Source of the DNA: Planctomycetota bacterium
Lineage (GTDB): Bacteria; Planctomycetota; Phycisphaerae; WQYP01
DNA: 64,000 bases
Assembly: GCA_021790385.1 (NCBI GenBank)
Contig: JAJYDW010000007.1
Span: 10,483 to 74,482, forward strand
Reading direction: 5' to 3'
Part shown: in pieces, positions 1-64,000 of the stretch
Position numbering within the stretch: position 1 is the stretch's first letter
Layout of the letters: each line of letters begins with the position of its first letter
The notes under the pieces: generated by a model
Database searches by the model: none
Seen by the model: the letters and a program-made list of their open reading frames with translations, nothing else
Told to the model about the DNA's origin: nothing
Made by a program: the position numbers and the translations under genes

Positions 1-335
1 CTTTGGCGCAAGCACCGCATGTGGGTACCTGGACTTTTACGCCAACCCGTATTCCGCGGTTGATTTGCACCATGCCAAATGGAACTAGAATTATCGGTAT
101 CTTTCATGCTTCGCGGCATTGGGTTGGCCGGGTGTATGTGCGGGTGGTACGGGCGGTGCACCATACCTCCGGCCCCGGGGATGCAGAAATGAACGCCGCC
201 ATTAAAGCCCTGAAGGCCAAAGCCGATCTTGATACGGTTGCGCAATAAAGGGGCGGTTGCCGGTGTGGTTGGGGGGTTGGGTTCATGGGATTGTAAGGCA
301 CTTGTGTGGCGAGAAAAAAATGCTACAATAGATTT

Positions 336-449
336 TGTGGTCAATAAAAAGGTCCGGATATTCGGATATATAGCCGGGCTTTTTGGATCGATCTTGCTCT
401 CTCTCCCTCCTCAGGCTGGTGTTCCTTCGGGCCACCAGCCTGGTTTTTT
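336..449 (+). ncRNA. Candidate small RNA, about 115 nt: promoter-like TTGTGT-N16-TGcTACAAT at 301-329, a CU-rich tract (ctctctctccctcctc, 399-414), ending in a strong intrinsic terminator.
   Basis: Seen in sequence: extended -10 TGcTACAAT at 321-329, no ORF, pyrimidine-rich anti-SD-like tract, and a 10-bp GC stem plus T6 at 412-449. It could alternatively be the 3'UTR and terminator of the partial upstream ORF ending at 248. Confidence 0.25.
412..449 (+). terminator. Rho-independent terminator: stem CAGGCTGGTG (412-421) / CACCAGCCTG (433-442), 11-nt loop, then TTTTTT (444-449).
   Basis: Perfect 10-bp inverted repeat followed by a T-tract; read directly from the sequence. Confidence 0.65.
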
Positions 450-649
450 AACCAAAGTGCAGGCAAAAGCCAGACCGACCTGACAGAATCCGGTTTTTAT
501 TTACACTGTGCCGGAGTCGCCGAAGTTCCCGGCGCACCACCTTGTGGTTTTACCCATTTTCAGTTATTAAAATTGTGAAACCTGGTGTGAAAAGGATGCT
601 CATCAGCGGCCCGTTTCATCGGACTTTGTGCTGCGGATACGCCATCCTA

Positions 650-2446
650 TCACCATTGATCCCCGCGACGTTTGGCCTGGATCCACTGTTCCAATTCAGG
701 GCCGCTCCGCGTGTTGAGGATGTTGGTTTTTCTCGCCCAGCCGCGGCGGGCGGTTAAAACGCCATAATCAATTTGCGCAAAATCCTCTATGCCATGGGCA
801 TCGGTATTGATGCACAGGGGTACACCGGCCTCCACCGCCAGCCGCACGTGGGTATCGCGTAAATCCAACCGCAGATCATTGGCGTTGATTTCCAGAGCCA
901 CACCGCTGCGCAATGCGGCCATCACAACCCGTGGCATATCGGGTTCGAGACCGCGGCGTTTTCCCACCAATCGCCCGGTCGGGTGCCCCAGCACATGTAC
1001 CAGTGGATGCGATGCCGCCCGCACCAGCCGCGCGGTGGCCGCATCTGTTTCCTGGCTCAGTGCGGCATGGGGTGACGCCACGACCCAGTCCAGCTTTTGC
1101 AGCAGATCATCTTCATAATCCAGCGTGCCATCGGCGAGAATGTCCACCTCAGCTCCGGCTAATACGCGTATGCCATGTACCTCCCGAGCCACGGCATGGA
1201 TGGCGGCAATGTGATCCAGCAGTCGTTGCGGGTTTAGGCCGTTGGCCAGTATTTGCGATTTGCTATGATCGGTAATGGCAATGTATTCATAGCCGCGATG
1301 CTTGGCGGCGGCCACCATTTCCGTGATGGTGCACGTGCCATCGCTGGCCACGGTATGCGTATGCAGATCACCACGAATGTCGGCCACCTGCAATGTTTCC
1401 CACGTCGAGGGGGCATCAGACAGAAAAGGGAAGGCGGTTTGTACATCAGCTTTGGCCTGCCCCCGCATGAGTCTGGCCAGATCTATTTCACCCCGGTCTT
1501 CACGCATTTCCGGAGGAATCCAGGCCAGGCCCAACGCTTCATAGATTCCTACTTCCGTTTCGCCGGCGATGGATTTATCGCCCGCAAAGAGTCCCCATTC
1601 ATTTAATTTCAGGGCTTTCGCCGTGGCCATTTCGCGCAGGCGCACATTGTGTTCCTTGCTGCCGGTGAAATACTGCATGGCCGCCCCCCAGCTTGGCCTG
1701 GGAACCACACGAATATCCACCTGCATGCCGCGATCCGTGCGAAAGCTGATTTTCGTTTCGCCGACGGCCAGGATCTCAGCCACGTGCCGGTGCCGACCAA
1801 TAGCAGCCCGTATCTGCTCGTGCACGGTGGCATCGGAACATACCAGAATATCAATATCACCGATGGTTTCTCGACCGCGGCGCAGGCTTCCGCAGAAGGT
1901 GGTTCGCACGATGGCCGGGATGGTCTGGAGCAATTGACAAAATTCGTCGGCGATGGGCAGAGCTTCGCCGAGCCGTCGGCGGTCGGCCTGACCGGCGGAA
2001 AAATCCAGATTGTCTTTTATCTTGGCCAGCTTTTTTGCACCCATGCCGGGCAAGTTCAGCAGCGTGCCATCGTCCAGCCGACGGCGCAGTTCTTCGATGG
2101 TGGTAATACCCGCTTCGCGCCAGAACAGGGCAGCGGTTTTTACGCCCAAACCGGGGATATTCATCATGGCCAGCACGCCGGGAGGAACTTGCCGGGTTAA
2201 ATCCTGAAATTCACTGATATGACCGGTACGCAGGTATTCGCGGATTTTTTCCGCGGAATGTTTGCCAATGCCGGGCATATTGTCCAGTTCGCCGCTGCCC
2301 GCCAGTTCTTCCACAGTGCGCGGGCAGTCGCGCAGTAGACGGGCCACCTTTTGTATGGCCAGCACTCTAAAAGAATTAGCTCCCAGGATGGCCATCACAT
2401 CGGCGGTCTTGTCAAAAAGCTCGGAGAGATCAGTATTGGTACTCAT
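650..2446 (-). CDS. polX: DNA polymerase/3'-5' exonuclease PolX (family X polymerase with C-terminal PHP domain)
   Basis: 598-aa ORF. The N-terminal Pol-beta-like helix-hairpin-helix and nucleotidyltransferase region contains GDIDILV. The C-terminal PHP domain has HTHTVASDG, HS and NTDAHG histidine clusters. Confidence 0.9.
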   Translation of the reverse strand: MSTNTDLSELFDKTADVMAILGANSFRVLAIQKVARLLRDCPRTVEELAGSGELDNMPGIGKHSAEKIREYLRTGHISEFQDLTRQVPPGVLAMMNIPGLGVKTAALFWREAGITTIEELRRRLDDGTLLNLPGMGAKKLAKIKDNLDFSAGQADRRRLGEALPIADEFCQLLQTIPAIVRTTFCGSLRRGRETIGDIDILVCSDATVHEQIRAAIGRHRHVAEILAVGETKISFRTDRGMQVDIRVVPRPSWGAAMQYFTGSKEHNVRLREMATAKALKLNEWGLFAGDKSIAGETEVGIYEALGLAWIPPEMREDRGEIDLARLMRGQAKADVQTAFPFLSDAPSTWETLQVADIRGDLHTHTVASDGTCTITEMVAAAKHRGYEYIAITDHSKSQILANGLNPQRLLDHIAAIHAVAREVHGIRVLAGAEVDILADGTLDYEDDLLQKLDWVVASPHAALSQETDAATARLVRAASHPLVHVLGHPTGRLVGKRRGLEPDMPRVVMAALRSGVALEINANDLRLDLRDTHVRLAVEAGVPLCINTDAHGIEDFAQIDYGVLTARRGWARKTNILNTRSGPELEQWIQAKRRGDQW

Positions 2447-3174
2447 AGATGGTGAATCTCCAATGAGGCCGTCAGCGGTTGTGTGACCCTCGCCAGTGCT
2501 TCGGCCAGCAGGAGATCTTCTGGAGTAGTCAGTTTAATATTCATTGGCGAACCTGGTGTGGCCGCTACGGGTAGACCGGCGAGTTCATAAACCGTGGCGT
2601 CATCGGTAATGTCCTGCAACCGCCCCGCATTGAGTAACTGTTCGTAGGCCGTCAGCAGAGTTTGTCGCCCAAAACATTGCGGCGTTTGGGCCTGAAAAAT
2701 TCCCATCCGGCTTATGGTTCCGACAATGTGGCTGCTGTCATTGACCCGCTTAAGCGTGGCCGGCTCCGCCACGACCGGTACGCCTGCGCCCATCAGTCGA
2801 GTCGCGGCAAAGGCCGCATCGATAACCGCCGCGGGCGTAAGTGGGCGGGCGGCATCATGAATGGCCACGTATTTAGATGTCCTCGAGGCGGCCCGCAAGC
2901 CATGCAGCACGCTTTCCCAGCGTGCGGTGCCACCGGGAACCAGGCGCAGCGGTTTGCCGGCAGGAATGTTGGCCAGCAACTTCCTATAGGTATCAAAGCG
3001 CTCGGGCGCGGTTACCACCAGAAGTTCCAGTACATCCGCCCGCCCCGTAAACAGGGCCACCGAGCGCTGCAGTACCGTAGTTCCGCCAATGTCGGTCATC
3101 AGCTTATCGCCAAGCCCAAACCTGCTGCCCGTACCGGCAGCAGGAAATATCACACTAAAACCATCGTCTATCAT
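2443..3174 (-). CDS. ispD: 2-C-methyl-D-erythritol 4-phosphate cytidylyltransferase (IspD)
   Basis: FSVIFPAAGTGSRFG...DK motif at the N-terminus. The start is placed at the internal ATG (MIDDG); the ORF track extends to 3222. 4-bp overlap with the polX start. Confidence 0.85.
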   Translation of the reverse strand: MIDDGFSVIFPAAGTGSRFGLGDKLMTDIGGTTVLQRSVALFTGRADVLELLVVTAPERFDTYRKLLANIPAGKPLRLVPGGTARWESVLHGLRAASRTSKYVAIHDAARPLTPAAVIDAAFAATRLMGAGVPVVAEPATLKRVNDSSHIVGTISRMGIFQAQTPQCFGRQTLLTAYEQLLNAGRLQDITDDATVYELAGLPVAATPGSPMNIKLTTPEDLLLAEALARVTQPLTASLEIHHL

Positions 3175-3565
3175 GGCAGTATAGTATGCCCGAACCATGC
3201 CGCGGCAACAATCTGCCCGCACTGGCCGGTTGAAGCAGGTTCTTACACCTCCGCTGGCGGGGTAGCGGTATCAGTTGCGCTGGCCGATGGCTAAGGGTGC
3301 GGCCATATTTTTTGACACACAAACAGAGGCCCATCATCAGAACATCCAGGGGAGACGCAGTGCGGATAGCCTGTTGCCGATCCATGCGGGCGAGGACGCC
3401 CGCGCTCCCAGGCAGCCCCTGGAATACGCATAATAATCCAGGCGGTCGGGCATTTGCCAAAAAAATATGGCCGCACCCATGGCTAATCCTGCCAGGCCCC
3501 GTACTGGAAATTTCCGTGGCTAACCGGTAGGCTGTGCCCCCGCGAATGTGTGGGAAACGCCAACA

Positions 3566-4360
3566 ATGCGCATCATGGTTTACAACATACTCGAAGGCGG
3601 CGTTGGCCGAATCGATCCGATCTGCGAGGTCATTCGCCATGCCGATCCGGATGTTATTATCCTGCCGGAAACCTGGGTGGGCGGCGAATTTCAAAAGCTG
3701 GCAGATCGCTTGAAAATGGAGATGTTTCAAGCTGAATCTCCGCGTAATTCCCATGGCCACATCGGCTTGCTCACGCGGCTTCCGCTGCTGCAGGCGGTCA
3801 ATTTTGGCCCGCTGGATGAGCGCCTCACCCGGGCCGCATTTCAGGCCGTGGTACAGGATAAGCACGGCCCGATGGGTATTATTGGTGTGCATCTGCATGC
3901 AAAAGAATCCACAATGGATGAACGAATCCGCATGCGCGAACTGGATGCGGTGCTGGCGATGGCGGAGCCATTCAGCACCGTACCGCACGTCATCGCGGGA
4001 GATTTTAACGCCCAGCATCCGCAACAGCGGATTGATTTGGAGAAAGCGCCCAATTTTATAAAGCAGAGGTTGGGCAAAGATGCCCTGGGCACTTTGCCGG
4101 CGCAATTGCCGCGCGACGCCATCGCCAAAATGCTGGCGGCAGGCTACACCGATGCCCACGCCATCGGTCGCCAGCCAGAGGCCTTTGAACCCACGTTTAC
4201 CACTGCGCATCCGGTATTCCGACTGGATTACATCTTTTTATCGCCGCATTTGCCGCATACGCTCCGCAGTTGCAGGACTGTGTGCCACCCCATGACCAGA
4301 TTCGCCAGCGATCATCTACCTGTATTGGCAGAGATGGGAATGCCGTTGATGGCGTGTTAG
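3566..4360 (+). CDS. Endonuclease/exonuclease/phosphatase (EEP) family protein
   Basis: MRIMVYNIL...DVIILPETW N-terminus and C-terminal SDHLPVLAEM, both typical of EEP-fold enzymes. Confidence 0.7.
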   Translation: MRIMVYNILEGGVGRIDPICEVIRHADPDVIILPETWVGGEFQKLADRLKMEMFQAESPRNSHGHIGLLTRLPLLQAVNFGPLDERLTRAAFQAVVQDKHGPMGIIGVHLHAKESTMDERIRMRELDAVLAMAEPFSTVPHVIAGDFNAQHPQQRIDLEKAPNFIKQRLGKDALGTLPAQLPRDAIAKMLAAGYTDAHAIGRQPEAFEPTFTTAHPVFRLDYIFLSPHLPHTLRSCRTVCHPMTRFASDHLPVLAEMGMPLMAC

Positions 4361-4451
4361 GGTCGTAGAGATGTTTCGAGTATAAACGCGGCCGGCTCCT
4401 GGCACCGCAGGGTCAGTTGGCGTGAATCCAAATAATTATATCGGGCCGTCA

Positions 4452-5207
4452 TTATGGCAAAACCCGGCGCAATTCGTCGGCACAAAAAGCTCGCACGCCG
4501 GATGGCGTTTGAATCAGTGCCTGGCCAAGGGCGTCTATGCCGATAAAACGGCCCTCCACCGAAGAGGCACCCGTTTCCGGTCCGCAGCGCACCTGCTGCC
4601 CCAGCCATGCCAGACGCGGGCGAATTTGCGGTAGCAGTAGATCTGCAAAATCGCCGCGATCCAGGATGGGCAGATGGTGCTCCAGCGTTTCCAGCAATCG
4701 ACTTTGCAGGGTCTGCAAATCGATGGGGTGATGCAGCTCATGCTGCAATGTAGTAGCCGGCTGACGTAATGGCTGGCCGAACACTTTCGGATCAAAATTA
4801 GCATTAATTCCCACTCCCAGAATCACGGCGGGAGTGGGCCAGTCCGGGTATGCCTGGCACAGAATTCCTGCAACTTTTTTGTCGCCCATCAACAAGTCAT
4901 TGGGCCATTTGATCAATGGGCTGATGTTGATGCAATTTTGTATAGCCTGAGCGGCGGCCAGACCAACCGCCAGCGGAAGGGGCTGATAGCCATCGGACGA
5001 ACCGCGCATAGGCCAGGCTACACTCAACCACAATCCACCGCGAGGGCTTTGCCAGTTTCGACCGGTGCGGCCCTGGCCGGCAGTCTGAATCTCCGCCACC
5101 ACCGCAATGGCCTGGGCTGCCGATTCGGGTGCTGGGTAGCTGGTCAGCCAGCGCCGCTGCGCTTCGCTGTTCGTAGAATCAACAGTTGGTAAGCTCACCA
5201 GATGCAT
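4452..5207 (-). CDS. birA: Biotin--[acetyl-CoA-carboxylase] ligase (BirA catalytic type)
   Basis: GRTGRNWQSPRGGLW, KWPNDL and DKKVAGIL motifs of the BPL/LPL catalytic domain. The likely start is the ATG of MHLVSLPTVDSTN. The start coordinate may be off by 1 nt: the ORF-track frame and my reading of the printed g-run near 5219-5223 do not agree. Confidence 0.85.
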   Translation of the reverse strand: MHLVSLPTVDSTNSEAQRRWLTSYPAPESAAQAIAVVAEIQTAGQGRTGRNWQSPRGGLWLSVAWPMRGSSDGYQPLPLAVGLAAAQAIQNCINISPLIKWPNDLLMGDKKVAGILCQAYPDWPTPAVILGVGINANFDPKVFGQPLRQPATTLQHELHHPIDLQTLQSRLLETLEHHLPILDRGDFADLLLPQIRPRLAWLGQQVRCGPETGASSVEGRFIGIDALGQALIQTPSGVRAFCADELRRVLP

Positions 5208-5240
5208 GTGTTCTCCGTTGGGGTGTGGATGCCGAAGTTT

Positions 5241-5407
5241 AGGGGCTGTCAAGAAATTACCTGTACCATCCTGCTGGTTCTATTGAAAGCGGTCTTTGTT
5301 GCTCGCTCCTATTTAGCCCCATAGCCAAGGTATGCGCGTCGATTGCGCCTAGCCGGCCGCCAAAATGCCTGCGCCGTATTAATACACTTTATTTCTTGAC
5401 AGCCCCT
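5241..5407. repeat. MITE-like unit: 17-bp perfect terminal inverted repeats (AGGGGCTGTCAAGAAAT at 5241-5257 and ATTTCTTGACAGCCCCT at 5391-5407) flanking about 133 bp. The inner part (5353-5407) is homologous to 13184-13238.
   Basis: Seen in sequence. The right arm abuts the kdpE stop. The left arm contains TTGACA 35 bp upstream of the birA start. Confidence 0.45.
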
Positions 5408-6102
5408 TATTCCACAGCGAGCCGGTAACCCACACCCGGTTCAGTAAGCAAGTAACGCGGCTGGGCCGGGTGAGCTTCAAGTTTCTGCCGCAGTTGGTTC
5501 ATATACACCCGCAGATAGTGTGTTTCCTCAGTGGCCTGCGGTCCCCATACTTCTTTAAGCAACTGCCGGTGGGTCAACACCTTGCCCGCATGTGCGACCA
5601 AAACCGCCAGCAGCCGGTATTCGTTGGGAGTCAGGTGCAGGGTTCGATCGTTGATGGATACACTGCGTGTGGCGCGGTCAACGCGCAGTTCGCCAACGGC
5701 AAAAACCGGTTCTCCAGTGTTACTATGCAGCACGCGGCGGCGCAGCGCCGCCCGCAGTCGGGCCGTGAGTTCGCCAATGCCGAAAGGTTTGGTGAGATAG
5801 TCGTCGGCTCCGGCATCCAAAGCAATTACTTTGTCCTGCTCCTTGCCGCGGGCGGAAATCACAATAACAGGCATGGTGGACCACGATCGTATCTGTCGCA
5901 CCAGGTCGACGCCATCCATATCGGGCAGACCGAGATCAAGAATAATCACATCCGGCGATTGCGAGGTAGCCGCCACCAGGCCGTCGTGGGCGGTTGGTGC
6001 CTCCGTATAGCGATAACCCTGAGTTTGCAGGCTGATGCGTAAAAAATGGCGGATTGGAGGATCATCTTCAATCACTAAAACCAGGGGGGGGGATTCAACC
6101 AT
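5407..6102 (-). CDS. kdpE: OmpR-family response regulator, KdpE-like (receiver domain plus winged-helix domain)
   Basis: Receiver motifs LVIEDD...DLGLPDMDG...KPFG. The C-terminal VWGPQATEETHYLRVYMNQLRQKLE...YLLTEPGVGYRL closely matches the KdpE DNA-binding domain. The start is placed at MVESPP. No kdpD or kdpABC in the window. Confidence 0.8.
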   Translation of the reverse strand: MVESPPLVLVIEDDPPIRHFLRISLQTQGYRYTEAPTAHDGLVAATSQSPDVIILDLGLPDMDGVDLVRQIRSWSTMPVIVISARGKEQDKVIALDAGADDYLTKPFGIGELTARLRAALRRRVLHSNTGEPVFAVGELRVDRATRSVSINDRTLHLTPNEYRLLAVLVAHAGKVLTHRQLLKEVWGPQATEETHYLRVYMNQLRQKLEAHPAQPRYLLTEPGVGYRLAVE

Positions 6103-6272
6103 GCGTGCAATCTCACGCCAATTTGTCGCTGCCGTCAAGCATGAGTGTGGGACGATCAGCATCGTTAGACTGTATCGCCCCTCTTTTCCGTCAAACCTAA
6201 TTGCGGCACGGCCTCCATCATTGGTGCGTCAGATCCGTTCCACTCACCGCTGTACTGCGATTATAATGGCCT

Positions 6273-8744
6273 ATGATGAGCGGACAACAAATTTCACGAC
6301 AAGAGGTCAAGGTGGTGGGTGCAACCTATGCGCAGGTCGCGGTGGATCAGGCGCTGGACGCGGTGCTGACTTACCACATTCCCCAGGAGTTAGTATCAGT
6401 TGCCGTGGCCGGGTCTCGCGTAACCGTGCCGCTGGGACGCGGCAACAGGCCGGTATCGGGAGTCTTGCTGGAAGCAGGTGAAATGTCCGACTTGCAGGAG
6501 TTGCGGGAAAGTTCGGGCGGGACGGTTGCTGCCGCGGAATCGGGCGAAGGCGGTGGTTTACTGTGGCCATCGAATCAAAAAGGCCATTCTCGCCAGCCGC
6601 AGATAAAAGATATCCTGATGGTGCACACTGAGGTAGCGGTGGTGCCACAGGATTTATTGGCGTTGGCGCGGTGGATTGCACGTTATTATTGTGCGCCATT
6701 AGGACTGGTATTAAGTGCCATTGTGCCGGCCGGTGTGAAAACCAATGTTCGCCTGCCGAAACAGCGGCTGGTAACAGCCGGGCCATCGTGGGCAGCGACG
6801 GATGCCGCTGCATCATCAGGCATCGGCCGGGTGTTGCGGCGCGATCAGGAATTACTCCAGCGGTTGATTCCGTGGTTGACGGAGCAGCCACGAACGCAGA
6901 AGGCGGTGCTGGAATTTGCGGGTATTTCGGCGGCTACGCTCAAGCGGTTAGTCAATCGCGGCTTTCTGGCGATCAAACAGCAAACGTTGCGGCCGGGTGA
7001 TGAGGGAACGGCGACCGACCGCCACGACCAGGAGACACTCTCGCCGGTGGGGGTGAAAGGGCCAACCAATGGAAAAGAACGTCTGCGTCTAAGCGCAGAA
7101 CAGCAAGCGGTGCTGGCAAATTTGCAGCCCTTGCTGGAGCATCCGGAATTTGCAGTACGGTTGATTCAAGGTGTGACTGGCTCGGGAAAGACGGAAGTGT
7201 ATCTACGGGCGGCGGAACAGGTGGTCAGCGTGGGCAGGCGGGTGATTGTGCTGGTACCGGAAATTTCGCTTACACCGCAGACGGTGCAGCGATTTACCGA
7301 ACGTTTTGATCGCGTGGCGATTATGCACAGCGGGCTTACTGATTCACAGCGGCATCAGCACTGGCGTGCGGTGGCGGACGGCTGGGCGCAGGTGATTGTA
7401 GGAGTGCGCTCGGCGATATTTGCTCCGGCAACCAATTTAGGATTGATTGTGGTGGATGAAGAGCATGACTCATCTTACAAACAGGACAGCACGCCGCGGT
7501 ATAACGGGCGGGATGTGGCGGTGCGGCGCGGCCAAATGCTCAACATTCCGGTGATTCTGGGATCGGCAACGCCATCGCTGGAAAGCTGGCACAATGGCCG
7601 GATGAACCCGCATTATTCGCTGCTGCAGTTAACCAGCCGTCCGCTGGGCACGGCGATGCCGCGGGTTTTGCGTGTGGATATGAAAGCGGAAAAGCGTCAG
7701 CGCCACGGGTTGCACATTCTTTCCATGGTGCTGGAGCATCAGATGAAAGAGGCTTTGCGCGATAAGGGCCAGGTGATACTGCTGTTAAATCGGCGGGGTT
7801 ATGCCCACTACGTAGCCTGCGCCCGGTGCGATTGGGTTTTACTATGCGATAATTGTGACGCCACGATGGTGGTACATCGGCTGGAGGGCGGCGAGCAGCA
7901 GTCGTCCGGCGAGCCGGCTGTGGTACGGTGCCATTATTGTCTGACCAGTCGATTGCTGCCGAAAACTTGTCCGCAATGCCAGGCTAAAGTGGTATCGCTG
8001 GGCCAGGGCACGCAGCGTGCGGAAGATGAAGTGAAAAGAAAGTTTCCCCAGGCCCGATTGCTGCGCATGGACAGTGATACCATGCGGCAGGGACGGGACT
8101 ACCAACGGGTGCTGGCGGAATTTGGTGCAGGAGAAGTGGATATTCTGCTGGGTACCCAGATGATTGCGAAAGGATTGGATTTTCCGAATGTGCGATTGGT
8201 GGGAGTACTCAATGCGGACCTGGCGATGAGTACGCCGGATTTCCGGGCTGCGGAACGCACGTTTGACCTGATTTGCCAGGTGGCAGGTCGCAGCGGCCGG
8301 GCGCACCAGCAAGGCACCGTAGTGGTGCAGAGTTTTGGGCCTGACGAACCCGCCATTGCGTACGCTGCGCAGCATGACTATGCGGGGTTTATCAGCAAAG
8401 AACTGCCGCATCGGCAGGCACTGGGCTATCCGCCGTATGGCCGAATTGTCCGGTTGGTAGTCAGCGATAAAAATCATAACCTTGCGCAGGGGCAGGCCCT
8501 GTTGCTGTCCGGGCACATTGCGAGAGTGCTGCAGCGGTTGAAACTGGAGAATGCAGTGCGAGTGGCCGGGCCACAATTGGCTCCGCTATCGCGATTGGCG
8601 GAAGAATTTCGATGGGAGATACTGCTGTTTGCACCAGGTGCAGTCTATTTGCAGCAGGTATTGGCGAATCTTCGTGAGCAAAAGGTTTTCGCGGCTCTTA
8701 AAGTTTCGCTGGTGATAGACGTAGACCCATTGCAGATGCAATGA
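6273..8744 (+). CDS. priA: Primosomal protein N' (PriA replication-restart helicase)
   Basis: Walker A GVTGSGKTEVYL, DEEHDSSYKQ, a Cys-rich zinc-binding insert (CARCDW...CDNC...CHYC...CPQC) and helicase C motifs. 823 aa. Confidence 0.9.
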   Translation: MMSGQQISRQEVKVVGATYAQVAVDQALDAVLTYHIPQELVSVAVAGSRVTVPLGRGNRPVSGVLLEAGEMSDLQELRESSGGTVAAAESGEGGGLLWPSNQKGHSRQPQIKDILMVHTEVAVVPQDLLALARWIARYYCAPLGLVLSAIVPAGVKTNVRLPKQRLVTAGPSWAATDAAASSGIGRVLRRDQELLQRLIPWLTEQPRTQKAVLEFAGISAATLKRLVNRGFLAIKQQTLRPGDEGTATDRHDQETLSPVGVKGPTNGKERLRLSAEQQAVLANLQPLLEHPEFAVRLIQGVTGSGKTEVYLRAAEQVVSVGRRVIVLVPEISLTPQTVQRFTERFDRVAIMHSGLTDSQRHQHWRAVADGWAQVIVGVRSAIFAPATNLGLIVVDEEHDSSYKQDSTPRYNGRDVAVRRGQMLNIPVILGSATPSLESWHNGRMNPHYSLLQLTSRPLGTAMPRVLRVDMKAEKRQRHGLHILSMVLEHQMKEALRDKGQVILLLNRRGYAHYVACARCDWVLLCDNCDATMVVHRLEGGEQQSSGEPAVVRCHYCLTSRLLPKTCPQCQAKVVSLGQGTQRAEDEVKRKFPQARLLRMDSDTMRQGRDYQRVLAEFGAGEVDILLGTQMIAKGLDFPNVRLVGVLNADLAMSTPDFRAAERTFDLICQVAGRSGRAHQQGTVVVQSFGPDEPAIAYAAQHDYAGFISKELPHRQALGYPPYGRIVRLVVSDKNHNLAQGQALLLSGHIARVLQRLKLENAVRVAGPQLAPLSRLAEEFRWEILLFAPGAVYLQQVLANLREQKVFAALKVSLVIDVDPLQMQ

Positions 8745-8869
8745 CAAACTCTGCATGAGGCAACAGAGAGAGTATAATGGGCAATGGCGTGGTGAATGTT
8801 CATTCTTACGGAGAAAATCATGGCCGCGTACATAAGACTCCAGCATCTGCCGTTTGTTGAGGAGGCTCC

Positions 8870-9280
8870 ATGAGCAAGATATTGCTGGCAATTTCCGATC
8901 AATGGGTGGTGGATGAGCGGATTGATGCGATTGGCCGTTGGGCGATCAAGCTTGATGCGCCGATCTTGGCAGTTCATGTGGAAAGCGGCTCGGGAGAGGG
9001 ACCGCAGCAGGGAACATCCGGTGAAAAAACATTGCGGGAGATAACCCAGAGGCTCAAGGAAATTACGCCGCAGGTGGAATCACTGCTGCTTTTTGCCAAT
9101 GATGTGGTGGATGGCTTGCTGAAAACGGCGGAAGAACATCAGGTGACGATGATTGTGCTCGGCCTGTCACGACAGGGCGTATTAGAACGACTGATTGAAG
9201 GCAATGTGCAGCGGGCGATATTGAATGCCAGTCGCTGGCCGGTGCTGGCGCTGCCGCCGGACTGGGGGGGGACTTTATAA
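8870..9280 (+). CDS. Universal stress protein (UspA family)
   Basis: 136-aa alpha/beta fold; ILLAISD...ILAVHV...MIVLG...VLAL pattern typical of the Usp domain. Confidence 0.7.
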   Translation: MSKILLAISDQWVVDERIDAIGRWAIKLDAPILAVHVESGSGEGPQQGTSGEKTLREITQRLKEITPQVESLLLFANDVVDGLLKTAEEHQVTMIVLGLSRQGVLERLIEGNVQRAILNASRWPVLALPPDWGGTL

Positions 9281-9373
9281 GGCTGCCGAAGCTGGGGGGC
9301 CTGCTGTCAATCGGTCAATTCGGCCGGGCAAGTGGGGCGGAGCGAGCCGTGCAGGTCCACTGGACGGTAAATC

Positions 9374-9820
9374 CTACCGTGTGGGCCTGATTGCATGATC
9401 GGCGGAGCCGTCCGCTGGCCGGGTGCTTGCCGGCTGTGTGGTAAGTTGCGGCGGCAGTTCAATTACATTGACGGGTGTTGGTTGGGCGGTAATGACCGGC
9501 GGCCGCACAGGGCGTGCTGCTGGCGGGTGCGGCAACAAAACGCTGATAACGGTATCGACGTGTGCCGGTTGGCCGGGGTGATTGGGCAAACTGACAACAA
9601 GCAGGGGATGAGGTGTCTGGCTGCCGCTGAGCCTGCTGTCTGAACCACCGAAATTATTCGGAGACCGCAAAGCCGTACCCGGCCCATAGGTGTGCGAGCC
9701 GCACCCCCCAAGGCCAAGCAGCGTCATAAAAAGCGCCGCGCCAAGGGTGATGGAGGAAATAATAGATTCAGCGGGACGATTGTGCATAAAAATTACCTTG
9801 CATCTGGTTTTCATAGTCAA
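9374..9820 (-). CDS. Hypothetical proline-rich lipoprotein (signal peptide with LLGLGGC lipobox)
   Basis: Hydrophobic N-terminus followed by GGC, then a Pro-rich low-complexity tail. Start overlaps the trpB stop (ATGA). Weak. Confidence 0.35.
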
Positions 9821-11130
9821 GCCGGGGTAGTGGCGGTAAGCGTGAGATCCGCGCCGGTCAGTCGGGCTACTTCCATACAGTCCTTATCTCCGCGTCCGCT
9901 TAAGTTAATCACAAGAATTTTATCTTTGGCCATGCTGCGGGCCTGAGTGATGGCAAAGGCAACGGCATGGGCAGATTCCAGGGCGGGAATTATGCCTTCC
10001 GTGCGGGCCAGGATGCCGAAAGCTTCCAAGGCCTGGGCATCGGAAACGGTGGCATATTTCACCCGGCCGGTATCTTTCCAATAGGAATGTTCCGGGCCGA
10101 CGCCGGGATAATCAAGTCCGGCACTGACGCTATGCACATCCGCGGTTTGGCCGTCCTGATTTTGCAGCACGTAAGACAGGGACCCATGCAAAACGCCGGG
10201 CTGGCCGAAGGTGAGCGATGCGGCGTGCTGGCCGGCATTATTGCCCCGGCCGCCAGCCTCCACACCAATCAGCTTGACGGCAGGATCATCGACAAAGGGG
10301 TAAAACATTCCTGCGGCATTGGAACCGCCGCCCACACAGGCCACAATGGCATCGGGCAGGCGGTGCAGTGTTTCCAGTGCCTGGCGTTTAGTTTCTGTAC
10401 CGATCACACTTTGAAAATCGCGCACAATTTTTGGGAAGGGGTGTGGTCCCACCACAGAACCGATAATGTAATGTGTGTGTTCCACCGAACCCATCCAGTC
10501 GCGCATGGCTTCATTGGTGGCGTCTTTAAGCGTTTTAGCGCCGGTTTCGACGCTGATCACGCGGGCTCCGAGCAGTTTCATGCGAAAAACGTTAAGCGAC
10601 TGGCGACGGATATCTTCCGCGCCCATGTAAACATCACAGGAAAGTCCGAATGCCGCGGCGGCGGTGGCAGTAGCCACACCATGCTGGCCGGCACCTGTTT
10701 CTGCGATAACCCGTTTTTTTTTCATACGTAAGGTCAGCAGCCCCTGGCCGAGGGTATTGTTGATTTTGTGGGCACCGGTATGGGCCAGGTCTTCGCGCTT
10801 AAGATAAATACGGGCACCGCCGGCCATTTCCGTCAACCGACGGGCAAAATACAACGGCGTGGGTCGGCCGGCAAAATCGGCCAGATAAAACGCCAGTTGC
10901 CGGGCAAAGGATGGGTCCTGGCGGGCACGCTCGTATTCCTGAGCCAATTGATGCACGGCGATCATCAGGGTTTCCGGCACGTAGACACCACCATAGGGAC
11001 CAAAATGGCCGACGGAATCGGGGACGTGGCTGGTGGCCGGGGCGGTGATGAGAGAGGCTGCAATTTGGGTTGAGGATAGTCTGGGCATACCAGAATCGAC
11101 CAAGGAAGATGTGATATCGGCAGTTGGCAT
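9817..11130 (-). CDS. trpB: Tryptophan synthase beta chain (TrpB1 type) with an N-terminal extension of about 40 aa
   Basis: [17 protein letters not shown] (PLP lysine), [14 protein letters not shown]; high similarity to canonical TrpB1 throughout. No trpA adjacent. Confidence 0.9.
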
Positions 11131-11276
11131 AAAATCCTTTTACTCTTTTACTATCATATGGGTGGCTGACGCTGTTTAGCAAGCAGGTGTCAAAAAAACT
11201 GCCAATTTCCGTCGCCGTTTCCATTCTTGCCCTGATTTGGTTGTGATAGTCTCATCGCTCCTGCCAGATGCAAATT

Positions 11277-13079
11277 TCAAGGACTGCGGCGAGAAGTTTT
11301 TTTCGTTGCAGTGGCTTTTGCGGGCACAGGTGCCTGGCTCTTTACATGTGTGGCCTGGGTGGAGGGGGGGACGGCGGTACGGTGCGCTATTTCCAGCAGT
11401 TCCTGGGCTTGGGCCAGGGAAGTGGGGGTGACATCCTTACCGGTAATCATTTCAGCGAGTTCGCGGATGCGTTCCGCTCCTTCCAGGCGGCGAACATAGG
11501 TGAAGCTTTGTTTATTTTCAACGGTTTTGTGGATGGTGATATGCCGATCGGCAAAACTGGCGATTTGCGGCAAATGCGTGATGCACAATACCTGGTGGCC
11601 GCGAGCCAGCCGACAGAGTTTCTCCCCGATAATGGCTCCCATTCGGCCGCCGACATTGGCGTCAATTTCGTCAAACACCAGTACGCTAACGCGGTCGGAG
11701 GTAGCCAAAATAGATTTCAGGGCCAGCATAATACGTGACAATTCGCCGCCGCTGGCAATTTTTCGCAGCGGGGCGGCGGGCTGACCGGGGTTTGGAGCAA
11801 TCATCAATTCTACGGATTCCAACCCCTGCGGTGATCCCTCGGCCTGGGCTGATGGAGTCCTTGAGACCGGGGCGATCCATTCCACCAGGAAGCGAGCTTC
11901 CTTCATGCCCAGGTCTGCCAGTTGCCGGTGGACCAGAGGAATAAGTTTTGTTGCCGCCTGTTGCCGGCCGGCCGAAAGCCGCTGTCCCAATTCAGCGAGT
12001 TGCTTTTTCATTGTGGCCAGTTGGGTGGACAATTCGGAGACATCGGCGTGAGCCTGGCGCAAACGGCTAAGTTCTTCGCCAATGTGGCGGCGATGGCTTA
12101 GCACATCTTCCAGGGTGCCGCCGGCTCCGGCATACTTATGAATAAGCCGATGGATGGTATTGAGGCGATCCGTAGTATCGGCAAGTTCTTCCGGGTTGAG
12201 TTCAAGCCGGTCAATGCGGCGGCGCAGGGCAAATGCGGCTTCGTCCAGGGCGATGGCGGCATCGCGCACCTGGCCGGCTGGCTCGGAAAATTCGCCGTCC
12301 AGTTCGACGAGTTCCAGCAGGATCGTGGCGATGGTTTTGAGGTGGCCGATGACGGCGGCATCATCTTCATAAAGAGCGGCATACGCGGCCTCGGCCTGTG
12401 ATTTTATTTTTTCCACATTGGCTAACATACGTTGGCGGGCTTCCAGTTGTTCTAACTGGATGTCGGGTAAGTCTGCAGCATCAAGTTCTGCAGCCTGAAA
12501 TTCGTAGAGTTCAAGTTGCTGCCGGCGCAGCGCCTGAGAGGCCTCAAGGTTATCCAGTTGCTGCTGAAGTTGGTGTCTTTGAAGCCAGATCTGGGCGAAT
12601 TGGACTGCCAGGGCCGTGGTTTGTCCGAAATCGTCGAGCAAAGCGAGTTGGTTGGCGGGGTTCAGCAGAAACTGGGCATCGTACTGGCCGTGAATATCCG
12701 CGAGGGTTTCGCCTACGGCTTTAAGCATGGTAGCGCTGATGGGATGGCCGCCAATGGAAGCAGATGTGCGGCCGCTGGCAAAAATGCGGCGTACCAGGAG
12801 AACCTCGGCTTCGTCTTCCATTGGCAGATCGGTAAGGGTGGCCAGGCGTCGGCGCAGCATTGGGCTGGCCAGATGAAACACTCCAGTAACGCGGCCTTCC
12901 GTTGCGCCATGCCGGAGCATATCGCCGGCAGAGCGCAAGCCCAACAAAATTTCCAGTGCCCCGATGACCAGGGATTTTCCAGCACCAGTCTGGCCCGTAA
13001 AGCAATTGAGGCCGGCATCAAGTTCCAGCGTGGCATCGGCAATAAGAGCCAGGTTTGATATATGCAATTCGCGAAGCAT
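11277..13079 (-). CDS. recN: DNA repair protein RecN
   Basis: N-terminal MLRELHISNLALI...FTGQTGAGKS (Walker A), long coiled coil, C-terminal SGGELSRIMLAL signature and VLVFDEID Walker B. Start is at the second M of the ORF. Confidence 0.9.
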   Translation of the reverse strand: MLRELHISNLALIADATLELDAGLNCFTGQTGAGKSLVIGALEILLGLRSAGDMLRHGATEGRVTGVFHLASPMLRRRLATLTDLPMEDEAEVLLVRRIFASGRTSASIGGHPISATMLKAVGETLADIHGQYDAQFLLNPANQLALLDDFGQTTALAVQFAQIWLQRHQLQQQLDNLEASQALRRQQLELYEFQAAELDAADLPDIQLEQLEARQRMLANVEKIKSQAEAAYAALYEDDAAVIGHLKTIATILLELVELDGEFSEPAGQVRDAAIALDEAAFALRRRIDRLELNPEELADTTDRLNTIHRLIHKYAGAGGTLEDVLSHRRHIGEELSRLRQAHADVSELSTQLATMKKQLAELGQRLSAGRQQAATKLIPLVHRQLADLGMKEARFLVEWIAPVSRTPSAQAEGSPQGLESVELMIAPNPGQPAAPLRKIASGGELSRIMLALKSILATSDRVSVLVFDEIDANVGGRMGAIIGEKLCRLARGHQVLCITHLPQIASFADRHITIHKTVENKQSFTYVRRLEGAERIRELAEMITGKDVTPTSLAQAQELLEIAHRTAVPPSTQATHVKSQAPVPAKATATKKTSRRSP

Positions 13080-13183
13080 TTGTCCGAATTCCAACAGGGC
13101 CAACAGACCAGGGCGTTCCGGTCAGGGTTGCATTGTTGGACATTGTAATCGGCAAAGGCGAATGGTTCACCGGTGGACCTTTA

Positions 13184-13238
13184 AGGGGCTGTCAGGAAAT
13201 AAAGTGTATGAATACGGCGCAAGCATTTTAGCGGCCGG
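13184..13238 (+). repeat. Roughly 55-nt repeat (AGGGGCTGTCAGGAAATAAAGTGTATGAATACGGCGCAAGCATTTTAGCGGCCGG) homologous to the reverse complement of 5353-5407
   Basis: Seen in sequence: the two copies are near-identical by eye. On the minus strand it places a CTGACA -35-like box about 100 nt upstream of recN. Confidence 0.45.
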
Positions 13239-13254
13239 TTTGATGGCGAATTTT

Positions 13255-13390
13255 GCGGGCAGGATGGTCGCGGTCCCAGGGATGACTATGGCGGACAAGA
13301 TGCCCGCCCCCCTACCAAGCGATTGGCAGACAAGAATGTGGGGTTGCGGACGCGATGCTGCACGGCCACAGGCAAGAATGTCTGTGCTAC
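13255..13390 (+). repeat. Intergenic repeat family, copy A. It ends with the conserved 30-mer CACGGCCACAGGCAAGAATGTCTGTGCTAC.
   Basis: Shares GCGGGCAGGA..GG.CGCG.TCCCAGGGAT...TGGCGG.CAAGAATG...CACGGSCACARRSAAGAATGTCTGTGYTAC with 20620-20700 and, partially, 30050-30104. Confidence 0.5.
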
Positions 13391-13407
13391 ACTGGGGGAC
13401 ATGCAGG

Positions 13408-16329
13408 TTAGCCATGGGGTTCAAAGGGCACCTCAATGGCGAAAATCTGAATTGCGCCGGTGCTGTCTGAATCGTGGCGCAGCATGATGGTATTGTTGCC
13501 CGCGGCCAGCGGCAATTTTAGCGCGATAGTTCGTCCCACGCCCGGCCGAGGTGCGGCGGAAACCTTGAGTTTGGCCGTCTGTCGGCCATTGACATAAACG
13601 TTGAGTGTACCGGCCTGATGGGCATGGACATTGGCAGCGCGAATTTTCACGGCATAACGACCGCGGTGGCTGCGCCGCAGATAAAAGCTGGCACCGGATT
13701 CCGGTATGTTGAGGCGCGAAATATGGGCAACTTGGCCGGCCAAGCCATGTACCAACAAGGCTCGCCGATCTGGGGAGGGACCCATGAGAGACGCCTCGGA
13801 GAGAGAAAGACTTTCAACCTGCGGCAGCGTGGTCTGGTGGCCATGAAGATCGACGGTGATGGCGACACCCGCCGGTAGATGAACGCTGGTAACACCGCCA
13901 AAAACATCCCGCGAGACGCGGACTGTATCCGCGGCCGCAGCGTGGCCGTTTACGTATACATTGGTTGCTGCCTGGCCATGCACGCGCACAACGAAGTGCC
14001 GCACGGTGGAAATATAGGTGCCCTGTGGGGCCGAGATTGCAACATGGGTGTGTTGTCCGTGGCGGTGCGTGCTGATGACCTGCTTATGAAATCGGCCATG
14101 CTGATAATCAAAAGAATCTCCATCATCTTCATAAAAGACGCCTTGGGTAGATTGTCTGGAGGGGAAAATATCAAGATAGGCCACCGTTGGCCGGGCGGTG
14201 TGCAGTGCCGGCACGGGATCAAAGGTGGGAATAATGGCACCATCTTTAATAAAAAGAGGAATATCCATCCAGGAATCGGTGTTGAGGGGATAATCGAGCC
14301 ACTGGCCGCCGCGATAGCGTGTGCCACGGAAGTAATCAATCCAGATATTACCGTCGGGCAGATAGACGCGCCGGGTAGAGCTTTGTTCGAGGGAAGAAAG
14401 CACCGGTGCTGCCAGCAGGTAGTCCCCGAACATCCATTGATTGCTCAAATCAGCCACCTGGGAATCGTGGGGATAATCAAAAAGCAGGGGCCGGACCAGA
14501 CCGATGCCGGTTTGAGTACAGGCGATATGATCAGCGGCGTACGTATATGGGAACAGGGCATAGCGGAGGCGCATGGCCTGCTTGGCGGTTTCGCAGGCCT
14601 GGGTACCATAAACCCATGGCTGGCGGCGCTGGCCGAGCGTGCAATGCACCCGGAAAATGGGACACAGCGCACTGAATTGGAGCCAGCGGGCGTAATTCTG
14701 ATCTGAAGGGTGGCCCTCAAAGCCACCGGAATCCATACCCCAGCGCATCTGTCCGAGATTGATCATGGTCAACATGCGGAGGGTTTGCAGCGCCATGGAG
14801 TCAAATCCGGTGGGGATATCGCCGGACCAGGTGGCGTAGCCGTAGCGCTGGGATCCGAGGTAGAAATTACGGTTGAGGGACCACACTCGCCGGTTAGGCC
14901 GATCGCGCCGCTGCCCCTCATACAAAGCCTGCTGCATGTGGAGAAATTCAAAGTTACCGAGCTGTCCATAATCGGCTTCATCATTCCAGAAGCCGACGAT
15001 ACCGCGCTGCATACAACCGTGGGACCAGGTGGCATTCCAATACCAGCGGCGGCACTTTTCCATGTAGAAATTAACATCAATGGAATAGAGATGAGAAAAA
15101 TAATCTTTGAATGGCTTTTCACCCGGGAACCAGATACCTAGACGGCGTGATTCGGCCCCCTGGGTGGTAAGGGGTTGCAGATGTCCTTTGCGGGTACTGA
15201 GAATAATGCGAGGTTTCATGATACCGGTAATTTTGCAATTTAGATTGGAGGTCCAGGAAAGCAGGCTTTCGGGATTGTCCGGGGGCAGCAGTGCCTGGCT
15301 GTATTTCACGGGGTTCCAGCGGAATTCGCCGTAGTGATTGGCTCCCCAATCCTTCCAGTCAAAATCAAGGGTGAAATTATCAATGGGAATATCTTTGGCC
15401 CGGTAGGTGGTAAGATAATGGCGCAACAGATGCTGATCGGTGCCCCACTGGGAATTGGTAAAACCATAGGCCCAGCGTGGAAACATGGGCATAAAGCCGG
15501 TAATTTCGGCCACGCTGCGGAAGATATCGCGTGGGCTTCCGACCAGAATGAAAAGGGTAAGGGAGTTGGGGCGGTGGTACCGGCAACCATAATCGTCAAG
15601 CGATTCGTTGCCGTAATTGAAGGCGACGCGGTTTGGCCCCATCATGAAAAATCCCCCATCGCTATCCACCAGCAGGCCGTAACCGTCGGTGGTCCAGATA
15701 AAAGGTGCGCCGCCGCCGCCTTCGACACCGGCATCCACCTGGTAGGTGCCGTCGGGCATGCCTGTGCCATTGCGCAGCATGGAACTGCCCATAGAGTATT
15801 TTTTACCGTCCCACCCGGGCATGGCAATGCAACTGATTCCGTAAAACCTGGTTCCCTGATTGCACTGGAAGGCAAAACCGGTCAGACCGGTCTGCCGTGG
15901 ATGCACGTACAAACTTGGCCCTTTGTGCGGGCGCAGTAAATATCTGCCGGTGGCATCGCAGAGGGTGAGGCCCGCAGTGGCCCGTGCAAGGTCCAGGGCC
16001 AAGGCCGCGGTTTTGATCTGCAGCTTTTCGGCCCCGACATGTACCTGCGCCCGGGCATCGCCGGGAAAATGGGCGTGCGGATCCAGCAGCGGTGTGGCGG
16101 GATCGTGGTGTCCGCGGTACAGCAGATCCAGCCGTACGATATGCGGCGAGAGCACGGTGGCCCGGAGAACATTTTTGCCCCAATGAGCCACGAGCACGCG
16201 GTTGTCAACCCAGGCCCGGTCGATGCCGACGGACGGGGCAGCGGCGAGGCAGGTTGAGGCACCGGCCCATACCGATCCGGCAGCGGCGGCGGCAGTGCTT
16301 CTAAGGATAAATTCTCTACGATCAAGCAT
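13408..16329 (-). CDS. Glycoside hydrolase family 31 (alpha-glucosidase or alpha-xylosidase), Tat-signal exported
   Basis: Twin-arginine signal MLDRREFILRSTAAAAAGS. GH31 catalytic region GFWNDEADYG...YATWSGDIPTGFDSMA. About 970 aa with extra C-terminal beta domains. The start is placed at the ATG of MLDRREF. Confidence 0.8.
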   Translation of the reverse strand: MLDRREFILRSTAAAAAGSVWAGASTCLAAAPSVGIDRAWVDNRVLVAHWGKNVLRATVLSPHIVRLDLLYRGHHDPATPLLDPHAHFPGDARAQVHVGAEKLQIKTAALALDLARATAGLTLCDATGRYLLRPHKGPSLYVHPRQTGLTGFAFQCNQGTRFYGISCIAMPGWDGKKYSMGSSMLRNGTGMPDGTYQVDAGVEGGGGAPFIWTTDGYGLLVDSDGGFFMMGPNRVAFNYGNESLDDYGCRYHRPNSLTLFILVGSPRDIFRSVAEITGFMPMFPRWAYGFTNSQWGTDQHLLRHYLTTYRAKDIPIDNFTLDFDWKDWGANHYGEFRWNPVKYSQALLPPDNPESLLSWTSNLNCKITGIMKPRIILSTRKGHLQPLTTQGAESRRLGIWFPGEKPFKDYFSHLYSIDVNFYMEKCRRWYWNATWSHGCMQRGIVGFWNDEADYGQLGNFEFLHMQQALYEGQRRDRPNRRVWSLNRNFYLGSQRYGYATWSGDIPTGFDSMALQTLRMLTMINLGQMRWGMDSGGFEGHPSDQNYARWLQFSALCPIFRVHCTLGQRRQPWVYGTQACETAKQAMRLRYALFPYTYAADHIACTQTGIGLVRPLLFDYPHDSQVADLSNQWMFGDYLLAAPVLSSLEQSSTRRVYLPDGNIWIDYFRGTRYRGGQWLDYPLNTDSWMDIPLFIKDGAIIPTFDPVPALHTARPTVAYLDIFPSRQSTQGVFYEDDGDSFDYQHGRFHKQVISTHRHGQHTHVAISAPQGTYISTVRHFVVRVHGQAATNVYVNGHAAAADTVRVSRDVFGGVTSVHLPAGVAITVDLHGHQTTLPQVESLSLSEASLMGPSPDRRALLVHGLAGQVAHISRLNIPESGASFYLRRSHRGRYAVKIRAANVHAHQAGTLNVYVNGRQTAKLKVSAAPRPGVGRTIALKLPLAAGNNTIMLRHDSDSTGAIQIFAIEVPFEPHG

Positions 16330-16361
16330 GGTGGGGTCTCCTGCAATATAAGCACACATTT

Positions 16362-19118
16362 CTAGTGAGAAAAACCGGCTTGGAATTGACCACGGCGATA
16401 GCGGGCCAGGAGCATGGCCTGCCATGGCTTTAAGGTCAGCCGCAGTGATTTGGCTTGGGTATTAATCAATAAACCGTGACGTATACGTACCAATATGGGC
16501 CGGGCGTCGGAATCTTTCACCGGAGGCAGCAAGAGTTTGCAATACCGCGGGGAAAGGTAGTTGAGCAGGTGGTGGCCGCGATCGAAATGAAAGACTGGGA
16601 TTTCAATGTGTACCGTTGCGGCGCTGCGATTGACTACAAGATAAACATGGTTATGGCCGAGGGAGCGGTAACAGGCAAACACGCGCCGATGGCCTACAAC
16701 GCGGAGCCGGCCCCAGGAACCGATCTGCAAAGCGGGCAACTGCCGTCGGGCCGCAATGGCCCGGCGGTAAAAATGCAGCAGAGGCGTGTTGACGGTTAAG
16801 GCCGGATTGTCATAAGGCTGGAGATCTTTCCAGATCATGGGCTGGCGGTTGGCTGGATCACTGGCACCCCACATTCCCACCTCATCGCCGTACCAGATCA
16901 TGGGCGCACCGGCAAAGGCCATCTGAAAGGCGACCACTTCTTTGAGCCGCGTGTATGCCTCCGCGGTTGGTTTAGCAGTACTGTAATGAGGGTTGCTGTC
17001 CTGCAGGCGGTCTGCACCGTTAAAGGGCAAATTGGGGTTCATGAAGCGAGAAATAAAGCGATCGGTATCCTGGCTGTTGAGCAAATTCTGATTGACCAGA
17101 TCCACTTGATAAGGGTAATAACTGAGAATTTGGGACAGGTGCGAGGCAAACTGTCGACTGGAGAGGCCCCGCCCGCCGCTGCTTATGGTGTCTGCAAAGT
17201 ATTTGGTGGCAGCCTGGGCAAATGGGTAATTCATGACGCCATCAAATTGATTGCCGCGGTTGAGCCACGCCTGGGCCGGGGTCCAAATTTCTCCGATGAT
17301 CAGGGCGTGTGGATTAATGGATTTGACGAGTCGACGCCAGGCAATCCAGAAGCGGTGCGGCACATCCGGGGCGGTATCGAGCCGAAAGCCATCCACACCA
17401 TTTTTGACGTTGCCGTTGGGAGCCAACCAGCGTCGGGTGGCGGCAAAAAGGTAGTTGCGGACGCCACGCTGGAGGCCATAGCGTATGCTGCGGGCAAAAA
17501 CGGGCATGGCACCGTTGGGCTTATCCCAAGCCTGGTATTGCACAGGCGGCCCCCAACTGGTGATGTCAAACCATTTGGCGTAGGGTGATTTTCGACCGTA
17601 CTTAAGGACATTTTGAAAGGGAGGAAAATCGACGCCGCAATGGCCAAACGGCACGTCCATAATTACTTTGAAGCCCTGACGGTGCGCAGCGGCCACCATA
17701 GCCAGAAAAACTTTATCTGAAGCAGACCACTGCCAGGTTGAGGGATTACGGGTATGCTCGCCTTTGATTTTAGCCAGCGATCCCTTGACGCCGAAGCCAT
17801 CATCAATATGGATGAAACTGGACGGATCATATTTATGCACACTGGGGGCTTGAAAAACCGGGGTAAGATAAAGGGCATTAACGCCCAGGTGCCGCAAGTA
17901 AGGCAGTTCCTGCTGGATGCCCTGAATATCGCCGCCGTAGAAGCGATTGTAGACATAACTGTAGAAGTTGCCTTTTTCACCGGCCGGGCGGTATGGCCTG
18001 TTCCAATTCCACCGCCAGGGGATGTGATGGCCGGGATCGTTGGCCCGACTGCCATTGCGAAAACGATCGGGAAAAATTTCGTACCAGACGGCTTTTTTGG
18101 CCCAGTGCGGCGTAACCACGCGGGCCTGCATTGGAGAATCATAAGCGTGAGCACGGGCCGCGTGCGCGGAAGCATAGAGATAACCACGGGCTAAAAAGAC
18201 CCGGTCGGTGCCGTGAACAAGCTGAAAATAATAGCTTACCGTTGGGCCGTGCACCGGAATTACGTTGGCCCAGGTGGTGGCACCGGCATGGTTTTCCACC
18301 ACGTGCAATCCTATGGACCCAGGATGCGGTCCCGGCAGAATCACACGCACATGGCTTAAGCCGCCAGTTTGGGCCCGCAGTACCAGACGCACATCGTGGT
18401 GGGCAATTACATCAAATTCACGGGTATTGGCGGTACGGAAGGAAATGGCTTGAGGATTGATACGATTGGCCAACGGCGGCGAAAGTTTGAGCCAAGGGGA
18501 AACCACGTCTATGCACGAATTAAAACCACCCATGCCGTTGGACACACGTTTGGCTGCATGCGGATCGGTAATCCACTGATGGTGGTTGAGGACAAATTTG
18601 TACTGGTGAACTCCGGGGGAGAGCCGAAGGGAGGCAATCCAACGATTTGCGTGGCGCAACATAGGATTGGCGCTAACGGACCAGGAATTAAAATCCCCGG
18701 CGACGCAGAGAGCTTTTATAGTGCCGGCAGACGCCAGCGAGGCAGGTTGGTAGGAGAATGTAACACGCACCAGACGGGGTGGAGCACTGATGGCGGCAAT
18801 CGGCGGGCTTGGTACCGGGCGCTTGGCGCAGCTCGCCAGCGCCAGCCCGAACAGCAGGAGTGAAGCAACAAGTAGCCCCCAGAAAAAAGATAGCCGCCAG
18901 GATGCCCGCCTGAACAACGGTTGCGGGCGGCCAAGGCTAACCAACAAGCCCCATTTTGCCCGCTGTTGCACTCTATCTGCCTCCACAAGTGAGATGGATT
19001 GTGGCCTTGGCGATGACTTGTTATCCATTCGGAAAAACCCTTGTAATGATTGGCACATGGCCGCTGAGTTTGCGCAAAAGTGTCCGATGATCAGGCACAT
19101 CTGACCACAGCCAATCAA
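16362..19118 (-). CDS. GH13 alpha-amylase-family enzyme with an N-terminal CBM48/E-set glycogen-binding module (pullulanase, neopullulanase or glycogen-debranching type)
   Basis: CBM48-like CVAGDFNSWSV...HQYKFVLNHHQWITDP. GH13 regions YLTPVFQAPSVHKYD, GFRLDTAPDVPHRFW, IIGEIW and FAGAPMIWYGDEVGMW. Signal peptide with a possible LALASC lipobox. The true start is probably at an internal Met. Confidence 0.8.
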   Translation of the reverse strand: MIGCGQMCLIIGHFCANSAAMCQSLQGFFRMDNKSSPRPQSISLVEADRVQQRAKWGLLVSLGRPQPLFRRASWRLSFFWGLLVASLLLFGLALASCAKRPVPSPPIAAISAPPRLVRVTFSYQPASLASAGTIKALCVAGDFNSWSVSANPMLRHANRWIASLRLSPGVHQYKFVLNHHQWITDPHAAKRVSNGMGGFNSCIDVVSPWLKLSPPLANRINPQAISFRTANTREFDVIAHHDVRLVLRAQTGGLSHVRVILPGPHPGSIGLHVVENHAGATTWANVIPVHGPTVSYYFQLVHGTDRVFLARGYLYASAHAARAHAYDSPMQARVVTPHWAKKAVWYEIFPDRFRNGSRANDPGHHIPWRWNWNRPYRPAGEKGNFYSYVYNRFYGGDIQGIQQELPYLRHLGVNALYLTPVFQAPSVHKYDPSSFIHIDDGFGVKGSLAKIKGEHTRNPSTWQWSASDKVFLAMVAAAHRQGFKVIMDVPFGHCGVDFPPFQNVLKYGRKSPYAKWFDITSWGPPVQYQAWDKPNGAMPVFARSIRYGLQRGVRNYLFAATRRWLAPNGNVKNGVDGFRLDTAPDVPHRFWIAWRRLVKSINPHALIIGEIWTPAQAWLNRGNQFDGVMNYPFAQAATKYFADTISSGGRGLSSRQFASHLSQILSYYPYQVDLVNQNLLNSQDTDRFISRFMNPNLPFNGADRLQDSNPHYSTAKPTAEAYTRLKEVVAFQMAFAGAPMIWYGDEVGMWGASDPANRQPMIWKDLQPYDNPALTVNTPLLHFYRRAIAARRQLPALQIGSWGRLRVVGHRRVFACYRSLGHNHVYLVVNRSAATVHIEIPVFHFDRGHHLLNYLSPRYCKLLLPPVKDSDARPILVRIRHGLLINTQAKSLRLTLKPWQAMLLARYRRGQFQAGFSH

Positions 19119-19184
19119 TCCGGCATTATGCCGCAGCCGAGGCGTATATCAGCAGATCGCTGCCCTGGCTAGAGCCGGTTCATG

Positions 19185-20393
19185 CTAGCTGCGCAGGCTG
19201 CGCATCATGCCGGTGGATTCCCGCAATACCAGGTGCGTGGGCAATACCTCAGCTACATGTTCCACCTTGCCGCGAATGCGTTCCACCAATTTTTCGCAGG
19301 CTAAAACCCCCAGTTCATACAGGGGCAGATGCACGGTGGTTAGACTGGGGTTGGCGTAGGCCAGATGCTGAATATCATCAAACCCGACGACTGAAACATC
19401 ATCCGGTACCCGGTGTCCATGGGTGGTGAGGTAGCGGATGGCACCCAAGGCCATTTTGTCATTGCCGCACAAGAGTGCGGAAATTTGGGGATCACGGGAG
19501 AGCAGAATGCGAGTCGCTTCCGCCCCACCCTCATCGGTAAAACAACCATCCACCAGCCAGTGTTCCGATGGAGTTATTCCCGCGGCCACCAGGCTGGAAG
19601 TATAGGTTTCCACAACATCACGGGCGGTGGGGCTTTCCGGAGCGGCGTAGACCATGCCGATGCTGCGATGTCCAAGCTGTAAAAGACAGTTCATAGCCTG
19701 CTGGGCACCGAGGCGATAATCGCAATGGACATAATCCAGCAGGTTATCGCCAAAGCGGTTGTCTACCAGAATCATGGGATAACGCCGGGCGGCGAAGTCT
19801 GATAAAAAGCTGTGCTTTTCATTAAAGCCCAGGCAAAGCACACCATCCACGAACCGGCGTTCATATAATTCGAGATGTTTTCCCTCTTTGACAAATTGAG
19901 GTTTGGCCTGCTCGATGAGCAATTTATGGCCGAGTTTGCCGGCGCGATCGGCGATTCCACTGAGTATTTCTCCAAAGTAGGCATCGGCAAAGGCGTGCCG
20001 AAGCGGGGGCAGCATAACGGCAACCACCTGGGTGTACCTCCCGGAAAGACTCTGGGCGAGCCGATTGGGACGGTAGCCCATTTTGTCGATCATCTTCTGG
20101 ACTTTAATATGCGTAGAGCGGCTGATGCGCGGGCTGGCATTGAGCACCATGGAGACTGTGGCCACGGAAACTCCCGCTTGCCGGGCTACCTCGCGGATGT
20201 TGACTTTTTCCGGGACTTTTTCTTCCACAGCGGCATTATTAAACCGCACGGTTATTTCTTTGGAAGCCTCGCGGCTGGGCGCAAAAGCATCCGCAGATTT
20301 GCTTTCCGGAGAAGAATTAAGCGGTGGCGTGGGCACGACGTATAATCTCCAAAATGGGTCCAATTCCCAACCGTTGTTAAAACAGTTTACCAT
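19185..20393 (-). CDS. LacI-family transcriptional regulator
   Basis: HTH VNIREVARQAGVSVATVSMVLN followed by a periplasmic-binding-protein-like sugar-binding core. The 90-aa N-terminal extension in the ORF track is probably non-coding; a GTG internal start is likely. Confidence 0.85.
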   Translation of the reverse strand: MVNCFNNGWELDPFWRLYVVPTPPLNSSPESKSADAFAPSREASKEITVRFNNAAVEEKVPEKVNIREVARQAGVSVATVSMVLNASPRISRSTHIKVQKMIDKMGYRPNRLAQSLSGRYTQVVAVMLPPLRHAFADAYFGEILSGIADRAGKLGHKLLIEQAKPQFVKEGKHLELYERRFVDGVLCLGFNEKHSFLSDFAARRYPMILVDNRFGDNLLDYVHCDYRLGAQQAMNCLLQLGHRSIGMVYAAPESPTARDVVETYTSSLVAAGITPSEHWLVDGCFTDEGGAEATRILLSRDPQISALLCGNDKMALGAIRYLTTHGHRVPDDVSVVGFDDIQHLAYANPSLTTVHLPLYELGVLACEKLVERIRGKVEHVAEVLPTHLVLRESTGMMRSLRS

Positions 20394-20619
20394 TCTTGTT
20401 TAACAGTGTCAAGCGTGAACAAGATGGATGGCCGTATGGGGGAAATAGCGGTCAGCGTTTTAGCGGTCAGCGATCAGCAATCAGCTTTCAGCGGGCGGTG
20501 GCGGTTGGTATTTGCGACGGCGATGGAGACATCGCCGGAAAATGCGATCTGTGGCGTTTTAGTTGATCGGCGGCTAAATTTATGATTGAGCGTGCATCAT
20601 TAATGTTCGCCACGGCGAT

Positions 20620-20700
20620 GCGGGCAGGAGGCCCGCGATCCCAGGGATATCGTGGCGGGCAAGAATGTTGCTTCACGGGCACAGAGAATGTCTGTGCTAC
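20620..20700 (+). repeat. Intergenic repeat family, copy B (ends CACGGGCACAGAGAATGTCTGTGCTAC). Two tandem TAGCGGTCAGCG motifs lie about 150 nt upstream (20446-20472).
   Basis: Aligned by eye to 13255-13390; see findings. Confidence 0.5.
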
Positions 20701-20972
20701 GTTTAATTGCCCTGGCGGAATGGCCGGGCTGGGGGAGGTGGCCGTGGCGATTGCTGCGAACTTTTAAAATACCAAGATAGCTGGAAAAATTCTTAAAGAT
20801 TTTATTTGACTTGTATATGGGCATTGGATTAAAATGATTAAAAGACTATAGCAGCGGCAAAATATGGGCTTTTGCTGGTGTTTTTCGGCTGATGGCCGCG
20901 AGTACGCGACTTAAAATTCCACGGATGGTACCTCCCATTGGGAGTAATCGGGCAGAAAAAATATGGCGGGGC

Positions 20973-21001
20973 TTGACAAGGGCAGTTTAATCGGTTAAAC
21001 T
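20973..21001 (+). promoter_or_regulatory. Promoter-like TTGACA-N17-TAAACT, copy 1, containing the degenerate palindrome GTTTAATCGGTTAAAC
   Basis: Seen in sequence; about 320 bp upstream of the PEP-CTERM gene at 21318, in a locally AT-rich region. Confidence 0.4.
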
Positions 21002-21220
21002 GATAACCAGAGATAGAATGGCTATGTAATATGGACTTTGATTATGGCGCGCACTGGTCTGTTCAATTGCGATGGCAAATACACCCTTGCGGGCGGGGCC
21101 TATAACTGTATCGGGTTGAAAACCCTGAATGTCGGCGCGTGCCGACGGGTTAGAGCGGCAACGGATGTAATAAACAACTAAGGAATGGAGGCGCAATATG
21201 AGCGACAAAACAGGTAGCCG

Positions 21221-21249
21221 TTGACAAACGTGGTTTAACCGGTTAAACT
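21221..21249 (+). promoter_or_regulatory. Promoter-like TTGACA-N17-TAAACT, copy 2, with the perfect 16-bp palindrome GTTTAACCGGTTAAAC (21233-21248) in the spacer
   Basis: Seen in sequence; about 70 bp upstream of the PEP-CTERM gene start at 21318. Confidence 0.55.
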
Positions 21250-21317
21250 TGCATTCAATGAGTATCAGAGGCTTTTCAATAGTTTGAGTTTTGTGTACCT
21301 TTTTAGGAGGTTCTATC

Positions 21318-22154
21318 ATGGTTCTTCAAGTTCTTCCTCATCGTCGATCTTTGGCAATCCTTGTGGGATTGAACGCGGGAGTGGTGGCAGCAGGCTGTTT
21401 TGCCCAGTCCACCAGCGCCGCGATGATCGCATCAGACAATGCGGCTAATTATACCGGGGCTATTTCTACCGGCAGCACCGGCGGCACAGGGTTTGAAGCC
21501 TGGACGGTTACCACGAGCGGCAGCGGCTCTATGGGCAACTACCTGGATGCCAGCAGCAAAGGCATTGCCACCAACACCAAGAGCTGGGGGACGTACGCCA
21601 ACACCGGAACCAATCCACGCATCGACCTGACGCGGCCATTTGAGACCAGCGCCGGCGGCTCTGGCGGCACACTCCGGGCCGGCCAAACCTTCAGCGTGGC
21701 CATGGAATCAGATGGTGTCGGCAACAGCGGAGCCTTGGGTTTCTCCCTCCAGAGCAGCTCGCCGATCAACCAATTCACCTTCGAATTCGATGGAGCCGCT
21801 GGCTACAACAATATGAGCATTATCGACGGTAGCAACAGCGGCAAGGAATATCAATCACCCGTGGCCCTCCCCTTCACCAGCTATATTGGCAAGGGCATGA
21901 CTGTGAATTTTACGCTGGTGACTTCCTCCACGTACGATCTTTCCGTGACGCCGGTGGGCGGCAGCCCCGTAACCGTGATTACCAACGGGACGCTGCCGGG
22001 CGGGGCAATCAACCAGGCGGATTTGTTTGACCAGAACACCAACGGCAACGGCTACTTCAACAGTATTTCCATTGTCCCCGAGCCGGCCTCGCTGGGGCTG
22101 ATGGCGATCGGTGGATTGGCCTTGCTGCTGGTAGGACGCCGGAAGACGGCTTAA
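21318..22154 (+). CDS. PEP-CTERM sorting-domain secreted protein (exosortase substrate), paralog 1
   Basis: RBS AGGAGG then ATG. Signal peptide. C-terminal VPEPASLGLMAIGGLALLLVGRRKTA (PEP motif, TM helix, basic tail). N-terminal region shares the SDNAAN..G...TGGTGF motif with the next gene. Confidence 0.75.
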   Translation: MVLQVLPHRRSLAILVGLNAGVVAAGCFAQSTSAAMIASDNAANYTGAISTGSTGGTGFEAWTVTTSGSGSMGNYLDASSKGIATNTKSWGTYANTGTNPRIDLTRPFETSAGGSGGTLRAGQTFSVAMESDGVGNSGALGFSLQSSSPINQFTFEFDGAAGYNNMSIIDGSNSGKEYQSPVALPFTSYIGKGMTVNFTLVTSSTYDLSVTPVGGSPVTVITNGTLPGGAINQADLFDQNTNGNGYFNSISIVPEPASLGLMAIGGLALLLVGRRKTA

Positions 22155-22175
22155 GTGTTAATCAGGTAAGAGCAA

Positions 22176-22214
22176 AGCGTTGCCGGGAGCACCGACGTGG
22201 ACCCCGGCAACGCT
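22176..22214 (+). terminator. Intergenic stem-loop: perfect 12-bp stem AGCGTTGCCGGG / CCCGGCAACGCT, 15-nt loop, no clear U-tract
   Basis: Seen in sequence between the two PEP-CTERM paralogs. May be a partial terminator or attenuator, or an mRNA stability element. Confidence 0.45.
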
Positions 22215-22239
22215 TAAATGGAGTTTTGGAGATAAATTT

Positions 22240-23229
22240 ATGAGTCTGATATTCAGAACCATTTTTGATTCACGTACGCCGCGTGCCCGCCGGGTAGCGA
22301 GTGCGGCTGTCGCGGGCATGATCGGCTGGGCCATGGGTCACAGCGCGGCGGTACGCGCTGTGATCCTGGCCTCTGATAATGCCGCCAACACCGCGTATTC
22401 CGGCGGCACATGGTCTGGAACCAGTAACGGCGGCACCGGCTTTAGCCAATGGTTTCAGGGGCCAACGGGTTCTGGCGTGAACCAGGCCGCCACATGGGGA
22501 TTCACCACCCAGACAGCTTCCACCGTGTTTGGGACTTATGTTACCCCGAATATAGATACCAATGGGGTATCCTGGAGTATGGGGGCCTATAACGGCACCA
22601 GCAGCGATCCGGCTGCTCCGTATGCCTATCGCGGCTTAAATACGCCGTTGCAAATCGGCCAAACCCTGCAGTTGAGCATGGCCACGGGTTACATGAGCAA
22701 CCCTGGACAGGAAGGCTTTCAGATTCAAAACTATAACGCTACCACCGGCTACGGCACGCCGCTGTTTCAGATTGCCGCGGCAGGCTCGGGCAGTTATTAC
22801 GCCATCAGTTACGGTGGTTATACCTCCCCCACCACCGGCTTTGCGTACTCGGCGTTGACCGGCATTGCTTCTGCCCACACCGGCGTTACCACGCCCAACA
22901 ATGGCAACGGCATAACCGTAGCCTTTACACTGGAATCGCCAACGTCATTTAATTTGACGATTACTCCGCTGGCGGATCCTTCGGCAGCGGAGACGTTTAC
23001 CAATCTGACCCTGACGGATTTGCCGGTAAACCAGTTGTTCTTATACAACGACAACTTGGGACTGACCTCCCAGTACGCCTATTTTAATAACCTGGAAGTT
23101 ACCGCCACGCCGGAACCGGCACCGGCGGCGATGCTTCTAGGCGGAGTGGCGATGCTGGCCTTGATTCGGCGACGTAAAATTGGAGCCAAGGCGGCACTGT
23201 TTGGCCGCGGCAAAATTCAGGGCACCTAA
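22240..23229 (+). CDS. PEP-CTERM sorting-domain secreted protein, paralog 2
   Basis: C-terminal TPEPAPAAMLLGGVAMLALIRRRK. N-terminal motif ILASDNAAN..YSGG..GTGF shared with paralog 1. Confidence 0.75.
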   Translation: MSLIFRTIFDSRTPRARRVASAAVAGMIGWAMGHSAAVRAVILASDNAANTAYSGGTWSGTSNGGTGFSQWFQGPTGSGVNQAATWGFTTQTASTVFGTYVTPNIDTNGVSWSMGAYNGTSSDPAAPYAYRGLNTPLQIGQTLQLSMATGYMSNPGQEGFQIQNYNATTGYGTPLFQIAAAGSGSYYAISYGGYTSPTTGFAYSALTGIASAHTGVTTPNNGNGITVAFTLESPTSFNLTITPLADPSAAETFTNLTLTDLPVNQLFLYNDNLGLTSQYAYFNNLEVTATPEPAPAAMLLGGVAMLALIRRRKIGAKAALFGRGKIQGT

Positions 23230-23292
23230 GCACATGGCCAGGGCCTCGGCGGAATTACATGCCCGAGACCTGGGATAAAAAAGGATAACACC

Positions 23293-26200
23293 ATGGAACC
23301 GACGAGAAACAATTTGGCAAGTTCCACCCGGCAGCGCCGCAACATGGTTCTGCGGGCGTGTCGTGTAGTGGCCTGCGGGATAGCGGGTGCCGCGGTCATC
23401 AGCCTGTGCCGCCCCGCCGCCGCGCAGGTTTTCGGAACGCCGTATTCACCGCCGACCATTCTCGATGCGTTCGGTATGCCATGGACCAATCTTACCGCCC
23501 GCATGCCCGATATTTTTGGAGCCGGTTACGGGGCCATTCTCACCCCGCCGCCCACCCGTGCCGACAGCGGTAACGGTTCGGTGGGCTATGACATTTATAA
23601 TCGCTTCGACCTGGGCAGTCCCGGCGACCCCACGGCCTACGGCACGCTTTCCGGATACGAACAGCTTATTGCCGCCACACACCAAATGGGTGGATACATT
23701 TACGTTGATTATTCCATGGGACACAATGGCTTTTCCAATTCCGCCTCGGTGGATGGCAATGGCAATTCGTTTGTCAATGCCGGAGGCTACCCGGGCTTTG
23801 TTACCTCTTATCCCGGAAATTCCTATCTGAACCCGAGTGATCCGGCCAATATTGACGGCGATTTTAACGGGGCGTATGCCCAAAATGTGGAAGAAGCCCG
23901 GCTGGCCGGCCTTATTAACGTGAATTTTAACACCGATTATCAATATATCCGCAGCCCTACCACGGCGGGAGATCCGGCCAACATCCCCGGCGGAACCACC
24001 CCGGCCTTTGGCCGCCTGGCCAATGTGCCCATGCCGGTGAATCAGCAATTTTATCCCAACCCCAACAGCCAACCGATTTTTATTTACAACCCGCAAACCG
24101 GCCAGGGCAATATTCAGGTCAATTCCTTTACGCCTTCCAATCCGATGGCCGGTTCGCCCACCGCGGAAAATGTTACCGGCTACGAAATGCGCAATATTCA
24201 GTGGTTTGTGCAAACGCTGGGGGTTGATGGCTTCCGGCTTGATGCTACCAAAAATATGGAATGGCAGACGGCCCTGCCTTATTTCAATCAGGCGGTTTAC
24301 CGGGCCTCGCCGCGGACCTACCTCAATGGCGTGCAGGAAACCATTTTTTCGTTCCAGGAATATTATGACGGCAATCCCGCCAACGTTTTTCCGGTGATCC
24401 AGAAAAGTCCCATGAACCCAGACGGAGCTCCCGCCGGCAACATTGGCACCGTGCAGCCCAACCTGGACGCTCTGGACTTTCCTTTGTTTTTCTCCCTACA
24501 ACAAAACCTCACCGGCAACGGGTTTACCAATAGTTGGTACAACGTCAGCGACGGGCTGGACCCCAACCATACAGGTAACACCGGCGTGCGATTCGTGCAA
24601 AGCCAGGACAACGGAGCCCCTTATCTGGCCAATGTGGCCGCCGCTTATACCCTGATGATGCCCGGCCAGTGCATTGTGTACTACAACGGCAATTTGACCC
24701 CTTACGACAACGGCACGCAGACATTTCCGCAAAATGGCCGGGGCGATGCCCTGGGCGGCGTGTACGGCAACACCATGGCCAATAATTCTTTAAGCACGTA
24801 CAACGCCGGCTCGAACACCATGACTGTAACCCACAGCAATGAAATCAGCGGTCTGGTGGATATCCGCAATCGTTATTCCAGCGGCGGCTACATTCAGCGC
24901 TATATTACCCAGAACAATCTGGCGTTTGAACGCAGCGATTCCGCCCTGGTGCTGCTGAACAATCAGACCGGAGGCATTTCGGGCACGGCCAGCATTCAGA
25001 CGAATTTCAACTCCTACAACGTACCCTACCTGGTGGAACTCACGGGTAACGCCGCCGCCCAGGGCCTGCCGCAGGTACTGCAGGTTTATTCCAACGGCGT
25101 GGTCAACGTCACCTTCCCCAACAACGGCTACAACAACAGCACCGGCGGCGGTGATCTGATCTACGGCCCGGCGACACCCGAGGGCACGCTGACGATTACT
25201 AATGTCGCCGGTCAAATCGCGGGTACCACTCCCACCACCAGCACGCCCAATCTGCCGCAGGCCAATGGCGCGGATGTTATCAGCAACGTGGCGGTGGTGA
25301 AAGGATCGCAATTTCAGATTCAACTGCAAACCCAAAAAGTCTATCTGCTGGGCCAGCAGAATTTATTTGACTACAACGCCGGCGGCGACAGCGCCATTTT
25401 CAAAATAGATGGTGGCACACTGGTCAATGGCCAGCAGTTTGTCAGCACTGAGCCAAACACCATCGCCTACGGTTTCCTCCCCTTTCAAACCGGCAGTCCG
25501 TTGGCTCCGCAAAATGGAACCGCGCCAGGTACCGGCCTTTATACCGAAACCATCAATACCAGTGATCTCTCGCAAGGCTATCATTACCTTACCGTGATCG
25601 CTTTCCGCACACGCCATGCGCCTGGCGCTCCACCCGTTTACACCGACTGGACGCAAACCATCTATGTGGATACCGCCCCGTCGGTATCGGCCATTATGAG
25701 TTTTAACCCCACCGTTCCCGGGGTCAACCAGAACCGCACCTTGACGGTGGAAAACGTGGACAGTCTGGCCAACAACATCAATGTTTTGTTTGACCTGCCG
25801 GCAGCGGATACGGCCAGTCAAATACTGGCCCTGCTCAACAGTTCCACCCAGGCCACGCAAACCGACACCAATTTATGGACGATTAATGCTACCGGGCTTA
25901 CCAGCGGCAACCATGTAGCCACCGTCGTAACCTTTAAGCCGGATGGTACGTACAACATCCAACGTTTCGCGGGATTGTACACCTCCACCATTTATGGTGC
26001 AGGGCTGGGGGATTTGAATTTTGACGGCCAATACAACCTGGCCGATGTTCAGACCATGGCCCAGTTGCTGGCCAGCAACAACACCGAATTCAATCCAGCG
26101 GCAGATTTTCTGGGTACCGGTGTTATTACACCGCAGGATTTAATTCCTTTTGGCCAAAAGCTTCAGGCGGAAGGAGCCAATAGTGCCACCATGGCGGCAT

Positions 26201-26385
26201 ACCAGTCCCTTTACGACCAGTATTTTGGCAGCAGCATTTCTTCGACTATCGCCAAAACGTTTGCGGCAGATAACCTGCTTTCGAATCAGACCACGCCAAC
26301 GCCGGAGCCATCGGCGGCGTGGCTGATGCTGGGTGGATTACCGCTGCTTTTGAAGCGTCGCGGTGGAGCGATGCGGATTAGTTAA
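23293..26385 (+). CDS. Large (about 1000 aa) secreted GH13-like alpha-amylase-family protein with a dockerin-like or EF-hand-like Ca-binding motif and a C-terminal PEP-CTERM anchor
   Basis: GH13 N-terminal signature AGYGAILTPP...GYDIYNRFDLGSPGDPTAYGT...YIYVDYSMGHNG and GVDGFRLDATKNMEW (region II-like). GDLNFDGQYNLADVQ resembles a dockerin or Ca-binding loop. C-terminal PTPEPSAAWLMLGGLPLLLKRRGG. Confidence 0.65.
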   Translation: MEPTRNNLASSTRQRRNMVLRACRVVACGIAGAAVISLCRPAAAQVFGTPYSPPTILDAFGMPWTNLTARMPDIFGAGYGAILTPPPTRADSGNGSVGYDIYNRFDLGSPGDPTAYGTLSGYEQLIAATHQMGGYIYVDYSMGHNGFSNSASVDGNGNSFVNAGGYPGFVTSYPGNSYLNPSDPANIDGDFNGAYAQNVEEARLAGLINVNFNTDYQYIRSPTTAGDPANIPGGTTPAFGRLANVPMPVNQQFYPNPNSQPIFIYNPQTGQGNIQVNSFTPSNPMAGSPTAENVTGYEMRNIQWFVQTLGVDGFRLDATKNMEWQTALPYFNQAVYRASPRTYLNGVQETIFSFQEYYDGNPANVFPVIQKSPMNPDGAPAGNIGTVQPNLDALDFPLFFSLQQNLTGNGFTNSWYNVSDGLDPNHTGNTGVRFVQSQDNGAPYLANVAAAYTLMMPGQCIVYYNGNLTPYDNGTQTFPQNGRGDALGGVYGNTMANNSLSTYNAGSNTMTVTHSNEISGLVDIRNRYSSGGYIQRYITQNNLAFERSDSALVLLNNQTGGISGTASIQTNFNSYNVPYLVELTGNAAAQGLPQVLQVYSNGVVNVTFPNNGYNNSTGGGDLIYGPATPEGTLTITNVAGQIAGTTPTTSTPNLPQANGADVISNVAVVKGSQFQIQLQTQKVYLLGQQNLFDYNAGGDSAIFKIDGGTLVNGQQFVSTEPNTIAYGFLPFQTGSPLAPQNGTAPGTGLYTETINTSDLSQGYHYLTVIAFRTRHAPGAPPVYTDWTQTIYVDTAPSVSAIMSFNPTVPGVNQNRTLTVENVDSLANNINVLFDLPAADTASQILALLNSSTQATQTDTNLWTINATGLTSGNHVATVVTFKPDGTYNIQRFAGLYTSTIYGAGLGDLNFDGQYNLADVQTMAQLLASNNTEFNPAADFLGTGVITPQDLIPFGQKLQAEGANSATMAAYQSLYDQYFGSSISSTIAKTFAADNLLSNQTTPTPEPSAAWLMLGGLPLLLKRRGGAMRIS

Positions 26386-26484
26386 AAGAGAGGGCGAGAA
26401 TTGTTGGCGACAGGGTGAATGGAAGCCCAAGCCACCCCAAAAGGGCAAGATGGTGTCAAAATGAACACGAAGGCATAGTCGTAC

Positions 26485-26512
26485 TTGACAAACCAGTTTA
26501 ACCGGTTAAACT
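26485..26512 (+). promoter_or_regulatory. Promoter-like TTGACA-N17-TAAACT, copy 3, with the perfect palindrome GTTTAACCGGTTAAAC (26496-26511)
   Basis: Seen in sequence; about 50 bp upstream of the DUF1559 gene (RBS AAGGAG, ATG at 26559). Confidence 0.55.
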
Positions 26513-26558
26513 ATGTTTGTCGCTATGTTTGGGTCTGCTCTTACAAGGAGTGTTGATC

Positions 26559-27662
26559 ATGATTAGCAGGCAATTATCTGGGCGTCGGTGGCCATCCTTA
26601 AAACAAGAATCCGCTGTGGTTACTAAAAAGGGGTTCACTCTCATTGAGTTATTGGTGGTGATTTCCATCATCGCCATTCTCATTGCCCTGCTGCTGCCGG
26701 CCCTGGCCGCAGCCAGACAGGAAGCGGATTCCGTGCTGTGCCTTTCCAATGTGCGGCAAATGGCCCTGGGAGCCATTGAATTCACCCAAGACCATCAGGG
26801 GCTTTTTCAGCCGGACACCGATACGAATGTGGTTACAGCGTATGTGGATCCCAGCCATCAGCTTTTTGCCTACCGGTCAACTTCGACCGGCACGTATCTG
26901 TTGGATTGGGCCAGTGCGCTGATTCCATATATGGGCGGCACCAACAGCCAGAACTTTGTGGGTATGGCCACCAGCGGCACTCCGGGCAGCTACTACGCCC
27001 CCGGCACTTACCCCAAAGTGTTTTTGTGTCCGAGCGACCCAACATTAAATGATACGTGGCCAGGTTATGCTCTTATTAATAATGTCACCAATCCGGCCGG
27101 CGATACCGGAGATGGAAGCTTCGCCTATTTCCCGGTATCCTACGGTGTCAATGCTGATGTTTGCTCGATTGTTGACCCCGTCAATGGCAACGACTTCAAC
27201 CAAGGTTCCACCATGGACGTGGCGAATGGCCCGGCCGGAGTCGGTGGTGGCCAGCCACTGGGTTGCAGGCTCTCGCGGGTTGTGTCGCCCAGTACCACGT
27301 TGCTTTTTGCCGACTGCGGCACCCGGCCCACGCAACCGGAAGCCGTGCCCGGCGCACCGCTGAACTATAACGATGGCTTGTATTACACCACTAACTACGA
27401 CGTGTACGCCGGTATTCCGGCCAGCTACCCCGCAAATACCATTAACACGCTGGAGGGAGTTGCGCTAACCTCCTGGCTGCGTGATCGGATTCCCATTGCC
27501 GGCAGTTTGATGCCCAGTAACATCAACGCCAGTCCGCAGCAGCCGCAAAACATCATGGATCGCCACGGCGATCACATCAACGTATCGTTTTGTGATGGCC
27601 ATGCGGAAGCAGTTAACGTTTCGCAGTTTGCTAACGTCAACGTATCACCCTATGGCCGGTAA
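26559..27662 (+). CDS. Prepilin-type N-terminal cleavage/methylation domain protein of the DUF1559 (H-X9-DG) family, typical of Planctomycetes
   Basis: [27 protein letters not shown] pseudopilin N-terminus. C-terminal [13 protein letters not shown] (H-X9-DG). Confidence 0.8.
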
Positions 27663-27823
27663 TGGCGTGAGTGGTCAGTCAGCAACAGTTTGATTACCAT
27701 GTAGAGAGCTTAACACCACCCTCGTGGTCGATGGCGTTCTTGCCAACGGGCATTCAAGCCTGAAAAGATGGCCAAGGGGTGGGCGATGATCTACATTCGG
27801 CGGCACCAAAAGAGGAACCCAGT

Positions 27824-29635
27824 ATGACGCATGTATTGTCGAGCGCTCGCCTTGCAACTGCAATACCCCATCTGGCCGGCACCCTGGCAGGCGGGCCGGT
27901 GTTAAAGGCGCATCCGATTGATTATCTGATTATGGGCGTTTACTTTGTGTTTGTCATTGCCATCGGAGTCATTACCGGGCGGGGCCATCAGACCAGCGAA
28001 GACTTTTTTCTTTCCGGCAGGCGCATTCCGGCATGGATTACGGGGCTGGCGTTTATTTCCGCCAACCTGGGGGCTTTGGAAGTAATGGGCATGTCCCAGC
28101 AGGGCTATGAATACGGCATGATGACCGCCAACTATTATTGGATTGGGGCTATTCCAGCCATGGTGTTCATGGGCATCGCCATGATGCCCTTCTTTTACGG
28201 CAGCAAAGTACGTAGTGTGCCGGAATTTCTGAAAAAGCGATACAATGAAGGTGCCCGTTTTATCAACGCCATCACATTCACGATTTTCACCCCGGCCATT
28301 TCGGGCATCAGCATGTACGCTTTGGCAGTGGTGATGCAGGACTTTTTGGGATGGCATTTCGGGCCGAGTGTATGGGTGTCGGCAGCGGTGGTGCTGGTGT
28401 ATACATTTCTGGGCGGTCTAACGGCCAGCATTTACAATGAAGTGCTGCAGTTTTTCCTGATTGTGCTGGGCATTGCTCCACTGAGCATCATCGCCCTGAT
28501 TGCGAACCATGGATGGTCGCACTTCAAAAAGTGGATTGCCACGCATCAGTTACCATTTTTAACCCCGGATCAGCTTACCGCTGCCGCATCGCAGCCTGCT
28601 AAGGCCGCACATCAACTGGCCGCAGGTCAATGGCTGCATACCTTTCACAACACGCTTACGCAAAGCAATCCGATGCACATCACCTGGCCGGGCATTGTAC
28701 TGGGGCTGGGTTTTGTGCTGTCGTTTTCGTACTGGTGTACCAACTTCCTGGTGGTGCAGCGGGCGCTGGCGGCGAAAGACATGAATGATGCGCAGCGGAC
28801 ACCATTGCTGGCGGCGTTCCCGAAAATGATTTTCCCTTTTATTGTCATTTTGCCGGGCGTGCTGGCTCTGCCACTGCTGCCGCACTTATTTCCCGGCAAT
28901 ACGATGGTGGATGGGCATCTGATTCCGGCGACGCAGTCATTTAATAATGTGATGCCGCTGATGCTGGCAAAGTATTATCCGGCGGGTCTGCTGGGACTGG
29001 GGCTTACGGCGCTGATGGCGTCGTTTATGTCTGGCATGGCGGGCAATGTTACGGCTTTCAATACGGTTGTCACATACGACCTCTATGCGGTGTTCATCCG
29101 GCCGCAGGCTCCGGACCGGCATTATCTGTGGGTGGGCAGAATTTTGACGGTTGTCGGTGTGGTGATCAGCGTAGCATTTGCGTACGTGGTACGCGGTCAG
29201 TCCGGCATTATGGGGTACACGCAGACGATTTTCGGTGTGGTCAATGCGCCACTGATTGCGGTTTTTCTGCTGGGAATGTTTGCGAGTTTCACCACACCGG
29301 CCGGCGGATTGTGGGGCTTGCTGGTGGGCACGGGAACATCGGTAACGCTATGGATATTCCGATCCCATCCCGGCCTGCCGCTGTGGCATCATTATAACAA
29401 CAACACCACCGGTGCCTTTTGGGGTGCCATCTGGGCATTTTGTGCCGGTGCGGGTGCCACCATCATCGTAAGTTTGTTTACCAAGAAAAAAACGGACAAA
29501 GAAATGGTAGGGCTGGTTTATCAGCTTACCCCCAAGCCGGAACAGGACCACCAGCTACCATGGTGGAAAAAGCCGGTGGTGCTGGGCGTATTGGCACTGA
29601 TTTTAACACTGCTGATCAATCTTTGGTTCTGGTAA
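27824..29635 (+). CDS. Sodium:solute symporter (SSS family; SGLT-like sugar/solute transporter)
   Basis: About 600 aa with about 14 TM segments. The SSS signature region is GRRIPAWITGLAFISANLGALEVMGMSQQGYEYG. Confidence 0.85.
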   Translation: MTHVLSSARLATAIPHLAGTLAGGPVLKAHPIDYLIMGVYFVFVIAIGVITGRGHQTSEDFFLSGRRIPAWITGLAFISANLGALEVMGMSQQGYEYGMMTANYYWIGAIPAMVFMGIAMMPFFYGSKVRSVPEFLKKRYNEGARFINAITFTIFTPAISGISMYALAVVMQDFLGWHFGPSVWVSAAVVLVYTFLGGLTASIYNEVLQFFLIVLGIAPLSIIALIANHGWSHFKKWIATHQLPFLTPDQLTAAASQPAKAAHQLAAGQWLHTFHNTLTQSNPMHITWPGIVLGLGFVLSFSYWCTNFLVVQRALAAKDMNDAQRTPLLAAFPKMIFPFIVILPGVLALPLLPHLFPGNTMVDGHLIPATQSFNNVMPLMLAKYYPAGLLGLGLTALMASFMSGMAGNVTAFNTVVTYDLYAVFIRPQAPDRHYLWVGRILTVVGVVISVAFAYVVRGQSGIMGYTQTIFGVVNAPLIAVFLLGMFASFTTPAGGLWGLLVGTGTSVTLWIFRSHPGLPLWHHYNNNTTGAFWGAIWAFCAGAGATIIVSLFTKKKTDKEMVGLVYQLTPKPEQDHQLPWWKKPVVLGVLALILTLLINLWFW

Positions 29636-29680
29636 CATGATAGGGCCACAATCGCGGCCACTGCCGCACTGGAGAATAAT

Positions 29681-29905
29681 ATGATGGATTTACGTTTGCC
29701 CATCGGTATATTTTTTCTGCTGGTGGGAATAATTCTGGCCGGCTACGGAGTAGTGTCCACACACGACATCCCGAATATCACGGAAAAAATCAACATCAAC
29801 CTGGACTGGGGCGCGGTGCTGCTGGTATTTGGTGCGGCCATGACTTTTTTTGGATGGAAGGCGGAGGCAAAAGCCCGCAGCGAGAAAAAGAATTCCAAGG
29901 CCTGA
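29681..29905 (+). CDS. Small two-TM membrane protein (74 aa). Its placement next to the symporter resembles the small SSS-associated subunit (DUF4212-like).
   Basis: Two hydrophobic helices and a basic C-terminus, 45 nt after the symporter stop. Weak. Confidence 0.35.
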   Translation: MMDLRLPIGIFFLLVGIILAGYGVVSTHDIPNITEKININLDWGAVLLVFGAAMTFFGWKAEAKARSEKKNSKA

Positions 29906-30049
29906 TGCGCGGTGCCAAATGTTGGCGGAGCGATCTTGAGTTTTAGCAATCAGGTTTAAGCGGTCAGCGGGCACCGGCCGCCCGGCGGCCGCGCTAAACG
30001 GAGTGTGCCTTTCAGCGGGCAACGCGCGGGCCCAATGCCCGCGTCTAAA

Positions 30050-30104
30050 TGGGATGGAGGGCGGATTGACACCACACGGCCACAAACAAGAATGTCTGTG
30101 TTAC
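30050..30104 (+). repeat. Intergenic repeat family, copy C (partial; core CACGGCCACAAACAAGAATGTCTGTGTTAC at 30075-30104). A TAAGCGGTCAGCG motif lies at 29957-29969.
   Basis: Seen in sequence, immediately upstream of the kpsF start. Confidence 0.45.
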
Positions 30105-30153
30105 CGCAGTGGCACACTGGCAAGGGTGCGTTGAATCGTATATCGTTAGCCCC

Positions 30154-31179
30154 ATGCGAAAGGTCAAAAAAACAACCCTCCATTCCGATGCGAACCTGCT
30201 GGAGGATGCCCGGCAAATCATAAAATCCGAAGCGCAAAGTCTTCTGGCCATCGCGGGACGCATGGATCAAGCCCTTGTGCGGGCTATACATCTTATTCAT
30301 GACCATATTGGGCCGGATTCCGCCGGGGTGCTGGTAGTCAGCGGTGTCGGCAAATCAGGGCTGGTGGGCCAGCGCATCAGTGCCAGCTTTGCCAGCACCG
30401 GCACGCCCTCGCATTTTCTTCATCCGGTGGAAGCGTTGCATGGAGATCTGGGGCGGGTACGCCGGCAGGATTTGGCCTTGCTGCTGTCTTATGGTGGAGA
30501 AACGGATGAATTAATCCGTCTGATGGACCACTTAAAACGCATGCGTGTACCCACCATCGCCATCACCAGTCAGGCGTCAAGCTCTCTGGGAAGGCTGGGG
30601 GATATCTGCATCGGGCTGGGTTCGCTGGAAGAAGCCTGCCCCCTGCGACTGGCCCCTACCACGAGTGTAACGTGCATCAGTGCCGTTGCCGATGCCCTGG
30701 TGCTGGGAGTGATGAGCCTGCGGCATTTTTCGGCGGAAGATTTTGCGGCTTTTCATCCAGCCGGTTCCCTGGGACGAAAATTGCTTCGGGTGCGCGATGC
30801 AATGAGTTTTGTGGTGGGTAAAAATATATCGGTTGCATCCATGAAATCGACGGTGCGGCAAGTGCTGGCCCAGGATAAGACCTTGGGCCGAAGGGCGGGA
30901 GCGGTTATTCTGGTGGACCCAAAGGGCGTATTGGCTGGAATATTCACCGATGGAGACCTTCGCCGCAAGCTCGGACAATATGCCGACCTGCTGGAAATGC
31001 CGATGGCCAAAGTAATGACGGTGAATCCAAAGGCTATCGGACATCAGGCGCTGGCCAGTGAAGCTCTGGCCCTGTTAAACCGCCACCGGATCGACGAATT
31101 ACCGGTAGTGGATGAGTGCAACCACCCGGTCGGGCTTATCGACGTGCAGGATTTGGTGACCCTGCGAGTGTTAGAATAA
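30154..31179 (+). CDS. kdsD: Arabinose-5-phosphate isomerase (KpsF/KdsD; SIS domain plus tandem CBS domains)
   Basis: SIS motif VVSGVGKSGLVGQRISASFASTGTPSHFLHP. C-terminal CBS pair. Start at MRKVKKT. Confidence 0.85.
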   Translation: MRKVKKTTLHSDANLLEDARQIIKSEAQSLLAIAGRMDQALVRAIHLIHDHIGPDSAGVLVVSGVGKSGLVGQRISASFASTGTPSHFLHPVEALHGDLGRVRRQDLALLLSYGGETDELIRLMDHLKRMRVPTIAITSQASSSLGRLGDICIGLGSLEEACPLRLAPTTSVTCISAVADALVLGVMSLRHFSAEDFAAFHPAGSLGRKLLRVRDAMSFVVGKNISVASMKSTVRQVLAQDKTLGRRAGAVILVDPKGVLAGIFTDGDLRRKLGQYADLLEMPMAKVMTVNPKAIGHQALASEALALLNRHRIDELPVVDECNHPVGLIDVQDLVTLRVLE

Positions 31180-31255
31180 ATCATGGTCGCCGCGTGATGG
31201 CCACCAGCGCAATAAGCAGCGACAAAAAAGGTCGATTGGAAGTACGGAGTTGCGG

Positions 31256-31756
31256 ATGGATATTCAGTTGCTGATTCTGGATGTGGATGGGGTGCTCACC
31301 GATGGTGGAATCATCCGCGATGACAGCGGCCAGCAGATTAAACGCTTTCATGTTCGTGATGGCGCAGGGATTGTGATGTGGCGACGCTTTAACCGGCAGG
31401 TAGCCATTATCACCGGAAAGGAAAGCCAGGTGGTGCAGCACCGTGCCGAAGAACTGGGAATTACCCAAGTCTACCAGAACGTTACCAATAAGCTGGAAGT
31501 GTATGGAGATTTACTCCAGCAATTGGGCTTGCAAGACGCGCAGGTGGCTTATGTGGGCGATGACCTGCCTGACCTGCCGGTGATGCGGCGCTGCGGCTGC
31601 CCGATTGCCGTAGCTGACGCCGTGCCGGAAGTGCGGGCTGCGGCCAAATATGTGACTGCTGCTCCCGGAGGATTCGGGGCGGTGCGGGATGCCATCGAAT
31701 GGCTCTGCAAGCAGATGAACATCTGGGACCAGGTGATAGCCCGGTACACGGGCTGA
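31256..31756 (+). CDS. kdsC: 3-deoxy-D-manno-octulosonate 8-phosphate phosphatase (KdsC, HAD superfamily)
   Basis: IQLLILDVDGVLTDGGI (HAD motif I); GDDLPDLPVM (motif III). 167 aa. Confidence 0.85.
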   Translation: MDIQLLILDVDGVLTDGGIIRDDSGQQIKRFHVRDGAGIVMWRRFNRQVAIITGKESQVVQHRAEELGITQVYQNVTNKLEVYGDLLQQLGLQDAQVAYVGDDLPDLPVMRRCGCPIAVADAVPEVRAAAKYVTAAPGGFGAVRDAIEWLCKQMNIWDQVIARYTG

Positions 31757-31812
31757 ACAATGGGTTGTGCGTACCTGGTGCCAGGGTCCCAATTCAGACA
31801 GCAAGTTAAATT

Positions 31813-34800
31813 ATGAAAAAGAAAATTCTTCTATACATGGCAACTCTGGTCGTGGTGGCGGTCATTTTCGTCTGGGTGACGGGCCTCTTTTCCGGGGCCG
31901 GAGTGTGGCGCATTCATCATCAGCCGGTACATCCGGTTCCGGTCTTTACCACCAAAGGCATGGCCCACCTGGTGATGGAGGTGCGCAGTTCCAGGGGCGT
32001 GCTGGAATATGTGCTGCGCGCACGGCAAGCACTTCCCAAAGGCAACGGGCGATATCTGCTTACAGAACCAAGCATGCAATTTTTCAGCGCCAATAATCAA
32101 TCGACCGTCATTGCCAGCGACATGGGCGATGTGTATGTGGATCAGGTGGGCGGAGCGATGTCCAGCCACGTTTACCCGCGCAAGGGCAAACTTTTTGGCC
32201 ATCCGACCATCACCATGGGACCGGTGAAATCCTTTATTCACGGCGTGCGCAGGCGACAACCGGGACAAATGCAAATCCGGTTTTCCCGCCCGCTTTCGTT
32301 TAATTATCAACAGGGCATTATCAAGAGTTCAGGAGCCGTCCATCTGCGCAGTGATCAGGCGGACTTCGACGGTCTGGGGCTGACCGCCCAGATTGACCTG
32401 CCTCATAAAAAATTGACCTACCTGCGAATTGACAAAGGCATTCGGATGGTGCTGCGTCATGTCTACAATGCCGGCGGTTTTGGGCAAAATTCTGTATCCA
32501 GTCCACCGGCCGTCATCAGCCAGCCGCCGACAACGCCCACCTCCGCAGTGACTTCATCTGGAAAGGTGAACACGCCGTTGGCGGTAGTGGCCAACGCGCC
32601 GGTGGTGTATCGGCTGGATTTTATCGACCATGTGAAGGCGTTGATCGGCCCACAGGAGATTCAGGCTCCACGTTTTGTCGTTTATTTTTCCGGAAGTGCT
32701 GCCGCGCCTCCAAAACCAACACCCGCTGCAGTCCCCTTGACTGGCCCATCCGTGGCCACACCACCTGCCACCGGTACTGCGGTTCACTCTCATGTGGTCC
32801 ACACCCATCGCGATGCGGATCTGTTTCTCACCTGGACCGGCCCCATGATCATGCGTCCTGAGTTGCCTCACGGTATGCACCTGCTGGGACCGAAAGATAT
32901 TTTATTTGAAGCCCGTGGTCAGGTTGGCGAGCCGGTTCGGCTGACCGATGACAAAACCCTTTCCGCGTTGGCCCAAGAAGTGACCTATCAAACCCAGCCG
33001 CAAATTCTTGAACTTATGGCTGGTGTCGGCACTACCGTGGTGCTGAACAGCAGCCAATTCGGAACGGTTCATTGTCCTGAGGTAACTTTCAATCGTTTAA
33101 CCAACCGAGTTCTGCTGACCGGGCCGGGAACAGCCAAGCTTAGCTCGCCGCACGGCACAACATCCGGTGGCTGGCAAGCGACATGGCAAAAATTCGTCCA
33201 CCTCCGCCTCGCTCAGATGCCGGAAACCAGTCAATCAGGCCGCACCACGCTTGAGGTACGCCGTGTAACTCTACGTGGACAAGCACGGGTTAAACATGTC
33301 GGGCTGAGCATACATGGCGACGAACTGGCGGCCTGGCTCACTGCCGCTGGTCCGGCACACCACCCCCAGGCGTTGCAACGGCTTCTGGCCAAGGGACACG
33401 TGCAAGTGCTTTCACAAACGTCCGCGGCCAGGGGTGCTCCCGCCAACAGCAGCCGCATGACCTGCGATCAATTGTTGATGCAATCCACCCGCCAGGCCGG
33501 CCACCAAACACCTGTACCGCACAGCCTGCTGGCCACCGGCCATGTCCATCTGAAACTTATCCAGCCTGCTGCGAATACCGGCTCTACACCGGCAGTTTAC
33601 ACAATTATTACGCCGCACTTAGCGGCTATACTGGCTCCAACCCAGGTTCGGCCGGACCGTTCCGGTCATCTGCTATCTTCTTCCGGCCGCTTCACCGTTA
33701 CCCAGTTTAGCGCTACGGCTGGTGTGCATCTGGGTATCAGCAACATGGGCCGCCCCATCGCGGCGACGGCCACAGCAATGTCCGGCAATCGCCGCACAGG
33801 AATCATGGAACTCACCGGCGGAACCGGGGCCAATTCCTCCGCCTGGGCTGCGATTACGCAACAGGGCAATTTTATTACCGGCCCGGATCTGATTCTACAT
33901 CAAAAGGCGCAAGCAATTTTCGCACGCGGCCCCGGCAAGTTTGTCATCCTGCGTAAAAAATCCCCCGACACGGCGGCGAAACCGGGCGTACAAATCCTCT
34001 GGCAAAAATCCATGAAGTATCACGGTACCACCCACAAAGCCTTATTTGTTGGCCACGTGCTGGCCCAATTGCTCTCTCGGCCTGACCAGCAAAGTCGTTT
34101 AGCCTGCCATCAATTGGCCATTCTACTGGCAAAACCCGCAGCGGCACGGTCTGATGCCACCGGCCAATTGCATCTGGTGGATTTGCAGGCCCAAGGCGCA
34201 GCCGGCCGCCGACTCAATGCCATGAACGCCAGTTTTAACCCGCGAGGTCTGCTGCAAACCCGATTGTATATTCAGGGTAATTCTCTGCATTATAATGCCC
34301 TGCTTCGACGTTTGACTGTTGCCGGCCCCGGGCAGATGTCGCTGGAGGACTATCGGGGAGAATCAGCGGCCAGGCGTCGGGCTGCGGCCAAAAAACCGAT
34401 AGGTAATCCGCTGGGTCAGCCCCGTGGCCAAAGCGCTTTCGCCTGGTCGCAGGGGCTGCGCTACCACGGAAATACCGGCGTTTTGTCTCTGCGGGGCCGA
34501 GTTCGCCTGGTATATAAACCACTCCACCCGTTGCAGGCCTCGATGATAGGTGCGGTGGACAACTCCACCCAGGTCCAGCACCCTGCTGGTGCTGGGGCAG
34601 GCGAACGAGCCAGGTTGATCCTGCTGGACTGTCGACGATTGATGGCGCAGCTCACGCGGCCAGGACAGGCGAAAACCAGCGCGATGGAACTGGGCATGGG
34701 CGGTCCCATGAAACTTGATTTCGTGCAGGCACAGGCTGCGGCGTTGGAGCTTCTGGGAATTCGGATGACTGCTGATGTCCTGAAATTTAATACCGCTAAA

Positions 34801-34959
34801 GAGCAGGCTACTGCAATGGGCTTAAATGGCCACGAAGCCGTGGTCAGCAGTAGAAATGGCCAGGCGCACGGTCAGGCCCGCAAAATAATATGGAACCTGG
34901 CTAAAGGCCGGACAGGCTTGATATTTATTCAACCGCGTGGAACGATTTCCACACACTAA
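31813..34959 (+). CDS. Large N-terminally membrane-anchored envelope protein (1048 aa). The N-terminal region is possibly an OstA/LptC-LptA-like fold; the remainder is unknown.
   Basis: Single N-terminal TM (LLYMATLVVVAVIFVWVTGLF). The segment after it shows the beta-jellyroll-like pattern ..YLLTEPSMQFF..NQSTVIASDMGDVYVD.. seen in LptC/LptA. The position immediately after kdsC mirrors kdsD-kdsC-lptC-lptA synteny. The functional assignment is an inference (about 0.3). Confidence 0.6.
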   Translation: MKKKILLYMATLVVVAVIFVWVTGLFSGAGVWRIHHQPVHPVPVFTTKGMAHLVMEVRSSRGVLEYVLRARQALPKGNGRYLLTEPSMQFFSANNQSTVIASDMGDVYVDQVGGAMSSHVYPRKGKLFGHPTITMGPVKSFIHGVRRRQPGQMQIRFSRPLSFNYQQGIIKSSGAVHLRSDQADFDGLGLTAQIDLPHKKLTYLRIDKGIRMVLRHVYNAGGFGQNSVSSPPAVISQPPTTPTSAVTSSGKVNTPLAVVANAPVVYRLDFIDHVKALIGPQEIQAPRFVVYFSGSAAAPPKPTPAAVPLTGPSVATPPATGTAVHSHVVHTHRDADLFLTWTGPMIMRPELPHGMHLLGPKDILFEARGQVGEPVRLTDDKTLSALAQEVTYQTQPQILELMAGVGTTVVLNSSQFGTVHCPEVTFNRLTNRVLLTGPGTAKLSSPHGTTSGGWQATWQKFVHLRLAQMPETSQSGRTTLEVRRVTLRGQARVKHVGLSIHGDELAAWLTAAGPAHHPQALQRLLAKGHVQVLSQTSAARGAPANSSRMTCDQLLMQSTRQAGHQTPVPHSLLATGHVHLKLIQPAANTGSTPAVYTIITPHLAAILAPTQVRPDRSGHLLSSSGRFTVTQFSATAGVHLGISNMGRPIAATATAMSGNRRTGIMELTGGTGANSSAWAAITQQGNFITGPDLILHQKAQAIFARGPGKFVILRKKSPDTAAKPGVQILWQKSMKYHGTTHKALFVGHVLAQLLSRPDQQSRLACHQLAILLAKPAAARSDATGQLHLVDLQAQGAAGRRLNAMNASFNPRGLLQTRLYIQGNSLHYNALLRRLTVAGPGQMSLEDYRGESAARRRAAAKKPIGNPLGQPRGQSAFAWSQGLRYHGNTGVLSLRGRVRLVYKPLHPLQASMIGAVDNSTQVQHPAGAGAGERARLILLDCRRLMAQLTRPGQAKTSAMELGMGGPMKLDFVQAQAAALELLGIRMTADVLKFNTAKEQATAMGLNGHEAVVSSRNGQAHGQARKIIWNLAKGRTGLIFIQPRGTISTH

Positions 34960-34965
34960 GCGGAA

Positions 34966-37900
34966 ATGGCGGACAAAAAGTCGGATTTACTTATGGCAAA
35001 ACCAGGATTGGTCTGGGTAACCATTGTTGCTTCAGGTTTGGCTTGCGGCGGCGGCGCGTCTGGCGTGCACGCGGCAACCACCACTGCTACCGCTATGGTC
35101 AAGGGCAGAGTTCAGCCCGCGACTGAAGCTCAACTGCGTTCTTCCGTGTCCTCCCCCCAAGACATTCCAGCCTCGGTGCAAACCATTGACCAATATATTC
35201 AGACCGTGGCCGGTTTTGGTCCCAACCGTTCCGCCGGCAGTGCCGGTGCGCAGCAGACTGGCAGGTTCTATATCAACAAGCTGGCCTCCGGCAGCGGTCG
35301 GCCGGTGTGGCGTCAACCATTTTCGATGGTGGTTCCACATACACAATATTGCCGGGCGGTGGATCCGCAACATCCAGCCATGCCCATAAAGCTATTTTTA
35401 ATGCGCCCTTGCGGTGGTCAAATTGCGGCATTGCCAAGTATGCAGAGTCATACTGCGCCGGTGGTATATGTGGGTCGCGGCCGCCTGCCGGATCTGCGAG
35501 GTCTTCACATTGCCCATGCCTGGGTGGCCATGAATATATCAGGCTCGCGCAACTGGCTGACCATCGCCGGGCTGGGTGCCCGTGGAATAATCTTCCTGGG
35601 TTCCGCGCAAGACAGCTTCACCTCTTTTGCTCCCACCGCCACGACCGTCCCGGTAACTATTCCGCGGTTTTATACCCAAAATCCCACGTTGGCAGCGGCC
35701 ATTCGCACCGGTAAAATCCGCAGCCTTAACATTCAATGGCGTGCTGAGTGGGTGCGCCGCATCGGCAATAATCTGCTGTGCCTGATTCCGCCGACCAATT
35801 CCGCCAAGAATGCGGCATCCGCTCCGTCAAAATCGCTGATTATTCTCACTGCCCGCTACGATGCTTCCAGCTATGTGTTGGGCCGCAGTCCCGGCGCGCA
35901 GCAGGACATGGGAGCCGCCGTTCTCGCGGCACTGGCTCCGCAAATCGCCCAGGCTCAACTGGGCCATCCCGTGCTTATTGCGCTGCTGGCTGACAATACC
36001 TGGCAGTTTACCGGCGAGCAGCAACTCCTTCGCATGCTCACGACTACGCCTGTCACACTGACATCGCGACTGGCTCGGCGCAGAATCGCCTACCACAAAG
36101 CCAGTCGTATGTTGACCCAATTGCGGGATATCGCCGCTACCAGAAATGTAAGCGATATACAACTTGGCTCGTCTCTGGCCCAGACCATCGGCAATCAGAT
36201 CCAGGCGGATGTCTCAAAATTACAGTCTGCCCTGGATATTCAGTTGCTCAAGCCCATCGTAGATCGCCACCACCAGGTGAAACTGCTGGAAAAACGCAAA
36301 CTTGATCTACTTTTCGCCCACAATGCCGTTCATACGCACCATCATCTGGCCGCGTCGCAGCAGGTTATTTTGCGTGCTGTTGAGCAACTGATACCACAGT
36401 GGCAGATGGAAGCCCGGCGGTCCCAAGAACGTGTGCACAAAGTCCAGGCGTGGCGCGCCATCCGCCGTAAATTAGGTCCGGACAAGCTGAAAATTCTGGT
36501 GCAGTTGAACCTGCATTTGACCAGCCATGGCCGGGAGTTCGGTTTTATTACCCATTCCTCCTGGATGACCAACGATTTCAGCAACGAGATGTCCCAGTTT
36601 GACAGCGCCATCACCCGTAATTATTTTGGCCAAGCCCGTCGCCATGCCAAAAAGATGGGGCTTCCTTTTCGTTGCGCCTTTAATCCGCTACCTGCGGAAT
36701 CAGTTGATTCCGTCCATAATTACTTTCCCATTCCCATGGGATTCTGCACCGATTATGCCTTGTGGCGGGGTCTGCCTGGCGGTACCTTTGCCACGCTTTG
36801 CGACGACAGCGGCCTGATTGATACGCCCAACGATACCACCAGCCGAATCGATTGGCAGTCCATAGCCCGGCAGGTGGCGGCCTTGAAGCTGCTGCTGCTG
36901 GGCAGTCAGCGTTACCATTCGCTCGGAGCGCTCACTGATCCTGATTTTTCCGGTCGTGTAACCCCGCATGATCAAACCAGCAATCAAACCTTTACCGTAC
37001 TCCGACGCAGCTTCGGCCAGGCGGTGGCATCACTGGGTGCCCCGAATTATCTGGCCGGGGCGGTTTTTATTAACGGCGGTGGTCCCTTGCCACCGGTGTT
37101 GGAGGGTACCCGCCGCAGCAGTTGGCAATTCACTCATTTCAATGGCTCAGTCCACCTTCATCATCTGCCCTACGGCTGGTTCCAGTACGAATTGCAGGTA
37201 TTTAAATTTGCCTCCGACGGCATGCCGAAAAGAGTACTCGCGGGCAACCTGGCGGCACAAGGTTATTCCGATGGATTATTCATACCCGACAGTTCCACCA
37301 CTCTCCAGTGTCTGGTCTTTAAAAGCCGTCCCATCAATCTTTACGGACTTTTTGACCCACGGTACCTCGATTATATCGATCAACTGCAGATTCTTGACGC
37401 CCGTAAGGGTGGCGCTCCCAAGTACGATCAAAGTTTCACTGCCGGGATGGCCGGAATCGCCTACGTGCAGCCGGGTGTACCCTGGCAACTGCTGGCCTCA
37501 CGTGGAGCCGTGGCCAACCGCATGATTCTCATCAACGCCTCGCGGGCGCACCCGCTGGGGACCGGCTTTCTCCACAATGGCGCGACCTATCTGGGCCCGC
37601 TCGCCTGGAGAACCGCCACTGATATGAACGCCATTGACACGCATCGCCGTGCGGTGCTGCAAAAGTTCGGCATCACCAGCAACGTCATCAATACTTTTTT
37701 TGAAGCCGCGAAAACGCATCTTCAAGCCGGCCAAAAAGCCCGCAATACCCAACATTACAACCGCTGGCTGGGTCAGGCCGCCGCCGCCTGGAGTCTGCAA
37801 ATCCAGGCTTACCACGCCCTGATCAGCGATTCCAATGGCATTGTTTATGGTGCTATTTTTCTGCTGCTGGGCCTGATTCCCTTCAGCTACTTTCTTGAAC

Positions 37901-39942
37901 GCCTGCTTATCGGTTCCCCCAATGTATACCGCCAGATTGGCGGATTTGCCTTTATTTTCGCCATCATGACCGCGGTGCTGGCCTCCTTCCATCCAGCCTT
38001 TCGCATCACCAAGGCCCCGCTGATGATCCTGTTAGCCTTTGTCATATTGCTTCTCTCCGCAGTGGTTATTCACATTCTGTTCCAAAGATTTGAAAATGAA
38101 CTCGGCAACATGCGCGGTGCCAGATCCAGTTCCCACAAAGATACCCTCCGCGGCAGTGCCGTCTTTGGGGCTGCCCTGCGGCTGGGCCTGTCCAATATGC
38201 GCCGCCGTGGCACCCGCACCACTCTTACCCTGATTACGCTGGTCCTGCTCACCTTCACCCTGCTTTGTTTTACCAGCTTGCGGCACAACCTGACCCTGGT
38301 GCCCAATACCGAACCCAATGCACCCAAGCATCCTGCCGTCGGCATTCTGTTGCGCCAGAGAGCCTGGCAGCCCATACCTGAAATTGGGCTACAACTAACC
38401 CGGGAAATCGTCGGCCGCAGAGGTATCGTTGCCCCTGTTTTCTGGTACGCCTCGACCAACCCGCAAAGCACCTGGCATATTGCCATCCGGCCTGCCAGAT
38501 TCTCTCCCATCCACACTTCCAGTCCCAACGTCAGTGGCCTGGTAGGCATTTCACCGCAGGCGGCCGCCTTCTTTAAATCGCCGGCCGCCAGTATTGCGTC
38601 ACAGTTGTCGGGATGGAAGAAGCTTCTGGCGGGACAACCTGTATGTTTTCTGCCCGCGAATTTCCACGGCCACCCTTTCCACCGCAATCAAAAGGTGCGG
38701 ATTCTGGGCCGCAGCCTGACGATTGCCGGGTTCTTTCACACGCGAAGCTTTATGGTAAGGCAAATCACCGGTGAACCCATCTTCCCCGTAGATGCCGCCG
38801 CCAGTGCCCAGGGCAGTCAAACGCCGGCCAATACGAGTCCCAGCCAGATTGCCGCCATGCGTGAGCCTAGCCTTACTTTTTTACGCCCCGCGGAGGTTGC
38901 CATACTACCCGCCGACATTGTCCGCAGTTTCGGAGGCCATTTCACCAGTGCCATGCTCTGGCCGCACGGTGCCACACCCCAAACCATCTTTCGCGAGGCT
39001 CGCCACCTGGCCCGGCGCTGCGCCTTCTCGGTCATCGCTTCCAATGGCCAGCGGGTGCTTTCGTATAACGCCACCGCCAGCGCCGGGGTCAACGATCTTT
39101 CCTCGGTATTGGTACCCCTGGCTATTGCGGCGGTGATTGTGCTCAACACCATGCTTGGCGCTGTATCCGAACGTACCCGCGAAATTCATGTGTACACATC
39201 GCTGGGGTTGGCCCCCAGTCACGTGGGAATGTTGTTTCTGGCCGAAGCCGCCGCACTCGGAACGCTGGGCGTGGTTTTCGGGTATATCTGCGGCCAGGCC
39301 GCAGCCACCCTGCTGACCTACACTCATCTAATTTCCGGAGTGCACCTCAATTATTCCTCCATGTCGGCCATCGGTACCATGGGCCTGGTCCTGGCGCTGG
39401 TCATGGCATCCACGATCTGGCCGGCGCGCATGGCATCGCGCGTGGCGGCACCGAGTCTGCAACGTCACTGGAAACTCCCCGAACCCGTCGGAGACATTTT
39501 AAAAGTAGATCTCCCCTTTACCGTCAATGCCGTCGCCGCCCACGGTATCTGCAAGTTTATTGAAGAATTCTTCAGTGACGTTTCTCAAAGCGGCGTGGGT
39601 CGCTTTACCGCCGAAAAAATCTCCGCTTTTACCCACCAAAGCATTCACGGAATTTCCGCCCAGGTGTGGCTGGCCCCCTACGATCTGGGGGTCATTCAAG
39701 ATTTCTGGCTGGCCATCCATCCGACGCCAGAACCCAACGTCTTTGAAGTTAAACTGACCCTGCGCCGCCAAGCCGGCAGTCCCGCCACCTGGCTCCGGCT
39801 TAACCGGCCATTTATGGTCGAGGTGCGAAAACAGTTTTTATTGTGGCGTTCCGTATCGCCGGAAATGGTGCATGAATACGTGACAGGCTCGGAACAGATG
39901 TTCGCGCACGCCGAGGAAACTTCGCCACCGGTTGCAGCATAA
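34966..39942 (+). CDS. Giant (1658 aa) fusion protein: signal peptide, then a PA domain plus a degenerate M28 peptidase-like ectodomain (about 35140-36000), then a linker, extra TM helices, and an FtsX/MacB-type 4-TM permease domain with a periplasmic loop (about 38100-39450), then a cytoplasmic tail of about 160 aa
   Basis: PA-like VVYVGRGRLPDLRGLHIAHAWVAMNISGSRNWLTIAGLGARGIIFL. M28-like NNLLCLIP...SLIILTARYDASS...GRSPGAQQDMGAAVLAALA...HPVLIALLADN, with the metal-binding D/E residues replaced (QQD, ADN). FtsX hallmark LGAVSERTREIHVYTSLGLAP and the TM1 motif RRRGTRTTLTLITLVLL. No Walker A anywhere in the protein. Confidence 0.75.
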   Translation: MADKKSDLLMAKPGLVWVTIVASGLACGGGASGVHAATTTATAMVKGRVQPATEAQLRSSVSSPQDIPASVQTIDQYIQTVAGFGPNRSAGSAGAQQTGRFYINKLASGSGRPVWRQPFSMVVPHTQYCRAVDPQHPAMPIKLFLMRPCGGQIAALPSMQSHTAPVVYVGRGRLPDLRGLHIAHAWVAMNISGSRNWLTIAGLGARGIIFLGSAQDSFTSFAPTATTVPVTIPRFYTQNPTLAAAIRTGKIRSLNIQWRAEWVRRIGNNLLCLIPPTNSAKNAASAPSKSLIILTARYDASSYVLGRSPGAQQDMGAAVLAALAPQIAQAQLGHPVLIALLADNTWQFTGEQQLLRMLTTTPVTLTSRLARRRIAYHKASRMLTQLRDIAATRNVSDIQLGSSLAQTIGNQIQADVSKLQSALDIQLLKPIVDRHHQVKLLEKRKLDLLFAHNAVHTHHHLAASQQVILRAVEQLIPQWQMEARRSQERVHKVQAWRAIRRKLGPDKLKILVQLNLHLTSHGREFGFITHSSWMTNDFSNEMSQFDSAITRNYFGQARRHAKKMGLPFRCAFNPLPAESVDSVHNYFPIPMGFCTDYALWRGLPGGTFATLCDDSGLIDTPNDTTSRIDWQSIARQVAALKLLLLGSQRYHSLGALTDPDFSGRVTPHDQTSNQTFTVLRRSFGQAVASLGAPNYLAGAVFINGGGPLPPVLEGTRRSSWQFTHFNGSVHLHHLPYGWFQYELQVFKFASDGMPKRVLAGNLAAQGYSDGLFIPDSSTTLQCLVFKSRPINLYGLFDPRYLDYIDQLQILDARKGGAPKYDQSFTAGMAGIAYVQPGVPWQLLASRGAVANRMILINASRAHPLGTGFLHNGATYLGPLAWRTATDMNAIDTHRRAVLQKFGITSNVINTFFEAAKTHLQAGQKARNTQHYNRWLGQAAAAWSLQIQAYHALISDSNGIVYGAIFLLLGLIPFSYFLERLLIGSPNVYRQIGGFAFIFAIMTAVLASFHPAFRITKAPLMILLAFVILLLSAVVIHILFQRFENELGNMRGARSSSHKDTLRGSAVFGAALRLGLSNMRRRGTRTTLTLITLVLLTFTLLCFTSLRHNLTLVPNTEPNAPKHPAVGILLRQRAWQPIPEIGLQLTREIVGRRGIVAPVFWYASTNPQSTWHIAIRPARFSPIHTSSPNVSGLVGISPQAAAFFKSPAASIASQLSGWKKLLAGQPVCFLPANFHGHPFHRNQKVRILGRSLTIAGFFHTRSFMVRQITGEPIFPVDAAASAQGSQTPANTSPSQIAAMREPSLTFLRPAEVAILPADIVRSFGGHFTSAMLWPHGATPQTIFREARHLARRCAFSVIASNGQRVLSYNATASAGVNDLSSVLVPLAIAAVIVLNTMLGAVSERTREIHVYTSLGLAPSHVGMLFLAEAAALGTLGVVFGYICGQAAATLLTYTHLISGVHLNYSSMSAIGTMGLVLALVMASTIWPARMASRVAAPSLQRHWKLPEPVGDILKVDLPFTVNAVAAHGICKFIEEFFSDVSQSGVGRFTAEKISAFTHQSIHGISAQVWLAPYDLGVIQDFWLAIHPTPEPNVFEVKLTLRRQAGSPATWLRLNRPFMVEVRKQFLLWRSVSPEMVHEYVTGSEQMFAHAEETSPPVAA

Positions 39943-39952
39943 GGCTTTTTTG

Positions 39953-41947
39953 ATGACGGAAGACAAGGAACTTGCCCAATACCGGTCGCTGATGGCTACG
40001 CCGTCGGTTTTTGCCGACGGCTTTAACCTTAAATCCGTCATTGGCTGCTTGTTCATCGGCCTGGTGATGATGCCCGGGTCAATGTATCTTGCACTGATGA
40101 CCGGCGGAGGCCTTGGCCCGGCCGCCCAATGGGTTACCACCATCCTCTTTATTGAACTGGCCCGCCGGTCGTTTACCAGCCTCAAAAGCCCGGAAATTTT
40201 TATCCTCTATTACATGGCCGGCGTGGCGGTGCTTTCTCCGTTCAGCAACCTGCTTTTCACGCAATATTATATTCAATCCAGTGCCGCGCAGGCCTTCGGC
40301 ATTTCCCATCTGATACCATCGTGGGTCGCACCAGGACCAAAAATTCTCGCCCAACGCACATTTTTTACCGGTGCCTGGGTTATTCCCATGGTTCTCATGG
40401 GTGTGACTTATCTGTTTTCCCGCCTGAACAATTTTGGTCTGGGGTACGTACTATACCGCGTTACCAGCGACGTTGAAAAATTGCCTTTTCCCATGGCACC
40501 CATCGGAGCGATGGGCATTACCGCCCTGGCCGAAAGCTCCAGCGGCAACGAAACCTGGCGATGGCGGGTTTTTTCCATCGGCGGCATGATCGGCCTGGTG
40601 TATGGGGCACTTTGGCTGGGTGTCCCGGCCATCACCGGCACCTTTCTCCAGAAGCCCATCCAACCCATTCCGTTGGTCTTCGCCGATTTCACGCAATACA
40701 CCCAGAGCTTTCTCCCCGGCGTGCCCATGGCAGTGAGTTTTGACATCACCAATGTGATGGTCGGATTTGTTTTGCCATTTTCCGCGGTGCTCGGTACGAC
40801 CATTGCCACCATTGCGACCTGGCTGGCCACACCGCTGCTGGTCCATTGGCATCAAATTCCCGACTGGAAGCCAGGTATGGATGCGGTGAACACCTCCTGG
40901 GTGGGGTATATCGACGTTTACATGAGCGTTGGCATCGGCTTGGCGGTGGCCATCGCCCTGATCGGTTTTTTTCATATTTTTTCGACCATACGCCGCCGCG
41001 GGAAAAGCAGCGAGATGTTGTCTCCTGCCAGCGACAAGGATACCTCCAGCCCATCTGCATGGCAGCGGCTGATACATCCTCCGGCGGGCCGCGGCGATTT
41101 TTCCCTCTGGATCGGCATAGGCATTTACCTTGCCAGCACGATCACTTCTACGGTGCTATGTAAGATGCTGGTGCCCACCTTTCCCCTGTGGCTGCTGCTG
41201 GCGTACGGTTTTGGTTATACGCCCGTGATGAGCTACGTAGCCTCGCGTATGGAAGGCATTGCCGGCCAGTGGGTGGATATTCCGATGGTTCAGCAAGCCA
41301 CTTTTGTGCTGGCGCATAAATTCGGCTACAACGGCGTGGGAATCTGGTTTGCCCCCATACCCCTCAATAATTTCGCGGGCCAGGTGGTTAGCTTCCGCAC
41401 CCAGGAACTCACCGGAACCAAAATATCCAGTGTGGTCAAGGCTGAACTGGTCATGTTCCCCGTGGTCATTATCAGCAGCATTATCTTTTCCCAGTACCTG
41501 TGGCGCATCGCGCCTATTCCCTCGCCCGCGTACCCCTTCGCCAATCAAATCTGGACTCTGACCGCCAAACAGATGGCCTTGTATCAATCGGCCACGCTCC
41601 CCGGTGGAAATTCCATGTTCATGGATGCCATCAAGTGGCCTTATATTTTCGGGGCGGTCATCGGCGGCATTGGGCTTTATGCCGTCTTGGCGAGATTCGG
41701 GGCGCCGGTTATGCTCTGTTATGGACTGGTACGCGGCCTGGGTGCGGGGTTGGCTCCATGGGTGTTTCCGCAATTGCTTGGAGCTCTCCTGGGTAGATAC
41801 TATTTTCAAAAGAAAATTGGCGTGACGAAATGGCGGCAGTATGCGCCGGTACTGGCGGCCGGATTTGCCTGTGGAATCGGACTCATCAGTATGTTGTCGT
41901 TTGGATTTGATTTGGTCAGCAAGGCCGTGTTTCAGTTGCCGTATTAG
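39953..41947 (+). CDS. Polytopic integral membrane protein (about 665 aa, at least 12 predicted TM segments), uncharacterised; paralog of the next gene
   Basis: Start overlaps the stop of the giant gene (translationally coupled). Hydrophobic throughout. C-terminal LLGRYYFQKKIG...APVLAAGFACGIGLISM resembles LLKAVILRWGGVELYKKARPFFFGLIIGEAIANVFWM of the next ORF. Confidence 0.6.
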   Translation: MTEDKELAQYRSLMATPSVFADGFNLKSVIGCLFIGLVMMPGSMYLALMTGGGLGPAAQWVTTILFIELARRSFTSLKSPEIFILYYMAGVAVLSPFSNLLFTQYYIQSSAAQAFGISHLIPSWVAPGPKILAQRTFFTGAWVIPMVLMGVTYLFSRLNNFGLGYVLYRVTSDVEKLPFPMAPIGAMGITALAESSSGNETWRWRVFSIGGMIGLVYGALWLGVPAITGTFLQKPIQPIPLVFADFTQYTQSFLPGVPMAVSFDITNVMVGFVLPFSAVLGTTIATIATWLATPLLVHWHQIPDWKPGMDAVNTSWVGYIDVYMSVGIGLAVAIALIGFFHIFSTIRRRGKSSEMLSPASDKDTSSPSAWQRLIHPPAGRGDFSLWIGIGIYLASTITSTVLCKMLVPTFPLWLLLAYGFGYTPVMSYVASRMEGIAGQWVDIPMVQQATFVLAHKFGYNGVGIWFAPIPLNNFAGQVVSFRTQELTGTKISSVVKAELVMFPVVIISSIIFSQYLWRIAPIPSPAYPFANQIWTLTAKQMALYQSATLPGGNSMFMDAIKWPYIFGAVIGGIGLYAVLARFGAPVMLCYGLVRGLGAGLAPWVFPQLLGALLGRYYFQKKIGVTKWRQYAPVLAAGFACGIGLISMLSFGFDLVSKAVFQLPY

Positions 41948-41965
41948 CCGGAAGCCCGCACCGCC

Positions 41966-44005
41966 GTGACCATTCGATGGACCGTTTTTGGATGTAAGAT
42001 CCGCATGAGTAAGATGCCTCAATCGCCGAATCTCGGCACCGATAAAATTACGTACAGTGTTACATTTCGCAGCGCCCTGCTGGGCATCGGACTGACCCTG
42101 CTGGTGGCCATTTTTACCCCTTTCAATGACTACGTAATGCAAAACACCTATTTCGTGGGTAACAATCTACCCATGTCGGTTATTTTCTGTATTTTGCTAT
42201 TGTCACTCGTAGTGAACCCGCTGCTGGGTTCCCGCCGATTCCGCCGGGGTGAAATGATCGTGGCTTTCAGCATGATGCTCATCGCCTGCGCTCTGCCCAG
42301 TTCCGGACTATATCGCTACCTATATTCCACACTGGCTGATTCCGTCTACCAGGCAGGCCAAAATTCTTCCTTCATCCCATTTGTCCATGCCCTGCCATCC
42401 TGGATGCTGGCCTCCAAAAATCCGCATAGCTGGGTGTTACGGGACTTTTACCTTGGCTTTAGCAGTCATTCCCGCCATTCTTATTGGGATGTACTCCAAG
42501 CCTGGGCTTTGCCAGTAGTAACCTGGGCCTGTTTCCTGCTGGGCATGTTTGGTGCCATCATTTTTTTCTGCCTGATCATGCGCAAACAATGGGTTCAGCG
42601 CGAACGTCTGCCCTACCCTCTGGCCACGATTCCCCTGGAATTATTAGCGGATCCGGAACCGGGCCGACGCATCAATGCACTGTGGCGTTCGCCGCTGCTT
42701 TGGATTGCCGCCGGCCTTGTTTTTCTCATTGATATTTATAACGGATCGCTTCTCTTCCCGATTTTTCATAATCTGCCCCCCATTCCCACCACTTATAATC
42801 TGTCCAAAGATTTTTCCCAGTTTCCATGGAATGCCATTCTTTGGGCGATTCAACGCAATCGCATTTATTTTTCCGTAGTCGGTGTAACCTTTTTCATCCC
42901 GCTGGAAATTTCATTTTCAATATGGTTTTTCTTTCTGGCCTACAATTTCGGTTATGTTTTTCTCGTGGACAGCGGTTCCAATGCCAATCTCTCCACCATG
43001 ACCATCTGGCAAACGCCGGGCATGTATGCCGCTTATTTCATCATCACCTTGTGGATTGTCCGCCGGCATATTCGCGAAGTGTTCATATCCACCATTCGCT
43101 TCCTACCGCGACAACCGGATGAGTTTTTACCCTATTGGATCAGCGTCTGGGGATTTTTGCTTTGCGTGGCCATAGCCACAGCATTTCTCGCCTTTGCCGG
43201 ATTAAACTGGTGGTGCGGTCTGCTGGTGGTGGCTTTACTACTGTTTTACTGCATGATGCTTACCCGCGTTATTGCCGAAGCCGGCCTTTTAATGGTGGAC
43301 TTCTCCAGCGGGCCATTTCACGCCCTGACACTGCTGTTTTCCTCCAATCCGTCCGCTCTTTCCATCCGCCAGTGGATGGTGGCCCGCTTGAGCATCTCCA
43401 ACCTTTGGACTGATCAGCGGGAAAACCTCATGCCCTTCGCTTCCGATGTGCTGCGCATGGGTTCTGACGTTCAACCCTACCGCAAAGTCCGTTACGTAAC
43501 CCTGCTGTTTGGAGCCTTGGTCCTGTGTTTTGTCGTGGCCGGGACAACAAACCTGCTGCTGAGTTATAAGTATGGTGCCAGCACTTTCAATGGCTATAGT
43601 GCCGTCGGTTTTCCATACAACACCGTGGAAAGTGCCATCCACGCAGCACAGCCCAACACCGCTTCCACCTCGCCGATGACTCATCTGCTGTACGTTATCG
43701 AAGGCGCAGTGGCCATGACCGCGGTTGCCGGATCGCGGCTCCTTTTCGCCGACAGCCCCTTCCACCCTATCGCGCTGCTGTTCCTCAACAGCTACGCCAT
43801 GGACGTGTTCTGGTTTTCCGTTTTCATCGGCTGGTTGCTTAAAGCGGTGATCTTGCGCTGGGGTGGCGTAGAGCTTTATAAAAAGGCCCGCCCCTTTTTC
43901 TTCGGCCTGATCATTGGCGAAGCCATCGCTAACGTCTTCTGGATGTTCATCGGATTTTTCGTGGGCTGGCCGTCTGGAATTCCGTTCTGGCTTCTCCCCG
44001 GATAA
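41966..44005 (+). CDS. Polytopic integral membrane protein (about 670 aa), uncharacterised; paralog of the preceding gene
   Basis: ORF-track start is GTG at 41966; an ATG alternative is at about 42005. Many TM helices. Starts 19 nt after the preceding stop. Confidence 0.6.
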   Translation: MTIRWTVFGCKIRMSKMPQSPNLGTDKITYSVTFRSALLGIGLTLLVAIFTPFNDYVMQNTYFVGNNLPMSVIFCILLLSLVVNPLLGSRRFRRGEMIVAFSMMLIACALPSSGLYRYLYSTLADSVYQAGQNSSFIPFVHALPSWMLASKNPHSWVLRDFYLGFSSHSRHSYWDVLQAWALPVVTWACFLLGMFGAIIFFCLIMRKQWVQRERLPYPLATIPLELLADPEPGRRINALWRSPLLWIAAGLVFLIDIYNGSLLFPIFHNLPPIPTTYNLSKDFSQFPWNAILWAIQRNRIYFSVVGVTFFIPLEISFSIWFFFLAYNFGYVFLVDSGSNANLSTMTIWQTPGMYAAYFIITLWIVRRHIREVFISTIRFLPRQPDEFLPYWISVWGFLLCVAIATAFLAFAGLNWWCGLLVVALLLFYCMMLTRVIAEAGLLMVDFSSGPFHALTLLFSSNPSALSIRQWMVARLSISNLWTDQRENLMPFASDVLRMGSDVQPYRKVRYVTLLFGALVLCFVVAGTTNLLLSYKYGASTFNGYSAVGFPYNTVESAIHAAQPNTASTSPMTHLLYVIEGAVAMTAVAGSRLLFADSPFHPIALLFLNSYAMDVFWFSVFIGWLLKAVILRWGGVELYKKARPFFFGLIIGEAIANVFWMFIGFFVGWPSGIPFWLLPG

Positions 44006-44029
44006 CCACCGCCGGACCTTGCTAACCCG

Positions 44030-44995
44030 TCACGGCGCCGCTGGGGTCTGGCCAGGCGGTGGCACGTTGCTTTCATCCATCTCTTTTAACCGTTTCACCA
44101 CCGCCTGCAAATCGCCCCAGACTGCGCCACGATTTTCCGGCGTATATGCCCGCAACAAATAGGCTGGATGATACGTCGGCATCACCGCTATTCCCCGGTA
44201 CTCATGCCAACGCCCGCGCAAAGTCCGCATGCTTTCCGTCACCCCCACAACATACCGAGTAGCCGGTAACCCCAGCGTTACAATCACCTGTGGTTGAATA
44301 ATTGCAATTTGCCGATGCAGCCAAGGCAGCCCCAGCGCCACTTCTGACGTTGTGGGCGGACGGTCTCTAAGCCGCTTCGTCTCATCATCAAACGATGCCG
44401 CCCGTAATTTACAGATGTTGGCAATGTAAACGATTTCCCGGGTGAAACCCATCGCTGCAATCATTTTATCCAGCAACTGGCCGGCACGTCCTACAAATGG
44501 CCGCCCCGTGCGATCTTCCTCCTGACCCGGGCCTTCTCCGATAAACATCAATTTGGCTCCGGGATCACCTTCGCCAAACACCACGCGTTGCGCCACATCG
44601 CTTAGGTAAGCGGCCAGCACATGGTGAGCTTCGTCCGCCAAAGCCGAAAGCCTCCGACCTTTTTCAGCCCGAGTCAGATGCGGTTCGTCAGAAATGGCCC
44701 CTGGCGGAACTGGCGGCAACTCAGCTTCAGGCACAGGTGTACCCCGGACAACTTCACGCCGGGGAGCGGCTGGCTCAACAGTACGTTTGGTCTCCACCGG
44801 ATGACCCGTCGCAGGCCGGGAGATCGATAATAGGAATTGCGGTTCGGACTCCGTGCGCACCACCTCCGGTGATTTTATGCCCATCCCTTTACCCCCCAAC
44901 CCAGCGTCAGCCCGGCGGACAATGGGTACGTCCATTGCCCCCATGGCCTCATCCGCGGCCAGCCATTGGTGCGCAATTTTCCGGGCGCGGCTCAT
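44030..44995 (-). CDS. Uracil-DNA glycosylase, family 4 type, with a low-complexity N-terminal extension of about 150 aa
   Basis: LMFIGEGPGQEEDRTGRPFVGRAGQLLDKMI...VMPTYHPAYLLR family-4 UDG motifs. The start is ambiguous (ORF track to 45100; here placed at MSRARK). Confidence 0.75.
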   Translation of the reverse strand: MSRARKIAHQWLAADEAMGAMDVPIVRRADAGLGGKGMGIKSPEVVRTESEPQFLLSISRPATGHPVETKRTVEPAAPRREVVRGTPVPEAELPPVPPGAISDEPHLTRAEKGRRLSALADEAHHVLAAYLSDVAQRVVFGEGDPGAKLMFIGEGPGQEEDRTGRPFVGRAGQLLDKMIAAMGFTREIVYIANICKLRAASFDDETKRLRDRPPTTSEVALGLPWLHRQIAIIQPQVIVTLGLPATRYVVGVTESMRTLRGRWHEYRGIAVMPTYHPAYLLRAYTPENRGAVWGDLQAVVKRLKEMDESNVPPPGQTPAAP

Positions 44996-45044
44996 GGCAA
45001 TATTCCAATTTTTGAGGCCAGTAGCGGCCCCAATCCACTTGAAT

Positions 45045-45383
45045 TTATCGCTGATTGCGCCGACGCGGATCAATTTCAATCGGACCGCACACCTGTTCAT
45101 ACCGCTGCACCGCCTGGCTCAAGGCCAGCGCCAATCGCTTGGCGGAATAAAAATTCATCATCACCCGTGTGCTCACATCCATCACCGCGGTGTTCGGCTG
45201 GTCCGGATGCTGCGTGTTGATGGCAAAATCGACAAACAATTCCTCCAGCGTCCCGCCTATCCGGCTGACATTGCTGTAAATAACCTGCATTTTGTCTTCG
45301 CGAATTTGCACATGCATCTGCTGACCCGCTCCCATGGCAGGTTGATTATTCGTGGTTCCCGTTATTGGCGTTTCCTCAGACAT
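45045..45383 (-). CDS. DUF3467-family small protein (112 aa)
   Basis: QVIYSNVSRIGGTLEELFVDFAI...VSTRVMMNFYSAKRLALALSQAVQRYEQVCGPI matches the conserved DUF3467 pattern. ATG verified at 45381-45383 (cat on the plus strand). Confidence 0.6.
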   Translation of the reverse strand: MSEETPITGTTNNQPAMGAGQQMHVQIREDKMQVIYSNVSRIGGTLEELFVDFAINTQHPDQPNTAVMDVSTRVMMNFYSAKRLALALSQAVQRYEQVCGPIEIDPRRRNQR

Positions 45384-45528
45384 TATCGTGCTCCTTATTC
45401 TGACTTTTTTACCGCTTCGAGGCTGTACCTCCATGGCACACCGCCCGGCGAATCCCCAAACGATAACCGAATTGACCCCAAATGTCACCAAACCTCGCCC
45501 CCCCCTTAAAATTCTTGACGGAATTTTC

Positions 45529-45619
45529 TTGACTTGCTGTAATTCCTTTGTTATTGTGGCTATTGGAAGTGCATGTTTCCACCGCGTGTTCTCGGAGATG
45601 AGCATAAATCTCCGCCGCG
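45529..45619 (+). promoter_or_regulatory. Promoter-like TTGACT-N17-TATTGT (45529-45557) followed by the conserved leader block GTGTTCTCGGAGAT-gagcataa-ATCTCCGCCGCG (hairpin 45593-45614)
   Basis: Seen in sequence. Homologous to 47918-48005 with compensatory stem changes. About 270 bp upstream of the PEP-CTERM gene at 45889. Confidence 0.45.
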
Positions 45620-45888
45620 TGGAATGAAGGCTTCCCAAAACGGGGCATGCTCATGCCGACCGTTGAAGATTTATCGCGATGGATCGTTGTATTGTTCCCC
45701 TCCGGCCGTGAGGCCGGGGAAGGATGCAGGGTAAGCCTTGCGCCTACTGCCGCAACGATTTCCAGTCAGACCGACATCAAATCGAGCAAAGAGGTGCTTA
45801 TGTGACTGTGCGGATAATTTAGCTCAATGGAAAGGTCCGTTTTCCACGTTTTTACATTTCTCCCGTGTGGAGAGAATTGGAGTTTATC

Positions 45889-46797
45889 ATGAGTAACTTA
45901 CGAAACAAATGTATCGCCATGGCCGTTGGTACCGGTATGCTCGGTGGCATTGCCACCGCTGGAGCCACGGAAATTCCGGCCGGAAACCTGTTTTATCAAA
46001 ATGGGGCCGCCACGGCACCGAATGTATCAACCGTTATCAATAATCCCCAAAATATGAGCGGCGGGTCTTGGGTTGGCGGGACCAATTACTGGGTTGGCGG
46101 TAACAGTCCGGTGCTGGACGGCAGCGTTTCCACAATATGGAACGCCGGCACATTTAGCGGCGGCGGTATGTGCAATGTCGCCATCTCACAGGGTTCGTAC
46201 GATAGCAGCACCTCAACTTTTACATCGGTACCGTTTGGCGCTATCGCAACGATACGTATCTGGGCGGAAAATTATATCAATAGCGACGGCAGCACATGGA
46301 GTTCGATGCCCCAAGTGGTCGCGGTAGGATATACCACCAACAGCAACCTCACTTCGACCATTCGCAACGGCTACTCATTCAATAGCGGCACGGCGGGTAC
46401 CCTGCCGCCAACTTGGAGCACCATGGCCACGATTTCTTCTGTCAATGGCGGCACACCGGGCACACCTTTCGATCCGACGGATTACCCGACCGCTTCGGGT
46501 TGGGTGGCCGGGGATTTTTCGCAAGGCACGGTTACCGGTTTAAATAGTGGACACAGCACGCTGGCCTACATGGATCTGACTGTGAATATTCCCGCTGGTG
46601 CTACCAGTGTCATGATCTCGTTTGGACAGGACAGCGGCATCGCCACTGCACCCAGCCCCAGCTATTACAGCCCCGGCGGCCTGGCAATTGCCGATATCCA
46701 GGCCTATGCTCCGACCATTCCCGAACCCGCTTCGTTGGGTCTATTGGCCTTTGGCGGTCTGGGGCTGTTGTTGCTCAAGCGTCGTAAAACGGCTTGA
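45889..46797 (+). CDS. PEP-CTERM sorting-domain secreted protein (third copy in the window)
   Basis: Signal peptide MSNLRNKCIAMAVGTGMLGGIATAGA. C-terminal PTIPEPASLGLLAFGGLGLLLLKRRKTA. Confidence 0.75.
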   Translation: MSNLRNKCIAMAVGTGMLGGIATAGATEIPAGNLFYQNGAATAPNVSTVINNPQNMSGGSWVGGTNYWVGGNSPVLDGSVSTIWNAGTFSGGGMCNVAISQGSYDSSTSTFTSVPFGAIATIRIWAENYINSDGSTWSSMPQVVAVGYTTNSNLTSTIRNGYSFNSGTAGTLPPTWSTMATISSVNGGTPGTPFDPTDYPTASGWVAGDFSQGTVTGLNSGHSTLAYMDLTVNIPAGATSVMISFGQDSGIATAPSPSYYSPGGLAIADIQAYAPTIPEPASLGLLAFGGLGLLLLKRRKTA

Positions 46798-46874
46798 GGT
46801 CGCCGCAGTAACTGGCAGCGGGGCACCCCTGCCGCTGCACCTGACGATTTCTCCGGCAGCAGAAAGGAGTAGTC

Positions 46875-47864
46875 ATGAATCCGATAAAGCGACGACAAAC
46901 TAAGGAGTTTGCATTCAGTTCTACGGCTGCCCATTTTTGGGGGTCAATGCACGATCGCAGACCCAGAGCATTTACCCTGGTGGAACTGCTGGTGGTCATT
47001 TCCATCATTGCCATTCTTATCTCCTTGCTGCTTCCCGCCCTGGCCAAGGCCCGCTTTTGGGCCAACGTGACGGTATGCGCCAACAACCAGCGGCAGATTT
47101 ACCTGGCCACCGCCATGTACGCCAACGACAATCTGGGGTTCATGCCGGGCTGTGATGCCTTTCAAAGCGTGAGTGGGGGAACCTACGCCACATCCTACGG
47201 CGGCTATCCGTGGGAATTTCAGGATTATTGGTACAGCAATCCCATCTTACCTTCAGGCGTGGTGTGGTCGCAAACAGTACGCTGGTACGGGGTGGGAGTT
47301 TTGATTGGTCAAAAGTACATGCCCCCCACCAATGCCGTGGAATGTCCGGATTTTGCCATTTCACCACAAGCCCAGATCGGCCAGAAATGGAGCAACTACA
47401 CGCAAAATGGCGTGTTTCTGCTGCCGAAGGAATACAACACCGCAGCCGCCGCCGGCGACAGCCCCGAACAGATCGCCAACGCCTGCTTCGGACAAGGCTC
47501 TTACGTGCTTGATACCGAACCGTATTACAACACCTTTGATCCCGGCAATGAATCCCATGGCCGTATCGGACTGCCCGGCACCGAGGGTGGATGGTGGTCG
47601 CCGGGCGGATTGCTCAAAGTGCCGCACATTACTGCGCTGATTATGTGTCTCACGACCTATGCTGATATCAACCCGCAACCGGCGACCATCACGCACGAGA
47701 TGAAGGGCGTCAACTGTACGTATATTGACGGGCACACCCAGTGGCTGCCCATCCACGCGGCGACTTGGAGTTATTTCAATTCCATCGGTTTCCCCGCCAG
47801 TTCCGGCGGCGACATGCGCGGTGCCTATACCTTTTTCCCGTGGGCCACGCAGCAAGGATGGTAA
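46875..47864 (+). CDS. Prepilin-type N-terminal methylation domain protein of the DUF1559 (H-X9-DG) family, second copy
   Basis: RBS AAAGGAG then [30 protein letters not shown]-terminal [13 protein letters not shown]9-DG. Confidence 0.8.
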
Positions 47865-47917
47865 AAGCTTCCAGACGGACGGAGCCAGTGGGTGCAAAGT
47901 GAAAAATAAAAACTGGT

Positions 47918-48005
47918 TTGCTGCTGCAATAGTGCTCTGGTAGTATCGTTTAGCAAATAGGCTTCCCGTGTGTTCTCGGAAATTTTTGCTCATTTCCGCC
48001 GCGGC
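47918..48005 (+). promoter_or_regulatory. Promoter-like TTGCTG-N17-TAGTAT (47918-47946) followed by the leader block GTGTTCTCGGAAAT-ttttgctc-ATTTCCGCCGCGG (hairpin 47977-47998)
   Basis: Seen in sequence. Same flanks as 45586-45619, with a G-C to A-T covarying stem pair and an inverted loop. About 100 bp upstream of the giant Tat/Sec-exported gene at 48104. Confidence 0.45.
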
Positions 48006-48103
48006 TGGCAACTTGGCCTTTAATCAAAACTGAAAATATTGTGGCATCACCATCTGGCCCATGGCCCGGCTTTGGCCGGCTCTTTCGTGCAGAGGTATGA
48101 ATT

Positions 48104-51100
48104 TTGTCCAGCGACAACCGCCCCAATCGCCGCAGTTTTATCAAAACCATGGGCTTGGCCGCCGCCGCGCTGACAGTGGATGCCGCAAGTGGGCGCGGGG
48201 CCAAATTGAACTTTGACCATTTGCCGAAGTTTGCCTCCGGCACGCCGGAATACCCCACACCCTTTCTGGCCATCGCCAGAACCCCGAATCTGATTGCCGC
48301 GCCCCAGGGCGGCGGCATGAATATTGAAAGTGATGTCGGATTTTTATCCGGCTTTTCCGGATTTGTGGACAAGACCACCGGACGCTTCGGCTATCCCGGC
48401 TACAACAATTACACCAACGCCAATTTCTCCTTTGATAACGACAAGCTCGTCATCGTAGCCCATGTGCCTTATCCCGTGATCGGCGATCTGCACCAAGACG
48501 ACACCTTTGAAGTGCTTATTCAACCCCGCGGGCCGCACTCCACCGGATTTGTTTATCGCGTCACCGGCAACGCCTTCGGCCGGTGGCATGCAGATCTTGA
48601 CGAACCGATCATCGGCCAATTTCATCAACCCTGGCATTCCCTCATCCACTATGGTGCCATGCTCTGGAATCCGTCCGGCCTGTGGATGGCCAGCGTGGCT
48701 ATCCCCTGGAAATCGTTGGGAGGCCGGCCCGCCAATGGGGCCGTATGGGGTGTGCAGTTTGCACTGCGTTATCGCCAGCCCACCATCGTCGCTTATCTAA
48801 GCCCCACCGATAAATTCACCGACACCAGGCGTTTCGCCCGCATTCGCTTCGATTTCAACCGCCGCATCAATTACCGTCCCCATTGGCTCAGTGAAGAAAT
48901 GGACACCGGCCACTTTATGGTGCAGTATCTGCTGGCCAACGGCGGCACCAAGCCGGCCACCGTGGAAATGAAAGTGGCCCTCTACAAAGCCGGCCACGAA
49001 TTTGCCCATGCCCAGCTCGAAAAAACCGCACCGCCAGGCTCCACCTATTGGGCAGATAACACCGGCACCAACATGATTTCTCTAAATTCTGAACCTGCCA
49101 CACCTGCCCAGCGCAACACCGTGGCCCATCTGACTGCCTATGACCGCACTAAAAATGCTCTTATCTATGATCAATGGGTGCCTTATTGGCAATTCAAACC
49201 CGGCGAAAATGACTGGATTAAACAGCGCCTGGCGCGACAATTCAGCTTTAACATCGGGCCATATCCATCCATGGGTCTGATCGACTATGCCGTGGATGCA
49301 CGCTCCCTCAAGGAAGTGACACCCACCGCGACCGAGTTTACCTGCGCGGTTCTCGCCGACGGAAAACCCGTCTTGCACCAACGCCGACCGCTGCCTGCCG
49401 ACGGACAAATTACCGGCAGCGTCAATCTGGGTGCCTTTACGGATCGCGTTACCTACGATCTGCAGGCCGACATTCGCGACTCCGAAGGCACCGTGCTCAA
49501 CCAGCGCAGCCGGTCGTTTACCCGTCGTGTGATGCCTTTTGAAAAGGCGCCTCCGGCCGGCGTCGGTGATCATGTATTCCCGCCGTTCACCCCGCCGCGA
49601 ATTCACGGCACCGCTGTTTCCTGCCTGCTTCGCACCTACGTGCATGGCACCAACGGCCTGCTGGAGCAGATCTTCGCCGCCGAACGCAACTTACTCATTC
49701 GCCCCGCCGCTTTTACCGTCGTGCTCGATAACTGGCAGTCTCTGGTATTAACCGCAGGCAGTCCCCACTTGCTACCCCATGGTCTAGGCTCCGTCGATTA
49801 CACCCAGACCTTTCAGGGCGGCGGTGTGGAACTGCTTTTGCACGGAAATTTAGATTACGACGGCTTTTACCATTTTACCGCCACGCTTAGTCCGCAAAGC
49901 CGGCCGGTCACCATTCGTGAATTGCGTTTGCAAATTCCCCTAAGCCCAGCGCATGCTACACTTATTGATGCGGCCGTCACGTGGATGTACCCTGGCTGGG
50001 AAAAGGCACTGGGTTTTTTAAGCCACGGGCACGGCCGAATCTGGGATTCCCACACCCTGCCCATGCAAATGAACAATCGCGTCAGCAATATGCCTCCTTA
50101 TATCTGGGTTGGCGATGACGATCGCGGACTATGCTATTCCTGCCCCTCCGATGAAGGCACACATAACACTCCCGATTTACCTGCTGCGGCATTGGACCGT
50201 GCTGACAACGCTGTCACCTTAAGCATTTGGATGGTCAATCGCACATTGCATCTTGAAAAGCCCCGCCGCTTTCAGTTTGCCCTCCAGGCCAGCCCCTTTA
50301 AGCCGGTAGCCGCCAATGGACGGTTGTGGCGCGATCAGACTACCGCCGCTGCCACTTATAAAAATGGCCTGACCTTCACCGACTTTTGGGATCCGGCATC
50401 CTATCCTACCTATGGCCGCTGGCTGACCCTGGATTATCTCAAAAAACAGGTCGCCGTCGACGGCTGCGACCGCACCGGCCTCGAAGCCTCCGCTCTTTCC
50501 GAATGCGCCGGAACTCCCGAATATCGCCAGTTCTATTACGAATGGGGCAGTGCGATGGACGAATATCAGCAAGTCGTTCCACCCGTCCCCGCCGGGATTC
50601 TCCCACGCTTCAAAGCCAGTGGGGTACGGGCAAATCCATTCGTGATGATCGAAGCTTTTTCCAACACCACCAAAACCAACCGCGATTATCGCGCATGGTG
50701 GCTCTCCGAGGCAGCCAAACACGCTGGCGTCTCATTTGTGTACCAGGACAATCCTACCTGGGTTTTCGCCGACCGCCCTCAGCCGGAATATGGGTATAAA
50801 CGCCCGGATAGCGGCATTGAACCCACCAGCATGATTTGGAAGTCCCGTGATGTTCTCAAACGGTTCTTTCAGGCCGTGGCCGAAGCCGGCCAACCTTCCC
50901 AGCCAGGAATCTGGCCCAACATGATTACCCCGGCAGCGCCTGGCCGATCTTTCTGTGGTAAAGCCCTGGATGGGGAATATACTGATTCTAATAACCTGCG
51001 TATGGGAATGATGCGCGTGCATCTATCCAAACAGTGGGGGTTTGTAGTCGACTGGCTTTGCCAGCCGCCGGCCAGTGCCGGAGCTCAAATTGGCACCACT

Positions 51101-52111
51101 CGCGATTACTGGCGAGCCTTGTTCAGCCAGCTTTGTCTTCTGGATGTTACCAATTTTTCTCGACCGGACACCGCCGAAATCTATAGGCTCTGGTGGAATG
51201 CCCTGGATGTATTCTGGCTCGACGACCCGAGTGTGCACTGGCATCCGTATTACCGCAATCCCACTTTGGCCCAGGCTGAACCTGCCGACACCATCCTGGT
51301 TTCCACCTACACTGCTACCGGACGTTTATTGGCAATCGTTTCCAACTGCGGCCATCAGGACGCCATTGCCACGGTTCGGTTTAAGGATCTGGCTGCATGG
51401 GAGGCCGCTGGTCTGACCCATTTTTATGATGCCGAAACTGCGGAAGAAATCTCGGTTAAAAACGGTCAGTTGCGACTGTTTGTGGCCCGGAAAAATTACC
51501 GCCTGATCATTGGTTTCCGGGGACCGTGGAAGTTTGCCGCTAAAAACCGCCTCCCCCATCCCAACCAAATCCTCACCAACTCGTCCCTGGACCCGCAGGC
51601 CACCATTGGGGAAATTTGTCGCCATCTTCTGACCGCACGCACCCTGCCACCCATGCAGCATGCAGACCAGTTACTGCTGCAATGGGCACAGGAGATTCTC
51701 AAGGAACTTCCCGCAAGTTCTCCGGATATTGCTTATTTTGACGCCAAGGCCATGGCCGACATCCACCTCGGTAACCTGGAAGTTCGTTGTTCCGTGTTCG
51801 TTAACCGTCGCAGTGGTTTCATGCTGGTCGGCTTTTATAACGGCACTGACCAGCACCGGGTGCTTAGTCCCCGGATTTATGACCAGATTGCCGCCAAAGT
51901 CGGCAAACCGGGTTACAATTTTATTTATGATGCCATCGGCGGTCAGTCGGAATGGTCGGAAATTGATCTTCCCGCGCATAGTGGGCGCTGGGAGGTGGCC
52001 TATCAGGATGATCCCGATTACTACGGTGCCCGCCGCGGCGTTTTCAAAATCGGCACGTTGATGTCCAACATCCTGACGGCAGTTGAGGAAAATAAAAAGA
52101 CTCTGCAGTAA
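48104..52111 (+). CDS. Giant (1335 aa) Tat-signal exported protein with an N-terminal CBM9-like (DOMON-like) carbohydrate-binding module and a large domain of unknown function; putative novel CAZyme, paralog of the next gene
   Basis: Twin-arginine signal NRRSFIKTMGLAAAALTVDAAS. CBM9-like segment DNDKLVIVAHVPYPVIGDLHQDDTFEVLIQP...WGVQFALRY. Shares the VSFVYQDNPTWVF / MNGYWWDNGTFWT block with the 52167 gene. The ORF-track start is TTG; an in-frame ATG a few codons upstream is possible. Confidence 0.65.
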   Translation: MSSDNRPNRRSFIKTMGLAAAALTVDAASGRGAKLNFDHLPKFASGTPEYPTPFLAIARTPNLIAAPQGGGMNIESDVGFLSGFSGFVDKTTGRFGYPGYNNYTNANFSFDNDKLVIVAHVPYPVIGDLHQDDTFEVLIQPRGPHSTGFVYRVTGNAFGRWHADLDEPIIGQFHQPWHSLIHYGAMLWNPSGLWMASVAIPWKSLGGRPANGAVWGVQFALRYRQPTIVAYLSPTDKFTDTRRFARIRFDFNRRINYRPHWLSEEMDTGHFMVQYLLANGGTKPATVEMKVALYKAGHEFAHAQLEKTAPPGSTYWADNTGTNMISLNSEPATPAQRNTVAHLTAYDRTKNALIYDQWVPYWQFKPGENDWIKQRLARQFSFNIGPYPSMGLIDYAVDARSLKEVTPTATEFTCAVLADGKPVLHQRRPLPADGQITGSVNLGAFTDRVTYDLQADIRDSEGTVLNQRSRSFTRRVMPFEKAPPAGVGDHVFPPFTPPRIHGTAVSCLLRTYVHGTNGLLEQIFAAERNLLIRPAAFTVVLDNWQSLVLTAGSPHLLPHGLGSVDYTQTFQGGGVELLLHGNLDYDGFYHFTATLSPQSRPVTIRELRLQIPLSPAHATLIDAAVTWMYPGWEKALGFLSHGHGRIWDSHTLPMQMNNRVSNMPPYIWVGDDDRGLCYSCPSDEGTHNTPDLPAAALDRADNAVTLSIWMVNRTLHLEKPRRFQFALQASPFKPVAANGRLWRDQTTAAATYKNGLTFTDFWDPASYPTYGRWLTLDYLKKQVAVDGCDRTGLEASALSECAGTPEYRQFYYEWGSAMDEYQQVVPPVPAGILPRFKASGVRANPFVMIEAFSNTTKTNRDYRAWWLSEAAKHAGVSFVYQDNPTWVFADRPQPEYGYKRPDSGIEPTSMIWKSRDVLKRFFQAVAEAGQPSQPGIWPNMITPAAPGRSFCGKALDGEYTDSNNLRMGMMRVHLSKQWGFVVDWLCQPPASAGAQIGTTRDYWRALFSQLCLLDVTNFSRPDTAEIYRLWWNALDVFWLDDPSVHWHPYYRNPTLAQAEPADTILVSTYTATGRLLAIVSNCGHQDAIATVRFKDLAAWEAAGLTHFYDAETAEEISVKNGQLRLFVARKNYRLIIGFRGPWKFAAKNRLPHPNQILTNSSLDPQATIGEICRHLLTARTLPPMQHADQLLLQWAQEILKELPASSPDIAYFDAKAMADIHLGNLEVRCSVFVNRRSGFMLVGFYNGTDQHRVLSPRIYDQIAAKVGKPGYNFIYDAIGGQSEWSEIDLPAHSGRWEVAYQDDPDYYGARRGVFKIGTLMSNILTAVEENKKTLQ

Positions 52112-52166
52112 CTTTTACCGGATATGGTTTATTGCTTCCTTCACTTTTTTACAACAAGGATTCGTT

Positions 52167-55100
52167 ATGAAACACTCTAGCGTTAGCATCCCAATCCTCA
52201 TCCCGGAAAACCCGTACACGCCGCGATCCGTTTTACTGCTGTGCTTAGCCTTATTGAGCGCACTGGTTTTGGTGGTAAACCCATGCACTACCGCCGCGGC
52301 CCCGGCCAACCCCATCCCCAAACTGCCTCTGCTGCGCATACCGGAACTGACCACCCCCCCCGTGATTACCGGTCGCATCAGCCCCGATCATGTAACCGGA
52401 CAATGGGTGCATGCTGCTCGCCTGACCGGCCTTCAAAATTTCGGCATGGGTACGCTGCCCCCATCCAAACTCCAACCCACCTGGTGGCTGGCGTACGATA
52501 AAACTCATCTGTATCTGGCTTCTTACTTTCCCGCGTATCCAAAAGGTACCATCGTTGCTCAGGTCAAACACGGCGATGAGGGTGGTCTAAACCCGCATGC
52601 CGGTGATATTCTCGGCGATGACCACGTTGAAATACAAATTTGTGATCTGCCCAAACGATCCGAAGCCGTCACCAAGTATTTTTACAAGATCATGACCAAT
52701 CCTTATGCCGCGGTGGTGGATCAACGTATTGAGTGGTCGGTTGGCTGGATGGGTTATGAATGGCAATCAGGTGCTATCGTCAAGTGCCATACCACCAGAA
52801 ATGGCTGGTCCATGGAAATGGCCGTTCCCCTGAAAAGCATGAATCATCTGGTGGCTCCACCCAACAACACTCAATGGTTTATACAATTGGCCGATGCTAA
52901 CGGTGAATCTCCATATTACGCCTGGCAGCCGGTGCTGTTTACCGATTGGGATCACATGGGATCCATCGTGTTTGATTCCCACGCACCTGTGTTTCAACTG
53001 CTGAGCCTGGGCCATGTCCAGCATGGGCAGATGGATGTACAAGCCGCCATCAACGTGCCCCACGGACAACCACCCGTACAAATGCGGGTACGCGTGCTGG
53101 GTGCCGGCGGAAAGATATTATTCGTCCGCACCCGATCCGTGCCGGCCAACGGAAAGCCCACCGCACTGCGTTTTCACAAAAACGGACTGCCTGTAGGTGG
53201 CCACGGCCAGACCATGGATATTCTGGCCTGGCAAGGCCACAAAATCATCTATCGCGACTCCATGCCGTTTGACACTATCACCGCCGCCGATCTCAAAAAC
53301 ATGTACACCGCTATTGCCGCCAATCGGCACAACCTCGGCCAGCCCAATCTTTCCTCCTGTTATTATCAGTCTTATCATACGCTCACGGCGCGCTGTGATG
53401 TGAATATTCTCGAAATCAATCCTACGATCCGCACGGCTAAAATTCTTCGTGCCAGTATTGTACGTGTTGGCCATAAAAAGCCACTGGTCAGTGCTGATGG
53501 CGTTATCCAGCCGGATGGCCTGGGACGAATTCAAGTTTCCACGGGCAAATTGCCGCTCGGCAAATATCAGGTTATCACGCAGATCATAGGAAACCGCGGT
53601 CAGGTACTCGCGTCACGCATCGATCCCTTCGCAGTCAAACACTTCCCATGGGAGCACAACAAGCTCGGTGAAGAGCACATCGTTGCGGCTCCGTTCACAC
53701 CGGTGAAAGTGCTGGGATCTACGCTGCATGTCTGGGATCGGGCTTATCATTTCGCAGCAACAGCATTACCGAGTTCCATTATCAGCCTGGGCCGGAACAT
53801 GCTTGCCGCTCCCATCACTCTCACCGGAACTATTGATGGCAAAAAAATTCCGCTGGTAAGTATCGGCCGACCTGCCTGGACGCACGTTTCCGGCTACAGT
53901 GCCACCGTAACCGGTCATGGCCAGATAGGCCCTCACGTGCATGTTACCATTAAGGCCAAAACCGAATATGACGGTACCACGTTTTACACTCTAACCCTTA
54001 CGCCTCATGGCTTGGCCAAGATAAACGAATTATCCATGGTCATTCCCCTGCATAAACTCATGAACTGGGAGGCCATGCGCAGCAGTGGACGCGATATGCC
54101 CTATGGTACCATTGGTGAGGGCACGCCGGATGGCGTATTCTGGAAATCCTCCGAACTGCCTGCCGCAGCATTTATTCACGACACCTTCCTGCCCTACTGC
54201 GTGATTTCCGACGGTCAGCGAGCTTTGTCCTGGGCGGCAGATTCAGATCAAGGCTGGATGGTGAGTAACCACCGGGCATCTTTTCTGCTGGAGAAGCACG
54301 CCAACCGTCAAATCTGGATGCACGTGCGGTTTGTCGATACGCCATCGGTCCTCAAAACTGCCCATACCATTCACTTCATGCTCACCGCCATGCCCATGAA
54401 ACCCAAGCCCGCAGATTGGCGCTATCGCATGTGGGGCATGCCTAACGCCGCCTTTGGCTACATGTCTGGTTGGCAAGGCAGCAACATGTGGGCTTATGGT
54501 TGCGGCCCCACTATCAGCTTTAGAAATCAGAATCAATTCGAAATCCTACGCCATTTACTTTCCGCCGATCGCCAAAGGGTGCGGCTGGCCGCCGAAAGCG
54601 TGCCCGGGCCCAAGTATCCGCCCATGAGCATGTGGTACGTTTCCGCCAACACCTGGGGCTACGCCATGCCTGAATACCCCACTTACAGCGGAGAATGGAC
54701 CGGCATGACCCATCCTCCCATTAATCCACAGCGCAGCTACATCAATTTCAAAAGTCCCTTCGGTGTCTGGAGCACCGCTCGCGAACAAACCCGCGGCGGC
54801 ATGGACCTTATTCAATCCGCCATCGACTGCCGCGTCTACGACTTTGACCAAGAGCAGAAAAAGGCCGGCATGAACGGCTACTGGTGGGATAACGGCACTT
54901 TCTGGACTTCCGGCAACCTTATCAAGGGCACCGCTTACATCCGCAACGGCCATATCCAGGGCATTTATAACATCACCCTGATGCGCCAGATGCTCAAGCG
55001 CATGGCAGTGGTTTCACAACTCAACCACATCACCCCCTTCCAAAGCATGTATGCCCATGGAGAAATTGGTCCTCTGGCTGGTTTTGTTAACTGGCTCTGG

Positions 55101-55727
55101 GCCATTGAAGGGCCTTGGTACCTCAACAGCGACAAGGTGGACCTGGTGCAAAATATCCAAGGAGGTCTCAACGGTATCCGCACAATCCTACAGACGTATC
55201 AGGGCTTGCCCATTTCCATGGATAACAACACGCAGGATCAGTCCAGCAATGACAACGCCAATCCGTGGCAAACACGCTCCTGCCTTGGTGTGGCTCTGCT
55301 TTTTGATGTAGGTGACGGCTGGAATGGTGGCATCAACGGATTCTGTCAGCACAAGCTGGTTCAAGCCCTGAACCGCTTTGACTATTTCAACCATCGTGTA
55401 AAGTGGGTTCCTTACTGGCGAACGGCCAAACTGGTGAATGTTCACGGCGGCCACATTGTCACCACTCTCTACATCCGCAAACTGCGCGGACAGACTCCCG
55501 GCATCATGCTGGTGCTTTTTAATGATGGCCACCATACGGCCACCGTCAGTGTGCAGGCCAATACCAATAAACTGCTCGGTCTGGCCCGCAAATATACCAC
55601 CCTGCATGACCTGGAGAATTGGAGTGCCAACCCTGTTCCCATGCTCGCTGGGCGCTGGGGGGGCATTACCATACCCCGCCACGATTTTCGCCTGATGCTG
55701 CTGGGACCACGGGCTGATGGTAACTAA
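52167..55727 (+). CDS. Giant (about 1185 aa) signal-peptide exported protein with a CBM9-like N-terminal module; paralog of the preceding gene
   Basis: Signal/TM MKHSSVSIPILIPENPYTPRSVLLLCLALLSALVLVV. CBM9-like TWWLAYDKTHLYLASYFPA...GDDHVEIQICD...WFIQLADANG. Start at the internal ATG (the ORF track begins at 52083). Confidence 0.65.
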   Translation: MKHSSVSIPILIPENPYTPRSVLLLCLALLSALVLVVNPCTTAAAPANPIPKLPLLRIPELTTPPVITGRISPDHVTGQWVHAARLTGLQNFGMGTLPPSKLQPTWWLAYDKTHLYLASYFPAYPKGTIVAQVKHGDEGGLNPHAGDILGDDHVEIQICDLPKRSEAVTKYFYKIMTNPYAAVVDQRIEWSVGWMGYEWQSGAIVKCHTTRNGWSMEMAVPLKSMNHLVAPPNNTQWFIQLADANGESPYYAWQPVLFTDWDHMGSIVFDSHAPVFQLLSLGHVQHGQMDVQAAINVPHGQPPVQMRVRVLGAGGKILFVRTRSVPANGKPTALRFHKNGLPVGGHGQTMDILAWQGHKIIYRDSMPFDTITAADLKNMYTAIAANRHNLGQPNLSSCYYQSYHTLTARCDVNILEINPTIRTAKILRASIVRVGHKKPLVSADGVIQPDGLGRIQVSTGKLPLGKYQVITQIIGNRGQVLASRIDPFAVKHFPWEHNKLGEEHIVAAPFTPVKVLGSTLHVWDRAYHFAATALPSSIISLGRNMLAAPITLTGTIDGKKIPLVSIGRPAWTHVSGYSATVTGHGQIGPHVHVTIKAKTEYDGTTFYTLTLTPHGLAKINELSMVIPLHKLMNWEAMRSSGRDMPYGTIGEGTPDGVFWKSSELPAAAFIHDTFLPYCVISDGQRALSWAADSDQGWMVSNHRASFLLEKHANRQIWMHVRFVDTPSVLKTAHTIHFMLTAMPMKPKPADWRYRMWGMPNAAFGYMSGWQGSNMWAYGCGPTISFRNQNQFEILRHLLSADRQRVRLAAESVPGPKYPPMSMWYVSANTWGYAMPEYPTYSGEWTGMTHPPINPQRSYINFKSPFGVWSTAREQTRGGMDLIQSAIDCRVYDFDQEQKKAGMNGYWWDNGTFWTSGNLIKGTAYIRNGHIQGIYNITLMRQMLKRMAVVSQLNHITPFQSMYAHGEIGPLAGFVNWLWAIEGPWYLNSDKVDLVQNIQGGLNGIRTILQTYQGLPISMDNNTQDQSSNDNANPWQTRSCLGVALLFDVGDGWNGGINGFCQHKLVQALNRFDYFNHRVKWVPYWRTAKLVNVHGGHIVTTLYIRKLRGQTPGIMLVLFNDGHHTATVSVQANTNKLLGLARKYTTLHDLENWSANPVPMLAGRWGGITIPRHDFRLMLLGPRADGN

Positions 55728-55773
55728 ACCCGTTTGCCTTGCAAGTTGAGCAACTTCTCGGAGAATATGCCAC

Positions 55774-57816
55774 ATGGCTTCCAAACTTGATCATAATACC
55801 ACTCTGCGCGTGGAGTTAAATCCCCGGATCGGCACAGTGGATCTGTACAACACCGCCACCGGCGACGGATGGTACGGCCTGCAATTCTTTCTGCGTTGCG
55901 GCGCGAGGGAATATCGCCCCCGGTTACTCAAGTCTGCCAGACACCAAAAAGGTAAGACCACCTGGCAGGTGGAGTTGGCTCCCGGCCTGCGCGTTTATTT
56001 TGCAGCCATGACTTCCCCTGCCGGCAGTGGAATATGGCTTTGTCCGCGTTTGGTCAACCGTTCTGACCGCACCTTTCAGTTTACTTCGTACGGTATGGCC
56101 ACGGCCTCTGGCGCTATAGGACCACAACTTCACCACACCAGTTTGCCCGTATTTGCCCACAGCGAAAATCTGCGTTATGAAGACCTGCCCGTGTCCAGGC
56201 AAACCTTCCCCTTCATCCGTCCTTTGCCGGAGCAAGGCCGATGGTTTGGCCGCCAGGGAATCGGACCAATTCCCGCGATGGTTTTAGGCAGACGCGATCA
56301 CAATCGCTGGCTTGTGGAAGGTTCAGCTTCCCAGGACCGAGCCACCGCATCCTGGCATTTGTCCTTGCCCACCCAGTCCGACCGCATGGTGGATTATTGC
56401 AGTGAATACATGTGGAATGGCCAATCGCAGGAGGCTCTGGCCGCCGGTCAGACTATGGATCTCGAATCCTGCCTGTATCAGATTATCAACGGCGAGCCAG
56501 ACCAATTGTATGAATCATACACCACGGAGTTATCGGCAATCCATGGCCGGCGCTTCGCCGGTACCACCAGCCGCCTGGCCCATGAGCCGGTTTACTGCAC
56601 CTGGAACTATGGGATTTACACCAACATCACCGAAGATGTCTGCATCAAGAGAATTAAAATCGCCGGCCAGTTGCAAAACGGTGGCATTTTTCAACTGGAC
56701 CATGGCTATCAGCCACCGCACGCACCCCACGCATCCTGGGGCTATCTGGATGCCTATTATCCTGACGCTACCCACACCTGGGATACGGCACGCTTTCCCG
56801 GCGGACCACGCCGGATTGTAAAGGAATCGCAACGTCATGGCCTTACGCCCGCCATCTGGTGGACCCCGCGATTGGATATCGGCGGGCCTATCGCCACCGA
56901 CCACCCGGATTGGATCGCCATCAATCGCCACGGCCGACCGATTGAACACGTTGGTGATTTACATCCGGATTATTCCGTCCCCGCCGTCCGCGACTTTATC
57001 CAGCGCACCATTCGCACCATCATCCACGATTGGGGCTTTGCGGGCATCAAGCTCGATTTTTTTTCTTGGGCCTTTGATGCTCCCGACCTGGCCTATCGCT
57101 ACGGTGGAACGAGCGTGCAATGGCGTCGCTGGCTGCTGGGCCTGATTCGCCGGGAATTGGGACCGCGTGGCTACTTCCTCTATTGTATCTCCTGCCCGCT
57201 TGGCAATCCTTTTCTGGCTCTGGACGGTTGTGATTCCTTCCGTGCCGGAACGGACATCGACCGCGGTCACTGGGCTACGCATGTCGCCAATTGCAGTTGG
57301 TTCCTGGCGTCGTTTCCGGCCTGTGGCCGGCGTACCTGGTTTACCGACATGGACAGCTTCATGGGTTCGCCGGAATTTCCTGCAAACGAGCGCCGCTTCC
57401 GCTGCGCCATGGGCTACCTGACCTCCGGCATGATGGATTTTTCAGGTCCTATTGAACAACTGGACCAGGCCGCATTACGGGATTACCGGCGACTCTGCCA
57501 ACGCTGTGATCAGGGCGGCAAGGTTTTGGTGCCGGATCGGGAAGCCTTTTATGGCCGGCCGTTGCCTGCCATCCTCATGCGTCCTCATGCCGCCGATAGC
57601 CGCACTCGCCGTCGCTTCGGCGTGCAGGCCACAATTGGCCTGTTTAACTGGGACACCCACCCGCGGGCCATGAGTGTGGCGCTGGATACCTGGTGCCGCA
57701 AAGGCTTTAGACTTCGCGTGCAGGACTTCTGGACCAGTCGCCCGGTGAGGGTTGATAACGGTCTGCTGACCGCCAACTTACTGCCCCGCCACCATTTGCT
57801 TGTGGATATTATGTAA
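55774..57816 (+). CDS. GH36-like (clan GH-D, melibiase-type) glycoside hydrolase, putative alpha-galactosidase or related
   Basis: TIM-barrel region CTWNYGIY...GIFQLDHGYQ...HGLTPAIWWTP...HPDWIAINRHG...DLHPDYSVPAVRDFI...WGFAGIKLDFF parallels the GH36 motifs (LDDGW, GLWFEP, HPDW, KWDMN). No signal peptide is evident. Confidence 0.55.
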   Translation: MASKLDHNTTLRVELNPRIGTVDLYNTATGDGWYGLQFFLRCGAREYRPRLLKSARHQKGKTTWQVELAPGLRVYFAAMTSPAGSGIWLCPRLVNRSDRTFQFTSYGMATASGAIGPQLHHTSLPVFAHSENLRYEDLPVSRQTFPFIRPLPEQGRWFGRQGIGPIPAMVLGRRDHNRWLVEGSASQDRATASWHLSLPTQSDRMVDYCSEYMWNGQSQEALAAGQTMDLESCLYQIINGEPDQLYESYTTELSAIHGRRFAGTTSRLAHEPVYCTWNYGIYTNITEDVCIKRIKIAGQLQNGGIFQLDHGYQPPHAPHASWGYLDAYYPDATHTWDTARFPGGPRRIVKESQRHGLTPAIWWTPRLDIGGPIATDHPDWIAINRHGRPIEHVGDLHPDYSVPAVRDFIQRTIRTIIHDWGFAGIKLDFFSWAFDAPDLAYRYGGTSVQWRRWLLGLIRRELGPRGYFLYCISCPLGNPFLALDGCDSFRAGTDIDRGHWATHVANCSWFLASFPACGRRTWFTDMDSFMGSPEFPANERRFRCAMGYLTSGMMDFSGPIEQLDQAALRDYRRLCQRCDQGGKVLVPDREAFYGRPLPAILMRPHAADSRTRRRFGVQATIGLFNWDTHPRAMSVALDTWCRKGFRLRVQDFWTSRPVRVDNGLLTANLLPRHHLLVDIM

Positions 57817-57829
57817 ATAAAGGGAACCG

Positions 57830-60409
57830 ATGCCTCGTACCATAGTCACCCATTGGCAACACGCCCCCACCGGAGCCGCCGGCATCTGTGATGCCCATTG
57901 CCGGTACCCCGGTGTGCCGGTGGCCATAGACATGCAAAAACACGTCGGCCGCAACCGTATCATTTACAATGGTCCCGCTGCGGTTTGGTCTGAAGGCTTG
58001 CCCATGGGTAATGGCGATTTAGCCGCCATGGCTTTTCAACCTGCCGGCTCCCTGTGCTGGGGACTCACCAAATCAGATGTTCGTGATCTGCGACATCCTG
58101 TGGTTCCCTGGTGCGATCATCCCACCATGCGTCGTATCTTTGAAAAGGAACACAACCATTTACTCACCGATCAGATCAACGAAGAAGAATGGGATTTTCG
58201 CACCTATTTTCCCTGCTTTCTCCCCGCGGGAGGCCTATGGCTTAGCGCCCTGCAAGAAGGCGAACTGGCCGTTCAACGGCAGGTGCTGGATTTATATCAG
58301 GCCCAGCACAACATGGAGTTGGCTGGTGGTGGCCAGGTTACCAGCTTCGTTTATGCCGATGCCAATGTACTCGTCGTTCGGTTGACCGGTATGAAAGGGA
58401 TGCAACTGCGTTTGCGATTCGGCCCTGAGGCCATTGAGCCAGGCCGTGCCGGTGAGCCTGATTCTCCCACGGCACAATTGATCCGCAAGGAAATTTTCCG
58501 CCGTCAATTACGCCAGTGGCAACCCGATCAGGGGCGATTACAGGTGGACTATGCCGATGGCCATCGTACACTTCTGATGCTGCAAATTCGCGGAGCCACG
58601 CTTGACTATCGTGCATCCGATGCCGAGGAGGCCACGGTGGACTTGCAGGCCGACACCGTAGATATTCTGATGACCATTGCCACATCACGCCAGGGTGCAT
58701 TTTTGCAGCGCCGCGCCTCCCTCCTGCTGGAAACCGCGTGGCAGCGCAACGTGGACCGGTTGCTTGCCGATCATCACACCTGCTGGCATGAACGCTGGAG
58801 CCGTTCCGCAGTACAACTGCCCCAACGCATTTTGGAAAGCCTTTGGTGCTACGCCATATACACTATGGCCTCCAGCAGTCGAGCCGCGTATCCAGCCCCG
58901 CTCATGTCCGCCTGGCATTTACGCCTGGATCAACCCTACGGCGGTGATTTTCATAACAACATCAATTCGCAGATGTGCTATTGGCCCCTCCCCGCGGCCA
59001 ACCATGCAGATATCATGGAACCTTTTCTCAAGCATTTCTGGTCGGTCATGCCGGAAATGGAAATGGAGACCAGGCGTGTCTGGAATCTACCCGGCATCAA
59101 GGTACCCTTTGCCAGCATTGGTCGAGGTATCGATCATTGGGGCGTTGGATACTGGCGATACGAGCTTTTTGTTTCAGCATGGCTCGCCCAGATCGCCTGG
59201 TGGCATTATGAATTCACCGGTGATCGCAAGATGCTTTTGCAATTCGGTTGGCCGCTGATTCAGGCTGTGGCTGAATTTTACCTGGCCTATCTCGATGTCG
59301 ATCCGGCCACCGGCAGACTTTCGCTGCCACTGACCAAACTCTGCGAAGACACCATGTTCAACGTAGTTCCTGCGCAACGGCTGGTCCGTGATGCCGGCCT
59401 GGACCTGACCGCTGTCCACAGTCATCTGCGCGATGCTGCACAGGCGGCCGAGGTAGTCGGTCAACCCCAGGATGCCGCCCGTTACCGCGCTACCATCAAC
59501 AAACTCAATCCGCTGCCGGTTACCGACGGCCAATTTGCCATTGCATCCGGAATGACCATGGACGTACCTGTTTCCCATCCTTATCAGTTAGCGGCTATTT
59601 ATCCGGCCGGCCTTGTAACCCAGCTTGGACCTGCCTCTTTGTTGCCTGTTGCGCAGCGCACCCTGGCTAACGTTTGGAGATGTTCCTCGCGGGTCAGCAT
59701 CGGTCAGCCCGATACCGAACGGCTTCGCTGGAATGATGATCTCTCTATGGGTTGGATCGGCACGGCCAGAGCCTGGATGAGCGATGGAGATGGCGCTCTT
59801 GATGCCTTGCTTAATGGATGGGTCACCAGCACACTTAAAACCAACGGCTTTTTAGCCGAGCAAGCACGCCAGCCGGGCGAACGCTCCACCATGGGCTGGA
59901 TGCAGAATCAGCTTTGCGGACTTGCCAACGGCATCAATGAAATGCTCCTGCAAAGTCATTCCGGTATCATCCAGATTTTTCCCGCATTACCTTCCACCTG
60001 GACCGATGTCGGCTTTGTACACCTGCTGGCCAGGCCTGGCGTACGAGTTTCCGCCCGGCGCTGCGGGGGTAACACTCAATGGGTGGTGCTTTCCGCGGAA
60101 AATAAAGCGGCGGTATGCCTCCGCAACCCCTGGCCGGGGCAAATAGTTGATTCGCTGGCCGTGGTAGACACGTGCTTTCCAGACCGGCTAATGCCCATCG
60201 TCTGCAACGATGCCGGGCATCTGCTGCTGACCCTGCTGCCACATCAGCCGCTGATGGTAGTGCCCAAGGAACACCTTCCCGTCGAAACTCTAATTGAGGC
60301 TCCAGAGGATGATGGAACCGCTCCCTGGTCCTTTACCGGACCCATTCCGCTGCGCCACGAGGATCCGCCGCCGGACGGCACCTGGACGAGCTGGTGGGGC
60401 AAGCCGTAG
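57830..60409 (+). CDS. GH95-like glycoside hydrolase (putative alpha-L-fucosidase or alpha-L-galactosidase), 859 aa
   Basis: N-terminal AAVWSEGLPMGNGDLAAMAF...LCWGLTKSDVRD matches the GH95 N-terminal beta-sandwich signature (PA..W.EALPIGNG.LGAMVFG). The size fits GH95 enzymes. Family assignment is tentative. Confidence 0.45.
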   Translation: MPRTIVTHWQHAPTGAAGICDAHCRYPGVPVAIDMQKHVGRNRIIYNGPAAVWSEGLPMGNGDLAAMAFQPAGSLCWGLTKSDVRDLRHPVVPWCDHPTMRRIFEKEHNHLLTDQINEEEWDFRTYFPCFLPAGGLWLSALQEGELAVQRQVLDLYQAQHNMELAGGGQVTSFVYADANVLVVRLTGMKGMQLRLRFGPEAIEPGRAGEPDSPTAQLIRKEIFRRQLRQWQPDQGRLQVDYADGHRTLLMLQIRGATLDYRASDAEEATVDLQADTVDILMTIATSRQGAFLQRRASLLLETAWQRNVDRLLADHHTCWHERWSRSAVQLPQRILESLWCYAIYTMASSSRAAYPAPLMSAWHLRLDQPYGGDFHNNINSQMCYWPLPAANHADIMEPFLKHFWSVMPEMEMETRRVWNLPGIKVPFASIGRGIDHWGVGYWRYELFVSAWLAQIAWWHYEFTGDRKMLLQFGWPLIQAVAEFYLAYLDVDPATGRLSLPLTKLCEDTMFNVVPAQRLVRDAGLDLTAVHSHLRDAAQAAEVVGQPQDAARYRATINKLNPLPVTDGQFAIASGMTMDVPVSHPYQLAAIYPAGLVTQLGPASLLPVAQRTLANVWRCSSRVSIGQPDTERLRWNDDLSMGWIGTARAWMSDGDGALDALLNGWVTSTLKTNGFLAEQARQPGERSTMGWMQNQLCGLANGINEMLLQSHSGIIQIFPALPSTWTDVGFVHLLARPGVRVSARRCGGNTQWVVLSAENKAAVCLRNPWPGQIVDSLAVVDTCFPDRLMPIVCNDAGHLLLTLLPHQPLMVVPKEHLPVETLIEAPEDDGTAPWSFTGPIPLRHEDPPPDGTWTSWWGKP

Positions 60410-60528
60410 TTTGCCGGGCCAGGCTCATCAGCCAAGCCCTCTTGAACAAAGGCTTCCGCCTGCCGCATTTCATCGGAAGCCTGTCGCGCACAAAATGCTG
60501 CACCGATTATGAAAGCGATTAAAATTTT

Positions 60529-61851
60529 ATGCCATCGAATCAGCCCACATCTTCCCCTCAGCCAGCTCTAACCCCACAGAAATTCAGCGATCTCCGCTAT
60601 GGCATGATTGTTCATTATGGCCTTTACAGCCTGCTGGGGCGAGGCGAATGGGCTCTCAACCGTGAACGAATCAACCTGGAGGAGTATCGCTCCCTGACGG
60701 CGCAGTTCACCGCCAAAAATTTTGACGCAGATGTTCTTTGCAGACTGGCCGTTTCCGCCGGCATGCGTTATCTGGTATTCACCACCATGCACATCGACGG
60801 CTTTCGATTGTACAACACGGTCCATAGCCCCTTCACATCGATGCACGCGGCCTGTCATCGAGATTTAACCGCCGAGGTTATTGCTGCCGCCCGCCGCCAC
60901 GGCCTCTACATCGGCCTGTATCACAGCCTCACCAATCTGATGGATCAACCCGATGGTGCAGACGCTCTGGAAAATCCCGCCGCCTACCGCACCTTCATCG
61001 CCCGCACCCATCAGCGCCTGGAAGAACTGGTGCGGTGCTACACCCCCATAGATATCCTCTGGTACGATGGCTGGTGGCCCTTCAACGACCGAGGCTGGCA
61101 AGCCCAGACCATGAATGCTTTGGTTCGATCCATCCAGCCCCACCTCATCGTCAACGGCCGCAATGGCCTGCCCGGTGACTTTTCCACTCCGGAAGGCCAT
61201 TTGTCGGCACCCCGTCCGTGGCGGCCATGGGAGGCCTGCATGACTCTCAACAACAGTTGGGGCTACCATCAGGGCGACCATGAATGGAAGACGCCCGGCC
61301 AGGTTGTGGACATGCTCGCCACTGTTGCTGCCGATCACGGCAATCTCCTGTTAAACGTCGGACCGCGTGGTGACGGCTCTATTCCCCAGCCAACCATTGA
61401 AGTCCTGGAAACAGTTGGTCAATGGCTTGAGCGTTGCGGCGAATGCATCTTTCATACGGACCGGTTTACCTACGGCCTGCGGGAGCGCGGCGACCACCGC
61501 GGAGATTGGCATCATCATGGCCCCATGACTGCCCGCGGCAATAGCCTTTATCTGCTGTTGCGCCGGTGGCCTGGACGAGAAATGGCCCTCGGCGGCTTGC
61601 AATCTCGCGTGCTCAAGGCCACCCTGCTGGGCATACCTGACTCTGCCAAAGCTGGGCCTCTACAGGTAGTTCAAACCCCCGACCGTCTGGCCATTCGTGG
61701 TTTGCCCGACAATCCACCCGATCCGGTCTGTACGGTACTCGCTTTGGAATGTGACCATCCACCGGTGCTGAATTTAACCGGTGGCATGCGGGTACCGCGG
61801 GTACCGCATCCTCCGTACGATCCGTGTCCGTCCGATTTGGCCCATAGCTGA
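60529..61851 (+). CDS. Alpha-L-fucosidase, glycoside hydrolase family 29
   Basis: KFSDLRYGMIVHYGLYSLLGRGEW (GH29 HWG.YS..EW motif). ILWYDGWWP (nucleophile region). C-terminal beta-sandwich domain. Confidence 0.85.
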   Translation: MPSNQPTSSPQPALTPQKFSDLRYGMIVHYGLYSLLGRGEWALNRERINLEEYRSLTAQFTAKNFDADVLCRLAVSAGMRYLVFTTMHIDGFRLYNTVHSPFTSMHAACHRDLTAEVIAAARRHGLYIGLYHSLTNLMDQPDGADALENPAAYRTFIARTHQRLEELVRCYTPIDILWYDGWWPFNDRGWQAQTMNALVRSIQPHLIVNGRNGLPGDFSTPEGHLSAPRPWRPWEACMTLNNSWGYHQGDHEWKTPGQVVDMLATVAADHGNLLLNVGPRGDGSIPQPTIEVLETVGQWLERCGECIFHTDRFTYGLRERGDHRGDWHHHGPMTARGNSLYLLLRRWPGREMALGGLQSRVLKATLLGIPDSAKAGPLQVVQTPDRLAIRGLPDNPPDPVCTVLALECDHPPVLNLTGGMRVPRVPHPPYDPCPSDLAHS

Positions 61852-61881
61852 TATGATTCCAATACAAAAAAGGAGCCTTCC

Positions 61882-62889
61882 ATGTCTACGTCAATCACTT
61901 CCCCGATCCATCGCCCGGCGCAATGGTCTACACGTGCGTTAGTCGCCATCATCCTGGTGCTGCTGTATGCTTTTACCATGACCAGCCCCTGTCAGGCAGC
62001 GGGAATTCCAGTACATAGTGGCCAAACAATTGCCTTTCTCGGCGATTCTATCACCCAGTTTGGCTGGGACCAGCGCAGCGGATATGTTCGGCTGGTCATG
62101 CTTGGCCTGAAGGTCAACGGCATTCATGCCACGGCCATTCCTGCCGGAGTCAGTGGCAACACCTCCAACGATATGCTCTCGCGATTGCAAACGGATGTGC
62201 TTAACAAAAAGCCGAACTGGATGCTGGTAAGCTGCGGCGTCAATGATGTCTGGCATATCCCCGGCGGAGTTTCTCTCCCCAATTTCAAAATGAACATGAC
62301 CGCAATCGTCAGGCGGGCTGAGAACCGGGGGATCAAAGTCATGATTCTCACCGCCACCATGATTGGAGAAAACGCCAACAATCCATTTAACCGAAAGCTG
62401 ATCGCCTATAACGCCTTTCTTCGGCGACTCGCGGCGCGCCATCATTGCCTGCTGGCCGACGTCGGTGCAGACATGCGAAATCAAGTGAAAAAGGAAATTG
62501 CCAAAGGACGCCAACCCGGGTGCCTGTTCACTGTGGATGGCGTCCATCCCAACCCGCGAGGGAATATGATGATGGCCGCCGACATCCTCCGGGCCTTTGG
62601 CTGCAACCATACCCAGTTGTCCACAGCTCGCCGCGCCTGGCTCAACGTTCCTTGGAAACTATCCGTCGTGTATCAAGTACGAGTAACCCGACAGCTTACC
62701 TTACGCCAATTTTTACGCCTGCAAAAACTGGGACGCAAAAATACGTCCGCAGCCATCTGGGATCAGGTTCAGTCCCGGTTTAACGATTGGCTTAACGCCC
62801 GGCCCACGGTGCAACGGTTTGATAATCGCATCCAACACCTATTTGACAGCTATATCACCCACAAGCTTGCCCCGATCAGCCACCGCTAA
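61882..62889 (+). CDS. SGNH/GDSL-family hydrolase (esterase or deacetylase), secreted
   Basis: Signal peptide. FLGDSIT (block I Ser), GVSGNTS (block II), CGVNDV (block III) and a DGVHP block V. Confidence 0.8.
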   Translation: MSTSITSPIHRPAQWSTRALVAIILVLLYAFTMTSPCQAAGIPVHSGQTIAFLGDSITQFGWDQRSGYVRLVMLGLKVNGIHATAIPAGVSGNTSNDMLSRLQTDVLNKKPNWMLVSCGVNDVWHIPGGVSLPNFKMNMTAIVRRAENRGIKVMILTATMIGENANNPFNRKLIAYNAFLRRLAARHHCLLADVGADMRNQVKKEIAKGRQPGCLFTVDGVHPNPRGNMMMAADILRAFGCNHTQLSTARRAWLNVPWKLSVVYQVRVTRQLTLRQFLRLQKLGRKNTSAAIWDQVQSRFNDWLNARPTVQRFDNRIQHLFDSYITHKLAPISHR

Positions 62890-62981
62890 TCCCCTCCGCG
62901 CCTGCCGCGTCCGCCCCGCGCCCCGCCCGAACGCCGGTGGTTCCAGGCGGGTCGTTGAATGGCCCATCTTGGTTGCAACCA

Positions 62982-63872
62982 TCAGGCCATGGACCGCTTC
63001 CCCCCCTGGCCCCCGCGTACCATCCGCTGCCCTCCGGAAGATTGCCTTTTCGAGCACAAACCCGCCATCGCCCGATACATCTCCCCGCTAATTTTGTTGG
63101 ACGGCATTTTCCATAATTCCGGGTTGAACAGTTCCAGCGAAAAATAACCCCGGTACCCCAGACTCTCAATCCGCCGCACAATTCCTTTGACATCCAGAAC
63201 ACCCTGACCGCTGCCCGGCAGCACGCGATCATCGTTGCAATGGCTGTGCTCACCCGGTTTGGGCCGCATATCATTGATATGCACATGCTTGAAAAGCGGC
63301 ACACTCACGTGATTGATATCTTCCAGCTTGCTGCTTGTGCAATGGTAATGCGCAACATCAAAAACAATTCCAACACGCTCGCTCCGCGCGGCCTGCGCCA
63401 CGCCCACCGCCGAACGCAGACTTTTAACCACCGGAGACCAATTGAATTCCACCGCCAGCGACACCGATTTCGGAAAACGCTCGGCAATTTTCCCCATCAC
63501 CTTACCAATGGTATCCAGAGCCGCCAGGGAATTTTGTTCCGGGCCATCGGTGCCTACCACCAATACCCCCCCACCCAACTCCGAGAGTAACCTGGCATTG
63601 GCTACCAGCAGCTTGTGATTCTCACGCTGCCGCCCGGCGTTGCTGAAACATTCAATGGGACATTCAAATCCGCCGATGCACTGCAATTGGAAACTCTCCA
63701 GCAACTTGCCCAAATCGCCCGCCCGCCGGCCCTGGTTGATCCATTGCCTGGCTTGACCAAGCTGCAATTCCACGCGGCGGAACCCTGCCGCGGAATAGGC
63801 TACCAATTTTTCTTCTAACGTCTCGGCCGGTGCGGTGGAAACGCTGGCAATTGCTATTTGGGATAATTTCAT
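62982..63872 (-). CDS. Sugar phosphate isomerase/epimerase (xylose-isomerase-like TIM barrel)
   Basis: AP-endonuclease-2/Xyl-isomerase-like TIM pattern (GFRRVEL..., ...LAVEFN..., DVAHYH..., HINDM); 296 aa. Confidence 0.7.
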   Translation of the reverse strand: MKLSQIAIASVSTAPAETLEEKLVAYSAAGFRRVELQLGQARQWINQGRRAGDLGKLLESFQLQCIGGFECPIECFSNAGRQRENHKLLVANARLLSELGGGVLVVGTDGPEQNSLAALDTIGKVMGKIAERFPKSVSLAVEFNWSPVVKSLRSAVGVAQAARSERVGIVFDVAHYHCTSSKLEDINHVSVPLFKHVHINDMRPKPGEHSHCNDDRVLPGSGQGVLDVKGIVRRIESLGYRGYFSLELFNPELWKMPSNKISGEMYRAMAGLCSKRQSSGGQRMVRGGQGGKRSMA

Positions 63873-64000
63873 GTGAACCTCTATAATTTGGCCTTTTCTG
63901 TTTTCCGCAGCTTCGGCCGTGGCTGCTTTGCGCTATCCTGCATCGTGTCATCTCCGGTCACCCGCACCGCCCAAATCCAGCCATTGTCGGGCGATTTCCA

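Follow-up and report, generated by a model that had tools for sequence, protein, structure and literature searches.

Among the described loci close to the one analysed here are the fucoidan polysaccharide-utilisation loci (PULs) of marine Planctomycetota, which carry 25-38 S1 sulfatases together with GH107, GH168 and GH187 endo-fucanases (PMC11685898). In strains 892 and 913, these loci are operon-like, lack SusC/D, and combine GH29 and GH95 exo-fucosidases with esterases and an MFS transporter (PMC11685898). A second point of comparison is GH123, a family defined by a DE motif and a DUF4091 domain (PMC11087588). A search with GH123 domains recovered DSSM_1, a five-domain deep-sea protein in which only the beta-sandwich is GH123-N-like, while the barrel is GH66-like (3WNM) and no PDB hit is found by BLAST; it was set aside uncharacterised (Sumida et al. 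2024; PMC11087588).

The present locus shares its phylum and its GH29 and GH95 exo-fucosidases with the fucoidan PULs. However, it has none of the S1 sulfatases that dominate them and no GH107, GH168 or GH187 enzyme, encoding instead a GH36-like enzyme and two giant exported proteins whose architecture fits the published description of DSSM_1, to which they are presumably homologous, although they come from peat and soil lineages rather than the deep sea. The locus lies in a 64-kb stretch of planctomycetal DNA (the window) and comprises eight co-directional genes (45889-62889) and a convergent ninth:

45889..46797, + strand: exported PEP-CTERM protein, 302 aa (PF07589, TIGR02595)
46875..47864, + strand: prepilin-type (pseudopilin-like) protein, 329 aa, DUF1559-like by motif only (PF07963)
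48104..52111, + strand: giant 1, exported, 1335 aa
52167..55727, + strand: giant 2, exported, 1186 aa
55774..57816, + strand: GH36-like (clan GH-D) cytoplasmic enzyme, 680 aa (ortholog profile against PDB GH36)
57055-57057, + strand: catalytic site D428 of the GH36-like enzyme, in K426-L-D428
57253-57255, + strand: catalytic site D494 of the same enzyme
57830..60409, + strand: GH95 enzyme without signal peptide, 859 aa (PF22124 and GH95 N- and C-domains)
60529..61851, + strand: GH29 alpha-L-fucosidase without signal peptide, 440 aa (PF01120)
61882..62889, + strand: exported SGNH/GDSL esterase, 335 aa (PF13472)
62982..63872, - strand: convergent xylose-isomerase-like TIM-barrel protein, 296 aa (PF01261)

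This is the gene order listed in the first-pass annotation, made from the sequence alone, with intergenic gaps of 13-239 nt within the eight-gene cluster. The start at 45889 is an ATG within a longer open reading frame that opens with GTG at 45865, and the start at 52167 yields a 1186-aa product 100% identical to a database protein (P0024). Hydrophobic N-termini are present on the PEP-CTERM, prepilin-type and SGNH proteins and on both giants; inspection of the N-termini of the GH36-like, GH95 and GH29 proteins revealed no such segment. The convergent gene matches AP_endonuc_2 (PF01261, xylose-isomerase-like TIM, E 1.5e-25), and in the gene order of close relatives (L029) it closes a convergent operon that also encodes a PEP-CTERM protein, a prepilin, a third giant paralog and a Gfo/Idh/MocA protein.

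The exo-enzymes proposed earlier, a set of GH29, GH95, GH36-like and SGNH proteins, were recovered by profile searches, the GH36-like member only with a profile of its orthologs. As a single sequence, the 680-aa protein gives sub-threshold matches to both Melibiase and GH31, while its 10-ortholog profile matches GH36 structures 3mi6 (E 8.5e-15) and 6lcj (E 1.6e-13), with which both catalytic Asp residues line up. The GH95 protein matches the catalytic domain PF22124 (E 1e-31) as well as the N- and C-domains of the family, and finds GH95 chains in the PDB down to E 4.4e-26, 7kmq among them; members of this family are alpha-1,2-L-fucosidases or alpha-L-galactosidases. The GH29 protein matches PF01120 (E 2.3e-70) and PDB 6gn6 (E 4.5e-60). 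The SGNH protein (PF13472, E 1.7e-23), in which GDS and DGVHPN blocks are visible, is a candidate glycan O-acetylesterase.

At the head of the cluster, the first protein carries a C-terminal PEP-CTERM tag, in agreement with the earlier call (PF07589 above the Pfam cut-off, E 1e-4; TIGR02595, E 3.7e-5), and profile searches found no family for its body of ~250 aa. The second had been called a DUF1559 protein. This identity was not confirmed by profile, as PF07596 gives no match at E<=0.01; what is found is a prepilin N-methylation motif (PF07963, E 1.9e-7), and a C-terminal H-x10-DGH motif is visible. The suggestion that such a pair accompanies polysaccharide loci was borne out. It recurs at 21.3-27.7 kb, as claimed, and occurs at the window's alpha-glucan locus. 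Both proteins have orthologs in L001 (47% identity for the PEP-CTERM protein, which adjoins the giants there, and 51% for the prepilin), and the pair is present in L010, L028, L032 and L033. PEP-CTERM-tagged proteins occupy the equivalent position in L028, L029 and L032, as does a 44%-identical homolog in L033, whose C-terminal tag falls outside the covered part.

The whole module, consisting of PEP-CTERM, prepilin, giants, GH36-like, GH95, GH29 and SGNH genes, recurs in about eight separate lineages, and the gene set around these homologs indicates that the cluster is more than a chance arrangement. Its syntenic core, giant 1, in some cases giant 2, the 680-aa protein, GH95 and an MFS or SSF transporter, is found in L001, L003, L010, L012-15, L028, L032, L033, L035 and L037, while the GH29, SGNH, prepilin and PEP-CTERM genes are variably present. 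No transporter is encoded in the window's own copy. Among more distant homologs of giant 1 (41-45% identity, Thermoguttaceae and Pirellulales), this gene context is mostly absent, and a giant-2-like neighbour is kept only in L018 and L023. The relatives are metagenome-assembled genomes recovered from SPRUCE peat, from MFD samples of Danish soils and from wood metagenomes.

These contexts bear directly on the substrate, which had been read as fucoidan or another algal or mucin glycan. If this were a marine sulfated-fucan or mucin locus, the giants would be its backbone endo-fucanases; in favour of this, the phylum fits, and GH29, GH95 and an esterase are the exo-enzyme set assumed for trimming fucoidan (PMC11685898). 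However, no sulfatase is encoded among the scanned large open reading frames of the 64-kb window or among the annotated neighbours at L001, L003, L010 and L029, where the described planctomycetal fucoidan PULs have dozens along with their endo-fucanases, and the conserved partner is GH36-like, which is not a fucoidan enzyme. Given the absence of sulfatases in the window and the peat and soil origin of the relatives, fucoidan is an unlikely substrate, and we regard the full fucanase reading as highly improbable.

The same architecture could instead serve a plant fucosylated glycan, either fucogalactoxyloglucan or pectic side chains, with the giants attacking beta-glucan or pectic backbones or releasing whole side chains. 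Xyloglucan loci, such as the XyGULs of Cellvibrio and Xanthomonas, typically combine GH95 with an acetylesterase and an MFS transporter; 7kmq is among the GH95 matches, plant litter abounds in the habitats, and L037 adds a GH39 enzyme and a pectate-lyase-like protein. Yet the conserved module includes no beta-galactosidase, bona fide GH31 alpha-xylosidase, beta-glucosidase or known endo-glucanase, its conserved partner aligns with GH36 alpha-galactosidases rather than alpha-xylosidases, and by fold the giants match alpha-glycosidases, leaving this reading a small but appreciable chance. Depending on the locus, the set is joined elsewhere by GH38, GH39, a pectate-lyase-like protein or a SASA esterase, which is compatible with several different glycans.

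The two giants are paralogs, as had been proposed (BLASTP aligns 561 aa at 25% identity, E 8e-19; hhalign gives probability 100%, E 1.2e-43 over 988 columns), and the YQDNPTW and WWDNGTFW motifs noted earlier are present and align with each other. Their modules and candidate catalytic residues are as follows:

Giant 1, + strand: RRSFIK signal; CBM9-like module, aa ~105-250; Ig-like domains; PF19543 beta-sandwich, aa 486-682
Giant 1, continued: barrel, aa ~735-1045; beta-sandwich; C-terminal extension of ~190 aa
50747-50749, + strand: giant 1 candidate nucleophile D882
50975-50977, + strand: giant 1 candidate acid/base E958
Giant 2, + strand: Sec-type signal; CBM9-like module, aa 55-270; two Ig-like domains
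53634-54395, + strand: giant 2 beta-supersandwich, aa ~490-743
54396-55391, + strand: giant 2 (beta/alpha)8-type barrel, aa 744-1075
54888-54890, + strand: giant 2 candidate nucleophile D908
55107-55109, + strand: giant 2 candidate acid/base E981
55392-55724, + strand: giant 2 C-terminal beta-sandwich

A CBM9-like N-terminal module in both giants is weakly supported, by CBM9_1, which matches 8 of the 30 family members (E 1.2e-5 at best), and by a match of a 119-sequence profile to PDB 4jpq (E 6.7e-5). Of the Tat export proposed for giant 1, the RRSFIK motif is present, but the Pfam TAT_signal score stays below its cut-off (17.1 against 22.7 bits) and the feature is lineage-specific: the other sampled members of the giant 1 family have no convincing twin-arginine motif and mostly ordinary hydrophobic N-termini.

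The superfamily of the giants is large: a cut-off of E<=1e-3 gathers 5687 representative clusters, and the stricter E<=1e-30 still 1085. Its sampled members carry the carbohydrate-binding accessories LamG_3, CBM9, PA14 and CBM4_9. Its sole Pfam contact is PF19543, labelled GH123_N (formerly DUF6067), which is found in both giants (E 1e-9 and 2.5e-9) and in all 68 distinct members sampled. Taken at face value, this label would make the giants GH123-type beta-N-acetylgalactosaminidases acting by substrate-assisted catalysis. However, the match spans only profile positions ~293-519 of 969, a non-catalytic beta-sandwich of the N-terminal type that the giants have in common with NgaP, CpNga123 and BvGH123. 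Profile searches found no DUF4091 (PF13320) in the giants or sampled relatives, and the family alignment has no conserved adjacent Asp-Glu pair. Neither the family profiles nor the 119-sequence profile match any GH123 chain in the PDB, no GH123 structure is among the top 50 fold matches of the giant 2 model, and the barrel differs. Because both DUF4091 and the DE motif are absent, the giants are not assigned to GH123, a membership that we consider barely credible. The earlier statement that the giants could not be matched to a known GH family stands for their catalytic part in Pfam, NCBIfam and PDB sequences.

An AlphaFold2 model of giant 2 (aa 490-1186; pLDDT 92.9, pTM 0.94) places a beta-supersandwich, a (beta/alpha)8-type barrel and a beta-sandwich in that order. 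This three-part core is the same as in GH36, GH31, GH97 and GH129 enzymes, which supply the best full-length Foldseek matches: GH36 8k1a (E 2e-10), GH97 5e1q, GH31 5oht and MYORG (7qqh), 5xfm and GH129 5wzn. For the top alpha-glycosidase matches, E-values run from 2e-10 to 1e-6 at probability 1.0 with modest TM-scores of 0.3-0.4, so that catalytic assignments are drawn only from conservation and secondary-structure position. Compared with these enzymes, the giants are exported, twice as long, and equipped with CBM9-like and Ig-like modules, and they would use Glu, not Asp, as acid/base. No similarity of the barrel to GH31 or GH36 was found by sequence or profile, nor to any PDB chain with the family profiles and the 119-sequence profile.

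Four acidic residues of the barrel are conserved (giant 2/giant 1): D908/D882 in 100%, E981/E958 in 99%, D887/D861 in 97% and E843/E813 in 96% of sequences. Each giant may act by a retaining mechanism, in which the nucleophile would be the invariant Asp with which a barrel strand ends (giant 1, YQD882N; giant 2, WWD908N) and the acid/base the Glu ~73-76 residues later (giant 1, E958; giant 2, E981). This spacing resembles the nucleophile-to-acid/base distance of GH31, GH36 and GH66, and the strand end G-Y-W-W-D-N resembles the nucleophile motifs K-W-D-M-N and W-x-D-M-N-E. The giants could also be pseudo-enzymes, surface glycan-binding or scaffold proteins whose depolymerase partners are encoded elsewhere; several of their modules are of the binding type (CBM9-like, Ig-like), and they adjoin surface-sorting genes and belong to an uncharacterised superfamily. 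We find this improbable, as an Asp and a Glu kept almost without exception across ~20%-identical sequences, within a confidently modelled barrel, form an active-site pattern, both paralogs retain every conserved acidic residue, and the cluster encodes no other depolymerase candidate. The giants look like glycoside hydrolases with a putative catalytic domain for which none of the described families gives a match.

Localisation and synteny suggest a pathway, including the direction of substrate flow and the surface role of the head pair. The PEP-CTERM and pseudopilin-like proteins may capture or present the substrate at the cell surface, and the giants and SGNH esterase would depolymerise and de-acetylate it outside the cytoplasm. 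Small fucosylated oligosaccharides would then be imported, a step for which the orthologous clusters encode an MFS or SSF symporter, and be cut to monosaccharides in the cytoplasm by the signal-less GH95, GH29 and GH36-like enzymes. Bacteroidota Sus-type PULs share this logic of surface binding, extracellular depolymerase, import and intracellular exo-glycosidases. In contrast to them, the present cluster has a PEP-CTERM-tagged and a prepilin-like protein as its accessory pair in place of SusC and SusD, and the exo-enzymes that complete the breakdown act in the cytoplasm, not in the periplasm. The most likely division of labour is that oligosaccharides freed by the exported giants are finished off by the cytoplasmic exo-enzymes. 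On the whole, the region is probably a conserved planctomycetal polysaccharide-utilisation operon for an O-acetylated, alpha-L-fucosylated, non-sulfated glycan in which alpha-galactosidic linkages are probably present too. In it, the giants would be exported multi-domain glycoside hydrolases of a family yet to be characterised.

Eight open reading frames (ORFs) lie on the + strand across 45889-62889, with 13-239 nt between neighbours, and a convergent ORF at 62982-63872 faces them. Profile and PDB searches found the gene calls of the first-pass annotation to be essentially right.

ORFs of the glycan cluster (coordinates, strand, product, support)
45889-46797, +, PEP-CTERM-tagged protein, 302 aa (profile searches with Pfam PF07589 and TIGR02595)
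46875-47864, +, protein with a prepilin N-methylation motif, 329 aa (N_methyl matched; PF07596/DUF1559 without a match)
48104-52111, +, giant 1, 1335 aa
52167-55727, +, giant 2, 1186 aa (start backed by 100% identity to the database protein P0024)
55774-57816, +, 680-aa protein (Melibiase and GH31 matches, sub-threshold only)
57830-60409, +, GH95 protein, 859 aa (E 1e-31)
60529-61851, +, GH29 protein, 440 aa (E 2.3e-70)
61882-62889, +, SGNH/GDSL esterase, 335 aa (E 1.7e-23)
62982-63872, -, xylose-isomerase-like TIM barrel, 296 aa

The GC content is even along the whole window. An Rfam scan of 44-64 kb returned no match, and a promoter and terminator scan found sites no more numerous than in shuffled sequence. 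Upstream, a run of co-directional genes (31813-44005) encodes very large proteins of envelope type, namely an LptC/LptA-like protein (1048 aa), one with an FtsX-like permease domain (1658 aa), one without a Pfam match (671 aa) and a DUF6785+DUF6784 protein (679 aa). Between this block and the glycan cluster stand two - strand ORFs (44030-45638): a family-4 uracil-DNA glycosylase (44030-45100) with about 160 additional, unassigned residues at its N-terminus, and a DUF3467 ORF (45045-45638) whose end overlaps the start of the glycosylase ORF by about 55 nt.

The nine proteins of the cluster were searched by tblastn against 41 loci fetched from other genomes, together with the genes called in them, and the module recurs in several gene orders.

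Gene order in loci of other genomes
L001 (Tepidisphaerales): SGNH, prepilin and PEP-CTERM genes, divergent from giant 1 - giant 2 - 680 aa - GH95 - MFS
L003: GH38 - giant 1 - 681 aa - GH95 - MFS
L010/L011: PEP-CTERM-like - prepilin - short giant 1 - redoxin - giant 2 - 681 aa - GH95 - SSF - GH29
L028, L032, L033, L035, L037: module present (L037 on a contig binned as Limnocylindrales)

The PEP-CTERM and prepilin proteins of L001 are true orthologs of those in the window (47% and 51% identity). Among more distant giant-1 homologs (41-45% identity; Thermoguttaceae, Pirellulales), the module context is mostly missing, and a giant-2-like neighbour is kept only in L018 and L023. The genomes found are MAGs, among whose sources are Danish soil (MFD) and peat (SPRUCE) samples; one contig stems from a wood metagenome. 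The cluster is real, conserved and operon-like.

Several relatives carry variations on this arrangement. In L029, among the closest relatives (85% nucleotide identity), a convergent operon at 6525-13872 encodes a PEP-CTERM protein (336 aa), a prepilin (351 aa) and a short third paralog of the giant-1 type that lacks the CBM9 module (1022 aa, 45% identity), followed by a Gfo/Idh/MocA oxidoreductase and, last, a xylose-isomerase-like TIM gene; the counterpart of this operon would lie just beyond window position 64000. The oxidoreductase and TIM-barrel pair is reminiscent of oxidative (3-keto) glycoside-cleavage pathways. In L010 (8438-10000) and L011 (5539-7287), the ORF between the two giants combines AhpC-TSA, redoxin and thioredoxin domains; as it matches giant 2 aa 54-391 at 51% tblastn identity, the CBM9-like and Ig module is apparently fused there to a thiol-redox domain. 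L037, from a Candidatus Limnocylindrales (Chloroflexota) MAG, contains giant 1, a giant-2-like gene, the 680-aa protein, GH29 and a prepilin N_methyl gene, a situation explained either by horizontal transfer or by mis-binning of a contig from Planctomycetota.

Among the exo-enzymes, the GH95 and GH29 assignments were borne out by profile and PDB searches. The GH95 protein contains PF22124 (catalytic), PF14498 (E 8e-10) and PF21307 (E 2.7e-6) and is further matched by GH95 entries in the PDB, while the GH29 protein matches PF01120 (Alpha_L_fucos) and PDB entry 6gn6 (E 4.5e-60). The esterase matches PF13472 and contains both the GDS block (FLGDSITQ) and the D-x-x-H block (DGVHPN). The 680-aa protein, previously called GH36-like, scores 19.6 bits against Pfam Melibiase, below the cut-off of 27. 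A profile of ten orthologs from syntenic loci (A7) nevertheless reaches solved GH36 structures in the PDB, namely 3mi6 (E 8.5e-15) and 6lcj (E 1.6e-13), and also 1zy9, 5m0x and 8k1a (all about 2e-7). The GH36 nucleophile motif K-W/I-D is matched by K426-L-D428, and RIGPD of 1zy9 (TmGalA) by R490-x-x-x-D494 (RAGTD494); both stretches of the 680-aa protein are invariant in A7. Allowing for the 12-residue tag that offsets the 1zy9 chain numbering, the aligned Asp is D387 of TmGalA, its acid/base. With both catalytic Asp residues conserved, the earlier call was right, and the 680-aa protein is, on profile evidence, a GH36 member, though a distant one.

The two giants are related to each other at 25% identity across 561 aa (BLASTP, E 8e-19), and their family profiles share 988 aligned columns (hhalign, E 1.2e-43). 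The motifs YQDNPTW and WWDNGTFW, which the first-pass annotation had listed as shared, align to one another in the BLASTP comparison. Close homologs are few, with 23 and 10 clusters at 90% identity for the two giants. When 1.84 billion representatives were searched exhaustively with an HMM, on the other hand, 5687 proteins passed E<=1e-3, 1085 of them also E<=1e-30, most being 1100-1400 aa in length; a third homolog search with the combined alignment added nothing new. PF19543 is present in 68 of the 68 distinct relatives scanned, many of which add LamG_3, CBM9, PA14 or CBM4_9. The CBM9-like module proposed for the giants is supported by CBM9_1 matches in 8 out of 30 close family members, with a best E of 1.2e-5, and by a match of the 119-sequence profile to the CBM9-like PDB entry 4jpq (E 6.7e-5). 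PDB searches with the single giants (phmmer) and with three profiles retrieved no solved catalytic domain, as only the CBM9-like and Ig-like parts match; flagellin and Cycle matches were dismissed as noise. No NCBIfam model matches the giants, and the Pfam scan of their relatives gave no GH family match.

One label that the databases do offer is GH123, through PF19543, the "GH123 N-terminal domain", which matches both giants above its cut-off of 22 bits (E 9.8e-10 and 2.5e-9). In the giants the match spans only profile positions ~317-519 of 969, and no match extends beyond ~293-519, the part that corresponds to the beta-sandwich. GH123 itself is defined by DUF4091 plus a consecutive catalytic DE motif (PMC11087588). 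DUF4091/PF13320 is absent from both giants and from the 68 distinct relatives scanned, and the giants' barrel has no conserved DE or DD pair, its acidic residues being isolated (E843, D887, D908-N, E981-G, D1047). Likewise, no GH123 chain was retrieved from the PDB by phmmer or the three profile searches, and no GH123 structure is among the top 50 Foldseek matches of the giant 2 domain model. The giants therefore have the PF19543 beta-sandwich in common with GH123 but neither its DUF4091 nor its DE motif, and membership in GH123 was rejected; databases mislabel them through a non-catalytic domain. A literature search found no paper on DUF6067 or GH123_N and one incidental mention of PF19543 / IPR045711. 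One annotation tool takes PF19543 as a GH123 marker (PMC13355591), and since DUF4091 and the DE motif are missing from thousands of PF19543 proteins, pipelines of this kind will over-call GH123 in Planctomycetota-rich metagenomes. The protein DSSM_1, which was set aside as uncharacterised, has five domains, of which the beta-sandwich alone resembles GH123-N and the barrel resembles GH66 (PMC11087588). By that description, DSSM_1 fits the giants.

Structure prediction gives a different picture. A full-length AF2 model built from 30 sequences (pLDDT 75) was mediocre in the catalytic part, with a poorly resolved barrel, and Foldseek returned only uninformative LacZ entries (TM 0.15). The AF2 model of giant 2 aa 490-1186, built from 80 diverse sequences, reached pLDDT 92.9 and pTM 0.94 and consists of a beta-supersandwich, a (beta/alpha)8-type barrel region and a C-terminal beta-sandwich. 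The same three-part core is seen in the GH36, GH97, GH31 and GH129 alpha-glycosidases. The best full-length Foldseek match is the GH36 alpha-galactosidase 8k1a (E 2e-10), and other top matches include the GH97 alpha-galactosidase 5e1q, the GH31 sulfoquinovosidase 5oht, MYORG, the beta-L-arabinopyranosidase 5xfm and the GH129 enzyme NagBb (5wzn), all with modest TM-scores of 0.3-0.4. Although the fold is shared with GH36 and clan GH-D, sequence or profile homology is not detectable: when the barrel profile was compared by hhalign with YicI of E. coli, the GH31 protein of the window and the 680-aa protein (as a single sequence and as A7), probabilities were <=3%. The description that suits the giants best is that of candidate founders of an undescribed glycoside-hydrolase family whose fold is GH36/31/97-like.

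Conservation across 80 sequences at about 20% identity outlines a candidate active site in the barrel.

Conserved barrel residues (giant 2 / giant 1)
D908 / D882, 100%
E981 / E958, 99%
D887 / D861, 97%
E843 / E813, 96%
D1047 / D1014, 84%, else mostly Glu
R940, R945, R1037 (giant 2), 93-99%

In the AF2 model, D908 closes the hydrophobic strand GYWWD (model residues 415-419), and E981 is placed two listed strands further on, the intervening hairpin left uncounted. The spacing of the two residues in the giants (73-76 residues) corresponds to the nucleophile-to-acid/base distance in GH31, GH36 and GH66. On these grounds, a retaining mechanism is proposed in which Asp (D908/D882) would act as nucleophile and Glu (E981/E958) as acid/base. 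As every conserved residue is retained in both paralogs, both giants are probably active.

With regard to the substrate, the first-pass annotation had suggested fucoidan. Planctomycetal fucoidan PULs contain 25-38 S1 sulfatases plus GH107/168/187 endo-fucanases (PMC11685898), whereas no sulfatase was found among the window ORFs scanned. Fucoidan is therefore an unlikely substrate, and that reading was wrong. In the conserved exo-set, alpha-L-fucosidases are combined with a GH36-type enzyme and at least one acetylesterase, and L028 has a SASA esterase in addition. The substrate indicated by this set is an acetylated glycan containing alpha-L-Fuc and probably also alpha-Gal (or beta-L-Arap) residues. 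In other loci the module is joined by GH38, GH39 or a pectate-lyase-like protein. Fungal heterogalactans and fucogalactans occur in mushrooms (PMC6257751); such a substrate, as speculation, would suit the habitat and the alpha-galacto-type fold matches, and plant fucosylated glycans or bacterial EPS are also possible.

An N-terminal hydrophobic segment is found on the PEP-CTERM protein, the prepilin, both giants and the SGNH esterase and is missing from the 680-aa, GH95 and GH29 proteins, a pattern repeated by their orthologs. Giant 1 had been described as Tat-exported, and its N-terminus indeed bears RRSFIK; the Tat profile PF10518 scores 17.1 bits, however, against a cut-off of 22.7. Among 20 other giant-1-family members scanned for twin-arginine motifs, one was flagged with a weak RRLVL, most having ordinary hydrophobic N-termini, and one short-form ortholog (L010) has RRKF. 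With no convincing motif in the members sampled, Tat export was rejected as a family feature.

The PEP-CTERM protein matches PF07589 at 22.7 bits (cut-off 20.7) as well as TIGR02595, and its C-terminus, IPEPASLGLLAFGGLGLLLLKRRKTA, combines the PEP motif, a transmembrane helix and a basic tail. No exosortase was found among the Pfam-scanned ORFs of the 64-kb window. At aa ~82-95 the same protein carries LDGSVSTIWNAG (LDGDLDTAW in the L001 ortholog, 2963-3832), resembling the DGxxxTxW motif of discoidin/CBM32. Pfam did not confirm a discoidin/CBM32 domain, the sole trace being CBM_AftD at E 0.095 in one homolog. For the neighbouring protein, earlier assigned to DUF1559, the prepilin part of the call stands (N_methyl E 1.9e-7, with a visible H-x10-DGH motif), but no PF07596 match appears at E<=0.01; its paralog at 26517-27662 scores 22.2 bits against PF07596 (cut-off 23.3).

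The same layout of PEP-CTERM protein, big exported enzyme and prepilin is seen in a second PUL-like locus, for alpha-glucans, of the window (13408-29635).

ORFs of the alpha-glucan locus
13408-16425, -, GH31
16362-19118, -, GH13
19185-20393, -, LacI regulator
23293-26385, +, exported GH13-like amylase, 1030 aa (PDB amylases, E 1.5e-9)
also on +, two PEP-CTERM proteins, an N_methyl/DUF1559 protein and an SSF symporter

This matching layout supports the suggestion of a recurring surface accessory. Because similarity between the PEP-CTERM/prepilin pairs of the two loci is limited to the sorting and pilin termini, the protein bodies are locus-specific. An association of the pair with PUL-like loci would have to be weighed against the very large number of DUF1559-like genes in Planctomycetota.

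In its most extended form, the proposal is that the giants would found a new GH family, its thousands of members occurring in Planctomycetota, Verrucomicrobiota and Lentisphaerota, that they would be retaining endo-alpha-glycanases cutting a non-sulfated fucosylated alpha-galactan (e.g. fungal fucogalactan/heterogalactan) to importable oligosaccharides, and that the conserved PEP-CTERM and DUF1559-like pair would form a substrate-specific surface capture module, a planctomycetal counterpart of SusD/E. The alpha-amylase locus fits such a capture role, yet the proposal taken as a whole is improbable, and function and substrate of the giants are unproven proposals. New GH families are found regularly, and on present evidence the case of the giants is solid and useful rather than startling. 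Their superfamily, with >5000 representative clusters, is labelled in databases only via the misleading, non-catalytic GH123_N. Should the barrel prove to be a separate and probably catalytic domain, with the candidate residues named above, experiments would gain access to a large, so far unannotated share of the carbohydrate metabolism of Planctomycetota and Verrucomicrobiota in peat and soil. Furthermore, the conserved pairing with PEP-CTERM and pseudopilin-like genes would mark PUL-like loci genomically in a phylum without SusC/D, and it suggests a function that can be tested for DUF1559, a hugely expanded family.
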